A stretch of 64,000 nucleotides of DNA from Methanofollis sp. (GTDB lineage Archaea > Halobacteriota > Methanomicrobia > Methanomicrobiales > Methanofollaceae), in the NCBI GenBank assembly GCA_028696365.1, contig JAQVHG010000001.1:2401-66400 (forward strand), written 5' to 3'. Made by a program: the position numbers and the translations under genes. This document shows positions 1 through 64,000 of the stretch, piece after piece; the first letter of the stretch is position 1; every line of letters starts with the position of its first letter. The notes beneath the pieces were generated by a model that worked only from the letters and a program-made list of their open reading frames with translations, did no database searches and had not been told where the DNA came from.

Positions 1-92
1 TCGACGTCGCCGTCGTCGTCGCCCTGGTCGCGCCGGTCACGACGATCTTTGTCCTCACCCTTGCCTGGAGGAGGGATGAACATGGAGCCTGA
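1..92 (+). CDS. ehaD: Eha hydrogenase small membrane subunit, 3' fragment (EhaD-like); begins before the window
   Basis: Frame from base 3 reads DVAVVVALVAPVTTIFVLTLAWRRDEHGA*; hydrophobic; overlaps the next eha gene. Confidence 0.55.
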   Translation, partial: DVAVVVALVAPVTTIFVLTLAWRRDEHGA

Positions 93-318
93 ACTTCTTC
101 TCGGCCTTGCCATTCTCATCATCGGAGCAGTCGCCGCTGCATTCCCACGGCCAAAGACCTACCTCTCGCGGATCATCGTCCTGGAGATCCCAGCGTGGGG
201 TCTCCTCCTCATGATGCTCGCCTATGACGAGGCCCTCGCCCTCCTCACCTTCATTGCAGTGACCGCCATCTCGACCTTCGTCATGGTCAGAGTGGTCGAA
301 CGGAGGGGTGAACCATGA
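82..318 (+). CDS. ehaE: Eha hydrogenase membrane subunit (EhaE-like)
   Basis: ATG 82 (alternative 76) after GGAGG; 3 TM segments; position in the eha cluster. Confidence 0.65.
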   Translation: MEPELLLGLAILIIGAVAAAFPRPKTYLSRIIVLEIPAWGLLLMMLAYDEALALLTFIAVTAISTFVMVRVVERRGEP

Positions 319-764
319 TCCGCAGAATCTCAGAGATCCTTTCGGAATACGAGAACCTCACCTTCCTCTATGCCGTGCTCGTCCTCGTCGTCCTCCTGAT
401 CGGGGCCTTCTCCCTCCCTACGATCACCTACCAGGGAGACGATCTCTATCCCAAGACAATCGACCGGACAAGCACCCTCGACCCCTACGACCGGGGCGGT
501 GAACCCTTCAACACAACGACGGTTGCAGCGCAGTATCCTGAGAACTCGCCGTATCTCGGGTACGTAACCGCGTACCTCACGCCCCTCTCCCTTTTCCTTG
601 CAGAGATAACGCCCCACCTCGGGACGACGATCGTCTCTCACCCCGGAGGGATCATCGACGAGATCTTATACAACACCAGAGGCCTCGACACCGTCGTCGA
701 GACGAGCATCCTTTTCACGGCATTTGCGATCGCATCCTACCTCTTCAGGAGGCGTAATGGATGA
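315..764 (+). CDS. ehaF: Eha hydrogenase subunit (EhaF-like)
   Basis: PYDRGG and ILYNTRGLDTVVETSILF motifs (MnhB-like); ATGA overlap with the previous gene. Confidence 0.7.
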   Translation: MIRRISEILSEYENLTFLYAVLVLVVLLIGAFSLPTITYQGDDLYPKTIDRTSTLDPYDRGGEPFNTTTVAAQYPENSPYLGYVTAYLTPLSLFLAEITPHLGTTIVSHPGGIIDEILYNTRGLDTVVETSILFTAFAIASYLFRRRNG

Positions 765-1354
765 GTTATGAGATCGCTCTCCCAGTCGTTCTGGTTGCGG
801 TTGCGATCGCCTTCATCGCCCTTATGATCGAGAAGGACGATCTGCACCGCCTCCTGCTCACCGACCTTGCCGAGATCACAGGGCTTGCGATCATCGCCCT
901 CGTGGCGACCGACCTCGCCGAGGCCCTCATCCTCCCTGGGCTCGTGGTCGGCATCTCTGAACTGATGGCACTCTCAGAGGTCTACCTTGTCAAGGAAGGA
1001 CTTACAGAGACGCCTAAACGGGTGATGCACCTTGAGGTGATGGACAGTGCACCGGCGATCCTTGGCGGTGTCCTTGTCATCTACGGGATTGTCCTCTCAG
1101 GGTTCTCTGGCGGTGCAGTGGCGGGCCTTGGCCTCCTCTTCTGGTTCTTCTGTAAGGGACACGACGAGGCCTTCGAGATCATCGAGACGGCTTCAGGCTA
1201 TTCGTGGGCCCTCTGGATCGCCGCCTTCTTCATCTTCATGCTCGCGCCGCAGTACTGGCTCTTTGCAGTGATGGCTGCAGGCGGCGGAATTCTCCTCAAG
1301 GTGATGGCAAAGATGGCACTAGTAGGCACAATGCGAGGTGGTCGAGATGTTTGA
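761..1354 (+). CDS. ehaG: Eha hydrogenase membrane subunit (EhaG-like)
   Basis: Polytopic membrane protein with TDLAEALILPGLVV and SGFSGGAVAG motifs; operon position. Confidence 0.7.
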   Translation: MSYEIALPVVLVAVAIAFIALMIEKDDLHRLLLTDLAEITGLAIIALVATDLAEALILPGLVVGISELMALSEVYLVKEGLTETPKRVMHLEVMDSAPAILGGVLVIYGIVLSGFSGGAVAGLGLLFWFFCKGHDEAFEIIETASGYSWALWIAAFFIFMLAPQYWLFAVMAAGGGILLKVMAKMALVGTMRGGRDV

Positions 1355-2003
1355 TCTCCCAATCGAAGGAGCGGAACTGTTGGCTGTCGAGTTCGGCGAT
1401 ATCGTCAACTACTTCAGCGTATACACCGCGGTGCTCTTCGTCTTCGCCCTCCTCTTCACAGTGCTGGCGATCATCAGCCGCCCAGAAAAGCCGGTGGACA
1501 TCGTCTTTGGCGGCGACGCATATTACGCCAAGAAGATCCCGCCAGAACAACTCCGCTTCCAGCGGTTCATGGCCATCGCCTGCGGTCTTGCGACCCTCGG
1601 GGCGATGATCTCAGGCGACCTCTTCAACTTCACCCTCTTCAGCTCGATGATCGGGATCACGAACATCGGGATCGTGGCGGCAGTGAAGAACAAGCACGTC
1701 CTTGAAGCAGCCTACCAATACGGGATCGTGGCGATGGTTGCCACCGTGCCTCTCTTTGGCGGTGCGGCGATCGCCCTTGCAACGACCGGCACCCTCTCGA
1801 TCTGGGAACTCGCCGGGGCCGGGGCGGTGCCTCTCCTTGCAAAGATGCTCCTTGTGGTCGGCGTGATGGGGGAGGGAATGGCGCCTTTCTACATCGGGAA
1901 GGCTGAGATCACCAGGGCGCCAGGGGCACCCTACGTATTGATGATCCATGTGAGTTCTCTCCTCCTCTTCCTCAGAGTGGTGGAGATCGCCCTGACGGTG
2001 TGA
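1347..2003 (+). CDS. ehaH: Eha hydrogenase antiporter-like membrane subunit (EhaH-like)
   Basis: GAGGTG RBS before ATG 1347; SGDLFNFTLF and AAYQYG motifs resembling NuoL/MrpD half-module. Confidence 0.7.
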   Translation: MFDLPIEGAELLAVEFGDIVNYFSVYTAVLFVFALLFTVLAIISRPEKPVDIVFGGDAYYAKKIPPEQLRFQRFMAIACGLATLGAMISGDLFNFTLFSSMIGITNIGIVAAVKNKHVLEAAYQYGIVAMVATVPLFGGAAIALATTGTLSIWELAGAGAVPLLAKMLLVVGVMGEGMAPFYIGKAEITRAPGAPYVLMIHVSSLLLFLRVVEIALTV

Positions 2004-2215
2004 TGACAATGAAAAAACAGACAGCAGGTGCAGTAACGGTGGCGGCGGCCATGGTCTGCGTCGCCGCCTCGGCAGGGTGGCGGCTTGGCCTCATCGAGAC
2101 ATGGATCGCGATCGTGCTGAACGTCGTCGCCTTTCCGTTCTTCCTTGTCGCTCTCGGCCTGTGGTGGAACGCAGCAGAAAAAGAAGAGGGGGATACCCCG
2201 TTCATAGGATACTGA
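2000..2215 (+). CDS. ehaI: Eha hydrogenase small membrane subunit (EhaI-like)
   Basis: 71 aa, 2 TM, C-terminal GDTPFIGY; operon position. Confidence 0.6.
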   Translation: MMTMKKQTAGAVTVAAAMVCVAASAGWRLGLIETWIAIVLNVVAFPFFLVALGLWWNAAEKEEGDTPFIGY

Positions 2216-2216
2216 C

Positions 2217-3059
2217 ATGATCGAATATCTCATCTTCGCGGTCTTTGTAGGTCTTCTCCTCCACGGGATCCATAGGAAGGCGATCGCACGCATACAGGGC
2301 CGGCCAGGCCCCCCGATCTGGCAGGAGATCCTTCATGTGCTGAAGTTCTCCTTCAAAGAGACTTGGATCCCGGCTACCGCCAGCCAGACGCTCTTCGTGG
2401 CAGTCGTAATCATCGCCATAGGAGTCTGGAGCACCGCCCTCTTCGTCCTCCTCACCGGAGGGAGTCTTCTTCTCCTCTTCGCCGTCTACATGCTCCACAA
2501 GATCGTAGAGCACGGCCTTGGCCTCTCCTCTGGGTCGCCATACGGGAAGTTTGGGGCGATCAGGTCAGTGATGTCGGCGGCCTCTGAGATCCCGCTCTTT
2601 GCGACGATCGCCGCTATATACCTCATCACTGGGTCTCTGATGATCTCAGACATCCAGGCATGGCAGGCGGCCCACGGTCCCCTCCTCTTTACAGCACTCC
2701 CAGCGGCCATCGCCCTGTACATCGTCGTCCTGGCAAAGATGCACTACAGTCCATTCGCTGTCATCGAGAGCAAAGAGATCGTCAGCGGCAACGTCACCGA
2801 GCACTTTGGGGTCTGGCGCGCCGGACTGGAGGCAGCCTTCGGGCTCAAGACCTTCGTCCTCCTATACGCCTTTATCGTCCTCTTCCTTGGACCGATGCCC
2901 CTGCTCCTTGCAGCCGTGGCGATGGTGCTCCTGCTCCTCTCCCTTTCGTTCATCTGCGCACTCTCGCCGATGCTCTCTCCCTTCGACACCGTCACCATCC
3001 AGATCGGGACCGCTGGGCTCATCGTTGTCTATGTCCTCCTCATGGGGGTGATCGTGTGA
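2217..3059 (+). CDS. ehaJ: Eha hydrogenase NuoH/HycD-like membrane subunit
   Basis: HRKAIARIQGRPGPPIWQ, SSGSPYGKFGAIR and PF..IESKEIVSG motifs of the complex I subunit 1 family. Confidence 0.85.
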   Translation: MIEYLIFAVFVGLLLHGIHRKAIARIQGRPGPPIWQEILHVLKFSFKETWIPATASQTLFVAVVIIAIGVWSTALFVLLTGGSLLLLFAVYMLHKIVEHGLGLSSGSPYGKFGAIRSVMSAASEIPLFATIAAIYLITGSLMISDIQAWQAAHGPLLFTALPAAIALYIVVLAKMHYSPFAVIESKEIVSGNVTEHFGVWRAGLEAAFGLKTFVLLYAFIVLFLGPMPLLLAAVAMVLLLLSLSFICALSPMLSPFDTVTIQIGTAGLIVVYVLLMGVIV

Positions 3060-3304
3060 GTATGATCAGAAACGCTATCGCCGCAGGTGCGGCGGTCTAC
3101 GGTGTCATCCTTGTCATCGAGGCCGTCCGTCACCCTTCATTCGCACTGACCGCCATCGCCGCCGCACTCTTCCTTGCAGCGGCGGGGATACTCTTCTGGT
3201 CAGGGAACGAACAGAGAACAAAAAAGGTTGAGATGGCCCTGCTCTGGGTCTGTGTCGGCCTCTTCCTTCTATATGGTCTCCTTGTTGCAGGAGGGGTTCT
3301 ATGA
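3056..3304 (+). CDS. Small Eha-associated membrane protein (EhaK/L position)
   Basis: About 82 aa, 3 TM; overlaps both neighbours (GTG 3056 or ATG 3062). Confidence 0.6.
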   Translation: MSMIRNAIAAGAAVYGVILVIEAVRHPSFALTAIAAALFLAAAGILFWSGNEQRTKKVEMALLWVCVGLFLLYGLLVAGGVL

Positions 3305-3690
3305 CCAAATATCTCTATGAAAAAGACCTCCGTCCCCTGAAATACAATATTCTCGTCGGACCGCGGCAGGACCGGACTGTGAAGGCAATGGCCGATCGCC
3401 TCGGTGTCAGAAGACAGGTGCTCAGGCGCCACCTCATCGAACGCCTCGACATGTCCAACCTTGAAAACATGCCGGCACGCTGGGAGGTTGGATGTGCAGC
3501 CCCAGCAAGCGACGACGCCCTGGCCGACGCCCTCGGGTGCGAACTCTTCGTCGAGAATATCGCCGTCTTTACACCTTCAGAGATGGAGGCCGCATATGAG
3601 AAGGCCCGTGATCTTGTCGACGATGGAGCACCTCTTGAAACCGCCGTCAAAGAAGGAAAGAAAGCCCTCAAGGAAGTGATCACCTCATGA
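3301..3690 (+). CDS. ehaM: Eha hydrogenase soluble subunit (EhaM-like)
   Basis: KYNIL...LDMSNLENMPAR; lies just before the small subunit. Confidence 0.65.
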   Translation: MTKYLYEKDLRPLKYNILVGPRQDRTVKAMADRLGVRRQVLRRHLIERLDMSNLENMPARWEVGCAAPASDDALADALGCELFVENIAVFTPSEMEAAYEKARDLVDDGAPLETAVKEGKKALKEVITS

Positions 3691-4145
3691 CAGACCTGCT
3701 CCAGAAACTCAAAAACGCCGTGCGATCGCGCTCGATCCACGTAGCCTACGTGGACACTGGGTCGTGCAATGGCTGCGATATCGAGGTGCTCGCATGCCTC
3801 TCCCCAAGGTACGACCTCGAACAGTATGGGATCTATGTCCACAACAACCCAAGGGAAGCCGACATCCTCCTGGTGATCGGGTGTTGTACTCCCCAGTGGG
3901 AAGACAAGCTGAAAGAGGTCTGGGAGAAGATCCCCGAGCCCAAGGCGGCGATTGCCATCGGCAACTGCCCGGTGTCGGGCTGTGTCTTCAACAGAGAAGG
4001 TGGGTATGTCAACCCGCCGGTCTCGAAACACATCCCAATCGCCGCCTCGGTCCCTGGGTGCCCACCCCGGCCAACTGAGATTATCAGGGCGGTCCTTTCG
4101 CTCGCACCGACGATCTTTGCAGACTACGAGGAGAAAAAACCATGA
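3687..4145 (+). CDS. ehaN: Energy-converting [NiFe] hydrogenase small subunit
   Basis: GSCNGCDIE, NPREADIL, GNCPVSG and PGCPPRP motifs. Confidence 0.92.
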   Translation: MTDLLQKLKNAVRSRSIHVAYVDTGSCNGCDIEVLACLSPRYDLEQYGIYVHNNPREADILLVIGCCTPQWEDKLKEVWEKIPEPKAAIAIGNCPVSGCVFNREGGYVNPPVSKHIPIAASVPGCPPRPTEIIRAVLSLAPTIFADYEEKKP

Positions 4146-5227
4146 AAAAAACGGTCGACGTATCGATACCGGTCGGTCCGGTCCACCCTTGCTGGAAGGA
4201 ACCGGTCAGGATCAAGTGCGAGACCAGAGGAGAGCACGTCATCGGCACCGAGGTCGAACTTGGCTACATGAAGAAGGGGATCGAGCGGATCATGCAAGGC
4301 CGCCCCTGGCAGGAGGTGATGTTCCTTGCCGAAAGGGTCTGTGGGATCTGCTCGGTCGTCCATAATATGGTCTTCATCGAGGCGATGGAGACGATCTCCG
4401 AGATCACACCCCCGCCACGGGCGGCGTACCTCAGGGTGGTCGTCAACGAACTCGACAGGATGGCAAGTCACCTCATCGCCAACTTCTCGTACTGCTACAC
4501 CATCGAGCACGAGACACTGGCAATGTACCTCCTCAACGAGCGTGAGTATGTGCTAGACATGCTCGAGATGATCACCGGCAATCGGGTGAACACGGCGTAC
4601 ATGATCCCAGGTGGGGTGCGCTACGACTTGCGCGAGGAAGACGCTGCAACCCTCAGGGCGACTCTCGACCGGCTTGAAGAGAACCTCAGGCGTTACACCA
4701 AGATGTTCGCCGGCGGACCTCTCATCGCTCTCAGGAGCAAGGGTGTCGGTATTCTCACAAAAGAAGAGGCTCTTGAGGCCCATGCCGTCGGACCGACGGC
4801 TCGGGCAAGCGGGATTGCGGTGGACTGCCGGAGCAACCACCCGACCTACCAAGAGATCGGCTTCGAACCAGTGGTCAGGACAGAAGGAGACAACTATGCA
4901 CGGATTATGGTCAGGTTCGAGGAACTGATGCAGAGTATCGGGCTGATCAGGCGCGCTCTGGCAATGATGCCAGAAGGCCCGGTGCGCGGCGGCGGCGAGT
5001 GCAAAGGCGGTAAAGTCCGCTATTCGGGCGAGGCGCCGCGGGGCGAACTTACCTACTTTATCAGGGCCGACCGCTACGGGCGGGTCGAGGAGATCGCCAT
5101 CCAGACACCGTCGATCATGAACATCGACGCCTGCACCCACTATATGCTCAAGGGTGTCATCTCGATCGCAGACGTCACCTCGACGTTCATCAGTTCTGAC
5201 CCCTGCATTGCGTGCAACGAGAGGTAA
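4142..5227 (+). CDS. ehaO: Energy-converting (group 4) [NiFe] hydrogenase large subunit
   Basis: GPVHP, ERVCGICS (L1) and terminal DPCIACNER (L2) with no cleavable tail. Confidence 0.93.
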   Translation: MKKTVDVSIPVGPVHPCWKEPVRIKCETRGEHVIGTEVELGYMKKGIERIMQGRPWQEVMFLAERVCGICSVVHNMVFIEAMETISEITPPPRAAYLRVVVNELDRMASHLIANFSYCYTIEHETLAMYLLNEREYVLDMLEMITGNRVNTAYMIPGGVRYDLREEDAATLRATLDRLEENLRRYTKMFAGGPLIALRSKGVGILTKEEALEAHAVGPTARASGIAVDCRSNHPTYQEIGFEPVVRTEGDNYARIMVRFEELMQSIGLIRRALAMMPEGPVRGGGECKGGKVRYSGEAPRGELTYFIRADRYGRVEEIAIQTPSIMNIDACTHYMLKGVISIADVTSTFISSDPCIACNER

Positions 5228-5233
5228 AAGGAC

Positions 5234-5839
5234 ATGGGATTTTCGATCATCTGGTATCTGCGCGAATTCATCAGGGGCGAATGGCTCAAGAATTTCTTCT
5301 TCGCAAAGACGGCGCCCCTCGTCGATCCCCCGTACTTCAGGGGTTACCCGGCCCTCACTGGGAAAGAGTGTACTCACTGCCTCTCTTGCATGATGATCTG
5401 CCCAACACCGGGGGCGATCGAGGTGCTCCGCGAGGGGGAGACCTGGACCCCGCACATTTATCCAGGTCACTGCATCAGGTGCGGCCTCTGTGTGGAGGCC
5501 TGCCCTGAAGACGTCCTGGACGTGGGTAGAGTGCTGGAAACGCAGCACCGCGACCAGACCGAGATCTCGGTGAGGTACCAGGTGACGGTGAAACCTGAGG
5601 CATGTGTGCGGTGCGGCAACTGTGTCGTAGCCTGTCCGGTGAACAAAGAGGCCGACCCGCAGCTTGGGGCGACCGGGACGTCGGCAAACGATGAGGTGAT
5701 CATGAAGATCCGCAACGGCAATCTCTGGGTGATCCATGACGAAAAGTGTACAGGTTGCAAGACCTGCGAGGAGGTCTGTCCGACCGACGCCATCGCGATC
5801 GCGCGGGTTGCCGAAGGGACGCAGGAGGGGAAGGCATGA
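5234..5839 (+). CDS. Polyferredoxin with 4x[4Fe-4S]; NuoI/EhaP-like N-half plus FwdG-like C-half
   Basis: Four CxxCxxCxxxCP motifs. Confidence 0.85.
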   Translation: MGFSIIWYLREFIRGEWLKNFFFAKTAPLVDPPYFRGYPALTGKECTHCLSCMMICPTPGAIEVLREGETWTPHIYPGHCIRCGLCVEACPEDVLDVGRVLETQHRDQTEISVRYQVTVKPEACVRCGNCVVACPVNKEADPQLGATGTSANDEVIMKIRNGNLWVIHDEKCTGCKTCEEVCPTDAIAIARVAEGTQEGKA

Positions 5840-6234
5840 AGGCCCTTTTCAACACCGGTCGGACTGTAGCGCAGGGGCAGGGACTGGAGGTGAAGGCGCG
5901 GCCTGAATATATGGAAGCGACCTCGATCTGCATGATGAACCCCGTGGACCTGATGGACCTCGACCTGGAGGAAGGGGAGCGGGTGCTCGTCCGCGGGCCT
6001 GCAGGTGAGGTGGTCCTCACCACGGTCCAGAACGAGGGGATCCCACGGGGGACGGTCTATGTCCCAATGGGACCGTATGCCAACGCTGTCGTGGATACAG
6101 AGACACATGCCACCGGGATGCCTGACTTCAAGTCCTGTATTGTGGACCTGGAACCGACCGACGACGAGGTAAAGAGCCAGACCGAACTGATGGAAGCGGT
6201 CGGCGGGCTCGCCTACAGAGGGGATGAAGAATGA
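5836..6234 (+). CDS. fwdD: Formylmethanofuran dehydrogenase subunit D
   Basis: ATG 5836 overlaps the upstream stop; NTGRTVAQG, PMGPYAN and TGMPDFK motifs. Confidence 0.9.
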   Translation: MKALFNTGRTVAQGQGLEVKARPEYMEATSICMMNPVDLMDLDLEEGERVLVRGPAGEVVLTTVQNEGIPRGTVYVPMGPYANAVVDTETHATGMPDFKSCIVDLEPTDDEVKSQTELMEAVGGLAYRGDEE

Positions 6235-7526
6235 TCCACGAAGATATGATCTGCCCGTTCTGCGGGTGTCTCTGCGACGACCTTGTCATCGAGACCAAGG
6301 GGACCGAGGTGGTGCGGGTGGACAATGCCTGCACCCTTGGGAGCCACAAACTGATGAATGCCGGGAAGCACCGGCTCAAGGGTCCGATCATGCGGGACAG
6401 CGGGCAGTGGCGCGATGCAAGTTATGAAGAGGCGATCGAGTACGCCGCCGGGATCCTCCTGGATGCCGACCGCCCCCTGCTGTACGGCTGGTCGAGCACC
6501 CAGGGGGAGGCGCAGGGGACTGGTGTCTCAATGGCCGAACTCCTCGGCGGGGTGATCGACTCGACCACCTCGGTCTGTCATGGGCCTTCCATCCTGGCCA
6601 TCCAGGAGGTCGGCCACCCTGGCTGTACCCTGGGCCAGGTGAAGAACCGTGCCGACCTCATCGTCTACTGGGGGTGCAACCCGACCGAGGCACACCCGCG
6701 GCACATGAGCAGGTACACCACCTATGCCGACGGCTACTTCCTGGAGAACGCCTTCAGGGACAGGAAACTCATCCTCGTCGATGTCAGGAAGACCGAGACT
6801 GCAAGCATCGCCGATGAGTTCGTGCAGGTGAAGCCTGGCGGTGACTATGCGGTCCTCTCAGCGCTGCGGGCGATCGTGCGGGGACGCGAGGACGTCGTCC
6901 CGCCAACGGTGGCCGGGGTGACCAAGGAGCAGCTCCTCAGGGTCGCTGCGCTCTGCAAAGAGGCCAAGTTCGGCGCCCTCTTCTTCGGCGTCGGACTAAC
7001 GATGTCACCAGGGAAGTACAAGAATGTCAGGAACGCCATCGAACTGGTCGACGAACTGAACCGGCACACCAAGTTCACGCTGACCCCCCTGCGCGGGCAC
7101 TACAATGTCTATGGTTCCAACGAAGTCTTTACCTGGATGACCGGGTACCCGTACGCCGTCGACTTCTCCAGGCAGATCGCCTTCTACAACCCTGGCGAGA
7201 CGACGGCAGTGGACCTCATGGCCAGGAAAGAGTGTGATGCCGCCCTCATCGTGGCAAGTGATCCTGGAGCCCATTTCCCGAAGAAGTGCCTCGAACACCT
7301 GGCTTCGATCCCGACGGTGCTCATCGACCCGATGCACACCATGACCACCCCCCTGGTCAAGTGCCAGATCCCGACGGCGGTCACCGGGATGGACGCCCCG
7401 GGCACAGCCTACCGGATGGACGGGGTGCCGATCCATGTGAAGAAGTTCCTGGACCTGGGCTACCCGACCGACACCGAGATCATCGGCAAAATATTCGAGA
7501 AAGTCAAGGAGGTGAGACATCCATGA
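6231..7526 (+). CDS. fwdB: Formylmethanofuran dehydrogenase subunit B (Mo/W-pterin)
   Basis: CPFCGCLCDD, SVCHGP (Cys ligand), KNRAD..YWGCNP..HPRH and LRGHYNV motifs. Confidence 0.95.
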   Translation: MIHEDMICPFCGCLCDDLVIETKGTEVVRVDNACTLGSHKLMNAGKHRLKGPIMRDSGQWRDASYEEAIEYAAGILLDADRPLLYGWSSTQGEAQGTGVSMAELLGGVIDSTTSVCHGPSILAIQEVGHPGCTLGQVKNRADLIVYWGCNPTEAHPRHMSRYTTYADGYFLENAFRDRKLILVDVRKTETASIADEFVQVKPGGDYAVLSALRAIVRGREDVVPPTVAGVTKEQLLRVAALCKEAKFGALFFGVGLTMSPGKYKNVRNAIELVDELNRHTKFTLTPLRGHYNVYGSNEVFTWMTGYPYAVDFSRQIAFYNPGETTAVDLMARKECDAALIVASDPGAHFPKKCLEHLASIPTVLIDPMHTMTTPLVKCQIPTAVTGMDAPGTAYRMDGVPIHVKKFLDLGYPTDTEIIGKIFEKVKEVRHP

Positions 7527-9223
7527 GTGAGTTACTGGTCAAAAATGCCTATGTCATCGACCCAATCAACCATATCGACGGCGAAGTGATGGACATCGCC
7601 GTGAAGGACGGGTATATCGTCGAGGACGTCGGCCCGAAGGCGACGGTGCTCGACGCCGAGGGCTGCCTCACCCTGCCCGGCGGGGTGGATTCCCACACCC
7701 ATGTCTGCGGGACCAAGGTGAACTTCGGGCGCTACATGAGCCCTGAGGACATGCGGGCCGGGCGGGAGGTGCGCCGAGGGGTGAAGCACGCCACTTCCGG
7801 CTATTCGGTCCCGACGACGTACGCCAACTCGTACCGCTATGCCCTCATGGGCTATACCACCCTTCTCGAAGGGGCGATGGCGCCCCTCGAGGCCCGTCAC
7901 ACCCACGAGGAGTTCTCGGCCACGCCTCTCCAGGACATGATGGCCAACACTCTCTTCGATGGGAATTGGGCGGTGATGAAGGCGGTGGCCGAGGGTGACA
8001 TCGAGCGGGTGGCCGCGATCGTCGGGTGGACGCTCTCGGCGGTGAAGGGGTTCGGGATCAAACTGACCAACCCTGGCGGGACCGAGGCCTGGGGCTACGG
8101 CAAGGACATCAGTTGTATCAAGGACGAGGTCCCGCATTTCGGGGTGACGCCGGCCGAGATCATCGAGGCGATGATCCAGGCCTGTGAGATGCTCAGGCTC
8201 CCCCACTCTGTCCATCTTCACTGCAACAACCTGGGTACGCCAGGTAACTATGCCTGCACGATCGGGACCTTCAACCTGGTCCCAGACCTCAACAAAACGC
8301 GGCAGAGTCTCTATGCCACCCATGTCCAGTTCCACAGTTACGGCGGGTCTGACTGGAAGACCTTCTGCTCGAAGGCCGAACCGGTGGCCTACACCGTGAA
8401 CAACCTCCCCCAGATCGTCATCGACATGGGGCAGGTGATGTTTGGCAAGACCACCACGATGACCGCAGACGGCCCGATGGAGTTCAACCTCTACCGTCTC
8501 CACCACAACAAGTGGTCCAACCATGACGTGGAACTGGAGACCGGGTCAGGGATCATCCCGGTGCTGTACAGGAAGAAGAACCTGGTCAACTCGATCATGT
8601 GGTCGATCGGGCTCGAACTGGCCCTGCTCGTGAAAGACCCCTGGCGGTGTCTGCTCACGACCGACAACCCGAATGGTGCGCCGTTCGTGAAGTACCCCGA
8701 GATCATCGCCCTCCTGATGAGCAAGAAGTACCGGGACGCCGAGTTTGCGACGGTGAACCGCAGGACCGAGTCCAGGGTCATCCTCCCGGCGCTGGAGCGC
8801 GAGATGGACTGGAACGAAATCGCGGTGATGACACGGGCTGGGCAGGCAAAGGCCCTTGGGATCACCGGGATCGGGAAGGGTCACCTGGGTATCGGGGCCG
8901 AGGCCGACATTGCGGTCTATCCACTGAAGGTCGGCGAGATCGACCCGGCACAGGAGTACCAGAAGATCATCGACGGGTTCTCAAAGACCCGGTGGACTGT
9001 CAAGCGGGGCCGCCCAGTGGCGCGGGACGGCGAGATCCTGGTCCATGGCGAGAACACGACCATCTGGGTCGACCCAAAGATCAGTCCAGAGCATGATATG
9101 AGCCATGACCCTGAGTTCACCGAGATGTTCAACCACTGGTATTCGGTGCGGATGAGCAACTACCCGGTCCAGGACGAGTATCTCAAACGGAATCTGCGGA
9201 TTGAGACGGAGGCGACGATATGA
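7523..9223 (+). CDS. fwdA: Formylmethanofuran dehydrogenase subunit A
   Basis: GGAGGTG RBS, ATG 7523; DSHTH, HLHCNNLG and TTDNPNG amidohydrolase motifs. Confidence 0.95.
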   Translation: MSELLVKNAYVIDPINHIDGEVMDIAVKDGYIVEDVGPKATVLDAEGCLTLPGGVDSHTHVCGTKVNFGRYMSPEDMRAGREVRRGVKHATSGYSVPTTYANSYRYALMGYTTLLEGAMAPLEARHTHEEFSATPLQDMMANTLFDGNWAVMKAVAEGDIERVAAIVGWTLSAVKGFGIKLTNPGGTEAWGYGKDISCIKDEVPHFGVTPAEIIEAMIQACEMLRLPHSVHLHCNNLGTPGNYACTIGTFNLVPDLNKTRQSLYATHVQFHSYGGSDWKTFCSKAEPVAYTVNNLPQIVIDMGQVMFGKTTTMTADGPMEFNLYRLHHNKWSNHDVELETGSGIIPVLYRKKNLVNSIMWSIGLELALLVKDPWRCLLTTDNPNGAPFVKYPEIIALLMSKKYRDAEFATVNRRTESRVILPALEREMDWNEIAVMTRAGQAKALGITGIGKGHLGIGAEADIAVYPLKVGEIDPAQEYQKIIDGFSKTRWTVKRGRPVARDGEILVHGENTTIWVDPKISPEHDMSHDPEFTEMFNHWYSVRMSNYPVQDEYLKRNLRIETEATI

Positions 9224-9996
9224 TGCGGATTGTGCTGACGATGAAGGAGCGCACAAACCCGCACATCCCTATCGAGGCCGAGAAGATTAACCCCGCCTTC
9301 CTGATGTGGGGGACCGACGACCTCACGGTCTGGGAGGGGAACAAGGAGCGCCGTCTCGACGAGATCTTCGAGGTCGAGGTAGAGGGGACGGCCACTTCGG
9401 TCAACGAGGTCGAGGTGGTGCTCCGCGGCGATACCTCAAGGGTGAAGAGGATCGGCGAGTATATGGACGGAGGGCGGATCACCGTCGAAGGCAATGTCGG
9501 GATGCACTGCGGGAATTTCATGGCCGCGGGCACCATCGAGGTGATGGGAGATGCCGGCGGGTGGTTCGCGCGAGAGATGCAGGGCGGCGCGATCATCTGC
9601 CACGGCGATGTGGGTCATTACTGCGCTGCAGGATACCGGGGCGAGAAGAAAGGGATGAGAGGCGGGAAGGTGGAAGTCTTCGGGAATGCCGGAGACTTCA
9701 CGGCCGAGCATCTCTTCGGTGGCGAGGTGGTCGTCCACGGCAACTGCGGTGATATGCCTGGTGTCGATATGCAGGGGGGGTATCTCACCATCCATGGCGA
9801 CTGTTCGCGTCCTTGCGGGAACATGACCAAAGGAAAGTGCACGGTGCTTGGGTGTGTCTCAGAGATGCCCCCGACGTTCAAGAAAGAGGGAGAGGTCGAA
9901 GGGCCTGACGGTCTCCCACTCACTCATTTCACCGGAGATGTGGCCAACCGAGGAAAAGGAAATCTTTTGGTCAGGCACTATCAATATCTGGAGTGA
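9220..9996 (+). CDS. fwdC: Formylmethanofuran dehydrogenase subunit C
   Basis: GXGXG beta-helix repeats; GYRGEKKGMRGG motif. Confidence 0.95.
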   Translation: MMRIVLTMKERTNPHIPIEAEKINPAFLMWGTDDLTVWEGNKERRLDEIFEVEVEGTATSVNEVEVVLRGDTSRVKRIGEYMDGGRITVEGNVGMHCGNFMAAGTIEVMGDAGGWFAREMQGGAIICHGDVGHYCAAGYRGEKKGMRGGKVEVFGNAGDFTAEHLFGGEVVVHGNCGDMPGVDMQGGYLTIHGDCSRPCGNMTKGKCTVLGCVSEMPPTFKKEGEVEGPDGLPLTHFTGDVANRGKGNLLVRHYQYLE

Positions 9997-10145
9997 TGAT
10001 TCGGCACGAATGCGGGTATGAGGCGCCGGTCTTCTGCCGGCGCTGCGGCCGCCCCCTTGAATATTCTGAACGTCGTGGAGTTTATTGTCCAAACTGTGGC
10101 AGACAGGTGACGATGATCTGTCCAAAGTGCGGAAAGCGCTGGTGA
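9996..10145 (+). CDS. 49-aa double zinc-ribbon microprotein (not in the ORF track)
   Basis: MIRHECGYEAPVFCRRCGRPLEYSERRGVYCPNCGRQVTMICPKCGKRW*; TGATG overlap with the fwdC stop; HxC plus three CxxC. Confidence 0.8.
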   Translation: MIRHECGYEAPVFCRRCGRPLEYSERRGVYCPNCGRQVTMICPKCGKRW

Positions 10146-10234
10146 AGGAAGGGGGTCGGCGGTCGGGAGAGACCGGGTGCAGGTGAGATGGATCCGATTT
10201 TTCTCTTGAAGAACCTATTTTTTTGGAATTTTTT

Positions 10235-10463
10235 GGCTTTGTAGAAATCCTCTTAATGCATCTCTCTGGCGGGGGGCGTGCTGCCCCCCAAACCCCTCTC
10301 GGCACGATAAGTCGAGGGGGGCAGCACTCTCATCACAGTTGCCCATGATGCCTTCCCGACCATATCTTCATCCCGGGGGTCCGGGGGCAGAGCCCCAGGC
10401 AAGAGATTATAGGAAAGCGGGAGAGTCGCGCTCACACCAAGAATTAACAGTTTCTACAGAGCC
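10235..10463 (-). mobile_element. MITE-like repeat family A, full copy
   Basis: GGCTTTGTAGAAA...TTTCTACAGAGCC, 229 bp, internal GC hairpins. Confidence 0.85.
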
Positions 10464-10681
10464 GAATATATGCCATGATAATTGCTCAGAGCTGCGTTTC
10501 AGAAGGTAGACGGATCCCGATCCTCGCGACAGTGCAACAGAGAATGTCCTGTTCAACCGCCGCTCCTCGGCTATCTTCGTCTATGGGGGGTTCCTGGGGC
10601 GGAGCCCCCAGAACCCACGGTATGAAGATTGGGCTGGGAAGGCAGAGCTCCTGAGCACTCATTGGGCGTTTTTTTATCTCT

Positions 10682-10852
10682 GAGGTCATTCCAAAACTCT
10701 CTAGGGTTGAAGTTCTCCTCGAGCTGAAGTGCTTCCTTCCAGAAATTCTAAACGCTCTCCTCCACCGGGGGGCTTACCGCCCCTGGCCAAAGATGTGGGA
10801 AGGCGGGGGAGTCACGCTCACACCAAGAATTGACAAGAGTTTCTACAGAGCC
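10682..10852. mobile_element. Chimeric repeat: family B end plus family A end
   Basis: Starts GAGGTCATTCCAAAACTCTC; ends GAATTGACAAGAGTTTCTACAGAGCC. Confidence 0.7.
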
Positions 10853-10897
10853 GATCTTCTTGCACGCTGAGGTGCCGTCCAGAGCAATGTTCATCCA

Positions 10898-11240
10898 GAG
10901 CATATCCCAGAACTCTCAGAGGCTTGAATATCCCCTCGAACCGAGGTGCTTCCTTCCAGAAATTCAGAACCCTATTCTTCACCTGGGGGCGGGCCGCTCC
11001 CTAACCCTCGCTGATGAAGATTAAGCAGAGGCCCGCATCCTGTCATCCTGTCCCCATGGTCTTCTCTCTGCCTTCCTGTCCCTATTGCCATCACAGCGCC
11101 ACCGACGCAAGCGTTGTGGTGTCGGAAGGCAATGGGTGGATGCATGGGTGCGCAACGAAGAGGTGAGACTTTCCCCACCTTCATTCATTGCCATCTTTCT
11201 GGAAGGCGAAGGGTAGAAGAGTTAATTTTGGGATGCCCTC
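10898..11240. mobile_element. MITE-like repeat family B, full copy
   Basis: GAGCATATCCCAGAACTCTC...GAGTTAATTTTGGGATGCCCTC inverted ends; homologous in reverse to 30932-31197. Confidence 0.7.
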
Positions 11241-11446
11241 CCAGTATGTGTGATCTTCAGGTTCATGTCTGATTCTCCAGACTCGGCACCGCGAAAAATC
11301 ATGTCATCCGGACTGTGGGGCGCGTGAGAGGATGGCCTCCTGGAGCAGGCACGTAAAACAGTGGCGAGCGAGACTCATGCAGCATGCCTGAGACATGCCG
11401 TGTGCGTCGTGAATGATTCAGGAAACTGTTCAGACCTTCGACGCTC

Positions 11447-11716
11447 TCAGTCAATCCGGTTCCTGACCCAACGAGCATACTCCGAACGAATTTTTTTCTT
11501 CTCTGCGGCGTCGAGATCTTCCCTGCATGTTTCTTCGAGATAGTCCTGGAGTTGGCAGACGACTCTTTCCGCGTCCTGGTGATCAATGACTTCGAGATAC
11601 ACAGGTGCGCGCGTGGCGTCTATCACCTCGCCGCAGACATGACAGAGCTTCCAGTGCTGGTACGGATCGACATAGGTAAAGGTGAAGCACCCCGGACAGC
11701 GGATGACGCGGTACAT
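11447..11716 (-). CDS. Zn-ribbon protein (DUF1922-like)
   Basis: MYRVIRCPGC...KLCHVCG. Confidence 0.75.
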   Translation of the reverse strand: MYRVIRCPGCFTFTYVDPYQHWKLCHVCGEVIDATRAPVYLEVIDHQDAERVVCQLQDYLEETCREDLDAAEKKKIRSEYARWVRNRID

Positions 11717-11796
11717 CATCCGGAGATGGGGGTTGCTTGGTGAAAAAGATTCCTCTCTGTATCGATAAAAAGAAGAAGGGGCGTGCAGTGCCCCGG

Positions 11797-12078
11797 TCAC
11801 CAGCGCCAGCCGCGACCTCGGCCGCCGCCAAATCCGCGGCCGCGGCCGCACCCGCGTGGAAGTCCACCGCGCCCAAGGCCGTAGACGGCACCCTGTGGGT
11901 AACCCCCACGAACGGGGCCGTAATAGGCAGCACTCTGTTGAGGCTGTGCGGGTTGTGCTGGTGCTGCGTTTTCGTCAGTCTCTGCAGTGGGTGTGGGAGC
12001 GACCGGCCTGCACCGGCCAAGTCCCCATCCGGTCAGTGGTCCTCGTCCAAGAGGACCTGTTCCATCCATTCCTGGCAT
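11797..12078 (-). CDS. Gly/Arg-rich small protein (DUF5320-like)
   Basis: MPGMDGTGPLGRGPLTGWGLGRC...GRGRGFGGGRGRGWRW. Confidence 0.8.
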   Translation of the reverse strand: MPGMDGTGPLGRGPLTGWGLGRCRPVAPTPTAETDENAAPAQPAQPQQSAAYYGPVRGGYPQGAVYGLGRGGLPRGCGRGRGFGGGRGRGWRW

Positions 12079-12169
12079 ACAATTAGTACTCATATGCGCA
12101 TTAATAGATAAATGGTGGGGATCAGGCAATCGTCCCTCACCCCTAGAAAAAATGAATACGCCAGCCCTT

Positions 12170-12349
12170 TTACCAGTGCCAGTGCCAGCGTCCTTCCTGC
12201 TTCTTGGTTTCAGTCCTGATAATGACCTCCATCGTGGCCGGGACCGCCGCTCCTTTGGTAGCCTCACCGGTGCCTGTCTTCACCGGGGGTCCAAACTTCC
12301 GCTGGGCAAGTTCCTCTTTCCCAAGTTTCCCGATGCTATACCATGTCAT
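12170..12349 (-). CDS. 59-aa hypothetical protein ending in RWHWHW
   Basis: GAGGTG RBS before ATG 12349; TATA-like TTTGATATA at about 12412-12420. Confidence 0.55.
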   Translation of the reverse strand: MTWYSIGKLGKEELAQRKFGPPVKTGTGEATKGAAVPATMEVIIRTETKKQEGRWHWHW

Positions 12350-12505
12350 CTCGACACCTCCGCGGACACCCCTCCCTGGCCGCCCGCACACTCCCCAATC
12401 TTCGACACACCTATATCAAACCCATGTACCCTGCGGTGGTGCATCTATTATCCTGGTTGGGGAGTATTGGAGATGGGTTAAGAGCACACCTCAGGCATAC
12501 TGTAT

Positions 12506-13010
12506 GAGGGTATCCCAGAACTCTCTGATCCTCCTCCCCAGAGACGATAGTAATAGATGAAGTCATCCCAAAACTCTCCAGTCCTCCCCCTTCGGAATAG
12601 ATCACGAAGGATGATAGTTGAGAGGTCCTCACCTCTTTGTAGTGCAACCATGCATCCATCGCCTCCCCTTACGCTCCTGCCGGGGGAGCTGCCCCCGGCG
12701 AGAAGATGGAGGAAGGTGGAGGAAGGCGGTTGAATCGCGTTCGCACCGAGAATTGGCGAGGGGTTCTACAAGGCCAGAAACTCTTACTTTTTCTTGGTTT
12801 GAGTATGATTCAACCACCTACCCCCACGTTAAGAGCACGATGAGGACAGGAAGGCACAATCGATGAATCTAAAGAGAGATTTACCGTCCACCACCTCTCG
12901 CTCGTGCGGGGGACCAGAGAGTGGCAAGTCTCCCCCAGAGATGGTTGTCTGGAGGAATTCTACAAAGCCGATTTCCCAGGGTCTGTAGAAATCCTCACCT
13001 ATTCCAGACA
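12506..13010. mobile_element. Cluster of nested repeats: B end (12506), B+A chimera (12559-12775), degenerate A (12776-12969), A end (12979)
   Basis: ATCCCAAAACTCTCC, TTCTACAAGGCC, TTCTACAAAGCC and GGGTCTGTAGAAA termini. Confidence 0.7.
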
Positions 13011-13351
13011 CAGTTGTGAAACAATCACCTTCCATCAGATAACTGTCCATATAAATTCCACACGGCCATTTCCTAAGTTTTGTTTTTGAACTCGATCGTT
13101 TTCTGGAATGAAGATCGAGGCATGGCATAAGAAAAGACAGAGGAGGGAGAGCGGTTCAGGGACCACTTACTCATGATCCCTCCTCGTGAAGAGGAGAATG
13201 GACAGCCATCAGTCAGTCAGACAATCTCCATCGCGCCCACACTTGATCCCTTGCTCTGCCATCCCTTCTTTACCACTGTACCAGAAGGGAAAGAAAAGAA
13301 GCAGGAGGTAACGAGAGCGTGCGATCCCGCATCTTGCTCTATACTATTGCC

Positions 13352-14293
13352 CTACTCCCTGCCATTTGCTTCCTTGAACCTGATGAGGTTGGTGATGCAC
13401 CGGTTGTATGGGGTCGGAACCCCGAGTACCTCCCCCTGGTCGGCGATATAACCGTTGAGGAGGTCGATCTCGGTCCGCCGCCCAGTTTGTATGTCATAGT
13501 ACATCGAGGGATAAGCGGTGGCGAAGTCGGGAACCTGCACCGAGAAGAGGTGGTCGAGGTAGGTTTCAGCAGTCGGCCAGGCCGTCCTGACGCCTTTTGC
13601 CTCCATCACCATGAAGGCCTCGCGGACGATCTCTCTGATCACCTGCTGCAGGCGGGAGTCTGCCACTTTCCCTACCGGGACCGAGAGGAGGGCACAGATC
13701 GGATTTATCGAGAGGTTCAGGAGGGATTTCGTCCATTTTGCCGACCTGATATCTGTACTGGCCTCGACGAGAACCCCGGCCGACCTGACCATCTCCACGA
13801 GACAGCCGACCATCTCCACGTTAGGGCCTGACCAGTGGCCAAAGATCATCGGGCTGCTCTGGCTCTTCACCCTCACATGCCCATCGCCAACCACTGAGAA
13901 GTTGGTGGTGACCGTACCGCCGATGACGTTTCTAGCATATTCAGCGATGACCTCCTCGTTGCCGATCCCGTTCTGGAGACTCGCAACAGTTCTCCCCTTG
14001 AGGAGGTCGGCGTACTCCTCACAGACTGCCCTGGTGTCAAATCCCTTTGCAGTGATGATGACGAGATCAGGTGCCGGCAGGCCTTTCTCAGGACCGGTGA
14101 TGCAGGCGATCTCTCTGACGGTGCAGTCCCCCCAGACTCCTTCCATCACAAGGCCGTCCCGGGCGATCGCTGCGGCATGGCGCGGCCTGCATGCCACCGT
14201 GACACGGGCGACCCCGGCAAGTGCCCCTGCAAGGGAGAGGCCCACTCCCCCTGCACCAAGGATCAGGACATCGGGTCGATTTGCCTCTGTCAT
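13352..14293 (-). CDS. panE: 2-dehydropantoate 2-reductase (ketopantoate reductase)
   Basis: GAGGVG Rossmann motif, SLQNGIG, KWTK..N, SMYYD....R.TEID.LNG. Confidence 0.9.
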   Translation of the reverse strand: MTEANRPDVLILGAGGVGLSLAGALAGVARVTVACRPRHAAAIARDGLVMEGVWGDCTVREIACITGPEKGLPAPDLVIITAKGFDTRAVCEEYADLLKGRTVASLQNGIGNEEVIAEYARNVIGGTVTTNFSVVGDGHVRVKSQSSPMIFGHWSGPNVEMVGCLVEMVRSAGVLVEASTDIRSAKWTKSLLNLSINPICALLSVPVGKVADSRLQQVIREIVREAFMVMEAKGVRTAWPTAETYLDHLFSVQVPDFATAYPSMYYDIQTGRRTEIDLLNGYIADQGEVLGVPTPYNRCITNLIRFKEANGRE

Positions 14294-14336
14294 AACTCTG
14301 CTGATCTTGGATGCAGAGGAGGATAACGGTATCCCG

Positions 14337-15320
14337 TTACCCTCCTCTTCTGAACGTGCCGGTCAAGGCTGCGACCAGGGCAAGAACCGGTCCAAGGACC
14401 AACCCCGCCCAAAGGAGGAGGCCGAGCAACCCGACACCTGTCATCTTCAGGACAAAACCCTTCTGCTCCCTCTTCATCCCTGCCCTGACAGCGACGGCTC
14501 CGAGAGCCAACGGCGCGAGGACGAAGAGGAGAGTGAAGAGGGCGGTAGTAGACCACCCTGTCTGTATGAGGGCAAGTCCCATCTGGAGAAGGATCATCGC
14601 CGCGCCGCCGATGTATAGAAGCCCGGCGACAACAGCCAGGAAGCCGGCGATATCGAGACGACGCTGCGCCCGGGCAAGGGTGACGGCCCCGATAAACAGG
14701 ACCAGAACCAGTGGGCCGAAGACCAGGAGCGGGGACTGCCCTTCCCAGAGGTAGACACCAACCACTGAGATCGGGACAGTGAGCCATTCTACTACTGAGA
14801 ACTCCTCCTTGAACCCGACCGAGAGCCCGAAGTTCCCACCTTCCCCAGCGACGGCAGCATAATATGTGCCTGGGATTGTGACATCCATAGAGTATGAAGC
14901 CACTTGAGAGAGCGCTGAGGGGGTGAAGGGTTCATACTCTGGGCGCGCAGGGGCGCGGCTCTCTACGACGATCACACCAGTATCAGGAGGAACCTCGACG
15001 TCAGCGGGCACGGTGCCGGACCCGACGACCTCAGGCCCCATCACCACCAACGTTGGCAGGGCGGTGGAGTGGTCTGGAGGAACGAAGAGGCCGAGACGGA
15101 GTTCATCTCCCTCTTCTAGATCAAAACGATAATACTTCACCCCGACGCCTGGTGGGAGGGTGTCGTAGACCACCCAAGACTTTTCTGGGTCGTCAATGTG
15201 GAGCGCATGATCGAGGTGGTCGTTCTCTCCTCCCTGGACCGGGACATGGGCCATGCTCACAGCGCAGAGGCAGAGGGTCAGAAGGCACGCGAGAAGGTGT
15301 GACCTATGGTCGACGCCCAT
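14337..15320 (-). CDS. Membrane protein with signal peptide, extracellular domain and 4 C-terminal TMs
   Basis: ATG 15320 preferred because the longer ORF starts inside a repeat; hydrophobicity pattern. Confidence 0.75.
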   Translation of the reverse strand: MGVDHRSHLLACLLTLCLCAVSMAHVPVQGGENDHLDHALHIDDPEKSWVVYDTLPPGVGVKYYRFDLEEGDELRLGLFVPPDHSTALPTLVVMGPEVVGSGTVPADVEVPPDTGVIVVESRAPARPEYEPFTPSALSQVASYSMDVTIPGTYYAAVAGEGGNFGLSVGFKEEFSVVEWLTVPISVVGVYLWEGQSPLLVFGPLVLVLFIGAVTLARAQRRLDIAGFLAVVAGLLYIGGAAMILLQMGLALIQTGWSTTALFTLLFVLAPLALGAVAVRAGMKREQKGFVLKMTGVGLLGLLLWAGLVLGPVLALVAALTGTFRRGG

Positions 15321-15355
15321 GCTCTCCACCTGGCTATGATGGTATATGAATCTGC

Positions 15356-15476
15356 AGGTCTGTAGAAATCCTCTTGATAAATCTCTCTGGCGGGGGGCGT
15401 GCCGCCCCCAGCAAGATGATAGGAAAGGCGGATGACACGCATTCTCCCCACGATAAGTGAGGGGTTCTACAAAACC
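15356..15476 (-). mobile_element. Family A element, internally deleted (about 120 bp)
   Basis: AGGTCTGTAGAAA...GTTCTACAAAACC with the central hairpin core missing. Confidence 0.75.
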
Positions 15477-15688
15477 AATTCTACAGAGTTTGCTCAGGCA
15501 CATCTCGTACCCCTCGAAGCATTCGCTCCCCGTAGATATGTGGTCAGAATTCCTGAAAAGAAAATTTGGTCCAGGTCATGAATGACTCATCCCATGGACA
15601 CTTTTATGGTATGCTCTCTAAAATCACTTGAGATGAAAATATCATGCGGTTCATGAAAACACCGCACGAACTTCATGCTCTAAAAAGA

Positions 15689-16567
15689 TTAGATCAAGAA
15701 GACACCGATAATATCGGTCTGGGTGATGATCCCGATCGGTTTGCCGTCTTCGACCACGATCAGTCTCCCGATCTCTCTCTCCTTGAAGCGCTTGATCACA
15801 TCATAGAGTTTGGTCTCAGCATCAGCCTCTACGACGTCAGAGGTCATCGTACTGGTCACCGGCGTCGAGGGATCCAGTCCCTGGTCGATACCTTTGGCAA
15901 GGTCGCTGAGCGTCACGATCCCAAGGAGATTATCATCACCGTCCATCACCGGGGCGCCGTGGATGTGACGCCTTGCAAAGATCGAGGCTGCGTCCTTGAG
16001 CGTGTCGGTAGGGGCCAGGGAGATGAGCGGGGAACTCATATAGTGCCTGATCGATTTCTTGGGCAGAGAGATCATCTCGCTGATCGAGATAAGCAGGGAA
16101 CTCTTCACCTCGTCCTTGCCAAAGATCTCGCCCTTGATAAGCATCTTGTTCACCGGCGTTGGGCCTACGGTGATCTCGTCACCGATATCAAACATCTTGA
16201 CACTTCCAAGGAGTTTGATGAGGGCGTGACATATGTCAGGGTGACAGAGGGTCGTAAAGTCAATCTCTGATACGTTGACGCTCTCGACCTCTACACCACC
16301 TCTGGAGATCGGTACCATATATGCGCGGTCATACGCCTCGATGTTGAGTTCGGCATAGGCCTGGGTTGAGGGGTTGTATCCTCCCTTCGGGCCAGGGACG
16401 CCATCGACCAGTCCAAGCGCTTTGAGGGACTGCATCTGGTTCCTGACTGTTCCGGGGTTGCGTTTTAGAACTTCTGCGATCTCCTCACCCTTGATCGCAC
16501 GTGAGTGCTGATGATACAGGGTGATGAGAGTGATAAGTATCTCTTTCTGGATAAGGGACAAATCCAT
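15689..16567 (-). CDS. Transcriptional regulator, N-terminal wHTH plus C-terminal CBS pair (COG2524-like)
   Basis: IKGEEIAEVLKRNPGTVRNQMQSLKALGLVDGVPGPKGGY; two CBS domains. Confidence 0.9.
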   Translation of the reverse strand: MDLSLIQKEILITLITLYHQHSRAIKGEEIAEVLKRNPGTVRNQMQSLKALGLVDGVPGPKGGYNPSTQAYAELNIEAYDRAYMVPISRGGVEVESVNVSEIDFTTLCHPDICHALIKLLGSVKMFDIGDEITVGPTPVNKMLIKGEIFGKDEVKSSLLISISEMISLPKKSIRHYMSSPLISLAPTDTLKDAASIFARRHIHGAPVMDGDDNLLGIVTLSDLAKGIDQGLDPSTPVTSTMTSDVVEADAETKLYDVIKRFKEREIGRLIVVEDGKPIGIITQTDIIGVFLI

Positions 16568-16611
16568 AATAGAATAGAGGACTCTTCATAGATATCTTGG
16601 TTGTGGGTGCC

Positions 16612-17640
16612 GTGGATTTTGAGAAAATACCAACCGTTCCGACTGCAGACGAAGTATTGGACCGCAGCTTTAGACGTGCTGCGAAAAAAATGCAGAAGAA
16701 GATGAATAAAGACCGCGCGAACGAGGAATTCGTCAGGGCTGTCTCGAGTTCGGTCCATGACCGCCTCGTCCACGTGATCCAGTCGTTCCCGATCCTCGAT
16801 GAGCAACCGCCCTTCTATCGGGACACTGTCGAGGCGCTCTTCGGGATCGAAGAGTTAAAGAAGGCACTCGGGAGCGTCGGGTGGGCGGCGATGCACACCA
16901 AACGGATGGGCTGGGAGCACGGGGGGGCACGGATCAGGTGGGCCGAGGACACCGCGGCGGTCAGGAAACGCGCAGTGGCCAGGATCGCCTCGATCGTCCA
17001 TCAGATCGACGACGACCTCCGGTTCCTCAACGAGGCCAGGAATGTCCTCAGGAAACTCCCTGACATCAGGGAAGACGAGTTCACCGTGGTCATTGCGGGG
17101 TACCCGAACGTCGGCAAGTCTTCGTTCATCAACAGGGTTTCCTCGGCCGAACCCGAGGTGGCGTCATACCCGTTCACCACCAAAGGGGTGATCGTCGGCC
17201 ACCGGTACGAGGGGCGCAAACGGATCCAGTTCGTCGACACTCCAGGTCTGCTCAACCGCCCTGAAGAGGAGCGCAACCCCATTGAGGAGCAGGCGATCTC
17301 GGCGATCATCCACACCGCCAACCTGGTCGTCTTCATCCTCGACCCGAGCGAGTACTGTGGCTACCCGATTGAGGACCAGCGCCATCTCCTTGAGACCATC
17401 CAGGCCAGGGTGGAGGTGCCAATCATCATCGTCGCCAACAAGGCCGACCTCGGTGCGGTGAGCGAGGCAGAATTCTCCATGTCGGCCCAGACTGGCAAGG
17501 GAGTAAAAGAGGTGCTCAAGGCCGTCCTCTCACACTATCGTGAGCCAGCCCCACGCCCCGACGAGGGCGCACCCGAGGAGGAAACCGAGGATCGTCCCAC
17601 CGTTGAGGGGGGGGAGCCCGGCTTGAGGTCTTCCAGATAA
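16612..17640 (+). CDS. Nog1-family GTPase
   Basis: GYPNVGKSS, YPFTTK, DTPGLL and NKAD motifs; GTG 16612 probable start. Confidence 0.92.
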   Translation: MDFEKIPTVPTADEVLDRSFRRAAKKMQKKMNKDRANEEFVRAVSSSVHDRLVHVIQSFPILDEQPPFYRDTVEALFGIEELKKALGSVGWAAMHTKRMGWEHGGARIRWAEDTAAVRKRAVARIASIVHQIDDDLRFLNEARNVLRKLPDIREDEFTVVIAGYPNVGKSSFINRVSSAEPEVASYPFTTKGVIVGHRYEGRKRIQFVDTPGLLNRPEEERNPIEEQAISAIIHTANLVVFILDPSEYCGYPIEDQRHLLETIQARVEVPIIIVANKADLGAVSEAEFSMSAQTGKGVKEVLKAVLSHYREPAPRPDEGAPEEETEDRPTVEGGEPGLRSSR

Positions 17641-18438
17641 GACAAAATAGAGGAGCACGGCCATCCCCCCCACCGAACCGAGCATGGCTCCAAGGGCGGG
17701 GACCGAGATGCCCAGGACGGTCGAGTCAGTAAGGAAGACCTGGGCTGAGACGACGAGGACTGAGGGCATGATCAGGTCCCCCATGCCCATGATAAAAGCA
17801 CCTCGTTCGTCTTTCTCTTTTCCAAGGTCCATCCCTTCATGTCTGAACGAAAAACTCCGTCTTTTGGGAATGACAAAGAGGATAGGGGTCTTGAGTTCCA
17901 TGATCCCCTCGGCAAGCGTGAGCATGTGCTTGGTCTTGTAGACCGAGATGGCGTCATAGACTGCCAGCAGGACAAGAAGAAGGATCACCGGCAGGACCGC
18001 AAGGGAGACCCCAAAGATTGCGGCGACCCCGGCGGCGATGAGGATGCCGAGGGTGTCGATGACGTACCACTCGGGGTACAGGAAGAGGAGGGCGGTCCCA
18101 ATCGCCGCACCTCCTAGAGCAAAAAGAAGCCCAATAGATGAAAGGCCGAGCGCAGTCACTCCAAGACTCCAGAAGACAAAGTAGAGCGTGAGGAACACCG
18201 AAAGAGCGACGAGCCCCATGATTACCCGTTTACCCCCAAGTTTGATGAGAGCGAGCATGACCAGGGTGAACCCAAGAAGGAGGGCGATGAATATGAAGGG
18301 GTTTGCGACCGACGAGGGGTCTTCAAAGGCGACGATACCGGCCGCCTGCATCGGCAAGGCGAGATAAATGCCGACAGCCTCCACAAGGATGAGCATAAGC
18401 GGCATCACCAACAGAGGGACGTTATTCCTGATATCCAT
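17530..18438 (-). CDS. Presenilin-family intramembrane aspartyl protease (PSH)
   Basis: YD (LAVYDAISV), GxGD (MGMGDL) and PQAGLPPL motifs; about 9 TM. Confidence 0.92.
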   Translation of the reverse strand: MDIRNNVPLLVMPLMLILVEAVGIYLALPMQAAGIVAFEDPSSVANPFIFIALLLGFTLVMLALIKLGGKRVIMGLVALSVFLTLYFVFWSLGVTALGLSSIGLLFALGGAAIGTALLFLYPEWYVIDTLGILIAAGVAAIFGVSLAVLPVILLLVLLAVYDAISVYKTKHMLTLAEGIMELKTPILFVIPKRRSFSFRHEGMDLGKEKDERGAFIMGMGDLIMPSVLVVSAQVFLTDSTVLGISVPALGAMLGSVGGMAVLLYFVLSGRPQAGLPPLNGGTILGFLLGCALVGAWGWLTIV

Positions 18439-18494
18439 TGCAGACCTCTTCTAATATCGTTAGGTTAATTAATAGTATTCTATTATCTAAAAGC

Positions 18495-18809
18495 ATGGAG
18501 ATCAGAGATGTCCTTGTCGATATCGTCCTCACCATTCTCCTTGTGGTCTCCACCCTCACGCTGATCTGGCGGGTTTGGCAGGATCTGACGATGGCAGTGG
18601 CGACGACACTGATGATGCTCTCTCTTGGCGGGCTCTTCCTCTCTCTTGGGTACAAGATCTGGCGGCTCGAGGAGAGTATCGTCTCGCGCGAGCGCACGAT
18701 GAGGGTGAACATGCAGGAGCTTTCGCAGACGATGGCACAGAAATATGATAACACTGTCCAGCATATCGATACGACGGTGAGTGAACTCACCCGCAGGATG
18801 TACCGATAG
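18495..18809 (+). CDS. Hypothetical 2-TM plus coiled-coil protein
   Basis: ATG 18495; co-oriented just upstream of fen. Confidence 0.75.
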   Translation: MEIRDVLVDIVLTILLVVSTLTLIWRVWQDLTMAVATTLMMLSLGGLFLSLGYKIWRLEESIVSRERTMRVNMQELSQTMAQKYDNTVQHIDTTVSELTRRMYR

Positions 18810-18843
18810 AAGAGCAGACAACTAATTATTCTTGTGATCTTCC

Positions 18844-19845
18844 ATGGGCGTTGCACTCAGAGATATTATCAAGGACTACCGGGAGGAGACTGACCTCGAG
18901 GAGATGCGAGGTGTCGTGGCAGTCGATGCCTTCAATGCACTCTATCAGTTCCTCTCTATAATCAGGCAGCCAGACGGCACCCCGCTGATGGACAGGGAGG
19001 GGCGGGTCACTTCCCATCTCTCTGGGCTCTTCTTCAGGAATGTCAACTTTCTGGAGAAGGGGCTCAGGCCGGTCTATGTCTTCGACGGGGCACCGCCCCA
19101 GTTGAAGAGCACGACGATCGAGAAGCGGCGGGAAGTGAGGGACGCCGCGGGCGAGGCATGGAAAGAGGCGCTGGCGCGTGGCGATCAGGAAGAGGCCTAC
19201 AAGCAGGCGAGGGCCTCGTCCAGGATCGATCCCGGGATGATCGCCTCGGCAAAACGGTTGCTCTCGCTGATGGGTATCCCATGTGTCCAGGCACCGAGCG
19301 AGGGTGAGGCGCAGGCGGCGTTCATGGCGGGGAAGGGCGACGTCACTGCGGTGGCTTCGCAGGACTATGACGCCCTCCTCTTTGGGGCGCCGCAGTTGGT
19401 CAGGAACCTCACCATCTCAGGCAGACGGAAGATGCGCGGCCGGACGGTGACGGTGCGGCCTGAGAGAATCGACCTCCAGCGGGTGCTGGAGGGGCTCGCG
19501 ATCACCCGTGAGGACCTTGTCGAGATCGGGATCTTGGTCGGGACCGACTTCAACTCTGGGATCAGGGGTATCGGGGCGAAGACCGCTCTGAAGATCGTGC
19601 AGAAGGGGAAGTTTGCCGAGACGGTTCAGGAGAAGGCACCTGAGTTCGACCCCACACCTATCCGCAATTTCTTCCTCGACCCGCCGGTCACCGAAGACTA
19701 CCATCTCTCCTGGGAGAGCCCTGCGCACGACGGGGTGGTGGAAATGCTCTGCGAGGAGTATGCCTTCTCTGAAGGGAGGGTGGAGAGCGCCCTTGAACGT
19801 CTGGGGATGAAGGCCGGACAGAAGACTCTGGACGCGTGGTTCTGA
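18844..19845 (+). CDS. fen: Flap endonuclease 1
   Basis: DAFNALYQFLSIIRQPDG, EGEAQAA, GTDFN and C-terminal PIP box QKTLDAWF. Confidence 0.97.
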   Translation: MGVALRDIIKDYREETDLEEMRGVVAVDAFNALYQFLSIIRQPDGTPLMDREGRVTSHLSGLFFRNVNFLEKGLRPVYVFDGAPPQLKSTTIEKRREVRDAAGEAWKEALARGDQEEAYKQARASSRIDPGMIASAKRLLSLMGIPCVQAPSEGEAQAAFMAGKGDVTAVASQDYDALLFGAPQLVRNLTISGRRKMRGRTVTVRPERIDLQRVLEGLAITREDLVEIGILVGTDFNSGIRGIGAKTALKIVQKGKFAETVQEKAPEFDPTPIRNFFLDPPVTEDYHLSWESPAHDGVVEMLCEEYAFSEGRVESALERLGMKAGQKTLDAWF

Positions 19846-19868
19846 GGGCCTGGACTTTTTTTGATCCC

Positions 19869-20100
19869 GGCTCTGTAGAAATCCTCACCTCTTGTGTGGG
19901 GGAGACGTACGTCATCCGCCTTCCTCCCTCTTTGGTCGGGGGCGCTGCCCCCGGACCCCGGGGACCACGATAGGGTCGGGAAGGCAGAACAGATAACCAT
20001 GACGAAGGAGTTGTCGTCCACGACCTATCGTGTCGCGGGGGGTTCGGGGGGCGGCACGCACCCCGCCACAGAGTTCTATCCTGGGGGTTTCTACAAAACT
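19869..20100 (+). mobile_element. Family A element, full copy
   Basis: GGCTCTGTAGAAA...TTTCTACAAAACT, 232 bp, just after the T-tract following fen. Confidence 0.85.
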
Positions 20101-20134
20101 CTAAACTTATCTATTCACACCTCAGATAATCCCT

Positions 20135-21304
20135 ATGCGTCTGATCGCTTCATTCGTCCTTCTGACACTCATACTTACATCGATATGCCCAACTGCTGGT
20201 TCAACCCTCTCTTTGCCAGACTCTGCCCCTAAATTTGTGGAGAGAGCACCGATGAGCACCGTCGACCTCATCCCCATCGCTCTACTCCCTGCAGAGGAGG
20301 GGGGTTACTTCCAGGTCGTCAACGCCGTCACCTACCTACCAGGAGACGATCCTGCCTCTGCGCTCCTCCTTGTCAGGGTTGGACCGGACGGCTCGACCAG
20401 CTGGACGACCAGTATAGATGGCAGACCACGTGCCGCTGTCTCCGCCCCTGACGGCGGGTGGGTTGTCACCGGCAGCAACCAGAGAAAAGCTTGGGCTGCA
20501 AAATATACCGACGACGGCATGCTCCAATGGGAACGTGTGAGCACGCGTGAGGAGGACTCAGAGGTTCTGGCGATCACCCGCGCCGTCGACGGAGGGTTCT
20601 TCCTCGCAGGATTTCTGGAGAACCAGAGCACCGAAGAGGACCAGATGGGTGAGATCTATCTCGAACACCTCGACACCGACGGCGTCCCACTCCTTGAGAC
20701 CTCCTGTGTCGTTTCCCAGAGTGATACCAGCATTGAGGTGACCGACATTGCAGACACCGGGGATCTGCTCCTCATCACTACCAGAGATTCACTCGTCAGG
20801 ACCGGTCCAGACGGCACCGTCCTCTCTGTAGAGCAATGGCCAAAGGACACCTTTGCCGCTTTCCCTCTGGAAGACAGTTTTATCGTTGCCGGCAGCGTGC
20901 TCCACAACCGTACGTGGGTCCGGACTCTGACAAAAATGGATCTCGATGGGTCCATCATTTGGGAGCGCCAGTATGAAGAATTAGAAGTAACGATCGAGGG
21001 GCTTGTCGATGGACCAGACGGCGAGATCGTTGCCTTTGGGACATGCTCGTACAATCGCACCTGCCCGCCCTTCACCGAGCCTGTCATCGATTCCTGTATC
21101 GTGGTGTTTGGTCCTGACGGAGAACTCCGCTGGCAGAAGACAAGCGGCTATCCTGGCATAGATAGTGGCAGTGGAGTCATCACGACAGACAGCGGATATC
21201 TTCTCCTGGCCGCATATATCATCCCCCTTGAAAAATTTGATGCGTACAATCTACGATTTTACGCCTTAGGCACCACTCTTATTCCGTTCGAGGAGCATCA
21301 GTGA
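20135..21304 (+). CDS. Secreted beta-propeller-like protein
   Basis: Signal peptide; repeated DG..W and DGG..LAG blades. Confidence 0.7.
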   Translation: MRLIASFVLLTLILTSICPTAGSTLSLPDSAPKFVERAPMSTVDLIPIALLPAEEGGYFQVVNAVTYLPGDDPASALLLVRVGPDGSTSWTTSIDGRPRAAVSAPDGGWVVTGSNQRKAWAAKYTDDGMLQWERVSTREEDSEVLAITRAVDGGFFLAGFLENQSTEEDQMGEIYLEHLDTDGVPLLETSCVVSQSDTSIEVTDIADTGDLLLITTRDSLVRTGPDGTVLSVEQWPKDTFAAFPLEDSFIVAGSVLHNRTWVRTLTKMDLDGSIIWERQYEELEVTIEGLVDGPDGEIVAFGTCSYNRTCPPFTEPVIDSCIVVFGPDGELRWQKTSGYPGIDSGSGVITTDSGYLLLAAYIIPLEKFDAYNLRFYALGTTLIPFEEHQ

Positions 21305-21334
21305 ACTAGAGAGAGAAAAAAACCCAGATTTTCC

Positions 21335-21501
21335 CTGAGGGCGCTGCCCCCGGACTCCCAGGATGAAGATTGGGCAGCAGGGAAGGCATATTCAAAATCC
21401 CTGAAGAGAGATTGCCGTCCTCGACCTATCGTGACACGCGGGGGTTCGAGGGGCAGCAAGTCCCCCGCCAGAGAGAAATATCCTGAGGTTTCTACAGAGC
21501 C
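21335..21501 (+). mobile_element. Family A element, left-truncated
   Basis: Core hairpin plus right TIR TTTCTACAGAGCC, between convergent genes. Confidence 0.75.
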
Positions 21502-21519
21502 AAAAAAAGGGAATACAGA

Positions 21520-22113
21520 TCAGAGCTGCTTCCAGATATAGACGATCCGCTGCAGGGCGGTGTAATGCCCGAACACCCCGTAGATAACCAGGAGCCATCC
21601 GAGGTACGGCAGCCCGTACACCGGCGCCGCAAAGATGAGGTCAAGCAGACCGGCGATGATCAGGAGCACCAGACGGTCGGCCCGCCCCAGGATCCCGCCG
21701 TAGTACCTCCCTACCCCGAGTGCCTGAGCCTGCGTGCCCATGTACGAGGACATTAGCACCCCGGTGAGGGCGAAGACCCCGATCTGCCAGGAGGCCGCAC
21801 CGCCTGCAAAGAGCCCGGTGATAATAACGATATCAGCATACCGGTCTGCGACATGGTCTATGAAGTCGCCGCGCAGACTTGCGACCTCAAGTTCTCGGGC
21901 AAGCGCCCCATCCATGGCGTCGAAGACCGCATTCACCGCGACCAGCAGGACCCCCCAGGCGATCTCGCCGAAGTAAAAGGCACCGCCAGCCGCGAAGGCT
22001 GCAATCAGTGCAATGGCCGAGAAGAAGTTTGGCGTGAGATTGAGACGGGCCGCCCCGGCGATCGCCGGGGAGAGAAGATCGCCAACATAGGGGCGGAGAC
22101 GGTCGAGGGTCAT
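21520..22113 (-). CDS. CDP-alcohol phosphatidyltransferase (archaetidylinositol/glycerol-phosphate synthase-like)
   Basis: DAMDGALAR...GDFIDHVADR signature. Confidence 0.9.
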   Translation of the reverse strand: MTLDRLRPYVGDLLSPAIAGAARLNLTPNFFSAIALIAAFAAGGAFYFGEIAWGVLLVAVNAVFDAMDGALARELEVASLRGDFIDHVADRYADIVIITGLFAGGAASWQIGVFALTGVLMSSYMGTQAQALGVGRYYGGILGRADRLVLLIIAGLLDLIFAAPVYGLPYLGWLLVIYGVFGHYTALQRIVYIWKQL

Positions 22114-22622
22114 AGCCCCTCCAGGAGATAAGAGGACCAATCAACCGTCCCGACAGAGGGGGCGACCGTGCCCTCAATGAAGCCCTCAATGAGGTCGGCG
22201 ACCTCCTCAGGGCTCCGTACACTGGCGTCCACCTCAAGCACCTGCTCCCTAGAGATGCCCTCCAACGTCTCGATAAGGATGACATCCAGGGCCTCGGCCT
22301 CCGCGTTCTCTCGCACCTTCTCGCGGGGATAGCCACGTGCGGTCAACCTCTCTTCCAGGAGATCAGGCTGGCACCGGAGCACCACCACCAGGTCGCAGGG
22401 GAGAAGATGAGCAAGATGCCCTTCCACCACCCCGTCGATCGGTTCAAAGGCTGCCGCCCACGCCTCGGCGTCCACGACCCTGGTGTCACGCTCAGGATCC
22501 TTCCCAAGAATGAACGGCCCGACCGTCTCGGTGGCGTGCACCACATGACAGCCACGCCCGGCCAGCACCACGCCGACCGTGCTCTTGCCTGTGCCCGGCG
22601 TCCCGGTGATCCCGACCATCAT
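22110..22622 (-). CDS. Adenylate kinase 6 (Fap7/AK6 family)
   Basis: GITGTPGTGKST, VEGH and RGY...KVRENAEAE motifs. Confidence 0.9.
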   Translation of the reverse strand: MMVGITGTPGTGKSTVGVVLAGRGCHVVHATETVGPFILGKDPERDTRVVDAEAWAAAFEPIDGVVEGHLAHLLPCDLVVVLRCQPDLLEERLTARGYPREKVRENAEAEALDVILIETLEGISREQVLEVDASVRSPEEVADLIEGFIEGTVAPSVGTVDWSSYLLEGL

Positions 22623-23683
22623 TGCAGATCCCTGACCTTCTCCAGAAAGAGTTCGTTCTCCCAATCGGCACCGATGCATACCCTGATATACTGGTCTTCA
22701 AGCCCAGGGAAACTCCGGCACGACCTGACGACGACGCCCCCTTCTGCCAGTCGCTCCATCGCCTCGTCCCCTGTCATGGGCGCCACATCGATGAGGACGA
22801 AGTTGGCCTCAGAGGGAGCGACCGAGAAGGGGATCTCGGCCATGAAACGTTCCCTCCACTGCCTCACATGCGCCACGGCCTCGTCGATGTGCGCCTGGTC
22901 TGCAAGCGCCGCCTCAGCAGCAGCAAGGGCGACACAGTTCACGGCAAAGGGGGTGCCTGCCTGCTCCAGATTGGGGGAGAGCCATTCAGGGACAATAGCG
23001 TATCCAAAGCGCAGTCCGGCCAGCGAGTAGGCCTTGGACATCGTCCGCCCCTCGATGAGGTGGTCGTACTCCTGCATCAACGGGCGGTAGTCCACGTCTG
23101 AGAACTCGATATAGGCATTGTCCAGGAAGAGGAGACAGTCAGTCCCCTCAAGGATCTCCCTGACCACCTCGACCGGAACCACATTTCCGGTCGGGTTGTT
23201 TGGCGTGCAGAGGAAGGCGAGCTTCGCTCCCTGGCATGCCTCGATAAACCGCGTGGAATCGACCGAAAAGTCTGGTTCGCGTGGGACCTCGACGACCTCT
23301 GCCCCCTGCGCTGCAGCAGCAAGCCCGTAGAAGGAAAACGTCGGGGTGGAGATGACGACGCGGTCGCCAGGCTCCACCACGGTGCGCACCACCGTCTCGA
23401 TCACTCCGTCCATACCATTGCCGAGGAGAAAGGCATAGTCGCCATGCACCCTCTTGAGGGCGTCGACCACGGCCTCCTGCCGTGCCGGCGGGTAGCGGTT
23501 CCCTTTCTTCAGGGCGGACAAACCCGCAGCGACCACCGCCTCAGAGGGGGGAGCAGGGTTCTCGTTGCTTGCAAGCCGCGCCACCCTTGAAAGCCCCTGC
23601 TCGCGTGCGATCTCCTCCGCACTCTTTGCAAAGACGTATCCGCCTGCAGTCGCGTAACAACGCCTAACGATTGAGCGCTTCAT
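22619..23683 (-). CDS. hisC: Histidinol-phosphate aminotransferase
   Basis: LASNENP, PNNPTG, DNAYIEF and RTMSKAYSLAGLRFG motifs. Confidence 0.92.
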   Translation of the reverse strand: MKRSIVRRCYATAGGYVFAKSAEEIAREQGLSRVARLASNENPAPPSEAVVAAGLSALKKGNRYPPARQEAVVDALKRVHGDYAFLLGNGMDGVIETVVRTVVEPGDRVVISTPTFSFYGLAAAAQGAEVVEVPREPDFSVDSTRFIEACQGAKLAFLCTPNNPTGNVVPVEVVREILEGTDCLLFLDNAYIEFSDVDYRPLMQEYDHLIEGRTMSKAYSLAGLRFGYAIVPEWLSPNLEQAGTPFAVNCVALAAAEAALADQAHIDEAVAHVRQWRERFMAEIPFSVAPSEANFVLIDVAPMTGDEAMERLAEGGVVVRSCRSFPGLEDQYIRVCIGADWENELFLEKVRDLQ

Positions 23684-24803
23684 TGATCACACCGACGGCC
23701 GTGTCGATCTCCTCGTCGGTTATGACAAGGGGCGGCACGAGCCTGATGTTCCCGTCGGCCGCGCAGTTGATGAACACCCCATGTTCGGCACAGTAGTGCT
23801 GCACCTCTGCACAGCGATCGCCGACCGTGAACCCGATCATCAGCCCCACCTGCCTGGGGTCCCAGACAGCGAGGCCCTCGGCAAAGCGTGCCCCTTTCTC
23901 TGGGATGGACGGGAGGAGTTCTTCGATCACGCTGATTGTCGCCCGTGCGGTAGCACAGGCAAGCGGGCCACCGGCAAAGGTGCTTCCGTGCTCGCCTCCC
24001 TTGAACTCCAGACCCTTGCGGGCGACAAGCGCCCCCATAGGGAACCCGCTTGCGATCCCTTTGGCCATCGTGACAATGTCGGGCTGTGCGTTAGTGTGCT
24101 GGAACGCGAACCACTTCCCGGTCCGTCCCATTCCAGTCTGGACCTCGTCAACGATCATCAGGGCGCCGTGGCGGTCACAACACTCCCTAATCCCTTCAAG
24201 AAAGCCCTTTGGCGCAGGGAAGACCCCAGACTCACCCTGGATCCCTTCGACGATCACCCCAGCGGTATCATCGTCCATCGCCTGCTCAAGGGCGTCGAGG
24301 TCACCATACTCGACGAAGGTGCATGCAGGTTCAAGGGGCTCGAAGGGCTCCCTGATCGCGGGTTTGTGAGTGACTGCAAGCGCCCCCATCGTCCGGCCGT
24401 GGAAACTGTGCGTGAAGGCGACGAACTTCTTCCTGCCTGTAGCAAGACGAGCAAGTTTGATCGCCCCTTCATTCGCCTCGGCACCAGAGTTCGAGAAGAA
24501 CGCCTTCCCACCGGCAAACCCTGAGATCTCCACGATCTTCTTGGCGAGTTCGGCCTGGTGCGGGACATAAAAGAGGTTTGAGCAGTGGATCAGTTCATGC
24601 GCCTGCGTGCAGATCGCCTCCACCACCTTTGGGTGGCAGTGGCCGGTGCTGCAGACCGCGATCCCCGCGACACAGTCGATATATTCATTCCCTTCTGCAT
24701 CCCAGAGGCGGGCCCCCTGCCCGCGCACGATCTCGGTCGTGCGCGAGAAGGCGGGCATATAATACTCCGCGTCCAGTTCCCGATAGTTTTCTGCTAATTC
24801 CAT
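23664..24803 (-). CDS. argD: Acetylornithine aminotransferase
   Basis: NSGAEANE, SFHGRT, DEVQTGMGRTG and GSTFAG motifs. Confidence 0.9.
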   Translation of the reverse strand: MELAENYRELDAEYYMPAFSRTTEIVRGQGARLWDAEGNEYIDCVAGIAVCSTGHCHPKVVEAICTQAHELIHCSNLFYVPHQAELAKKIVEISGFAGGKAFFSNSGAEANEGAIKLARLATGRKKFVAFTHSFHGRTMGALAVTHKPAIREPFEPLEPACTFVEYGDLDALEQAMDDDTAGVIVEGIQGESGVFPAPKGFLEGIRECCDRHGALMIVDEVQTGMGRTGKWFAFQHTNAQPDIVTMAKGIASGFPMGALVARKGLEFKGGEHGSTFAGGPLACATARATISVIEELLPSIPEKGARFAEGLAVWDPRQVGLMIGFTVGDRCAEVQHYCAEHGVFINCAADGNIRLVPPLVITDEEIDTAVGVINEALNR

Positions 24804-24815
24804 ACCATCATCATC

Positions 24816-25733
24816 TCATTCGTATTCGATTGTTGCAGGGGGCTTGGGGGTGATGTCATAGACCACCCGCGAGACCTCGGCGATCTCGGACGCAATCCGT
24901 CCGGCGATCCTGACCAGGTCGTCGAAGGGCACCTCCAGCGGGTCGGCGGTCATGCCGTCGCGCGAGTTCACCGCTCTGACCGCGACGACCCAACCGAAAC
25001 ACCTGACATCGCCCTTGACACCTGTCCCCCGGCCAAGGAGCGCAGCAAAGCACTGCCAGGGCTGGTAACGCTCGACAAGTTCTTCCTCCACGATCGCGTT
25101 TGCCTCCCTGACGACCGCGACCTTCTCTGGGGTCACCTCGCCAAGGACCCGCACTGCAAGCCCAGGGCCAGGGAAAGGCATCCTGTGCTGGATCTCTGCG
25201 GGAAGGCCGAGACCGCCGGCGACCTCGCGCACTTCGTCCTTGTAGAGATCGCGCAGAGGTTCGATCACCTTCTCGAACATCATGTCCAGAGGCATGCCGC
25301 CCACATTGTGGTGGCTCTTGATCCCGCCCTCACTCTCGATCCGGTCAGGATAGATCGTACCCTGTAGGAGGTACTTTGCGCCGGTGACCTTTGCCTCGCG
25401 CTCAAAGATCCTGATGAACCGCTCGCCGATGACCTTTCTCTTCTCCTCAGGATCAGTGATCCCCTTCAGCGCCGCAAAAAATTCTTCGGCGGCGTCGACT
25501 CTTTTCACACCAAGGGGAGCGAAGACCTCACAGATCCGGTCGCTCTCGTTCTTACGCATCAGCCCGGTGTCCACATAGATGGGGACCAGGTTCGTCCCGA
25601 TCGCCCGTGCCGCCAGCATCGCACAGACCGAGGAATCCACGCCTCCTGAGAGAGCGACGACGACCTTCTCGTCCCCTGCCTCCTGTGTGATCTCCTCGAC
25701 TGCACGCTCGATAAACTGCTCTACCTTGACCAT
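24816..25733 (-). CDS. guaAB: GMP synthase subunit B (ATP pyrophosphatase)
   Basis: [23 protein letters not shown] and KPPATIEYE motifs. Confidence 0.95.
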
Positions 25734-25747
25734 TGCTCAACCTCTTT

Positions 25748-27334
25748 TTACTGGTGTTTCTGGTTCTTGTGTTCCATGCACGCCTTCACAAACCCGATAT
25801 AAGGCGGTGACGCCCTTGTCGGTCTTGACCTGAACTCAGGATGGAACTGAGTCGCAAAGAAGAACGGGTGGGATGGGAGTTCGAGGATCTCCATTCTGTT
25901 CCCGTTCGTCCCTGAAAAGACCAGCCCGCCTTTCTTCAGCTCCTCGATATACTCGGGGTTCACCTCGTAGCGATGCCGGTGCCGCTCGGTGATTGACTTC
26001 TTCTGATAGAGGGCCCAGGCTGTGGTCCCCTCCACCAGATCGACCGGATAACTCCCAAGACGCATGGTCCCGCCGAGTTTGGTGACGTTCTCCTGCTCTG
26101 GGAGGAGGGCAATCACGTGGGTGCCCTCGCCGAACTCCTCTGAGATCGCGTCCTCATACCCAAGGACATCGCGGGCAAACTCCACGACTGCCATCTGGAA
26201 CCCAAGGCAGATCCCGAGGAACGGGATCTGGTTCTCCCTAGCATACCTGATCGCAGCAACCTTTCCCGAGACCCCGCGCTGGCCAAAGCCGCCAGGGATC
26301 AAGACGCCGTCGAGTTCGGCAAGTTCTGCAGGTTCGTAGGTCTCTGCGTCCAGCCACTTGATCTGCACCTCGGCAGAGAGGGTGCGGCCGGCATGCTTGA
26401 GGGCCTCCTTGATCGAGAGATATACGTCCTCGATCCCGTACTTGGTGACGATCCCGATGGTCACCCGGTTGGTGTAGTCCTCGGTGACGGTGCGATACCA
26501 CTCGGCGTCCACCCCACGTTTTTCAAGGTCAAGGAGGTTGAGGACGACGTTGGCGGCTCCTTCCTTCTCAAGTTCCATCGGAACATGGTAGATGTCGGAG
26601 GCGTCGGCCGCGCTGATGACCGCGTTGAGCGGGACGTCGCAGAATTCAGAGATCTTCCGGCGTGAGTGCATCGGAAGAACCCGGTCGCTCCGGCAGACGA
26701 TGATGTCTGGCCGCAGTCCGAGTTCGCGCAGCGCCTTGACCGAGTGCTGCGTCGGTTTGGTCTTGAGGTCGCCCATCGTGTCTGCAGGGACCAGGGTCAC
26801 GTGCAGCAAGGCGGTGTCGTGTGCGGGGAGTTCGCCGCGCATCTGACGCACCGCCTCAAGGAATGGCATCGACTCGATGTCGCCGACGGTGCCGCCGACC
26901 TCGACCAGGCACACTTCGGCTTCGTAGCCGTTGTTCTCGAACTCTTCTGCAGACCGGGCGATGCAGGCCTTGATCTCGTCAGTGATGTGTGGGATGATCT
27001 GAACGGTCACACCCAGGAAATCACCGCGCCGTTCTTTCTCGATGACGCTCCTGTAGATCTTGCCGGTGGTGATGTTGTGGTTGCGCGTCAACTCGATGTC
27101 AAGAAAACGTTCGTAGTTGCCGAGGTCAAGGTCAACCTCACCCCCGTCGCTGAGCACGAAGACTTCCCCGTGCTGCGCAGGGTTCATGGTACCTGCATCG
27201 ATGTTCAGGTAGGGGTCGATCTTGATCGCAGTGACCTGATACCCCCGGTTCTTCAGGATCCTCCCGATCGATGCTGCTGTTATGCCTTTGCCAAGGCCAC
27301 TCATTACGCCGCCAGTAACGAATATATACTTCAA
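25748..27334 (-). CDS. pyrG: CTP synthase
   Basis: [33 protein letters not shown] and QFHPEF motifs; TTG start. Confidence 0.97.
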
Positions 27335-27630
27335 AACAAATTCCCCGCGGATATCTTCGTACCCATATCTATCTCACCAGGGGATTATAGATGTTCGGCT
27401 TCTAGGCACGGTCTCTTTCCTGCACCTCTCATTTACGCTGTCCTGACCGCGAGAAGGCGCTTAATCTCCCTGATCCTGGGAGTAGTGAAGCCTGTGTGCA
27501 GGTGGGGCATTATTGCAAAGAGTGCTGGATGTATGATCGCACCTCTGGCCGACCTCATCTCATAGGTGGTCCGTCATGAAGGAAGGGACGTGGGGCTCAA
27601 GGACGCTGAAGTGCGGAAGAGTCATGGTTC

Positions 27631-27949
27631 GACTCTATAGAAATCCTCTTGATGTATCTCTCTGGCGGGGGGGGCTTGGCCGCCCCCCGGGGCCCCGCTA
27701 CAACACGATAGGTCGAGGTCAGCAGCACTCTCTTCATGGTCGTCTATTCTGTCTTCCCGACCCTATCTTCTTCCCAGGGGTCTGGGGGATGCGAGTGATA
27801 AAGAGCGTGAGAAGATCTTTGATCTTCGAGATACGAACGATAGTAAGTTCGAGAAAATTTTCAATTTTCGATTGAGCCCTCAGCCGAAGAGGTAGGAAGG
27901 GGAGTGCATCACACTCAGACTAAGAATTGGTGAGGGTTTCTAAAGATCC
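27631..27949 (-). mobile_element. Family A element carrying an ~85-bp insert (module C)
   Basis: GACTCTATAGAAA...TTTCTAAAGATCC; insert 27811-27860 is the near reverse complement of 55633-55682. Confidence 0.75.
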
Positions 27950-28348
27950 CAAAATCCAGATTGAAACCCCCAGAGGGGAGCAGGAATGTTCCCGCCCCCC
28001 TTGCGCTGGAGCGTGAGAAAATGTCTACACTGGTGTGCCCAACACCGATGAGCCTCAATCAACATCACCCTGATTTTGAGGGTACTCCTAACTGAGGCTA
28101 TATCATTCATCAGCCCTGGACAATATATTATTTATGAATAATATTTATGGTACGAGTCTCGCCGGGAGAGAGAATCGTTTCTGTCTGTTATGAATTCATC
28201 GTGGTAGTATTCATGGTCCGAACTCTTCCTTTCTTCAAGGTACATGAGTGTATCTACTCTGTAGAAAAACTCCTGTCGCTCCCCTGCGAGACGAGAGGGG
28301 GGGGAAGGCACAATCCTCTCAAGAACATCGTTTTTGCTTTCCAGATCC

Positions 28349-28582
28349 GGCTCTGTAGAAATCCTCACCCAATTCCTAGTGTGAGCGTAACTCACCCGCC
28401 TTCCTATCCCCTTTGGCCGGGGGCGCTGCCCCCGGACCCCCGGAGAGCACGATAGGGTCGGGAAGGCATATTCAAAATCCATAAAGAGGGATTGCCATCA
28501 TCGACCAATCGTGTTGCGGGGGGTTCGGGGGGCGGCAAACCCCCCGACAGAGAGCTTCCATCAAGAGGATCTCTAGAGAGCC
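28349..28582 (+). mobile_element. Family A element with perfect 8-bp target site duplication
   Basis: CCAGATCC at 28341-28348 and 28583-28590 flanks GGCTCTGTAGAAA...TCTCTAGAGAGCC. Confidence 0.9.
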
Positions 28583-28682
28583 CCAGATCCAATCTTCCTC
28601 CTAGGAGGGAGGGTGGGCGGTAACGCGTTCGAAAACACAGGTACTCGGAGATTCTCGGTGAGGGGAAGATCCACAATTTCTC

Positions 28683-28873
28683 GGTTCTGTAGAAACCATC
28701 ACCACTTCTTGGTGTGAACTGACCCCCCGGACCCCTAGAAACAAGATTGGACTGGGAAGGCATAACCAATGGGCATGAAGAGGATTGCAGTTCCCGACAA
28801 ATCGGGTTAGCGGGGGGACTGGGGGAGGCACGCCCCCTGCAGGGAGAGCCATCCTGAGGGGCTCTACAGAGCC
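28683..28873 (+). mobile_element. Family A element, shorter variant
   Basis: GGTTCTGTAGAAA...GCTCTACAGAGCC followed by a repeat of ACAGAGCC. Confidence 0.8.
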
Positions 28874-28926
28874 ACAGAGCCAGCGGTTCAACAAAACCCA
28901 TATGGGAAGACTTCCTTCTCTTCAGT

Positions 28927-29154
28927 ATGGACACCGAAGAGAAAGAAATGTTCAGAGACCTTTTGTGGCTCAATGCCGTCATCGCAACTGAACTGATCCA
29001 GATCACCGAGAACACCTCCCAGATCCTCAGGAAGCAACCACCGCCCGACTCATGCGTGCGCGAGCACGGTGAACTGCGCGAGACGGCCCTTGCAATCGCG
29101 GAGAAGTACCGTCCTGGCACCGCGCTCGGCCCCCACCTCCGCGGTCATCAATGA
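28927..29154 (+). CDS. 75-aa hypothetical protein
   Basis: Helical, host-like codon usage (LLWLNAVIATELIQITEN); isolated between repeats. Confidence 0.7.
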   Translation: MDTEEKEMFRDLLWLNAVIATELIQITENTSQILRKQPPPDSCVREHGELRETALAIAEKYRPGTALGPHLRGHQ

Positions 29155-29250
29155 GTGGCGCGGCCTGGTGCCAGCCGTGACCTGGTGATAATACCTGTAA
29201 CGGCGATGTCATCTTCTTCACCGGTTTTTTCGAGTGCAAGATAATCTCTG

Positions 29251-29668
29251 GACTGTGTAGAATCGGGTATGAACCTCCGACCCACGCATACGGATGAAAA
29301 TTTCTTTGAGCAGCATTTCGAGATGGGGAGGAACCATTTTCCTTGCGACAGAGCATCTGGAAGATATGGTTTCATCGCCGGCCCCGCCATTCATCATCAT
29401 GGGGGGTTCAGGGGGTGCAACCCCACAGCACGAGACGGCGGTGAAGATTCTGGGGGTGAGAGTGGCACGCCTGATCATCACACTGTCCCAAATCCCGATG
29501 TCAGGGGGCGAGTGTCGCACGGATCTCAGGGATGAAGAGAGAGCCGGGACGGCACAATCAATGACCATGACACGTGCGTTGCAATCCACGACCCATCTTT
29601 GGGTGGGGGGCCCGGGTGCGGCTAAGCCCCTCGCCAGAGAGATACATCCAGAGGATTTCTATAGAGCC
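29251..29668 (+). mobile_element. Composite element: module D end plus family A, with degenerate 8-bp TSD
   Basis: GACTGTGTAGAAT...TTTCTATAGAGCC; flanks AATCTCTG and GATCTTTG (6/8). Confidence 0.7.
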
Positions 29669-29941
29669 GATCTTTGAGTTTTCTTGTGAGATAGAAATCT
29701 CTGTCCATCCCAGACACATCCACTTTCACATACCTTCTCGCAGAGAACTCAATCGAAGACCTTTGGTCATCTCAAGTGTGCTGATGCTCACGCCCCCCAT
29801 ATCTCCGGGAAGAAGAGAGGATCGAGAAGGCATGATGGATGAAGATGAAGAGGGTGCTGCCGTCTGAATTGTGATGAGAATTTACCATGCAAATGATCCT
29901 GAAAATCATCTCTTTGGGTTTGTATAATGGTTTGAATTCAT

Positions 29942-30271
29942 GGCTCTGTAGAATTCCCCTAGACAGCCATCTCTGGCGGGGGGCTTGGCCGCCCCCCGAA
30001 CCCCCCGCGCGAAGATAGGCGTGGGACAGCAACAATCTCTTCATAGTCATTGATTGTGCCTTCCCAACCCAATCTTACTCCCAGAGGTCCGGGGGCGCTG
30101 CCCCTCCCCTGAACCTCCACAGACCAAAAAATAGGCGGGGGCGGCAATGAGGCGGCGTACCCCTGTGGCCTCCTGCTCTGAAGGGGGAGCATAAATCCAA
30201 ACACCCCTGGAACCCACGATCATGTTCAATCTCGTATGCGTAAGCCCTGGGATACCCGATTCTACATATCT
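29942..30271 (-). mobile_element. Composite element: family A plus module D end
   Basis: GGCTCTGTAGAAT...GATACCCGATTCTACATATCT. Confidence 0.7.
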
Positions 30272-30486
30272 GTGGCGGTAGAGAAATCCTCACCCGCCCT
30301 GGATCCTGGCATGAAAGATATGAAGACACACCAACCAGAATCCCTTATCCTGCATGGAGAAAAGATAGCCGTCCAGATGAAAATTCGATCAGAACAGACC
30401 CCTGTTCGGGGGTGCCCCCCTGAGCGGCATGACCAGATATTCCGCAGGTGAGAAGGGTTATCCCGCCCTGACGTGTATGAAAAGAT

Positions 30487-30897
30487 ATGAGTTATCTTGA
30501 GGAGATAAAGGCCAGAGGCCGGAAAGCAAACCCCTTCTTTGTCATGATGGGGATCGACCCCGTCTCATATGGGGACGGCGAGGCCGAACTCTCGATGGAG
30601 GTCAGGCCAGAGATGTGCAACGGGGCCGGATGGCTGCAGGGCGGGGTCTACACCTCCCTTGCCGACGAAGCGATGGCGCTGGCCCTCTTCACCGTCCTTG
30701 AAGAAAACACAAGGATCGCTACCATCTCTGAGACGACACATTACCTTGCAGGCGTGCAGGACGGCACCCTCAAGGCCCGCGGGAAGGTAGTGCGGCGAGG
30801 ACGGCGCGTCGCCTTCGCCGACGGTGAGGTCTCTGACCAGGACGGGAACGTGCTCTCCATGACCACTGCCTCGTTTGCAGTGATGGGCCGCCGGTGA
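30487..30897 (+). CDS. PaaI-family (hotdog-fold) thioesterase
   Basis: N..G.LQGGV..SLADEA motif. Confidence 0.88.
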   Translation: MSYLEEIKARGRKANPFFVMMGIDPVSYGDGEAELSMEVRPEMCNGAGWLQGGVYTSLADEAMALALFTVLEENTRIATISETTHYLAGVQDGTLKARGKVVRRGRRVAFADGEVSDQDGNVLSMTTASFAVMGRR

Positions 30898-30931
30898 GAC
30901 CCCCAGGATGCGTGCACTCTTCGCCACACAC

Positions 30932-31197
30932 GGAGGTATCCCAAAACTCTCCGGCCCTCATCCTCGCCGATGAAGCGCGATGGATGACAATGAAGAGATC
31001 CCAGCGTTTTTCATCGCGCACCCATGCATTCCAGAGTTAAGACCATGTAGACGGGACGTAATCCTCCGCCAATCTTCATCGGCGGGGGGGTTTGGGGAGC
31101 GGCACACCCCCTGGGCGAGGAGAGCGTTGAGAATTTCAGGAAGGAAGCACTTCCGCTCGAGGAGATCTTCACCCCTGGATAGGGGTGGGATATGCAC
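30932..31197. mobile_element. Family B element
   Basis: GGAGGTATCCCAAAACTCTCC...GGGATATGCAC; reverse homolog of 10898-11240 (shared GAAGGAAGCAC block). Confidence 0.7.
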
Positions 31198-31236
31198 ACG
31201 ATAAAAAATATGAAAGACCCTCGCCTAACTACTGCT

Positions 31237-31752
31237 ATGAAACTCGTACTCGCAATCGCACCCGAAAAGTTCCGCGACGAAGAATTTGAGGTGCCGCAGC
31301 AAATCTTTTCTGAGGCAGGCATCGAGACCGTAGTCGCCTCTACCAGAGTCGGCACCTGCCAGGGAATGATCGGGGCCACGGCAGAGGCCACCTCAGCCTT
31401 CACCGACCTAAACCCCGAGGAGTACGACGGCATCGTCGTCGTCGGTGGTATCGGATCGCAAGATCACCTCTGGACTGATGCCGACCTGAAAAATTTCGTG
31501 CAGGCGTGCACAAAAGCCGGAAAAGTCGTCGCCGCGATCTGTCTCTCTCCGGCCATCCTGGCACTCGCCGGTGTCCTGGACGGGAAGAACGCCACCGTCT
31601 TCAAGAGCCCGGCCTCGGTGAAGGAGATGCAGCGAGGTGGGGCCAGACTCGTGGACGAATCTGTCGTCACCGACGGGAAGATCGTGACCGCCAACGGACC
31701 TGCGGCAGCCAGAGCATTCGCAGAGGCCGTCATCGCTGCCCTTTCACAGTAA
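31237..31752 (+). CDS. DJ-1/PfpI family protein
   Basis: FRDEEF, YDGIVVVGG, AAICLSP and VTANGP motifs; ATG 31237. Confidence 0.9.
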   Translation: MKLVLAIAPEKFRDEEFEVPQQIFSEAGIETVVASTRVGTCQGMIGATAEATSAFTDLNPEEYDGIVVVGGIGSQDHLWTDADLKNFVQACTKAGKVVAAICLSPAILALAGVLDGKNATVFKSPASVKEMQRGGARLVDESVVTDGKIVTANGPAAARAFAEAVIAALSQ

Positions 31753-31931
31753 AATAAGGTGGAGAGTGTTCCTTCATCTAGTAACCCACACCTTCTTTTT
31801 ATCTCACCAATAATATTATTATATCACACACGCCACCTTGATCAGGCGGCATTTCTGGATTTGCATATTACAGAAGGCATATATGCATTGCTAGTCATCA
31901 AAACCTATTCTGACACGGGAGATGGTATACA

Positions 31932-34900
31932 TTGGAAAGTTCAAAGTCAAACCCCTCAGATTCTGAGACCTCGCTCCTCTCCCTGGCCATGGACCAGAGC
32001 GGGGACGGTGTCCTCATCATCGATCAGGAAGGCTCGATCATCTATGCCAACGACATCTTTGGCAGGTTGTTTGGGTTTGCGCCTGAGGATCTTACCGGGC
32101 GCAGCGCCCTCGAGATGCTGGAGACGGAACTCTCCCCCCTCTTCGAGGACCAGACCAACTTCTGGAACCTGATCGAGTCGGTGTACCGAAAAGAACGCGA
32201 CACCGAGAGTACCACATGGACCCTCACCGGTCCAGTCCCCCGTGGAGTGACCTACTCCAGTCACCTGATCAGGAACGGGCAACTCAAAGGAGTGCGGATC
32301 GACCTCTTCCGTGACACTTCTGAGAAAAAGAAAGCAGAATCTGTGATGAAGTTCAGTGAAAAGCGTCATCACGCACTGGTCTCATCGTCTACGGCCCCCT
32401 GTTGCACCACCTCTCCCAGCTTCAGGATCACCTCCGCAAACGAGGCATTCTACGATTTCTTTAATGTTGAGAAGAGAGAAGAACAGTCAATCTCGGATTT
32501 TCTTCCACCAGAATGCGCCGAGCAGGTGAAAACAGCACTCCAGACACTCAACGTCGACAATCCTCAACTTCAGATCGACAATGGGGACAACAGGTGGATC
32601 GTCAACGGCATCTTTACCGACAAAGGAACTCTCACTGAGATCCTCTGGGTGTGGCAGGAAGACTGGTTCAAGGCAGGTGAACGGGCAAAGAAGATCAGGT
32701 GCTTGTACAGTTTCGTGCACCTCCTTCACAACGACGAATATTCAGAGCACGAGACCCTCACACGGGGCGCGGAGATGATCTTCGAGTCAGTGCCATGGAT
32801 CTACGCCCTCTCGATCTCAATCCCACACCGCCTCCTGGTGACCACAGGTAACCTGGACAAAGGTATACAGACATCTTTCTCTATCGACATCGGGAACGGG
32901 CAGAGAGGAGAGGTGACGATCTGGCACCAGGAAGGAGAGCGGAACGTATCCACTCCGTCCTTCTTCCTTCTCACCATCGTCGACGAGATCACTCTCTACC
33001 TCAGGAACAAAACTGCACAAAAATCTGCCGAACGTTCCCAGGTCACCTACCAGACACTCTTCGAGACGACCGGCACCGCGTCATTCCTCCTTGGACCTGA
33101 AATGCGGATCTGCATGGCAAACCGTGAGTTCTCCCATATGTTCGGCTACGCCGAAGACGAGATCAAGGACGGCATGTGCTGGCTCTCGTGCGTGGAAGAG
33201 GACGACCAGGCCATGGTCATGCACTTCCATCAGGCTCGACTGAAAGACCCTGAACACACGCCAAAGACCTACGAATGCCGCGCCTATGCAAAAGATGGAT
33301 CCCCGCGCGACGTGATCGTCAACGTTTCCCTGGTCCCAGGCACTGCCCTCTCGGTCATCTCGCTCATCGACATCACCTCCAAAAAAGAGACCGAACACGA
33401 ACTCAGGAAGAGCGAACACCGCTATCGGCTCATCACCGAGAACGCGACCGACGTGATCTTCACCTTGAATGCCGACCTGCAGTTCACCTATGTGAGCCCT
33501 TCGATCGAGCGCCTCACCGGGATCCCAGGCTCAAGAATCATCTCCAGATCAATCGCCGATCTTCTCACCCCAGAATCATTTGCCAGATTCCACGACGCAG
33601 CCATCGAAGTGTCGGCACCGTTTGGAGATCCTGACGATGACTCGGTTTACTCAAAGATCTTTGAGATCGAGGCGGCCCGGAGAGACGGCACCTCTCTCTG
33701 GATGGAGGTGCGGATCAACCCCCTCCATGACGCTGAAGAGGGGATATCAGACGGCGTGATGGGGGTGATGCGAGACATCAGCGACCGCAAACAGGTGGAA
33801 GAACGGGAAACCCAGTACATCAGGGAACTCTCCTTCCTGTCCAGCGCGGCGATGGGCTTCGTCGACCTCCCGCCTGAGGACGAGATCTACCGGTTCATCG
33901 GCGAACATCTCTGCAGTTTCTTCGATGAGGTGCTCACATTTGTGGCGCAGTACGATAGTCTTGAGCAGAAGCTCACCTTCAGGGCAGTCTCAGGGGTCGA
34001 CGAGGACACCAACCAGGGGCTGTACTCCATGGCACGGGGTTGCATGGGGTCGACCATATCCATTCCTGAAAGTTTGTACGATAGTCTCCTCGACGGTGTG
34101 CTCAAAACCCTTGATCGCGAGGCAGCTCTCTCGTTCCTTCCAGGACAGGTAAAGGCCACCGCAGAGATGTATATGCACGGGATCCCAGGTTCGGTGCACG
34201 TGATCGGGATCGCACGAAGCGACACCCTGTTTGGATGTGCGGTCCTGGTCCAGCGGGACGATACATTCCTGGAGGCCCAGTCCACCATCGAAACCTTTGT
34301 AAATCTCTCTTCGGTTGCTCTTCAGAGGAGAATCCTGGAAATGGAACTTGAGTCGACCAAGTCCCGCCTTCAGCATATCCTCTCGTCAAGCCCGGTCATG
34401 ATCTTCTCTCTTGACCCGCCACGAGAGCCGGGGAGCACAGGCCTGATCACCTATGTGACCGAAAATATCACCGCGCTCCTTGGCTACGAGCCAGAAGAGG
34501 TGATCTATGACTCGACGTTCTGGAACACCACCATCCATCCCTCAGATCGCCGGCGGATCAAGGACGATGAGTTCCCCGCACTCCTTGAAGAAGGCCATAA
34601 GGTTCTTGAATTCAGGATGCGCCACAAAGACGGCAAATATCGGTGGCTCCACTTTGAGGTGCGAGTGACCAGGGACGATGACGGGAACCCCACCGAGGTG
34701 ATCGGGTCTGCGATCGATATCTCTGAGCGCAAGCGGATCGAGGAGGCACTCAGGATCATGGACAGTGCCATCACCTCTTCGATCAACGCGATCACCATCA
34801 CTGACCTAGAAGGAGAGTTGGTCTTTGCAAATGACTCGGCGCTCAAATTCTGGGGGTATGACGAGGTGAAGAAAGTGGCGGGCAAGCCCCTTGAACGATT

Positions 34901-37115
34901 CTGGCAGCCTAAGAAGAAGGTGGCGACAGTCCTTGAACGGATCGAGAGAGACGGGGGCTGGATGGGCGAACTTGTCGGGAAGAAAAAAGGAGGCAAGAAG
35001 TTCCATGCCAGTGTTTCGGCGAGTATGGTCACCGACGAGGAAGGCGACCCTCTCTGCATGATGTTCTCCTTCATAGACATCACCGAGCGGACTGAGATCG
35101 AGGAAGAACTGGCAAAGTATCGTACACACCTAGAAGAGATCGTCCTTGAACGGACAAAGAAACTGACCGAGACAAACAAACGGCTCCGTGCTGAGGTTAA
35201 GGTCAGGAAAGAGGCGGAGGAGCATATCAGGGCGCTCAGCACGTTCAGGGAGAGTGTCATCGAGAACGCCACTATGCTCCTTGCGGTCACCGACAGCGAG
35301 GGGCGAGTGAGTGTCTGGAACCGGGCGGCTGAGGAGGTCACCGGGTATGCAAGAGAAGAGGTGGTCGGAGGTGCCGAGATCTGGGATACCCTTGTCCCTG
35401 ACCCTGTGACCAGGAAGAAGGTCCTGAAGGTGGTGCGAGGTGAGTGCACCGGGTCGGACACGGTTGAGAACCTCGAATTCACAGTCCAGGCCAGGGACGG
35501 GGAAGAGAAGGTTCTCCACTGGAATGCACGTCTCCTCAGGGATGACGACGACCGTCTCCAGGGCGTGGTCACCCTTGCCGAGGACATCACCAGGCGCAAG
35601 AGGATGGAGGAAGAGATCAAGGCAAGCGAGGCGCGGTATCGTGGGGTGGTTGAGGACCAAACCGAATGGATCTGCCGCTTCAGGCCCGACATGAAGGTGA
35701 CCTTCGTCAACGAGGCGTTCTGCAGGTCGTTTGGTATTTCAAGGGAGGAAGTGCTCTCCTCCACCATCGATGCCGTCCTCCCAGAATGGTTTGCCGACTT
35801 CTTCCCCTCGGCCGGGGAGCACCCTGATCTCGGACGGCAGAACTTCACTGTGGAAGGCAAAGTGAAAGCGAAGGACGAAGAGGAGACCTGGCACCAGTGG
35901 ACTGTGAGGGCGATCTCCGCCCCTAATGGGTTGGTCACCGAATACCAGGTGGTAGGCAGGGATATCACCCTGGTGAAGAAGGCGGAAGAGGAGTTTATCA
36001 GGACCGAGAAACTTCTCTCCCTCTCTGATCTTGCGGGAGGGATCGCCCACGACTTCAACAATATTCTCACCTCAGTGATGGGCAACATCAATCTTGCCAA
36101 GATGAAGGTCTCGCCTGACGACTTTGTCTACCAGCGTCTGACCGAGGCGGAAGCGGCGACGATGAAGGCGGGAGACATCACTCGCCAGCTCTTCAGTTTC
36201 TCAGATCTCTCTGAGCCTGAGAAGGAGACGGTCGATATCACCGACCTGGTCCATGAGGCCGCGAGTTATGCCCTGCGCGGCTCGAAGTGCAAGTGCCGGT
36301 TCGCCCTTGAGCCTGAACCGATGGCAGTGATGGGCGACGCCGCCCAGATCCTCCAAGTCTTGCATGCTCTCATCATCAATGCCGACCAGGCGATGCCTGA
36401 GGGAGGGACGGTGACCATCGGTGCGGGGCCGGTGGAGGTCTCTGGGAACGATCCGATCCCGATCCCGAAGGGGCGCTATATCAGGGTCTCGGTGGAGGAT
36501 CACGGTGTGGGGATCAAGCCCGAGTATATGGGTCGCATCTTTGACCCCTATTTCACTACCAAGAAACATGGGTCAGGGATCGGACTGGCAATGGCCCTCC
36601 CGATCATCAAGAACCACGGCGGGTGGATGGACGTGGCGTCAGAGCCCGGGCAAGGGACGACGTTCTCCATTTATTTGCCTGCAACGGTAAATGATGGGTG
36701 TGAACAGATGACACCTGTAGCGATCACTGGCGTGGGGTCTGGCTCTATTCTCTTGATGGACGATGAGGTCGGGATCCTGGAGACGACAAGCGACATTCTC
36801 AGGCATCTGGGGTACACGGTGGCGACGGCGCAGGACGGCGAGGCGGCGGTGGACGCGTTCGCCAGAGCGCAGGAGTCGGGCAAGCCTTTCGACGGGGTCA
36901 TCCTTGACCTGACGGTGCCGGGAAAGATGGGCGGCCTTGAGACGATGGAGAAACTCAGAGAACTTGACCCCAGGGTGCGGGTGATCGTGTCGAGTGGGTA
37001 TCTCAATGACCCGATCATCAAGAACCCGGGTAAGTACGGATTTTATAAGAGTATCGGGAAGCCGTACCTCCTTGAAGAGTTGAACAGGATCCTCCAGGAT
37101 CTCCTCAACCATTAA
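31932..37115 (+). CDS. Hybrid sensor histidine kinase: multiple PAS/PAC, GAF-like segment, HisKA, HATPase, receiver
   Basis: GIAHDFNNIL H-box, FDPYFTTK..GSGIGL, receiver ILLMDDE...ILDLTVPG; TTG start. Confidence 0.93.
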   Translation: MESSKSNPSDSETSLLSLAMDQSGDGVLIIDQEGSIIYANDIFGRLFGFAPEDLTGRSALEMLETELSPLFEDQTNFWNLIESVYRKERDTESTTWTLTGPVPRGVTYSSHLIRNGQLKGVRIDLFRDTSEKKKAESVMKFSEKRHHALVSSSTAPCCTTSPSFRITSANEAFYDFFNVEKREEQSISDFLPPECAEQVKTALQTLNVDNPQLQIDNGDNRWIVNGIFTDKGTLTEILWVWQEDWFKAGERAKKIRCLYSFVHLLHNDEYSEHETLTRGAEMIFESVPWIYALSISIPHRLLVTTGNLDKGIQTSFSIDIGNGQRGEVTIWHQEGERNVSTPSFFLLTIVDEITLYLRNKTAQKSAERSQVTYQTLFETTGTASFLLGPEMRICMANREFSHMFGYAEDEIKDGMCWLSCVEEDDQAMVMHFHQARLKDPEHTPKTYECRAYAKDGSPRDVIVNVSLVPGTALSVISLIDITSKKETEHELRKSEHRYRLITENATDVIFTLNADLQFTYVSPSIERLTGIPGSRIISRSIADLLTPESFARFHDAAIEVSAPFGDPDDDSVYSKIFEIEAARRDGTSLWMEVRINPLHDAEEGISDGVMGVMRDISDRKQVEERETQYIRELSFLSSAAMGFVDLPPEDEIYRFIGEHLCSFFDEVLTFVAQYDSLEQKLTFRAVSGVDEDTNQGLYSMARGCMGSTISIPESLYDSLLDGVLKTLDREAALSFLPGQVKATAEMYMHGIPGSVHVIGIARSDTLFGCAVLVQRDDTFLEAQSTIETFVNLSSVALQRRILEMELESTKSRLQHILSSSPVMIFSLDPPREPGSTGLITYVTENITALLGYEPEEVIYDSTFWNTTIHPSDRRRIKDDEFPALLEEGHKVLEFRMRHKDGKYRWLHFEVRVTRDDDGNPTEVIGSAIDISERKRIEEALRIMDSAITSSINAITITDLEGELVFANDSALKFWGYDEVKKVAGKPLERFWQPKKKVATVLERIERDGGWMGELVGKKKGGKKFHASVSASMVTDEEGDPLCMMFSFIDITERTEIEEELAKYRTHLEEIVLERTKKLTETNKRLRAEVKVRKEAEEHIRALSTFRESVIENATMLLAVTDSEGRVSVWNRAAEEVTGYAREEVVGGAEIWDTLVPDPVTRKKVLKVVRGECTGSDTVENLEFTVQARDGEEKVLHWNARLLRDDDDRLQGVVTLAEDITRRKRMEEEIKASEARYRGVVEDQTEWICRFRPDMKVTFVNEAFCRSFGISREEVLSSTIDAVLPEWFADFFPSAGEHPDLGRQNFTVEGKVKAKDEEETWHQWTVRAISAPNGLVTEYQVVGRDITLVKKAEEEFIRTEKLLSLSDLAGGIAHDFNNILTSVMGNINLAKMKVSPDDFVYQRLTEAEAATMKAGDITRQLFSFSDLSEPEKETVDITDLVHEAASYALRGSKCKCRFALEPEPMAVMGDAAQILQVLHALIINADQAMPEGGTVTIGAGPVEVSGNDPIPIPKGRYIRVSVEDHGVGIKPEYMGRIFDPYFTTKKHGSGIGLAMALPIIKNHGGWMDVASEPGQGTTFSIYLPATVNDGCEQMTPVAITGVGSGSILLMDDEVGILETTSDILRHLGYTVATAQDGEAAVDAFARAQESGKPFDGVILDLTVPGKMGGLETMEKLRELDPRVRVIVSSGYLNDPIIKNPGKYGFYKSIGKPYLLEELNRILQDLLNH

Positions 37116-37124
37116 GATTTTTTT

Positions 37125-37460
37125 GGCTTTGTAGAAAACCTCACCTATTCTTGGTGTGAGCGCGACTCATCCGCCTTCCCCTCTCTTGTGTCGGGGGCGC
37201 TGCCCCCGGACCCCCCGAGATGAAGATAGGGTCAGGAAGGCACAATAGACAAACATGAGGGACTGCCGTCCTCGATCAATCGTGCGGCGGGGGGTCCGGG
37301 GGGCGGCACACCCTCCGCCAGAGAGATTCATCAAAAGGATTTACCATGAAAATGATCCTGGCGATCTATCCTGGAAGTTTGTATGATGATTTCTCCTCCC
37401 CAGGATCCTCCATACCTGATATACGAAATACAGAAACTCTTTCAGAATGATCAGCCATCC
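37125..37460 (+). mobile_element. Family A element whose right TIR is replaced by module F
   Basis: GGCTTTGTAGAAA start; 37343-37460 resembles 47093-47206 and 29880-29935. Confidence 0.7.
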
Positions 37461-37479
37461 TCAGCGCAGAACCTTCACC

Positions 37480-37524
37480 GTCGTCTCGAGCGGGGTCGTC
37501 TCGAGCGGGGTCGTCTCGAGCAGG
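37480..37524. repeat. Tandem repeat, 3 x 15 bp (GTCGTCTCGAGCGGG)
   Basis: Read directly; the third copy has one mismatch. Confidence 0.9.
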
Positions 37525-37680
37525 GGGGTGCACCCCCGAACCCCCCCCACAGACAGAGGATATAATATGCAGGGCGGCAATGAGGCAGCGATCCCACAGA
37601 GTGTCCTGTTCTGAGCCTGTTATTTACTCTTTTGTTGGGTAGCCCGCCTGATCGAGACCAGACTCCCCTCCTGCCACCGC

Positions 37681-38652
37681 TCACTCGAAGCGCCAGACCG
37701 GGCCGCCCGCACGCCAGCCATTTCTCTTCCCTGTTCCTGGAGCGAGATCGGCCTGGTCGTCTGCGGCTTCCCTGAGGGTGGCGCTGGTCAGGTCGGCAAG
37801 GTGAACCATCCATGCCTCAGGGGTCTGGCAGGGCACCTCGCCGTGCGGGCCGTGGTGGGACTGGAGGATGTGGAGAAGGTGGGCGGCCTTCTCAGGGGGC
37901 AGGCGTTTTGCAAACGGCGCGATGTAGGAGACCCCGAGAGTGACATGGCCGATGAGATCGTACTCGGGCCGCGCCGCAAACCCGAGCCCCTGCTCCTCGA
38001 AGCAGAAAGCCTTCCCGATATCGTGGAGGAGAGCGCCGGCGATGACCAGGTCGCGGTCGGCGTCGATCCCGACCCGTGTGGCGTCGCAGGCCGCCAGTGC
38101 GATCCTGGCGGTCTCAAGGGTGTGTTCTGCAAGCCCCCCCCTGTATTCGTGGTGCCTCCCCTTTGCCGCAGGTTTGATGAAGAACCCGTCGACCGACGAG
38201 ATCGCCTCAAGCACCAGGTGCCTGAGTTCAGGGTCCGAGATCTCGTTGGCCATCCTGAAGATCCCGCCTTTCAGGTCCAGGCCCTTGACCGGCGATGTGA
38301 GATAGTCCTCTGGATCGAGGGGCGTCGAAGGGACCGGTTCGGCAAAGTCGGCGATCCCCTCGTTCACCGAGACCTGCATCGAACCATTGTAGGTCTTCGC
38401 ATTCCCTCTCACCCGGTAGACCGCGCCGACCTGCAGGGAGGAAGCCGTCTCTGTGACCTGGTCCGCGCACCCCTGCACCCCCCAGAGAAAGCACGAGAGC
38501 GTGCCGGTGACATCGCCGATCTCAGCCCTGACATACGGACTCCCGTCCTTCTTCTGCTTCACCTCGAAGATCTTGAGGAGAAAGAGGTCGTCCACCTTCT
38601 CGCCGTCGGTGATCTCTGCTGCAAACTTCTGTTTCACGCACCTATCGTTCAT
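37681..38652 (-). CDS. OB-fold plus HD-domain nuclease (YhaM/Cbf1-like)
   Basis: N-terminal OB fold; HH.Y.GGL.EH, LLHDIGK, SHHG and VHLAD motifs. Confidence 0.88.
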   Translation of the reverse strand: MNDRCVKQKFAAEITDGEKVDDLFLLKIFEVKQKKDGSPYVRAEIGDVTGTLSCFLWGVQGCADQVTETASSLQVGAVYRVRGNAKTYNGSMQVSVNEGIADFAEPVPSTPLDPEDYLTSPVKGLDLKGGIFRMANEISDPELRHLVLEAISSVDGFFIKPAAKGRHHEYRGGLAEHTLETARIALAACDATRVGIDADRDLVIAGALLHDIGKAFCFEEQGLGFAARPEYDLIGHVTLGVSYIAPFAKRLPPEKAAHLLHILQSHHGPHGEVPCQTPEAWMVHLADLTSATLREAADDQADLAPGTGKRNGWRAGGPVWRFE

Positions 38653-38664
38653 CCTATCTCTTCC

Positions 38665-39948
38665 TCAGAACTCGACCTCGAAGAAGGCCTCTTCTTCTTC
38701 GTTCAGTTCCTGTTTTACCTTTCCGGCATCGAAGGCATAGGCCTGTGCCGGGTCGTACTCGGTATAGAGCTCGCACTTATCCAGGAGATCAACGAACTCG
38801 CGCAGGAAGACCCGCGGGATGACATCCACTCGCCCGCCAAAGCGCGAGGTGACCCTGTCGATCATCCCCCTGACAAATCGGTGCGAGATCCGTTCCCTGT
38901 CCACCGGACCATAGGCGTCAGAGTAGACCTCGCAGACTTTCTGAGCGGCCGCCTCGAGTTTTGGCCTGTCAAAGGGGGAGAGTTCGATCTGGGTCTGGAG
39001 GGGGTTGGTATACCCGTCGTCCCCGACGACCTTCAGCCGGCCGTACAGCGGCGGGAGCGACCTGATCCCCTTCGAGCCCTCGAAGAAGGCCGGCGTCCCG
39101 GTGAAGAGGAAATAGCAGTAAGGCATCTGGCCGCGGTCGACAGCGTCGACGATCTGGCGGAGGTTGTTGTAGCCTCGCTGCCGCAGGTTGGAGGGGAGGG
39201 CCTGGACGGTCTCGACCTCGTCGACAGCCACGGCAAGCCCGCGGTATCCGGCCCCCCTGATCACCCGCACGATCCCCTGGAGGAAGACCAGGGCCGAGAC
39301 CTCGTCCACCTCTCCCTTCACCCCAGCCGCCCGGCGAAAGTCGCGGCCGATATGAGGCTCGCCCGAGAGCCAGCCGAGCGCCGCCTGGGCGAGCTGGAAC
39401 TCTCCGGCGTTGTTGGCGGTATAATAGACCCGCAACGCCGCCGCCAGCGCCGGGTTCACCGTCGAGATGTCAGTGAGCGCCTCCTCGATCCGCGCCACCG
39501 TCCCGGCCTCCAGAACCTCGTCCTCCTCGGTCTTCTCGACGTCGATGATCTGCTCCTCGATCGAGAAGGTCCAGTTGTCGATGATCTCCTTGAGGGCGTT
39601 CTCGTGCTCGGCCGTCCGCAGGGACAAGATGATCCGGTAATAGAGGGCGCTCAACTTATGAAGCGGGGTGTCGGCCGAGATCATCACGTGGGCGGTTGCA
39701 TATCCCTGCTCCCGTGCAATCTCGAGTGCCCGCGCCACCAGGAAGGTCTTCCCGCTCCCATAGTCCCCGCGCACGAACTTGACATCGGCCCCACCAGTGG
39801 CGACATATTCGAGTTGCTCGCCGATCACCCGCCCTTCGACCTCGAGCCCGACCGCAAGCCGTTCGAGCCCCGCAGCCGGGACTGTGCCCCGCCTGAGGGC
39901 GTTGATGATCCCGATACTTTCAGCCTTCTTCTCGTCCATCCTCTTCAC
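38665..39948 (-). CDS. BrxD/DUF2791-like P-loop ATPase
   Basis: IINALRRGTVP..GL..LAVG, Walker A GDYGSGKT, Walker B VAVDEVE, L.PLY.RL; GTG 39948 or ATG 39939. Confidence 0.85.
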   Translation of the reverse strand: MKRMDEKKAESIGIINALRRGTVPAAGLERLAVGLEVEGRVIGEQLEYVATGGADVKFVRGDYGSGKTFLVARALEIAREQGYATAHVMISADTPLHKLSALYYRIILSLRTAEHENALKEIIDNWTFSIEEQIIDVEKTEEDEVLEAGTVARIEEALTDISTVNPALAAALRVYYTANNAGEFQLAQAALGWLSGEPHIGRDFRRAAGVKGEVDEVSALVFLQGIVRVIRGAGYRGLAVAVDEVETVQALPSNLRQRGYNNLRQIVDAVDRGQMPYCYFLFTGTPAFFEGSKGIRSLPPLYGRLKVVGDDGYTNPLQTQIELSPFDRPKLEAAAQKVCEVYSDAYGPVDRERISHRFVRGMIDRVTSRFGGRVDVIPRVFLREFVDLLDKCELYTEYDPAQAYAFDAGKVKQELNEEEEAFFEVEF

Positions 39949-41750
39949 TTCCCGCAGTAGACATAGATCTCGCCGTGTTCACCCATACCCTGTTTCTCGA
40001 TGAGAGAGACCCCGGCCTCATTGGCCTTTTTGATGAGGCGGTTCACCACCCCGCTCACTCTCCGTGTCCCGAGCACTTTCCTGAGGTCTGCTTCATTGCT
40101 TTCTCTGTGCTGTTTTAAAAACGCGACAAGCGCTGTTTCACGCTCGTCAAGCCCGAGGTCTGGGAGTTCGTCGTGCTCCTCCTCTCTTGTGGCCCGCGCC
40201 GCGCCGGCGCCCTCAGGGGAGAGGATCGGGCGTTCGGCCACCGTCGCCTTCTTACACTGCGAGATGACCTCGAAGAACTCGTGCGTATGTGCCCTGGTCA
40301 GGTCGAGCCCGTGCAGGGCGCACCCTTTGCACCGCACATACTCGCCCGCCTCAAGCGCTCCCTCTGCGGCGCAGAGGTAGATCCTGGCAAAGACTTCCAG
40401 GTCCTCAGGCCCGAGGGTGGCGACCTCTGCCGAGAACCTGGTGATGAGTCTGTCGACGAGGCGCGGCATCCTCTGCCACCCGCGCTCGGCCTCAGCCTCA
40501 AGGACTGTCTCGGCCACCCGCACCAGGTCCCCAGTCTTTTTGACATGGGTGAGGACATAGAGGAGCACCTTCTCGCACTCGCGCAGGTCTCCCTCCCCTG
40601 CCAGGAACCTGGCGTACTCGATCCCGCCGTTGAGAAAGTCGAGGCGGTAGGCCCGGTACAGCCACTCGCGCCCCTTTTTCTCCTCGCCGAATGAGACGTA
40701 GAACCACCCGGTCCGTGCGAGGCTGACGACATTCGGGTCCTCTGAGACGACCGAGAGATAGCAGTCAGGCACCGTGGTGAGAGGTCTGGACTTCTTGAGA
40801 AATCCCTCATAGGCCTCGATGATCACCGAGAGAGTTTCGAGGTCGTTGCCCTGCGCGATCTCTTCCCTGATCAGGTCTTCATATCCCTGCTGTGCAAGGT
40901 CTTTCTCCCCGCTTGCGGCGACGAGTTCACAGGCGACAAGTTGGTGGATCGGGTCGGGCTTCATCTCGATGAGACGTTTGCAGGCCTCAAGCGCCTCCAG
41001 GTATCGGTGTTCTGACTTGAGGAGGAGCACATAGTCGAGGACGAGGTCGTCGTCCGGACATTTCCGGAGAACGGTCGGGAAGAGGTGGAGGGCGGCGGGA
41101 CGGTCATAGGCGGCGAGGGCCGCGAGGTGCTGGCGCAAGAACCCCGCGTCGTGGCACGAGTGATATGCCGCCAGAGCGGCCTCAGCCGCCTCATGGTATC
41201 TGCCGTCGATGATCAGAGCGTCGATGTACTCGGTCTTTGCCCCCTCTCCCCCAAGCAGGGAGCCATGGACCTCGAGTGCTTCCTCGCCGTCGCCAGTGGC
41301 GATGAGGCAGCGCATCAGGGCGACGGCGTCGTCCGATTTTTTCGAGAGCGGTGCAAGGGCCGAGAGGAGAGGCAGGGCGGCGAGGTGATCCCCCAGTCCA
41401 GTGAAGTGCGCTGCATAGGCACGCAACGCTTCCTCGTTTTCGGGATCAAGTTGGACCGCCGTGGCATATGCGGCGACTCCCCCCTCCTTCCCTGCAGCGT
41501 CGAGCACCTTTCCAAGAAAACTATAGTAATAAGAGGAGTCGGGAGAGTGTGTGATAAGGTCGCGGAGTCGCACTTCGGCCTCGTCGTAGTCGCCGAGGGC
41601 AAAATAGTTGGTCACGATGAGGACAGCAACCGAAGGGTCGTCGGCACCGTCTGGGTGTGAGGTACAGCACTCGATCGAGTCCCTGTACTTTCCGGCTTCA
41701 TAGAGGGCGAACGCCTCTTTCCTCCAACTGGCGGGTGACCCCTCAATCAT
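39945..41750 (-). CDS. TPR-repeat protein with C-terminal winged-helix-like domain (601 aa)
   Basis: ATG 41750; helical repeats (AVQLDPEN); C-terminal LRKVLGTRRVSGVVNRLIKK. Confidence 0.8.
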   Translation of the reverse strand: MIEGSPASWRKEAFALYEAGKYRDSIECCTSHPDGADDPSVAVLIVTNYFALGDYDEAEVRLRDLITHSPDSSYYYSFLGKVLDAAGKEGGVAAYATAVQLDPENEEALRAYAAHFTGLGDHLAALPLLSALAPLSKKSDDAVALMRCLIATGDGEEALEVHGSLLGGEGAKTEYIDALIIDGRYHEAAEAALAAYHSCHDAGFLRQHLAALAAYDRPAALHLFPTVLRKCPDDDLVLDYVLLLKSEHRYLEALEACKRLIEMKPDPIHQLVACELVAASGEKDLAQQGYEDLIREEIAQGNDLETLSVIIEAYEGFLKKSRPLTTVPDCYLSVVSEDPNVVSLARTGWFYVSFGEEKKGREWLYRAYRLDFLNGGIEYARFLAGEGDLRECEKVLLYVLTHVKKTGDLVRVAETVLEAEAERGWQRMPRLVDRLITRFSAEVATLGPEDLEVFARIYLCAAEGALEAGEYVRCKGCALHGLDLTRAHTHEFFEVISQCKKATVAERPILSPEGAGAARATREEEHDELPDLGLDERETALVAFLKQHRESNEADLRKVLGTRRVSGVVNRLIKKANEAGVSLIEKQGMGEHGEIYVYCGK

Positions 41751-41807
41751 ATGCAACCGTGTACTGGGCGGTGCGGTCCAATAAGCATACTGAATTATGC
41801 TCTGGGG

Positions 41808-41965
41808 GGCTCTGTAGAATTCCTCCGGGTAATGCTTTCCACCGGGTAATGCTTTCCTCCGGGTAATGCTTTCCACCGGGGGGCGGCACGTCCTCGGCAC
41901 GATCGATGGGGGAAGGCAAGTGAGTCAAGCTCACACCAGGAATGAGGGAGGGGTTCTACAAAATC
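41808..41965 (-). mobile_element. Family A element, core deleted, containing a 17-bp tandem repeat (about 3.6 copies, 41820-41880)
   Basis: GGCTCTGTAGAAT...GTTCTACAAAATC; unit TTCC(T/A)CCGGGTAATGCT. Confidence 0.8.
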
Positions 41966-42247
41966 TACGTTGACTCTCTCTGCGGCGGGCTTGGCCGCTT
42001 CGAATATGATGGTTCCGGCGAAGAGCGTCCAGAACTCCTGGAATGAAAAATCCACGGGCCGGGTAATGATCCGTCTCCCTGGTCCACGATATGTTCGCAC
42101 GACTGAGACGGACCTTCGGTCCATGAATCGCTTCTACAAACTCCCTCTCACGGAGCGCCAGAGATCGCCACATCGTCCCCCCGCCTCGACGACCAGATCT
42201 GGTGCAGTGCGATAAGACTATATGAGAGTGCGACGACTGGCCCGTCC

Positions 42248-42469
42248 ATGGTGCTGGTCACGATCGAGAGGGAGGAGTGCACAAGCTGTGGGCTCTGCTG
42301 GGAAACCTGCCCTGAGGTATTTGATGAAAGTCTTGATGGACGTGCCCAGATCAGGGAGGAGTACCAGACTGACGGCCCTGATACCGGTGAGATCCCCGAT
42401 GAGATAGAGGACTGCGCAAGCGACGCCGCCGACGGGTGCCCGGTGGAGATCATCGAGGTCGGGGGGTGA
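42248..42469 (+). CDS. Monocluster ferredoxin
   Basis: CTSCGLCWETCP...CPV; acidic, 73 aa. Confidence 0.9.
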   Translation: MVLVTIEREECTSCGLCWETCPEVFDESLDGRAQIREEYQTDGPDTGEIPDEIEDCASDAADGCPVEIIEVGG

Positions 42470-42529
42470 AGAGGAGGGATACCTGCCTGCAACGCAGGTC
42501 CTCTCTGAGATCAGAATATCCTTTTTATT

Positions 42530-42773
42530 GGCTCTGGAGAAACCCTCATCAATTCCTGGTGTGAGCGTGTCTGTCTCACTCGCCTTCCACTCTTTTTTCG
42601 CCTGGGGCGAGTGCCCCCCAAACCGAGGGATGACGATGAAATCAGGAAGGCCAAATAGATGACCATGACGAGGATGATGCCGTCCACGACCTATCTTCGT
42701 GCGAGGGGACCAAGGGGAGCGGCACGCTTCTCGCCACAGTGAGCCTTCAAAAGGATTGGATTTTTCCAGAATC
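42530..42773 (+). mobile_element. Family A element, diverged
   Basis: GGCTCTGGAGAAA...TTTTTCCAGAATC. Confidence 0.75.
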
Positions 42774-42858
42774 GATCACTCGTGTATATTCGATCTTCGA
42801 GGTGAGATCAAAGGGAGCATGAGAAACTCTCTGGGAGAATCTAAAGTTTTCTATTTTC

Positions 42859-43091
42859 GGCTTTGTAGAAACCCTCTGGATCTCTCTGGCGGGGGGCCTG
42901 CCACCCCCCGAGCCCCCCGCCACACGATAGATCGTGGACGGCACATCTCTCTTTATGGTTATTTATTCAGCCTTCCCGGCTCAATCAATCTTCATCCCAG
43001 GGGTCCGAGGGCAGCGCCCCCGGTGAGATTTATGAGAGAAGGCGGTAAAGTCACGCCTGCACTATTAAAGGATGAGGGTTTCTACAGAGCC
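42859..43091 (-). mobile_element. Family A element with perfect 8-bp target site duplication
   Basis: CTATTTTC at 42851-42858 and 43092-43099 flanks GGCTTTGTAGAAA...TTTCTACAGAGCC. Confidence 0.92.
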
Positions 43092-43180
43092 CTATTTTCA
43101 CCATTTCATGGTATATCCCATGATTACTGGCCAAAAGTAGATATAAGTAGATTTATTTCTCCGAAAAGGTACGATACTCT

Positions 43181-44677
43181 GTGAAAACAAGTCATCCTTC
43201 GACACAGGGAACACAGAATATGCTCCTCATCTCTGCCATCGCCCTCGCAGCCTTCATGTCCGCCCTTGACGGCAGCATCGTGAACATCGCTCTCCCGACG
43301 ATCTCAGAGGGCTTTGACATCTCGACCGGGCTCGTCTCCTGGGTCTCGACGATCTATCTCCTGGTGGTGACGAGCAGTCTCCTCATCTGCGGGAAACTCG
43401 CCGACATCAAAGGCCTGAAAAAGATCTTTCTCCTGGGATTTGTCATCTTCACCCTGGGATCGTTTCTCTGCGGCTTCCTCCCAGTCGCCCTCAACTCCTT
43501 TGCGTCGCTCCTCGGCGCCAGGGTCGTCCAGGCGATCGGCGGGGCGATGATCGCCGCCATCGCCCCGGCGATGGTCAGCGTCTTCATCCCGGCCGAAGAG
43601 CGGGGGCGGAGCATGGGGCTGGTGGTCACCTTCGCCTCGCTTGGTGCGGCGGCCGGGCCGTTCCTCGGCGGGCTCCTCACCGAGTTTCTCAGCTGGCACT
43701 GGATCTTCTTCATCAATGTCCCGGTCGGGATCGCGGCCGTGGCCCTGGGGGCGCAGGTCATCCCCAATCATCAACCTGGCTCAGGGCGGTCGGCAGGGTT
43801 TGACGCACCAGGTGCGGTCCTCCTCTTTGCCGGTATGATGACCGGCGTCTTCGCCCTCAACATGGGAACCGCGATGGGCTTCACCTCACCGCTGATCATG
43901 CTGGCTATCGCCATCGCCCTTGCCTGCGCCATCCTCTTCATATACCATGAGCAGCGTGCCGAAGACCCGCTCCTCGACCTCGGCCTCTTTTCGGACCGGA
44001 ACTTCCTGTATGCAAACCTTGCGGTCACCCTGATCATGATCGCCTTTGCCGGTTCGGCGTTCCTCCTCCCTTTCTTCCTCGAATATGTCAAAGGACTCCA
44101 GACCTTCTCGGCCGGGATGGTGATGACCGCCTTCTCCTTTGCCATGATGATCGGCGGACCGGTGGCGGGTTTCCTCTTCAACCAGGTCGGCGGTCGAAGA
44201 CTTACCCTGGTCGGGGCGACCCTGGCGTCCCTCAGTTTTGTCATCCTTGCAGGGCTCCACCCTGAAAGCTCGGTGATCGTGGTCGCCGGGGCACTTGGGC
44301 TCCTGGGCTTTGCGATCGGGCTCTATGTCGCCCCGAACAACACCATGGTGATGAACACGGTCAGGCCCGAGAAGAGGGGAATGGTCTCAAGCCTCCTCAA
44401 CACCGAGCGCTATGGGGGTCAGTCGCTTGGGATCGTTCTCTTTGAACTGGTCCTCATCCAAGCCATCCTCTCGATCGTCTCGCACGCCGAGGTGACCACC
44501 GAGTCGCTTGCCTCGGTCACCATCGACCAGAAACTCGCGGTCCTCTCGGCCGGGTTCGATATGGCCTTCTGGACCGGGGCGGTGCTCGCGGTGCTGGCGC
44601 TCGGGCTCTCGTTCCTGGTGAGAGAAGAGGAGGTGCCTGCTGAAGTAGAAGAAGAAATCTCTGTAGTGGTAGGGTGA
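43181..44677 (+). CDS. MFS drug:H+ antiporter (DHA2/EmrB-QacA family)
   Basis: LDGSIVNIALP, GKLADIKG and WHWIFFINVPVG motifs; about 14 TM. Confidence 0.92.
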   Translation: MKTSHPSTQGTQNMLLISAIALAAFMSALDGSIVNIALPTISEGFDISTGLVSWVSTIYLLVVTSSLLICGKLADIKGLKKIFLLGFVIFTLGSFLCGFLPVALNSFASLLGARVVQAIGGAMIAAIAPAMVSVFIPAEERGRSMGLVVTFASLGAAAGPFLGGLLTEFLSWHWIFFINVPVGIAAVALGAQVIPNHQPGSGRSAGFDAPGAVLLFAGMMTGVFALNMGTAMGFTSPLIMLAIAIALACAILFIYHEQRAEDPLLDLGLFSDRNFLYANLAVTLIMIAFAGSAFLLPFFLEYVKGLQTFSAGMVMTAFSFAMMIGGPVAGFLFNQVGGRRLTLVGATLASLSFVILAGLHPESSVIVVAGALGLLGFAIGLYVAPNNTMVMNTVRPEKRGMVSSLLNTERYGGQSLGIVLFELVLIQAILSIVSHAEVTTESLASVTIDQKLAVLSAGFDMAFWTGAVLAVLALGLSFLVREEEVPAEVEEEISVVVG

Positions 44678-44711
44678 GCCCGCAGGGGTTTCATCCCATT
44701 TTTATTCTTCA

Positions 44712-44947
44712 GACTCTAGCAGAAACCCTCACCTCTTGTATGGAGGAGACGTGTGTCACCCGCCTTCCCACTCGCCCACGCCGGGGGCGAGTGCCGCCCG
44801 CACCCCCGGGACCACGATAGGGGCGGGAAGGCAGAATAGATAACCATAAAGAGAGTGTTGCCGTCCTCGACCTATCATGTGGTTGGGGGGTTTGGGGGGC
44901 GGCAAGCCCCCGCCAGAGAGATTCATCAAGAGGATTTCTACAGAGCC
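44712..44947 (+). mobile_element. Family A element, full copy
   Basis: GACTCTAGCAGAAA...TTTCTACAGAGCC. Confidence 0.82.
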
Positions 44948-45153
44948 ACAGGATCCAAGAATTGAAAATGCATTGAAACAGGATGAGATATCCTGACATT
45001 CCGGATGGTATATTCTTGATGTCTCCTATTTCAAGCAGAGAGATACTTTGTTCGAGGACGCACCCCATAGAGGGAGATTGTTCTCATACACACGGCCTGT
45101 ATCATGGGAACTAATCCTGATCCACTGGACCAGGACACGTGATGAAGTGGAGG

Positions 45154-45324
45154 TTACTCAATAATCCCCACCTCGGTCTCGTCAAGGAGATGGTGAAGAT
45201 GGTCATCGAGATTCTTGATGTGCGCGTTGAGTTCTTCGATGTCTCTTCCCACGTGCTCAATGTCGTCATGCACATGTTCGAGTTCTGCTTTCATGTGATT
45301 CACGAGTTCTTTCGTCTTTGTCAT
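45154..45324 (-). CDS. 56-aa His-rich coiled-coil microprotein (not in the ORF track)
   Basis: MTKTKELVNHMKAELEHVHDDIEHVGRDIEELNAHIKNLDDHLHHLLDETEVGIIE*; GAGGTG RBS 5 nt upstream. Confidence 0.8.
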   Translation of the reverse strand: MTKTKELVNHMKAELEHVHDDIEHVGRDIEELNAHIKNLDDHLHHLLDETEVGIIE

Positions 45325-45456
45325 CTGTTCACCTCTTTTCTGTATTTGATCGTGTAAGGAGGAGCCTCCCTACACAGTAAAAGTGTAGGATAAGGGAGCA
45401 ATGAACCTCACTCGAAAGATATTCGGTTCTGCTATGATTCCTAAAAATACCACAAG

Positions 45457-45920
45457 ACCGGCGCAGAATCAGGTAGGAACTCTGGGCTCACGCATATGGG
45501 ATGAAAAATATTGGAGTTCTCTGGAGTGAGTTGACCCCTGCTCCCCCCTTCAGTGCAGGACACCACAGGGAACCACTGCTTCATTGCCGCCCCCGCCTCT
45601 CATCGTCGTGGGGAGTTCAGGGAGGCAAAACCCCCTAAACCCCCAATGACCACGATGGGAAAGGAAGACAGAATAGATGACCATGACGAGAGGTGCGTTA
45701 CCGTCCTCGATCTCTCGTATCGCGGCACGCCGATCAGTATGGCCGCCCTCAATTGCAGAACGTCCCCCGTTATTCTCGCGCCGGGGAGAGACCCCCCGAA
45801 ACCCCCTGCGATTGAGAATAGACGGAGGCGGCGAGTTGAACACGGCCCCCACTGATCCCACTGATTCTCCTGTCTTCATAGAGGAGATCACGCCACGAGG
45901 TATTTTCATCAGATATGCGG
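45457..45920. repeat. Mosaic of module D, family A core and module E
   Basis: CAGGACACCACAGGG...TCATTGCCGCCCCCGCC is shared (reverse) with 30130-30190, 37570-37615 and 47330-47375; 45790-45845 resembles 10545-10600 in reverse. Confidence 0.6.
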
Positions 45921-45948
45921 GAGGCGTGATCTCGCCGGAGACCGTCGG

Positions 45949-46560
45949 TCACTTGGTTATCATCCCGAGAGCAAACCGCCGCCCGGCCTCATATGCCGCA
46001 TCCATGATCTCCTCGTGCCGTCTCACCGCCCCGCGCTCAAAGATCCCAGTGACTGGGAACCGCTCAGCCACCTCATACCCCAGCGCCTCAAGCGGCATCG
46101 AGAGCGCCTCAAGGGTGAGCCCCATCTCGCCGATATCCCTCTGCTCGCAGACCGAGATGACCAGCGCCCGACGCTCTACCCCTGCAAGGCGACTCGAATA
46201 TCCACCTGGCCGTTCATCGGTGAAGATATAATAGGGATAGAGGCGGTCGATGAATGATTTGGTCATGCTGGTGACATTGTAGTTGTAGGTCGGCGACCCG
46301 ATCACCAGGCCCCGTGCTCCCTCCAGTTTCGGATAGAGCAGGTGCATGCCGTCCAGGAACCTGGTGCAGGTCCGGTCTTTCCGGCAGCGTTCGCATCCAG
46401 TGCAGGCCTCGATGGTATAGTCGCGGAGGTGCACACCCTCCACCTCCGCGCCTGCCGACGCCGCGCCCTCAAGGATCCGGGCAAGGACGAGATCGGTGTT
46501 CCCGCCACGGCGCGGACTGCCGCCGACGCCGAGGATGCGGGGAGGGTCATGCGGAGGCAT
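45949..46560 (-). CDS. Iron-sulfur flavoprotein (Isf/WrbA flavodoxin family)
   Basis: GSPRRGGNT, CTGCERC.....C and GSPTY motifs. Confidence 0.9.
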   Translation of the reverse strand: MPPHDPPRILGVGGSPRRGGNTDLVLARILEGAASAGAEVEGVHLRDYTIEACTGCERCRKDRTCTRFLDGMHLLYPKLEGARGLVIGSPTYNYNVTSMTKSFIDRLYPYYIFTDERPGGYSSRLAGVERRALVISVCEQRDIGEMGLTLEALSMPLEALGYEVAERFPVTGIFERGAVRRHEEIMDAAYEAGRRFALGMITK

Positions 46561-46818
46561 TGATCCTCCTGGTCTGAACGTGTGTGCGAAGCGACGATCT
46601 CGTGAGTGCCGGACGAAGGAGAGATCGCTCCTGAACAGTGGTGCCCTGCTGCCATAGAGAGGATAAACCCAGGGTCATAAATTCATCATACGGCCTGTCG
46701 ACGGGAGCAGAGAAATAGGATTCCCCTGGTTTTGTAAAATATGTCACAAGGCGAGGGCATGCCTCACGCATCTGGGACGAACATTTTTCGTTGCGTGGTC
46801 ACTTTTTTTCAAAACAGA

Positions 46819-47475
46819 ACCCCTGTAGAAACCCTCACCAATTCTCAGTGCGAGCGCGATTCAACCGCCATCCCCCGCTGATGAAGATTGGCGGGGATCA
46901 ATCCCGTCGTCTCGGTCATCGCTCTGCCTTCCCGTTCTTATCGCCATCCTGGAAATCCGGGGGCAGAGCCCCCAGTGCAGTGGTGTGGGAAGCACGAATG
47001 TAGGGGTGCACAACGAAAAGGAGAGGGACTCCCCACTATCTCTAATGTTATCTTCTGGGAAGGGGAGGACCGGAGAGTTTTAGGAGGAACCCTATGAAAA
47101 TTGATCTCAGAGATCCACTCTATAGACTCGGGTGAGAATTTGATCACACCTAGCCTCCTCATGACTGATATACAGTGGACAAAAACATCTTCAGAATGAT
47201 CAGCCCTTCGCCTTCCCAACTCTCTCTTCATCCCCGGAGTCCGGCGGCAGCGCCCTCAGCGTACGCGTGTGGAAAGACGCGGTGATCAAGCGTTTGCCCT
47301 CATCGTAGAACTATTCCTACAATCTCACGCCGGGGGGCGGCAATGAAGGGGTGGTCCCATGTGGTGTCCTGTTCCAAAGAGGGACCAACAAGGATCCACG
47401 CACCGGAGACCACCAAGTGTTTTCAATCGCGTATGCTTGGACGGACCAAGGGTTCATACCCAATTCTACAGAGTC
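46819..47475. mobile_element. Mosaic: A end plus B end (46819-47092), module F (47093-47206), module D end (to 47475)
   Basis: CCCTGTAGAAACCCTCACCAATTC start; GGAGAGTTTTAGGAG; terminal ATTCTACAGAGTC. Confidence 0.65.
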
Positions 47476-47494
47476 AGGATCATCTTCATAGCAC

Positions 47495-47830
47495 TCAGGA
47501 CTCATCCTCGTCAGGGACATAGATGATCTCGCCGCTCTGCAACCGGTATGCTGTCCCCATCTTGCTCCCATGACCACCTGAAATCTCTTCAGTCATGTTC
47601 AGCACTTTGATCGTCTCACCGTCCTTGATGATGATCTGCATGTCTGGTTGACCAGGATTTTTCACCATGGTGAGGTCTGAAGACGAGTCCAGCATCTCCG
47701 GGACATTGTATGAGACGACGAGCGCAACCAGGAGGGCCACGGCAAAGACCATCGCCACATCAAAAAGATTGGCAACCCCGCCCAGGGGGTCCTCGTCCTC
47801 GTCGTTCATGATCAGCCTTCTTCTCCTCAT
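47495..47830 (-). CDS. DUF2149 family protein (HmuV-like)
   Basis: DPLGGVANLFDVAMVFAVALLVALV, KNPG and GTAYRL motifs. Confidence 0.85.
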   Translation of the reverse strand: MRRRRLIMNDEDEDPLGGVANLFDVAMVFAVALLVALVVSYNVPEMLDSSSDLTMVKNPGQPDMQIIIKDGETIKVLNMTEEISGGHGSKMGTAYRLQSGEIIYVPDEDES

Positions 47831-48444
47831 GACAGCACTCCAGCGACATACTCCATGTCGCTGAGATCCTGAAGATACCAGCGCCTCTTGACGAGCATGA
47901 CTGCGTACGCGATCCCTCCCACCAGCAGCCCGAGAATCGTGGTGCTGAAGGCAACGACCAGGTTGGAGGCCAGGGCCTCGATATTCCCCGCCGAAAGACC
48001 CATCAGGGCGGGCCCGAGCGGGATCAAGGTTCCCATCAGCCCGAGCATGGGGGCGATGCGGGTCAGGATCTTCAGGGAATCAAGTTCCCGTGCGATCTTA
48101 AGTTCATAGTCCTGGAGCAACTTCTCAGACTCAAGAGAGAGGCGTTCGTCCCCGATAAACCCCGCAAGGTCGCGGATATATTCTTCAAGGAACGGATTGG
48201 ACCCTGCATTTTTCAGGGCATCCGCCGCTTTGCGTCTCTCGTTCTTCTGCAAATGAAGGGAGGCGTCCCTGCACCCGTCCCTGAGCCGCGCGAGGTCACG
48301 CGTCCTCCCTGAATATTCAGAAATCACCTGCCCAAGGACGATCAACACCCACACCACAAGGAGGATGAGCGCGATGATCACCGGATACAGGAGTGCATTT
48401 GAGAGAATAAACATAATTCCCATTATTGTAGACGTAATTTCCAT
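47827..48444 (-). CDS. MotA/TolQ/ExbB proton-channel family protein (HmuU-like)
   Basis: APMLGLMGTLIPLGPAL...VAFSTT..GL motif. Confidence 0.88.
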   Translation of the reverse strand: MEITSTIMGIMFILSNALLYPVIIALILLVVWVLIVLGQVISEYSGRTRDLARLRDGCRDASLHLQKNERRKAADALKNAGSNPFLEEYIRDLAGFIGDERLSLESEKLLQDYELKIARELDSLKILTRIAPMLGLMGTLIPLGPALMGLSAGNIEALASNLVVAFSTTILGLLVGGIAYAVMLVKRRWYLQDLSDMEYVAGVLS

Positions 48445-49163
48445 TACTGACCTCCTTTGAGGTGAATTTCTTTGGAACGGTGGATAAACACACCGAGAAC
48501 AACCGGGACCGCCAGCACAGCCAGTCCCATAAACGTCCCGCTGCAGTCAAGAGGGGGGATACATAACCCTGACATCCGCTGCGCCTCGATATATGTCGGA
48601 ATAATCAGCGGACAGAGGAGATAGAAGAGCCCAAGAAAGATCATGACGCTCCCCAGGGTCGAGGGGTTCTTTTTCCCCATGCACCCGCTGACCCACGAGA
48701 CCACCAGCGACGACGCAATGATGTCAAGAAAGAACATCGCCCCTACGCCAAGACTCACGCGGAGACAGTCCATGCCGGTAGTGTCAGTGAGCACGACACA
48801 TGCAAGAAAGGTCGCGGTCAGGCATGCAGGGCATGGCAGGGACAATAACAGAAAACTGCGGCGCGAGAGATCACGCCGCCTTCCCAACCAGTCCTTTCTG
48901 GTCTTGACACCGAAACTGAGCAGGCCGAGGGCGATGATCACGTGCATGAGAAGGCCAAGCCCGAGGATCTCGGTGGTGACCTCTGCCGGAATGATACCAG
49001 AGAGCATCCCCACCACCCCGGCGGCGAGCGCATAGACTCCCGCAAAAAATATGAGTTCCCTCATCTTGAGGGAAGACAGGCCGCATCCCATTCCCGCCTT
49101 CAGCGAAAGAATGGCGATGCCTGTTATGGTGCCGGCAGTGAGAAGTCCTGCGACATCACTCAT
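48444..49163 (-). CDS. DUF2162 family membrane protein (HmuT-like)
   Basis: LKAGMGCG, LPCPACL and LGS.MIFLGL motifs; multi-TM. Confidence 0.8.
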   Translation of the reverse strand: MSDVAGLLTAGTITGIAILSLKAGMGCGLSSLKMRELIFFAGVYALAAGVVGMLSGIIPAEVTTEILGLGLLMHVIIALGLLSFGVKTRKDWLGRRRDLSRRSFLLLSLPCPACLTATFLACVVLTDTTGMDCLRVSLGVGAMFFLDIIASSLVVSWVSGCMGKKNPSTLGSVMIFLGLFYLLCPLIIPTYIEAQRMSGLCIPPLDCSGTFMGLAVLAVPVVLGVFIHRSKEIHLKGGQ

Positions 49164-49169
49164 CGTATT

Positions 49170-52100
49170 TTACCGCCTCCTGTACCAGAACCCAGCAGCG
49201 ACCGCTCCAAGGATCGCAAGTACCAGGACGAAGGCAAGCAGCGGCGTACCGGTCATGGAGGCGAGAGACGATTCCTTCGTCTGCTCCTTCATGACCTTCC
49301 CGCTCACCGTCTCGCCGGAGTCACTGGACTGAGCACCCTGTTCAGCAGGAGACTGCCCGCTCGTGCCAAACCCGGCCGACGCAGCGGTTGTGTTGGTGGC
49401 GGCATTGTCTTTTCCGGTGTTCTCCTCTTTCTCGGCGACAACATCACCGTCAGTCTTCTGCTGCGGAGCGGGATCCCAGTCTCCACCACCGCCAGAAGAA
49501 CTAGAACTCCGCTGCTGCGGAACGCTGCTGGCCACCCCGTCGATATACTCGCCAAGGACAAGGTTCCCGCAGGTATGGTGACAGCAGGTCACGCCATGCG
49601 CATCCACCGACTTCTGGTACTCCTTGGCAAGGTTCTGCTTCACCGCCTCACTTGGATTCCAGTTGCCAGTGCGGGCCGCGTCCAGCATCCGGGCGGCCAT
49701 GGACTGGAAGGCATGGGGGTTGTTGCTGTCCATGTACTCGGTGACCCCAAGGTCATGGCAGTCCTCCACATACGCCTCATAGACGCTGTCCCACATCTCG
49801 CCGGTGATGAGATCTGGCATGCTCACGTCCCAGACCCACATATTCTCAACAAATCCGTCCATATAACGGGCACCGTCAGACCCGTGTTCCATCATGCCCT
49901 TGATCCAGGCAGGGTTGAGGTAGCGCGAGTAGAGGTCGCGGCTGACAAATTTCTCCAGGGTCTCGACCACTTCACCATCGGGATCCCTGAGATTGTTGAT
50001 GTACATCTCTGGTGCATTGCCGGAGACATGCTCGATTGCCAGGCTCAATCCGCCGAAATAGGCGGCGACCTGTGAGTGATCAAGCGCCCCGTAGAGGTTG
50101 GACGATCTGCTGAAGACCCCGCAGTCGACGTCGCCCAGGTTTTCTTTGAAGACGTCGGTATACTGCTCTCCCCAAATCTCTGTGCCATAGATGTAGCCCA
50201 TTCTGTTGATGAAGAGGTCGGCGATCTTCTGCCGGTCTTCCCAGGTGTCGCTGGCGCCGATGGCACGTTCAATACCGGTACCATAGGAGTCGGGCGGGGG
50301 ACAGAAGATACGGGCACGTGAGAGTTGGCGCGCCTCGTCCTCAGTGTACCCAGCCTCTCGAAGGCTCTGATATATCGCCTCGGCATGTACTTTCACGTAG
50401 TTTGGCGTTGCACCGTCGTCGGCCTCAGCGGCAAGCCGTACCGCCTTCTCGATGAGTTCGAGTTTGCTGCCGTACAGATCACGGTACGGACCCGAGGTGG
50501 TGACCAGCACATCGATCCTGGGCCGACCGAGTTCGGAGGATGGGATGAGTTCCACGTCTTTCACACGGTTGCGCGTGTCCCAGACCGGCTGGACGCCGAG
50601 CATCGCGAAGATCTCTGATTCCATGATGCCCTGGGTGCGCGAGGTCTCGCACGACCAGAGGAGGAAGGCGACCTTGTCTGGATATTCACCATCCGCCTCA
50701 AGTTGGATCTGGAGCAGGTCGTCGCCCATCTCTTTTCCTACCTCCCATGCCGCACGCGTTGGGACTGTTCGGTCGTCGAAGGTGTGGAGGTTCCTGCCGG
50801 TCGGCAGGGCGTCTGGATTTCTTATAGGGTCTCCGTTCGGACCGGGTGGGATATATTTCGCCTCAAGTGCGTCGAGGATCCGCGGGATCTCGACAGAACA
50901 CGCATTGATACGCTCGAGGTATCCCAGGGCCAGGTCAAGGTCGGAGGTGATGGCAGACGACGTGGTCCCGAGCACCTCCAACTGGGCGCTTGCCGGTGAT
51001 GTGCCGTTGAGGACCACGGCGCTGAGGAGCACGGTTGACGCGCCTTTGGCCTGGTCGACCGTGACGACGTGTTCTTTATACTCCTGTCCGAGCATCGCCT
51101 CGATCATCGCGACCAGGCTCTCTCCTTCCGGCACCTCACTGAGGACATGAGCCCCGTACGGCATGAGGGTGGTCTTCATCTCCCGCAGATACCTGCTGAG
51201 GTCTGGGAGGAATGCCTCAAAGGCGTCGGGATCGTCCTGCAGGGTGGTCAGGTCGACGTCAAGAGCACGGTCAAGGCGCTGTTCCTGCACGGCGGCAAGA
51301 ATTTCTTCTTTGTACTGGGCCTTCACCGCATCGTCGGCGACCGACCCATAGTTTGCGATGGAATCCTCAAGGTCTGCAAATGAGCCATAGAGCCCTGAGG
51401 GGACAATGACCGGCGTCATGAAATCGACAACGGCCATGTTCGCACGGCGGGAACTGGACGTCCCCGGTGCATCCATCGGCACGATGTGGATGTGCGGCAT
51501 GTCGCCGTTCATGATCGCTCCCCAGTCGTCGGCGGCAAGGCCTGCCTCTTTCCCTGGCATCAGCACCATGTTGGAGAAGACAGAGAAGATCGCGTCGGCT
51601 TCATGGACTTGATCCATGTACCGGTAGAAGGCAAGGCACTGGTGCGTGGGAGGGACTGAGCCATCGTGATAGATCGTGCCGTCGTCCTGGTTCCAGCCCC
51701 ACAATGGATGAGGCGCAAGGACGACATTGCCGTACGTGATGGTTGGGATGACGAGTGAGCCGTCATGGACCATGATCTCTCCTGGCGGCGGCCCCCAGAC
51801 CGCGATCATCTCGTCCTGTTTTTCCTGGGGGAGGGTGTGGAACCACTCAAGGTACTGCGATTCTGGTATCAGGATGCAGTCTCCCTGCTGAACACGCTGT
51901 TCCAGGATCTCAGGGGCCCACGTCGCGATGTTGTGGCCTCTGGTCTTCATCAATGTCGCAAGTTCGTCGGCGTCAGGGAGGGGTTCTGAGCCGAGGTCGT
52001 AGCCGCGCTCTTGCATCGCACCGAGCAGTGCCGAGAGACTAGCGGGTGCGTCGAGGTAATAATCGATGTCGGCGCCGACATTGACTTTCCCGCCGGCTGC

Positions 52101-53975
52101 GGCATAGTAGGGGATCACAATCTTCTTCTCGCCATTGGAGGCGCGATGGAGCCTGGCCCACCCAAGGACTCGCTCGGTCAGCCATGCCACCTGGTCGTCG
52201 ATCGGTTTGTTGCAGAGGGTACCGGTATCTGAGTTCAGTTCCTTGGCGGCGATGACGATCGGTTCGATGAGACCGTCCTGTTCTGCATAACTTAACTGGT
52301 ATCTTTGTCTGAGGTCGACGCCATGAGGGCTGTTCCTCCATGTTGTCTCATTCGTATAGAAGAGCCCAAAGGCGTTGAATGTGGGGACATTCAGTTTCTG
52401 CAGGTCTTCGATACCGCGTTCTGGATCCTTGGAATTGAGCCTATGGCCTCCGGTCGAGACTCGAACCGCGGTTTCAATAAGCGCTTCATCGTCTTTGAAG
52501 AAATATCCAACTCCCATAGGATCTTTACGACTATAGGTGGCCACAATGACATTTGCACCCTTATCCTCGAACGACCTGATCACACCATCAAAGAGCGCTC
52601 TGTCTCGATCAAGGTACTTGAATGAACTGAACATGATCCCGACGGTCGGCGCTGCGGCGTCATAGGTGTCTGTGGTCGTATACCAGTCCAGATAACTGGC
52701 AGAGTCGAAAAAAATCCCGGGTGCGTCGGGGTGATAGATCCCATAGATCGGACGTTCTTCAGGTGGCTCCACGCTCATACTGAGATTGCAATAGGTTACA
52801 CCAATAAAACGGGCAAGGTTGTTGCCATTTTTCTCCGAAATGTATGTAATATACTCCTGGATCGTGGAGAATTCGTCGTCTGCAGGATCGACAGTATGAA
52901 GATGATAACTCTGTTCTAGCGCGCCACAGGCAATGACCTCGGCACCTTTCTCCCTGGCCTGCATCACAGTGTCTTTAAGTGCGTTAAGGGCTGTTGGAGT
53001 TAGATGGTAGAGGATAATAACATCTGAATTTCCGAGATCAAAGGGGGAATCTTTGTATGATGTAGCCAGATACGCGGTCGCGTTTATCTCCGCACTGATG
53101 AAAGGGTCGTCGGCGACGGTATTCATCAACTTGACTTCAGAATTACCCTTTGTGACAAAACTGATCTCTGGCCTGTCGGCGGGAGGCACTGGTGCGGTGA
53201 GGTTGTGGGATGTCCCATATCCGACTTCGTCCAGTGCGAGGATGAGATTGTTGAGGTTCTCCTCTCCGCCGTAGAGCCAGTACCTGGTCATGTTCTCGTC
53301 TACAGGGATACCGGCAGCAGGACCGTCACTGAGACCAAAGGTGATCACGGTGGCGTTCTCATTCAGGGTGGCATTGACCGATTCCACGGTGGTGTTGTCG
53401 AGTGATGCCAGGAATAGAAGGCTCTCATTGGAAAAGTCGTATAGGAGCGCACTTGTCTCGTTGAGGAGCGTCACGTTCAGGGGCGCGGCGGCCGCAACAG
53501 TGTCCAGGGCTTTAGGTATACTGGTTTCGTTGACGACAAAGGTAAGGCGGTGGAGCGTCTTGTTCTCTTCCAGTACGGTGGTGTTGGAGTCCTCGATCAG
53601 GGTGCTGTTCGATGCTTCCTCCAGCACCTCTGGAGTCACGGTCACCACAGGGGTGGCGTTCTCTGCGGCGGGAACCTCCTCGGTAATGTTCGCGGTCGAC
53701 TCAGGGGTAATGTTCTCCGCGACGGGGTCAGCGACATCCTCTGCAGAAGTGTTCCCTGCTCCACCACCTATACTCTCGGTGGTATTCACCGACGTTTGAT
53801 CGTCCGTGTGGGGAGGAGTGGTGATGTCGTTGTCGTCTCCGTCCAGGGTGGTGTTGGAGGTCTCGCCCTCTTCAGGGACGGTGCCGCGTTCCAGTAGGAC
53901 GTCAGGTGCGTACGCTCCCACACACTGGAAGATCAGCAGCAGGACGAGAAGGCATGCAATGATGGACCGCTTCAT
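49170..53975 (-). CDS. Secreted, C-terminally anchored CobN/ChlH-family chelatase-like protein (HmuS/BtuS-like)
   Basis: ATG 53975 with GGAG RBS; signal peptide; LPTGRN, LGRPRIDV, SG.YRD, YLNPAWIKGMM.HG and CCHHTC motifs; C-terminal TM plus WYRRR. Confidence 0.88.
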   Translation of the reverse strand: MKRSIIACLLVLLLIFQCVGAYAPDVLLERGTVPEEGETSNTTLDGDDNDITTPPHTDDQTSVNTTESIGGGAGNTSAEDVADPVAENITPESTANITEEVPAAENATPVVTVTPEVLEEASNSTLIEDSNTTVLEENKTLHRLTFVVNETSIPKALDTVAAAAPLNVTLLNETSALLYDFSNESLLFLASLDNTTVESVNATLNENATVITFGLSDGPAAGIPVDENMTRYWLYGGEENLNNLILALDEVGYGTSHNLTAPVPPADRPEISFVTKGNSEVKLMNTVADDPFISAEINATAYLATSYKDSPFDLGNSDVIILYHLTPTALNALKDTVMQAREKGAEVIACGALEQSYHLHTVDPADDEFSTIQEYITYISEKNGNNLARFIGVTYCNLSMSVEPPEERPIYGIYHPDAPGIFFDSASYLDWYTTTDTYDAAAPTVGIMFSSFKYLDRDRALFDGVIRSFEDKGANVIVATYSRKDPMGVGYFFKDDEALIETAVRVSTGGHRLNSKDPERGIEDLQKLNVPTFNAFGLFYTNETTWRNSPHGVDLRQRYQLSYAEQDGLIEPIVIAAKELNSDTGTLCNKPIDDQVAWLTERVLGWARLHRASNGEKKIVIPYYAAAGGKVNVGADIDYYLDAPASLSALLGAMQERGYDLGSEPLPDADELATLMKTRGHNIATWAPEILEQRVQQGDCILIPESQYLEWFHTLPQEKQDEMIAVWGPPPGEIMVHDGSLVIPTITYGNVVLAPHPLWGWNQDDGTIYHDGSVPPTHQCLAFYRYMDQVHEADAIFSVFSNMVLMPGKEAGLAADDWGAIMNGDMPHIHIVPMDAPGTSSSRRANMAVVDFMTPVIVPSGLYGSFADLEDSIANYGSVADDAVKAQYKEEILAAVQEQRLDRALDVDLTTLQDDPDAFEAFLPDLSRYLREMKTTLMPYGAHVLSEVPEGESLVAMIEAMLGQEYKEHVVTVDQAKGASTVLLSAVVLNGTSPASAQLEVLGTTSSAITSDLDLALGYLERINACSVEIPRILDALEAKYIPPGPNGDPIRNPDALPTGRNLHTFDDRTVPTRAAWEVGKEMGDDLLQIQLEADGEYPDKVAFLLWSCETSRTQGIMESEIFAMLGVQPVWDTRNRVKDVELIPSSELGRPRIDVLVTTSGPYRDLYGSKLELIEKAVRLAAEADDGATPNYVKVHAEAIYQSLREAGYTEDEARQLSRARIFCPPPDSYGTGIERAIGASDTWEDRQKIADLFINRMGYIYGTEIWGEQYTDVFKENLGDVDCGVFSRSSNLYGALDHSQVAAYFGGLSLAIEHVSGNAPEMYINNLRDPDGEVVETLEKFVSRDLYSRYLNPAWIKGMMEHGSDGARYMDGFVENMWVWDVSMPDLITGEMWDSVYEAYVEDCHDLGVTEYMDSNNPHAFQSMAARMLDAARTGNWNPSEAVKQNLAKEYQKSVDAHGVTCCHHTCGNLVLGEYIDGVASSVPQQRSSSSSGGGGDWDPAPQQKTDGDVVAEKEENTGKDNAATNTTAASAGFGTSGQSPAEQGAQSSDSGETVSGKVMKEQTKESSLASMTGTPLLAFVLVLAILGAVAAGFWYRRR

Positions 53976-54482
53976 GGATGCGCACACTCCCGGGCATCAT
54001 GAAAAGATCCTGACGGGCTGTAAGCCGCCTCTGCATACCAGGTGAATATTTCGACGCCCTCTCCAGACATCGTGCCCTGCATTTCTATACCTGAGCGCGG
54101 AGGACTGATCCCCGCACCCTGATCTCCCGTCTCCCGAGCGATGTCTGCACTGCGGTGCCCGGGATCTGGTATTATTTTTCGTAGATCGACACTCGTGTAC
54201 ATAGAATACCCTGTCTGAAATTTCTTTGAGCTGTGTTCAATTCAGGAAATAGAGATTGAATGGCGGGGTGCTGCACATTTCGTCTCTACTTGAGATCAAA
54301 ATCGACATCCCAACCTGTGTACTTACAAAGCGGTTCGGGAACGATAATCTCTATCCAAAAAATCGTCCGAAATTGATTATATCCGAAAAATGTTCGATTT
54401 AGAGTAATTTTTTTGGGTAGATGAGAATTTTTAGGGCTTAGATCAATATAGAGGGGGCAAAGATCCCCAGATATAATTTCTA

Positions 54483-54850
54483 GGCTCTGTAGAAACCCTC
54501 ACCTCTTGTGTGGGAGAGATGTGTGTCATCCGCCTTCCCACTCTTTGACCGGGGGCGCTGCCCCTGGACCCCCAGGATGAAGATAGGGCCGGGAAGACAC
54601 CATCAATGATCGTGAAGAGCGTATTGCCGTCTGCCATCAATTGCTCGCGCGTCGGGGATCGGGGGGCGGCCAACCCCCCGCAGAGATGGCCATCCCGAGC
54701 ATTTCTACAGAGCCAGCGCTGTAGAAACCCTCACCCCTTCCTGGGTGTGAACATGACTCACCTACCTTCCTACATCTTTGGCCGGGGGCGAGTGCCACCC
54801 TGACCCCCTGAGACCACGATGAGGACGGGAAGGCAGAATAGATGACCAGT
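54483..54850 (+). mobile_element. Two tandem family A elements (54483-54714 full; 54715 to about 54850 right-truncated)
   Basis: GGCTCTGTAGAAA...TTTCTACAGAGCC immediately followed by AGCGCTGTAGAAACCCTCACC. Confidence 0.82.
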
Positions 54851-55056
54851 CCCTCCCAAGGGAATAGTATAGATCCATGCCCTTTTCAGAGGCCCATGAT
54901 ATTTTCATCGTGTATCCTTGAGCCAGAGGATCTTCCCCTCCCCCTCTTTTTTCGAGATTGAAAGAGTATGTTCATCAAGCAAATCATATATCAGATGAGA
55001 ATAATATTTATTTCATATTACATACGCAGAAGTCCTATACTTCGCCGGTGAGGTGG

Positions 55057-55402
55057 TGCATCGTCATTATGGTTGCACGTATGCACTGGATTGCACCGGG
55101 TTTGCACTTCAAGAATGTCACTGAACAGAAGGGTATTTTGAACTCTTTTCCTTCATCCATGGATTTTAATCCGGAATGTATTCTCATGTGCACTCATACA
55201 CAGACCACACACGCCCACACCTGTAGCCTGACCGACCTGGGGTAGTGGGTGTGTCTCAATTTGAGTGCAATATAGTACTAGAGGAGAGAGAGATCTCTCT
55301 CCTCTCTTTAGATAAGATACTCTGAGCCTGTTTTTCCGTCCTTGTTCTTTGCATTTTTTCAGCGCAATTTCAGTGCACATGAGGTGCAAATATGCAAATC
55401 AT
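55057..55402. other. ORF-poor region with inverted, phased TGCA arrays around a purine/pyrimidine hairpin
   Basis: TGCA at 55057, 55074, 55082, 55092, 55103, 55189, 55266, 55350, 55374, 55385, 55393; stem AGAGGAGAGAG/CTCTCTCCTCT at 55280-55305. Confidence 0.55.
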
Positions 55403-55631
55403 GGCTCTGTAGAAACCCTCACCAATTCTTGGTGTGAGCGCAACTCAACCCCCTTCCCTCATCATCTCGCCGGGGGCTTGCCCCCGGACCCCCTGGATAG
55501 CGATGGGGACGGGAAGGCACAATGGACGACTGTGACGAGAGTGCTGCCGTCCTCGATGAATCGTGCCGCGGGGGGTTTGGGGGGTGCAGCCCCCCGCCAC
55601 CGAGAGGAGCTAGGAGGATTTCTACAGAGCC
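55403..55631 (+). mobile_element. Family A element with degenerate 8-bp TSD
   Basis: Perfect 13-bp TIRs; flanks CAAATCAT and GAAATTAT (6/8). Confidence 0.88.
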
Positions 55632-55632
55632 G

Positions 55633-56276
55633 AAATTATCTTGAACTCACTACCGTTCGTATCTCGAAGATCGAAGATCTTCTTAAAGAGGAGATTTTCT
55701 GTCTACGACCTATCTTGGCATGAGGGGTGTGGGTGTGGGTGTGGGGGCGGCACGCCCCTCTCCGCTGGAATCCATCCAGAGGGTATCTATAAATCCTAAA
55801 GATTACCCTGTAGAAACCCTCACTATTTCTCGGTGCGAGCGTGATTCAACCGCATTTCCCCATTTTCTCGCCGGGGGCGTTGCCCCCAAAATCCCGGAAG
55901 ATTTCTACAGAGCCCAAACCATCTTCATCTGATCTGGTGGCGATCTTCTCCCTCACACTGGCCCCATGATGAGGACGATAGGCCCTGTAGATTCCTCACC
56001 AATTCTTAGAGATCATCCCAAAACTCTGGCTCTGTAGAACCATCTTAATGATTCTCTTCGGCGGGGTGCGTGCCGCCCCCCCCCGAACCTCTACGTGAAG
56101 ATAGATAGCAGACGGCATTACCCTCTCCATGATCATTGGTTGTGCTTTCCCAGCCCAATCTTCGTCCCAGAGGTCCGAGGGCAGAATCCCCAGTGTGAGC
56201 ATGGAGGAAGGCGGAGGAATCATACTCGAACCAAGAAAAGTGAGGTTTTTTACACAGCCGTGAATTCTACAAAGCC
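55633..56276. mobile_element. Repeat pile-up: module C, A fragments, short A (55804-55914), B end (56009), full A (56028-56259)
   Basis: Multiple CTGTAGA and TCTACA termini; GATCATCCCAAAACTCT. Confidence 0.72.
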
Positions 56277-56442
56277 ACGTCTCTGAAATCTTCAGAAGAA
56301 AAAACCAGACACACCCCCAAGGTGAAGGGGCGCACCAATGCGCCCCCAAGGTGTGTGAAAATTGTCTATGATATATGTCACAGTCCAGATACGCCTGCGT
56401 GATGTGGCGCATACACGCTGAGAATCTGGAAGAGTGGTTCGA

Positions 56443-56503
56443 AGATCACGACTCTTTTTCAAACGTTTGAGGGAACGTGCAGAAAAAAAGAAGTCGTGGA
56501 GAT
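56443..56503 (-). terminator. Probable mcr operon terminator (oligo-T, imperfect inverted repeat)
   Basis: TTCTTTTTTTCT on the minus strand about 15 nt after the mcrA stop; mirrored by CACGACTCTTTTTC on the plus strand. Confidence 0.55.
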
Positions 56504-56504
56504 C

Positions 56505-58211
56505 TCAGTTCTTGGCTGAGATGATGAGCGAGCGCTCGCCTGCAGGCTCGAACTCGCGGATCGCACCCTTTGCAAACTCCTTCCTCGGCTCAGCGAAGTT
56601 GAACTTGAGGGACGGGTCGGCGAAGGTGATCTTGACCAGCGGAGCGTAGCAGTACGCGTCGCCACGGCCGTAGTGGGCACCGCCGACGATAGCGGCGTAT
56701 TCGCCCTGGTGACCGACGTTCATCGCGTAGTTCGGGTAGTTCGGGCCACGGAGTTCGCCCATCAGACCGCGGTCAGGCTCCATGGAGAGGGAGTTGGCTG
56801 AACCGCACTGGTCCTGCAGGTCGTAGCCGAAGAAGCCAAGCCTCGACCAGGCGTCCTTGTGCAGGAGCATGGAGAGGTACCAGCCGTTGAGACCAGCGTT
56901 GGAGTTCCCGGTACTGATCGAGCAGGTCAGACCACAGGCTGCAGCCATGACACCGGCACGCTGGGACCCACCGAAGTGGTCTTCCATCATGGTCGGGAAC
57001 TGCTCGTACTGCTCCATGGCGTTGAGCGAGACCTCGGTGGCGAGGTCGTTGACAACGTCCTGGGTCGGCTTGAGCATGTTCTGGCCAGGCTGAGTGTAGT
57101 CGAAGCCGTACTTGTCCTTGAGGTAATCCATACCGTAGTAGGTGAACTCATCGAGGATGTTGTCGGTGTACGCCGCGGTGGCGTACTGAGTGAACCCGAC
57201 ACCGCCTGACATGTAGGATCCAAGCCAGATCTGGTCGAAGAGCATGGTCCCTGCACCGACGACCTCGAGGGCCGCCTTTGCGGGGTCGTTCGGGTACTTC
57301 CGGTTCGCCTGGATGATATCGGAGAAAAGACCGAACTTGATACCGCCTGGCTCGTTCGGGCCACGTGCACGACGGGCCGGGAGGATGGTACCCATCTGGA
57401 CAACACCAGCGTGCTTTGCGGCGAAGGACAGGTCAGCGACTGCTGCCTCACCGGCGCACATACGGTATGCGGCGATGAAGGACATCCCGATCTGCATCGC
57501 AGACCACCTGGAGGTGGTACCGCCGTCGCACGTCCTGGAGACGATAGTCGGGATGTGGATTGCCTGATACATCGAGTTGCCGACCTCGGCCTTCAGCTCC
57601 TCAGCCTGATCGGCTGGGAAGAGCTTCTCGATGTCGAGGAGGAACTGGGGTTCGATGTCGTCGGCGAGCTCGTCGTCACCGGTGAAGACCTTGACGTAGC
57701 AGTCGTCGACAAGCCCTGGGTGGGTCTCGACCATGTGTTCCTGAACCACGGCTGCACCCGGCATGGCGTGGTTGAGGGTGTGGAGATACTCGTTGATCGT
57801 CTCAGGAGTGACCTCCTTGCCAAGCCTCTTCTGGAGAGTGGCGTGGGCCATGTCCATGCCGACGATGACAGTCCTGCGGATGTCGTCCCAGAACTGCTGC
57901 ATCGCAGAGTTATTGACGAAGTGCAGGTCGTCGCCCTCGACGAAGGTGCCAGTGCCTGAGACCTCGTAGGTCATCAGCTGGCGCTGACCCATCGGGATAC
58001 CACCGAGGTGGCAGCGCTCAGGGTCGTACATGGAAATACCACGCTTGGCTTCGATTGCCTTGGTGGCTTCCATGAACTCGCGCTTTCTCGGGGACTGGCG
58101 GACGCCGTTGAAGTTGTAGAACTGAGTCTTCTCAGACTGGACGTCCTGTCCCTGGAACTTCTCTTTCAGTGACTTGAGGAACAGTTTCTGGGCTCTCTCA
58201 ATCTTTGCCAT
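56505..58211 (-). CDS. mcrA: Methyl-coenzyme M reductase alpha subunit (568 aa)
   Basis: [11 protein letters not shown] start at 58211; [39 protein letters not shown] and NYAMNVGH motifs. Confidence 0.98.
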
Positions 58212-58216
58212 TGCAA

Positions 58217-58981
58217 TCACTCCTCCTTGGGCATGAAGCCGTACTTGGTCCTCAGCGTGTGGATGCGCTGGATGTATTCGATGTATTCCTCGTCCTCGCG
58301 GAACGCAGTCCCGACGAGTGAGTGGAACATAGTGGTGTGCTCCTTGAGCCACTTCTCGTTCATCGGCTTGCCGACATCAACCGGGCGGTCGAGGGGGACA
58401 CCGACCTGGTCCTTGACGTACTTGACGACACCGTCGTCGCCGAGGACACAGCGCTGGAGAGCGTCGAACATCATGCCGTCCTCTGCAAGACGGAGGGAGT
58501 GACCGTGCACGGTCGCACCACGGATGCCTACGGTGGCCGGGTCGAACATCTCGGTCTCGATGAGGAACTTGGCGTACTGGTCGAGGTCACGCTCGCGGCA
58601 CTCGACGATCTGACGGCCAGAGAGCGTACCGGAGTCGATAGCACGGAAGCGGTACATCTCGGCGTAGGTCCTCTGGTATGGCTGCGAGGGTGCGTTGAAC
58701 ATAGAGTCTGCAAACTGGACGTACCTGACACGGTCGCCGGCCTTCGCACCGTCGGTCGGCTTGACGATCTTGCGCATCGGGTCTTCGGGCTCCTGCTGCT
58801 CGGCCAGAGGCGGGTGAGCCGTTGGGTAGGCCGCACCAGGGGCACGGTGTCCAAGGATAAGGACGACGTCCTCATCAGTTACTGAACGAAGTTTTTCGAG
58901 TTCGTGGCCGGGGTTCATCTGGTTGCGCCTATTCTGGGCAACAATCGAAGTTCCCGGACCATACTGTGGTTTGTATGCCAT
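58217..58981 (-). CDS. mcrG: Methyl-coenzyme M reductase gamma subunit
   Basis: GHRAPG, GTLSGRQ and [12 protein letters not shown] motifs. Confidence 0.97.
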
Positions 58982-58990
58982 TTTGTAACC

Positions 58991-59530
58991 TCAATTGGAA
59001 TAATTTGAAGTATGTTCTGTCTGCGTCTGATCAGACAGTCCTCCCCCATTGTCGTTGCATGCCGCAGCCGGGATGATGACGGGGCTGTCATGTCGTCTTG
59101 GGTCGGTGAGTCCGATGATGAACTCGTCGGCGTTGGGACCGTACTTGGCGTAATCCACCAGGGATGCCTGGCTCTTAATGAACTGGCGTCCGGTCTGGAG
59201 GGTATATGGGAATGCCGTGAAGATCTCGTCACAGGCGTTCCGTACGGCCTCGATGACTGATTCGTCTCTGACCTCAAGGGTGACCATACCGGTCTGGCCC
59301 CGCATCTCAAATTCAGTGCCGCGGACCTGGATCGTCTGTCTGTTGGTATTGGGATTTGCTGCTCCTCGTGCCGGACCATAGGGAATGGTAACCGGGAGGG
59401 AGGGGCCGTTGATAACGGCCCGGCGCACACCCGGGATCCCTGCGATCTGGTTGAGGAGACGCTCCGTCGTCGCAGGTGAGAGGAGCCGCAGTGGGACGAT
59501 CCTGCACTGGGGGAAGACCGAATCAGGCAA
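58991..59530 (-). CDS. mcrD: MCR operon protein D (F430 chaperone), with C-terminal extension
   Basis: P.RLL...T.E.LLN, GPSLP..IPYGPARG and DYAKYG motifs; TTG start overlapping the mcrB stop. Confidence 0.92.
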   Translation of the reverse strand: MPDSVFPQCRIVPLRLLSPATTERLLNQIAGIPGVRRAVINGPSLPVTIPYGPARGAANPNTNRQTIQVRGTEFEMRGQTGMVTLEVRDESVIEAVRNACDEIFTAFPYTLQTGRQFIKSQASLVDYAKYGPNADEFIIGLTDPRRHDSPVIIPAAACNDNGGGLSDQTQTEHTSNYSN

Positions 59531-60839
59531 TCAGATCCACGCCCTTGGCGATCTGGTCGATCGGCTTTTTGAAGACGTCGATCTGGCCGTAGGTCTCGCC
59601 CATTACCTTGGAGGAGCCCTCAGGTGAGAACATCTGGGTGCCTGCATCGAGAGCACAGGCGGCAACGGCGCACGGAATCGCGACGCCGTTTGCGTGCCTG
59701 GTCACGACGTGGTTGCCGTTGAAGATACCCGGACCGCCGCCACCGTAGATGGAGTGGCTGAAGAAGGAGAAACCGACGGCGGTACCCATCATGCGGCCGA
59801 AGTCGCAGGACGGCAGGCCAGTCTCGTGCTCGATGAGGTCGTTGAAGTACAGGAGAGTCGAGGAGACCGCCTGTGCAAACCGGCCAGCACCACAGTTGAC
59901 AACCGTGGCGGCGAGGGAACCGGCAGCGACGTAGGCGTTCCAGAGCATCGGGTCGTTCGTGTTGTAGAACTGGAAGTACCCGCCCTTCTTGCCTGGAGTG
60001 ATAACCTTGTCCTCGATCGCACGCTCAACGAGAGACTGGACCACGGTACCGACGGTGCCGTTCTCGCCGTTTGCCTTGACCAGGTCGTAAACCATGTTGT
60101 TGGCGTTAAGACCCTGGTAGGCGTAGCAGAGGAGCTGGTTGCGCTCGAAGGGGCCGATTGCCTCGCCCATCTCGAACTCACCGGCGGTCTCGAGGGTGGA
60201 CGCAAGGGCGGCACCCTGGAGGGAGTTCCTGCCGGTCATCATAACAAAGTGGTTGACCGGAATGTTCCTCAGAGCGAAGCCGAGGCCTTCGTTATTCTGG
60301 GGAATGTTGAGGATGGAGGTGACGTTGCTGCCCTTGACGTCCATGGTCTGTGGGTATGCACCCCAGCAGGCCGCCTTGACGGTGGACGCGTTGAACATGT
60401 CGATGTCGAACTCTTCGACGATCGAGTAGGTAGTCGCCGAGGCGACTGCCGTGAGTGCAGCGTCGTAGGTTGCGGCATTGTCGAGGCGCTTTCTCGGCAC
60501 CTGGACAAGAAGGAGTTGGCCGTTGTTGAATTCGAGGATCTCGGTGTCGTCACCCTCCTCGACCTGGACCATCTCCTTGATCCTGGCGACAATGTTGTCT
60601 TTGTTCTCCATGATCGGGAGGTCGAGTTCACGCCCCCTGATCTTTCCTCCGCCGAGCTTTGCGGCCTTGAGGCTGTTCTCAATGCCAGCAAGGTTGACAT
60701 TGATAGTACGCTTGGTCAGGTCGATGATCTTGCTTGTCGCAGGGTTCACCAACGGGCTGACCTTGTCGAGGGTAACTCCGCTTTTCAGCAGTTTACCGTC
60801 ATCTGAATAGAGATCGATGGTTTCTGAATATGCTGCCAT
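59523..60839 (-). CDS. mcrB: Methyl-coenzyme M reductase beta subunit
   Basis: AYQGLNANN and SFFSHSIYGGGGPGIFNGNHVVTRH motifs. Confidence 0.98.
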   Translation of the reverse strand: MAAYSETIDLYSDDGKLLKSGVTLDKVSPLVNPATSKIIDLTKRTINVNLAGIENSLKAAKLGGGKIRGRELDLPIMENKDNIVARIKEMVQVEEGDDTEILEFNNGQLLLVQVPRKRLDNAATYDAALTAVASATTYSIVEEFDIDMFNASTVKAACWGAYPQTMDVKGSNVTSILNIPQNNEGLGFALRNIPVNHFVMMTGRNSLQGAALASTLETAGEFEMGEAIGPFERNQLLCYAYQGLNANNMVYDLVKANGENGTVGTVVQSLVERAIEDKVITPGKKGGYFQFYNTNDPMLWNAYVAAGSLAATVVNCGAGRFAQAVSSTLLYFNDLIEHETGLPSCDFGRMMGTAVGFSFFSHSIYGGGGPGIFNGNHVVTRHANGVAIPCAVAACALDAGTQMFSPEGSSKVMGETYGQIDVFKKPIDQIAKGVDLIA

Positions 60840-60970
60840 ATCAGTACATCCTTTTACCCTTTGTGTAGGAAGGTATGTTCTTCAAGAATTCCACCCGGTA
60901 AATGGTATGAAATTCCTGAGCGTCACTACTGCAAGCCCCTATCTGGGACTATATATCTATCCAGCGATGC

Positions 60971-60985
60971 TCATATAAAATTTCC
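60971..60985 (-). promoter_or_regulatory. Probable BRE/TATA promoter of the mcr operon
   Basis: Minus strand GGAAATTTTATATGA about 135 bp upstream of the mcrB ATG, within an AT-rich tract. Confidence 0.6.
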
Positions 60986-61498
60986 TAATCTTTTTTAATA
61001 ATTTAACATGACATTTTACATTAAAGTGGATTATTATTGCAGATATCTATTATTTAACATCAAATTATCGTCAGAATATAAGCAGGCAAGAATATGCCCC
61101 AAATACGTTTGATTTCATATATTATCTAACTATTGAAGAAATAACCGTAAAAAATACTCCTAATTAAATAGATAGACAAAATAATGTCGATTACATATCA
61201 TAATCTTATTATATCTGCGGACAGAGATCTGCTCTCATCTACCCTCCACCCCGACATCGACAGATCAGGAGATCTGGACCAGATGCAGGGCGTAACCAGG
61301 ACAAAGACAAACAGAAGGATTTACAGAGGGGTTTCATCTTTTTCATCCTGAATCGGCACCGATCAGGAAGAGATTCCACCCTAGGACTTGAATGTGATTC
61401 TACCACTGCTCCATATCTTTTCGCTGTGGACACTCTCACTCGCATTCCCCACATTCTCAGGGAGAAGATATGAGGGGAAGGCAGATACAATATTTTCG

Positions 61499-61962
61499 GG
61501 CCTTGTAGAAAACCTCACCTCTTCTGGGTACGAGTGCGATTCAACCGCCTTCCCTCATCTTCTTGCCGGGGGCTCTCCCCCCGGACCTCCGGGACCACGA
61601 TAGTGTCGAGGAGGCAGAATAGAAGACCATAATGAGGGTGCTGCCATCCTCGAACCTATCGTGTGGCCGGGGAGCTGGGGGGGGCGGCTAAGCCCACCGA
61701 CAGAGAGATTCATCTAGAAGATTTCTACAGAGCCGGTATGAGCATGAATCAATCGCCTTCCCACAGTGGTTGCGCCTGGGATCCTGGAAACACTTCGCGG
61801 TTCTCGAACTCGTTCACGCTCGTTCCCCCAGGATAAAGAGAGAGGAGGGACGACAGACTCGAAATGCTTAAAGAAAGGTTGCCATCCACGACTTATCTTG
61901 GTGTGTGGGGTCCAGGGGACACAAACCCCCCTGGAACCTATCAAGAGGAACTCTACAAAGCC
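61499..61962 (+). mobile_element. Family A element (61499-61734) abutting an older left-truncated copy (61735-61962)
   Basis: GGCCTTGTAGAAA...TTTCTACAGAGCC; second terminus CTCTACAAAGCC. Confidence 0.8.
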
Positions 61963-62054
61963 AGGTAATCTAAGAGCATCGATCCAGAAGATCTCTCCTG
62001 AACCCACAGAAGGAAAGTATCAAGACGGCCCGCACCGAGATCAAGATGATCTCA

Positions 62055-62720
62055 ATGAAAATTCTTGGCATCAACGGGAGCCCACGAGGCTCGGCGAGCA
62101 GGACTCGCCGCCTCGTCGAGGGCGTCCTGGGGGGGGCCGCTGCGGCGGGAGCAGAGACTGAGTATATCGATATCACCAATTACAAGATCAGGCCCTGTGT
62201 GGGCTGCACACTCTGCTACCAGACCGGCGAATGTCCGAAGATGGACGATTTCATCGAGGTTTACGAGAAGATGCTCGACGCCGACGGGATCGTCCTCGGC
62301 TCGCCCAACTACATCAACAATGTCTCAGCCCAACTCAAACTCCTCCTTGACCGGATGGCCGATGCGATCCACTGCCAGCGGCTTGTTGGGAAATACGGAT
62401 GTGCAGTCTCGACCGCCGGGGGGTCCGGGGCCGACGACGTGGCCGCATACCTGAACCAGACCCTCCAGGTCCTTGGGGCCACCACCGTCGGATCAGTCGG
62501 GATCGTCCTCGGGACTGAACCGGACACCCTCTTTGCCGCCGAAGAGCAGGCCCACCGGCTCGGCGCCGTTCTCGTGGCCGCGGTCAGTGAACACCGGACC
62601 TATCCAGAACAGGAGGCCTTCCATCAGGAGATGGAAACACAGATGCGTGCCCTTGTCGAAGCGAACAAAGAGACCTGGAAGCACGAGTATGACACCTGGG
62701 CCGCCCGGCCCAGGACGTGA
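62055..62720 (+). CDS. Iron-sulfur flavoprotein (Isf/flavodoxin family)
   Basis: MKILGINGSPR, CVGCTLC.....C and LGSPNY motifs. Confidence 0.9.
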   Translation: MKILGINGSPRGSASRTRRLVEGVLGGAAAAGAETEYIDITNYKIRPCVGCTLCYQTGECPKMDDFIEVYEKMLDADGIVLGSPNYINNVSAQLKLLLDRMADAIHCQRLVGKYGCAVSTAGGSGADDVAAYLNQTLQVLGATTVGSVGIVLGTEPDTLFAAEEQAHRLGAVLVAAVSEHRTYPEQEAFHQEMETQMRALVEANKETWKHEYDTWAARPRT

Positions 62721-62729
62721 GGGGACCGT

Positions 62730-63218
62730 TCATCCCCTGTTTTTTTTCATCTCCTCACGCATCCGCCTGGTATGCGAGCCCATCCAGTAGAGACGGTGAC
62801 AGACCGGACACCAGAAGAACGAGAGCCCCTCTCTGGCCTCTGGCGCGTACTCGGCCCCTTCGATCTCGCGGCGGCGCGCTGGCCTGAGGGGGGTGTTGCA
62901 GAGGGAGCACCGGTCAAAGGAGAGTTGCAGGCTGACCAAACCCAGGTCCGAGAGCTGCGCCACCTGCTCATCGACCTGCTCTGACCTGACCAGAACACCC
63001 TGCTCACCCGCACGCCTTGCAAGTTCAGCATCTCTTGTGAGGAGCATGCGCCCCTGGGCCCTCGCGATCTCAAGGAGCACCGTGTCCTCGCGTCTGCTCC
63101 CTGGAAAGAGCGAACTCGCACTGAGCGTGTCATATCCCATCAGCCGCAGCCGCCTGGTCAGGGTGCCAAGCATCCGGTCCGCAAGAAACTTTGCCCTCTC
63201 TTCAGACCGACCTGACAA
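62730..63218 (-). CDS. Mut7-C RNase (PIN-like) domain protein
   Basis: FLADRMLG.L.R.LRLMGYDT, LLTRD, RCSLCN and CPVC.RLYW.GSH motifs. Confidence 0.9.
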   Translation of the reverse strand: MSGRSEERAKFLADRMLGTLTRRLRLMGYDTLSASSLFPGSRREDTVLLEIARAQGRMLLTRDAELARRAGEQGVLVRSEQVDEQVAQLSDLGLVSLQLSFDRCSLCNTPLRPARRREIEGAEYAPEAREGLSFFWCPVCHRLYWMGSHTRRMREEMKKNRG

Positions 63219-64000
63219 CCGCGATCCGCTCCCCGCACTTGGTGCATCGATCTTCTGAGAGCCCGACCACTCTGCTCATGAACCCAGAGCGCTCGATGAG
63301 CAGAGCCCCGCATGAGGGACAGTAGGTATTCTCGTACGGTCCCGCCGGGACATTCCCAAGGTAGGGATAGCGTACCCCGAGGTCTCTGGCCAGAGCGTAG
63401 ATCTTCTCCAGCAGTGGCAACGGCGTCGGGTTCACGTCGGTCATCTGATAGTCTGGATGGAAACGGGTGAAGTGCATCGGGGTGTCGGGCCCGAGGTTCT
63501 CGATCACCCAGGTGATCAACGCCCGTATCTCCTCAAGGGAATCGTTCAGCCCTGGGATCACGAGGGTCACTGTCTCGATGTGCATTCCTCGCTCATGGGC
63601 AGCGAGGGTGGCGTCGAGGACCGGCTGGAGCCTGGCCCGGCAGACCTTCCGATAAAAGTCGTCTGAGAAGGCCTTGAGATCCACCCGGAAGGCGTTGAGC
63701 ATGGGCGCAAGTTCGTCGAGCGCCTCCTCGGTCGCATATCCGTTGGTGACATAGACTGTCCCAAGCCCCTGTGCGCGCGCCCGCGCCCCCATCTCAAGGG
63801 CATACTCGTGCCAGATCGTCGGTTCATTGTAGGTCCATGAGATACTCGCCGCCCCAGAGGCCCGCGCCCGCTCGACCCCCTGTTCAGGGCTGATCTCTAT
63901 CAGGGGCATGGCATCCAGGGAGGCTTGCGATATCTCCCAGTTCTGGCAGTGCCGGCACCTGAAATTGCACCCCACGCCACCGAGCGAGTAGGAGAGGGTG
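63202..64000 (-). CDS. AmmeMemoRadiSam-type (PflA-like) radical SAM enzyme; 5' end lies outside the window
   Basis: GCNFRCRHCQNWEISQ, TYNEPTIW.EY, VTNGY and TRFHP motifs. Confidence 0.88.
   Translation of the reverse strand, partial: TLSYSLGGVGCNFRCRHCQNWEISQASLDAMPLIEISPEQGVERARASGAASISWTYNEPTIWHEYALEMGARARAQGLGTVYVTNGYATEEALDELAPMLNAFRVDLKAFSDDFYRKVCRARLQPVLDATLAAHERGMHIETVTLVIPGLNDSLEEIRALITWVIENLGPDTPMHFTRFHPDYQMTDVNPTPLPLLEKIYALARDLGVRYPYLGNVPAGPYENTYCPSCGALLIERSGFMSRVVGLSEDRCTKCGERIAVVRSV

Follow-up and report, generated by a model that had tools for sequence, protein, structure and literature searches.

The window analysed here is a 64-kb stretch of a Methanofollis sp. assembly in which short gene-less repeats occupy the intergenic space, among other places on both sides of the mcr operon. 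A profile HMM built from 62 duplication-bearing copies gives 36 non-redundant matches across the window, of which 12 are full length, so the figure of about 25 copies in a preliminary description was if anything low; its observation of the repeats holds, and their extent is larger than first claimed. The 13-bp end motif is present 35 times at two or fewer mismatches (1.04 expected), and all 16 of the previously listed copy starts that were checked read as this end, the one at 44712 being degenerate. The repeats had been called entirely intergenic, and no base of a type A or type B element lies inside a called window gene (genes are from our codon-model caller, with calls consisting mostly of repeat removed). 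Scans of the window for Rfam families at gathering score and for tRNAs gave no matches.

Three types of ends are found. Type A MITEs lie at 10235-10463 (minus strand, full length, with a duplication decayed to 4/8), 19869-20100 (plus, full length, 3' of the flap endonuclease gene), 28349-28582 (plus, full length), 42859-43091 (minus), 44712-44947 (plus, with a decayed left end) and 56028-56259 (minus, also present in a sister genome). The perfect 8-bp duplications reported at two of these, CCAGATCC around 28349-28582 and CTATTTTC around 42859-43091, are both there, and the sister site corresponding to the latter is empty with one CTATTTTC. A full type A element at 54483-54714 has a second, truncated copy immediately after it (54483-54932, plus), and another at 61499-61734, 5' of the mcr operon, has a truncated neighbour (61499-61962, plus) and is absent from the shorter sister gap. 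The copies at 15356-15476 (minus) and 28683-28873 (plus) have internal deletions, that at 41808-41965 (minus) is internally deleted and holds a short tandem repeat, and that at 27631-27949 (minus) carries an internal insertion. The right two-thirds of an element lie in a convergent gene gap at 21328-21501 (plus), and a decayed copy at 42530-42770 (plus) occupies a site that is also occupied in the sister genome.

Type B and type C ends are interspersed with these, so that the type A family described at the outset is real but is not the only one in the window. Nested fragments at 10592-10852 comprise a core piece, a type B left end (10682, plus) and a type A left arm reaching to 10852 (minus). 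The full-length type B element at 10898-11240 (minus; 3-bp duplication CCA/CCA) stands directly behind a type C left end (at 11274), which lies within a decayed type A end (11241-11286, minus). Type B left ends at 12506 and 12559 are clustered with type A fragments and a type A right end (12969) at 12506-13036, and a further type B end is found at 56009. A decayed type B element at 30932-31195 (plus) is near one border of a block that is inverted in the sister genome. At the other border is a type A element (37125-37342) interrupted in its right end by type C (type C right end 37341-37360; whole feature 37125-37614, plus). Fragments at 29791-30268 include a type C right end (29882) and a type A right end (29942), a type C left end (45467) with a core fragment lies at 45465-45725 (plus), and a chimera of a type B left end and a type A arm, without a duplication, lies at 46819-47092 (minus).

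Two further duplications had been given as 6/8 matches, at 55403-55631 and 29251-29668. Both counts are correct, but the partner site was wrong for the first, and the second surrounds a composite, in which the first 12 bases of a type A end are followed by a type C left end (from 29261), core and a type A right arm (29251-29668, plus). The true duplication of the 55403 element follows position 55914 (CAAATCAT/CAAACCAT, 7/8) and encloses a 512-bp composite of three type A pieces (55403-55914, plus), 3' of the mcr operon; the sister genome lacks this whole block as a single piece and retains one CAAATCAT.

Type A and type B elements and their IS5 partners

Type A elements are 233 bp long, with terminal inverted repeats and no transposase gene match inside the copies. 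Among 248 type A end pairs genome-wide, 51 have a perfect 8-bp duplication compared with 0.43 in shuffles, and tabulation of the other lengths (2-7 and 9-13 bp) reveals no excess over shuffles. The 8-bp duplications are AT-rich (inner six bases 86% AT; background 49%). An insertion sequence of 1,008-1,009 bp with type A ends is intact in two relatives (G005 and G020), and has the same terminal repeats, including their left/right asymmetry, 8-bp duplications and an IS5 DDE transposase (NF033579 at 216-237 bits, cut-off 140; PF01609 is also matched) that is 70% identical to an NCBI protein named 'IS5-like element ISMepa1 family transposase'. Its interior has no homology to that of type A. This partner may belong to the ISH1 group of IS5, which its 8-bp duplication and length of about 1 kb fit. 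The current genome keeps just a 43-codon remnant of it. The excess at 8 bp, the empty sites described below and an insertion sequence with the same ends support the proposal of a non-autonomous element moved in trans, for which the 1,008-bp IS5 enzyme is the probable agent.

Type B elements are 333 bp long, with ends of their own and a GC-rich hairpin core in common with type A. A 3-bp duplication flanks 52 of 72 elements (2.9 in shuffles). The partner is an 870-bp IS5 element with two frames (NF033580 at 110 and 85 bits, cut-off 110), the same asymmetric ends and a 3-bp duplication (AGA), and its enzyme would have mobilised type B in trans.

Across the 2.42-Mb assembly (358 contigs, N50 8.4 kb, 81% complete) there are 1,169 repeat matches, in line with the hundreds of copies per genome anticipated from the window, with 213 two-armed type A copies and 307 two-armed elements in all. 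These hundreds of short gene-less repeats, which share one hairpin core behind three end types, together fill about 10% of the assembly sequence and are almost exclusively intergenic. Only 2 of 196 type A copies have a neighbour at 95% identity or more, and neither the 81%-complete assembly nor a complete sister genome yielded an intact partner of type A, B or C, both of which argue for the old expansion suggested previously. Breakage or loss of the partners in this lineage has probably halted the expansion; because the assembly is 81% complete, a multi-copy partner might be unassembled, and none of 48 element ends at contig ends reads into insertion sequence. No joint skipping a copy exactly is present among the joints listed for contigs of seven runs over two window stretches, which says nothing on activity, as contigs drop rare variants.

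Type C and an IS110 bridge recombinase

Type C has no gene and derives from an IS110 bridge recombinase element, with which it has its ends in common. It ranges from 56 to about 410 bp and carries only part of the core (in this genome, a consensus of four to six copies). Junction logos place it at one fixed point within the type A end, with a common AA and no duplication. The first 12 bases of a type A end precede the type C left end in 58 of 73 cases here and 112 of 138 in the sister genome (G002), and the rest of the type A end follows the right end in 16 of 21 and 58 of 85, respectively. Two IS110 elements have type C ends and sit inside such a type A site: L208, which is intact (PF01548, PF02371 and NF033542 over cut-off; DEDD and Transposase_20), and L203, which is broken.

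The predicted donor guide is identical to the element's own right end in nine of nine related IS110 elements, and across these elements the guides vary along with donor and target. The predicted target guides match their own sites better than permuted ones (5.7 versus 4.5, p about 1e-4), a score that uses anchors picked after viewing the alignment, is lowered by wrongly picked targets for L210 and L217, and omits the non-homologous L221 and rows lacking ends. The predicted guide matches the type A end, the guides of the two nearest IS110 relics each being one base off. The single-sequence fold of the predicted bridge RNA is indistinguishable from shuffles (z 0.0). A plausible scenario is that an IS110 bridge RNA, acting in trans, steered type C into type A ends.

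Shared core, mosaic copies and gene order

The type A and type B cores are 79% identical over 159 columns, and the same core lies between A ends, B ends and, in part, C ends. The preliminary description missed these two additional core-sharing types, as well as the RNA-guided layer of IS110 and the mosaicism of the copies. There are 40 A/B chimeras, and most of the 38 that were painted switch inside the core. The identities of left and right halves of copies correlate at only 0.29, compared with 0.63-0.79 in 30 clonal simulations, and linkage declines with distance (rho -0.36; clonal simulations, -0.03 to 0.06). By these measures the copies are recombinant mosaics, which accounts for much of their internal divergence; the conservation of their termini in part reflects the choice of copies by their ends. 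The core is also found between other arms in other species and, in G003, as tandem arrays that have neither A nor B arms. A de novo search for ends in other species returned mostly chance pairs.

Comparison with the sister genome reveals eight empty sites in 1.2 Mb, each holding the target sequence once, from a test that left type B arms unmasked and counted tight empty sites only, and a stricter orthology test on 2.0 Mb gives six, two of them type B. Two are in the window, at the copies starting at 42859 and 55403. Gene order is broken at 72 of 196 element-bearing gaps and at 9 of 106 element-free gaps, and between complete genomes at 7/17 versus 0/24 and 8/19 versus 0/17. The association is weaker in long gaps (46/120 versus 5/27, p 0.07), and it vanishes if the elements counted are those in the gaps of G005 itself (3/11 versus 5/25); elements and breaks may both simply favour tolerant regions. 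Loss of the duplication was considered as a mark of long-range crossover and rejected: duplication-less copies and chimeras lie at breaks in 12 of 32 cases and intact copies in 8 of 24 (p 0.79), so that local events must be the explanation.

We consider it highly probable that three end types share one core, each being likely moved by the enzyme of an insertion sequence with the same ends, and parts likely being exchanged through the core. This reading draws on features that can be read from the DNA itself: ends, duplications, empty sites, same-ended partners, the guide-target match, chimeras and mosaicism. Host recombination would be the cause of both the mosaics and the gene-order breaks, and the repeats likely help to reshuffle gene order.

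Unlikely, though worth setting beside it, is that the core is kept because it aids transposition, as a host-protein site or an end-joining fold, and hops between enzyme systems, any pair of insertion-sequence ends that acquires it gaining in spread. Its presence with several kinds of arms and in the arrays is as expected from this, and no part of it is better conserved than its GC blocks; paired positions also change less often than unpaired positions (about 0.055 versus 0.08, transitions), which neutral decay alone does not predict. But types B and C insert into type A, so nesting and local recombination would capture the core without any advantage, a 56-bp type C exists, and the 96 duplication-bearing pairs include elements of 80-190 bp that lack much of the core. 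A similarly doubtful view makes the hairpin core the spreading unit, a selfish cassette carried by two DDE systems and an RNA-guided recombinase and switching vehicle by recombination, with some 500 pieces per Mb forming a recombination network that drives Methanofollis gene-order change. Compensatory changes in the hairpin are not in excess (156 cells, 143 expected), and G>A is as frequent as C>T in the stems with no strand-specific G-U bias, so that the suggested selection on the hairpin is not upheld. The same counts make it improbable that the host has domesticated the hairpin to terminate transcription or stabilise RNA at the 3' ends of genes, even though the consensus folds strongly (-134 kcal/mol, z about -8), 99 of 124 gaps are occupied in both sister species, elements occupy 138/186 convergent, 186/489 co-directional and 55/213 divergent gaps, and intact copies have 21 of 90 gene 3' ends but 1 of 49 5' ends within 60 bp. 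Orientation next to 3' ends is not fixed (14:7 and 9:5), sister sites are empty, no Rfam family is matched, and a T-rich target preference with selection against promoter insertions explains the placement. Under the favoured reading of enzymes acting in trans, survival of copies would be filtered by selection against insertions into genes and promoters, and not by a function of the hairpin.

Eight-bp AT-rich duplications and GG ends fit ISL3, which had been proposed along with IS5 as the source. An ISL3 partner, or a REP-like spread by a Y1 (HUH) transposase, is nevertheless extremely improbable: the ISL3 transposase (PF01610) was not found in this genome or in five relatives, and the insertion sequence carrying the ends encodes an IS5 transposase, so that only the IS5 half of the proposal stands. 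The sole Y1 gene here belongs to a lone, ordinary tnpA-tnpB element that lacks these ends, and the REP model was rejected. It is just as improbable that a fragmented metagenome assembly created the density, the chimeras and the breaks, although public contigs do break within copies. The two-contig sister genome (2.0 of 2.87 Mb compared) is alike, with 812 matches, 107 type A, 19 type B and 10 chimeras and 7.4% masked; junctions in the window are letter-identical in contigs from other studies; and for six of the seven element-bearing junctions that G002 splits, the two sides are neighbours in G004 or G005.

Precedents and implications

Each ingredient has a precedent, and such density with one core under three mobilisation systems is not found in the literature searched. 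The IS5-derived MITEs of methanogens in the account of Kamoun et al. (2013; PMC3852290), with partners ISMma12, ISMac15, ISMba19 and ISMbu10, are similarly gene-less elements of 140-250 bp with duplications, having only terminal repeats in common with the partner, but are given at 5-24 copies (table maximum 34), compared with the 213 two-armed type A copies and 1,169 matches, and the two IS5 subtypes plus IS110 on one core, seen here. By a title in the reference list of PMC11187229, IS4321 and IS5075 target Tn21 terminal repeats, and so, like the type C partner, are IS110-family elements aimed at another element's end. IS621, as outlined in PMC11208160, has upstream non-coding guides, a two-base core and no duplication, as the type C partner does, and a short donor is movable with RNA in trans; the current case differs from these in being archaeal, with a core of AA rather than CT, an IS5/MITE end as target, and most copies gene-less and without the guide region. 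MITEPpu9 of Pseudomonas putida is likewise non-autonomous with IS110 ends, but its description (PMC12288879) gives eight copies, with a small RNA gene, sitting with the REP-targeting ISPpu9, whereas type C left ends number at least 73 in this genome and 138 over 2 Mb of G002, with pieces of a host-MITE core.

ERIC (711 copies in Photorhabdus; PMC10969869), Chunjie (178-235 bp, 9-bp duplication) and the BIME and NIME mosaics (PMC3184786) are in these accounts also intergenic hairpin repeats in the hundreds, with mosaic clusters and as targets of insertion sequences, a likeness of description; the mosaic here differs in joining arms of distinct transposase systems. A MITE census (PMC11602168), by a different method that requires near-identical copies, gives at most 251 elements for any archaeal genome and a genome share of 1.23% in the densest bacteria, figures not strictly comparable with the 307 elements and roughly 10% here; this genome would rank among the most MITE-laden archaeal genomes described. 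For Methanofollis and other Methanomicrobiales, the literature searched describes MITEs only as one 6-copy M. hungatei element, and the census supplement may list Methanofollis genomes.

MITE families such as these are not definable by their ends alone. Type C would offer an archaeal AA-core bridge recombinase a non-autonomous donor that occurs naturally in high copy number, and the sister species provide a testable case of small repeats marking between-species gene-order change. The repeats also explain the fragmented assemblies and spurious short ORFs of Methanofollis.

A dense family of IS5-derived MITEs

The dense family of approximately 230 bp MITE-like elements with 8 bp target duplications, first noticed from the sequence itself, is real. 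The 13 bp terminal inverted repeat of these elements (type A) has 35 matches in the window where 1.04 are expected, and 1,074 genome-wide at up to two mismatches, with the spacing of facing pairs peaking at 220–240 bp. Perfect 8 bp duplications flank 51 of 248 facing pairs, compared to 0.43 in shuffles, and no other length between 2 and 13 bp is in excess among these pairs. An HMM trained on 62 copies with duplications (consensus 233 bp) yields 1,169 non-redundant matches occupying 7.2% of the assembly, 36 of them in the window, and none in the reversed genome. The hundreds of copies per genome foreseen in the preliminary description are thus present, and 213 elements have type A arms at both ends. 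For comparison, archaeal MITEs sharing only their ends with an IS are reported at 2–34 copies (PMC3852290), and the archaeal maximum in a MITE census is 251 (PMC11602168 and its preprint).

Past movement of the elements is proven by empty sites in the comparison with G002, the two-contig genome of a sister species and the nearest relative (92–96% identity over the two stretches searched). Over 1.2 Mb of G002 there are eight sites where one genome carries the element with its duplication and the other has the target once, four in each direction, and at four of them the 8 bp target agrees at 7–8 positions. A stricter orthology test against G002 gives additional empty sites, two of them for a second element type (type B, below). 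The sites of window copies 42859–43091 and 55403–55914 are empty in G002, and the copies at 42530 and 56028 are older than the split from it.

Either an ISL3 or an IS5 origin had been proposed, of which the latter stands. PF01610 (ISL3) was not found in the window's assembly (G000) or five relatives, and the IS with the same ends has an IS5 transposase, so that an ISL3 partner is rejected. A search for a transposase gene bounded by the type A ends, suggested in the preliminary description, succeeded in relatives: located via PF01609 matches, the IS is 1,008–1,009 bp long with perfect 8 bp duplications, and is present as seven copies in G020, one intact copy in G005 and one broken copy in G009. 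Its transposase scores above the NF033579 cut-off and shares 70% identity with a protein that NCBI names ISMepa1 family. Type A elements retain the left/right difference of the IS in the bases following the 13-mer, and their interior has no match to it. G000 contains nothing of this partner except a 43-codon remnant, and the IS query gave no match in G002. We conclude that type A is an IS5 MITE.

In eight partner copies (L011, L013, L016, L019, L022, L024, L026 and L028, in G020 and G005) the transposase frame stays open throughout the element and exits through the right end, such that the C-terminus differs copy by copy; in L028 it extends approximately 230 codons into flanking DNA. Homologues are 289–453 aa long, a spread consistent with a frame running out of the element.

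The strong internal divergence noted previously is confirmed, with a median nearest-neighbour identity of 84% and only 2 of 196 copies at 95% or above. Copies lie about 9% from the consensus at conserved inner columns, independently of duplication state and with transitions predominating, whereas the duplications (47 perfect, 35 with one mismatch and 23 with two) imply about 4% per side; the copies were therefore likely either diverse already at insertion or overwritten afterwards. Linkage declines along the element and its two halves have different relatives, both beyond the range of 30 clonal simulations. The consensus folds into a single long hairpin (z about -8). Selection on this hairpin, also raised before, fares less well, as compensatory changes are not in excess and strand bias is absent, although paired positions mutate somewhat less than unpaired ones.

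Type B, type C and the shared core

Clustering the flanks of 515 matches to the GC-rich hairpin core reveals a second arm pair. This type B is 333 bp long, with 20 bp ends starting GAG and a 3 bp duplication in 52 of 72 cases (2.9 expected). Its partner is a two-frame IS5 element in G005 with identical asymmetric ends and a 3 bp duplication, a family not found in G000 or G002. Over 159 aligned columns, the cores of types A and B share 79% identity. Typing both arms in G000 gives, besides the 213 A-A elements, 54 B-B, 24 B-A and 16 A-B. The chimeras lack a duplication excess, and in most of them the changeover between A- and B-diagnostic bases falls within the core. An A-like middle is seen in some B-B copies whose duplication is intact.

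A third, gene-less element (type C) is derived from IS110 and inserted at a fixed point in the type A end, starting directly after base 12 and stopping just before the remainder of the end, with AA on both sides. This context holds for 58 of 73 left and 16 of 21 right ends in G000, and for 112/138 left and 58/85 right ends across 2 Mb of G002; type C is borne by 41/449 typed A ends in G000 and 93/301 in G002. Its copies also contain half-cores, from the left half of the core in G008 and G010 and as a right-half piece in G000.

An IS110 with exactly the type C ends lies inside such a site, broken in G005 and intact in G340, and G002 retains its non-coding region with the gene disrupted. The upstream region is alignable across 14 related IS110 elements, and its guide layout, here predicted from sequence, is the same as in the upstream non-coding region of IS621, for which a 22 bp donor is mobilised with RNA in trans (PMC11208160). 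The predicted donor guide equals the right end and core of its own element in 9/9 scored, and the predicted target guide tracks the insertion site (own 5.7 versus permuted 4.5; with one element per close group, 5.9 versus 4.4, p ~1e-4). Because no more than about 60 bases of the left end survive in type C copies, their mobilisation would depend on both the IS110 enzyme and its RNA being supplied in trans.

The IS5 MITE family is thus part of a mosaic of three systems, one of them a hyperparasite that is predicted to be RNA-guided. The ingredients have precedents, as IS110 elements directed at the ends of other elements and one IS110 MITE have been described (PMC11187229, PMC12288879); neither this family nor a single core combined with several kinds of ends came up in our literature search.

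Locus L207 of G394, from another family of the order, has two gene-less elements with unrelated interiors whose C-like left end sits within a variant A end containing TTG; a guide with the matching TTG is present in the intact IS110 from G340. At L017:1000-2062 (G005) a full IS5 has its left end split by a 56 bp minimal type C element.

Distribution, placement and gene order

The G000 assembly (2.42 Mb, 358 contigs) is 81% complete, and the window, on contig C267, contains both the mcr and fwd operons. Across the phylum (301 genomes) the core was found in no genus other than the window's own, and a scan by pattern through the GTDB collection, which may omit near relatives, gives two matches, both Methanofollis, making this genus the likely host. 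Type A is present in 12/12 genomes of the genus, most densely in G000 and G002, and near-identical DNA is found in landfill, sediment and biogas sequencing runs. In PMC3409199, three of six gaps in one Methanofollis genome are given as structured, which would fit such repeats.

Genomes G003 (L190-L196) and G001 (L200-L201), of species nearly devoid of the A end motif, have the core in tandem arrays and also with other flanks, in each case lacking A and B arms. G003 has few A or B ends and about 17 identical copies of a different IS5-like element, pointing to an active IS burst in that species.

Types A and B make up 8.7% of the assembly and 23% of its non-coding DNA (10% and 39% in the window), and with type C 10.0% and 11.9% of assembly and window, respectively. 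Types A and B lie preferentially at AT-rich targets and on the 3' side of genes. Adjacent gene pairs are split in G002 in 72/196 cases with an element between them, versus 9/106 for free gaps of at least 150 bp. Complete-genome comparisons give the same trend if the elements counted are those next to the G002 orthologue, and a weaker one if they are those in the gap of the other genome; those with G004 and G005 are not mutually independent. Window block 31197–37136 is inverted in G002 and has elements at both borders. The elements may have a causal part in the gene-order breaks.

Among other features, we note that window block 46874–54914, with cobN (1,605 aa), is missing from the syntenic place in G002 and has element clusters at its borders. 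There are two mcr operons in G000 (window 56505–60839, with element clusters on both flanks, and contig C348), as in most of the genus. A short tandem repeat (41818–41880; ~19 bp unit, three times) lies within the deleted copy at 41808. A single IS200/IS605 element with tnpA and tnpB (C231:2155-3675) has a loosely core-like G-rich/C-rich hairpin at its left end and no HMM match. Other repeat families of 9–20 copies lie beyond the A, B and C masks at C308:11600-12034, C295:2964-3284, C79:462-597 and C143:4759-4939 of G000.
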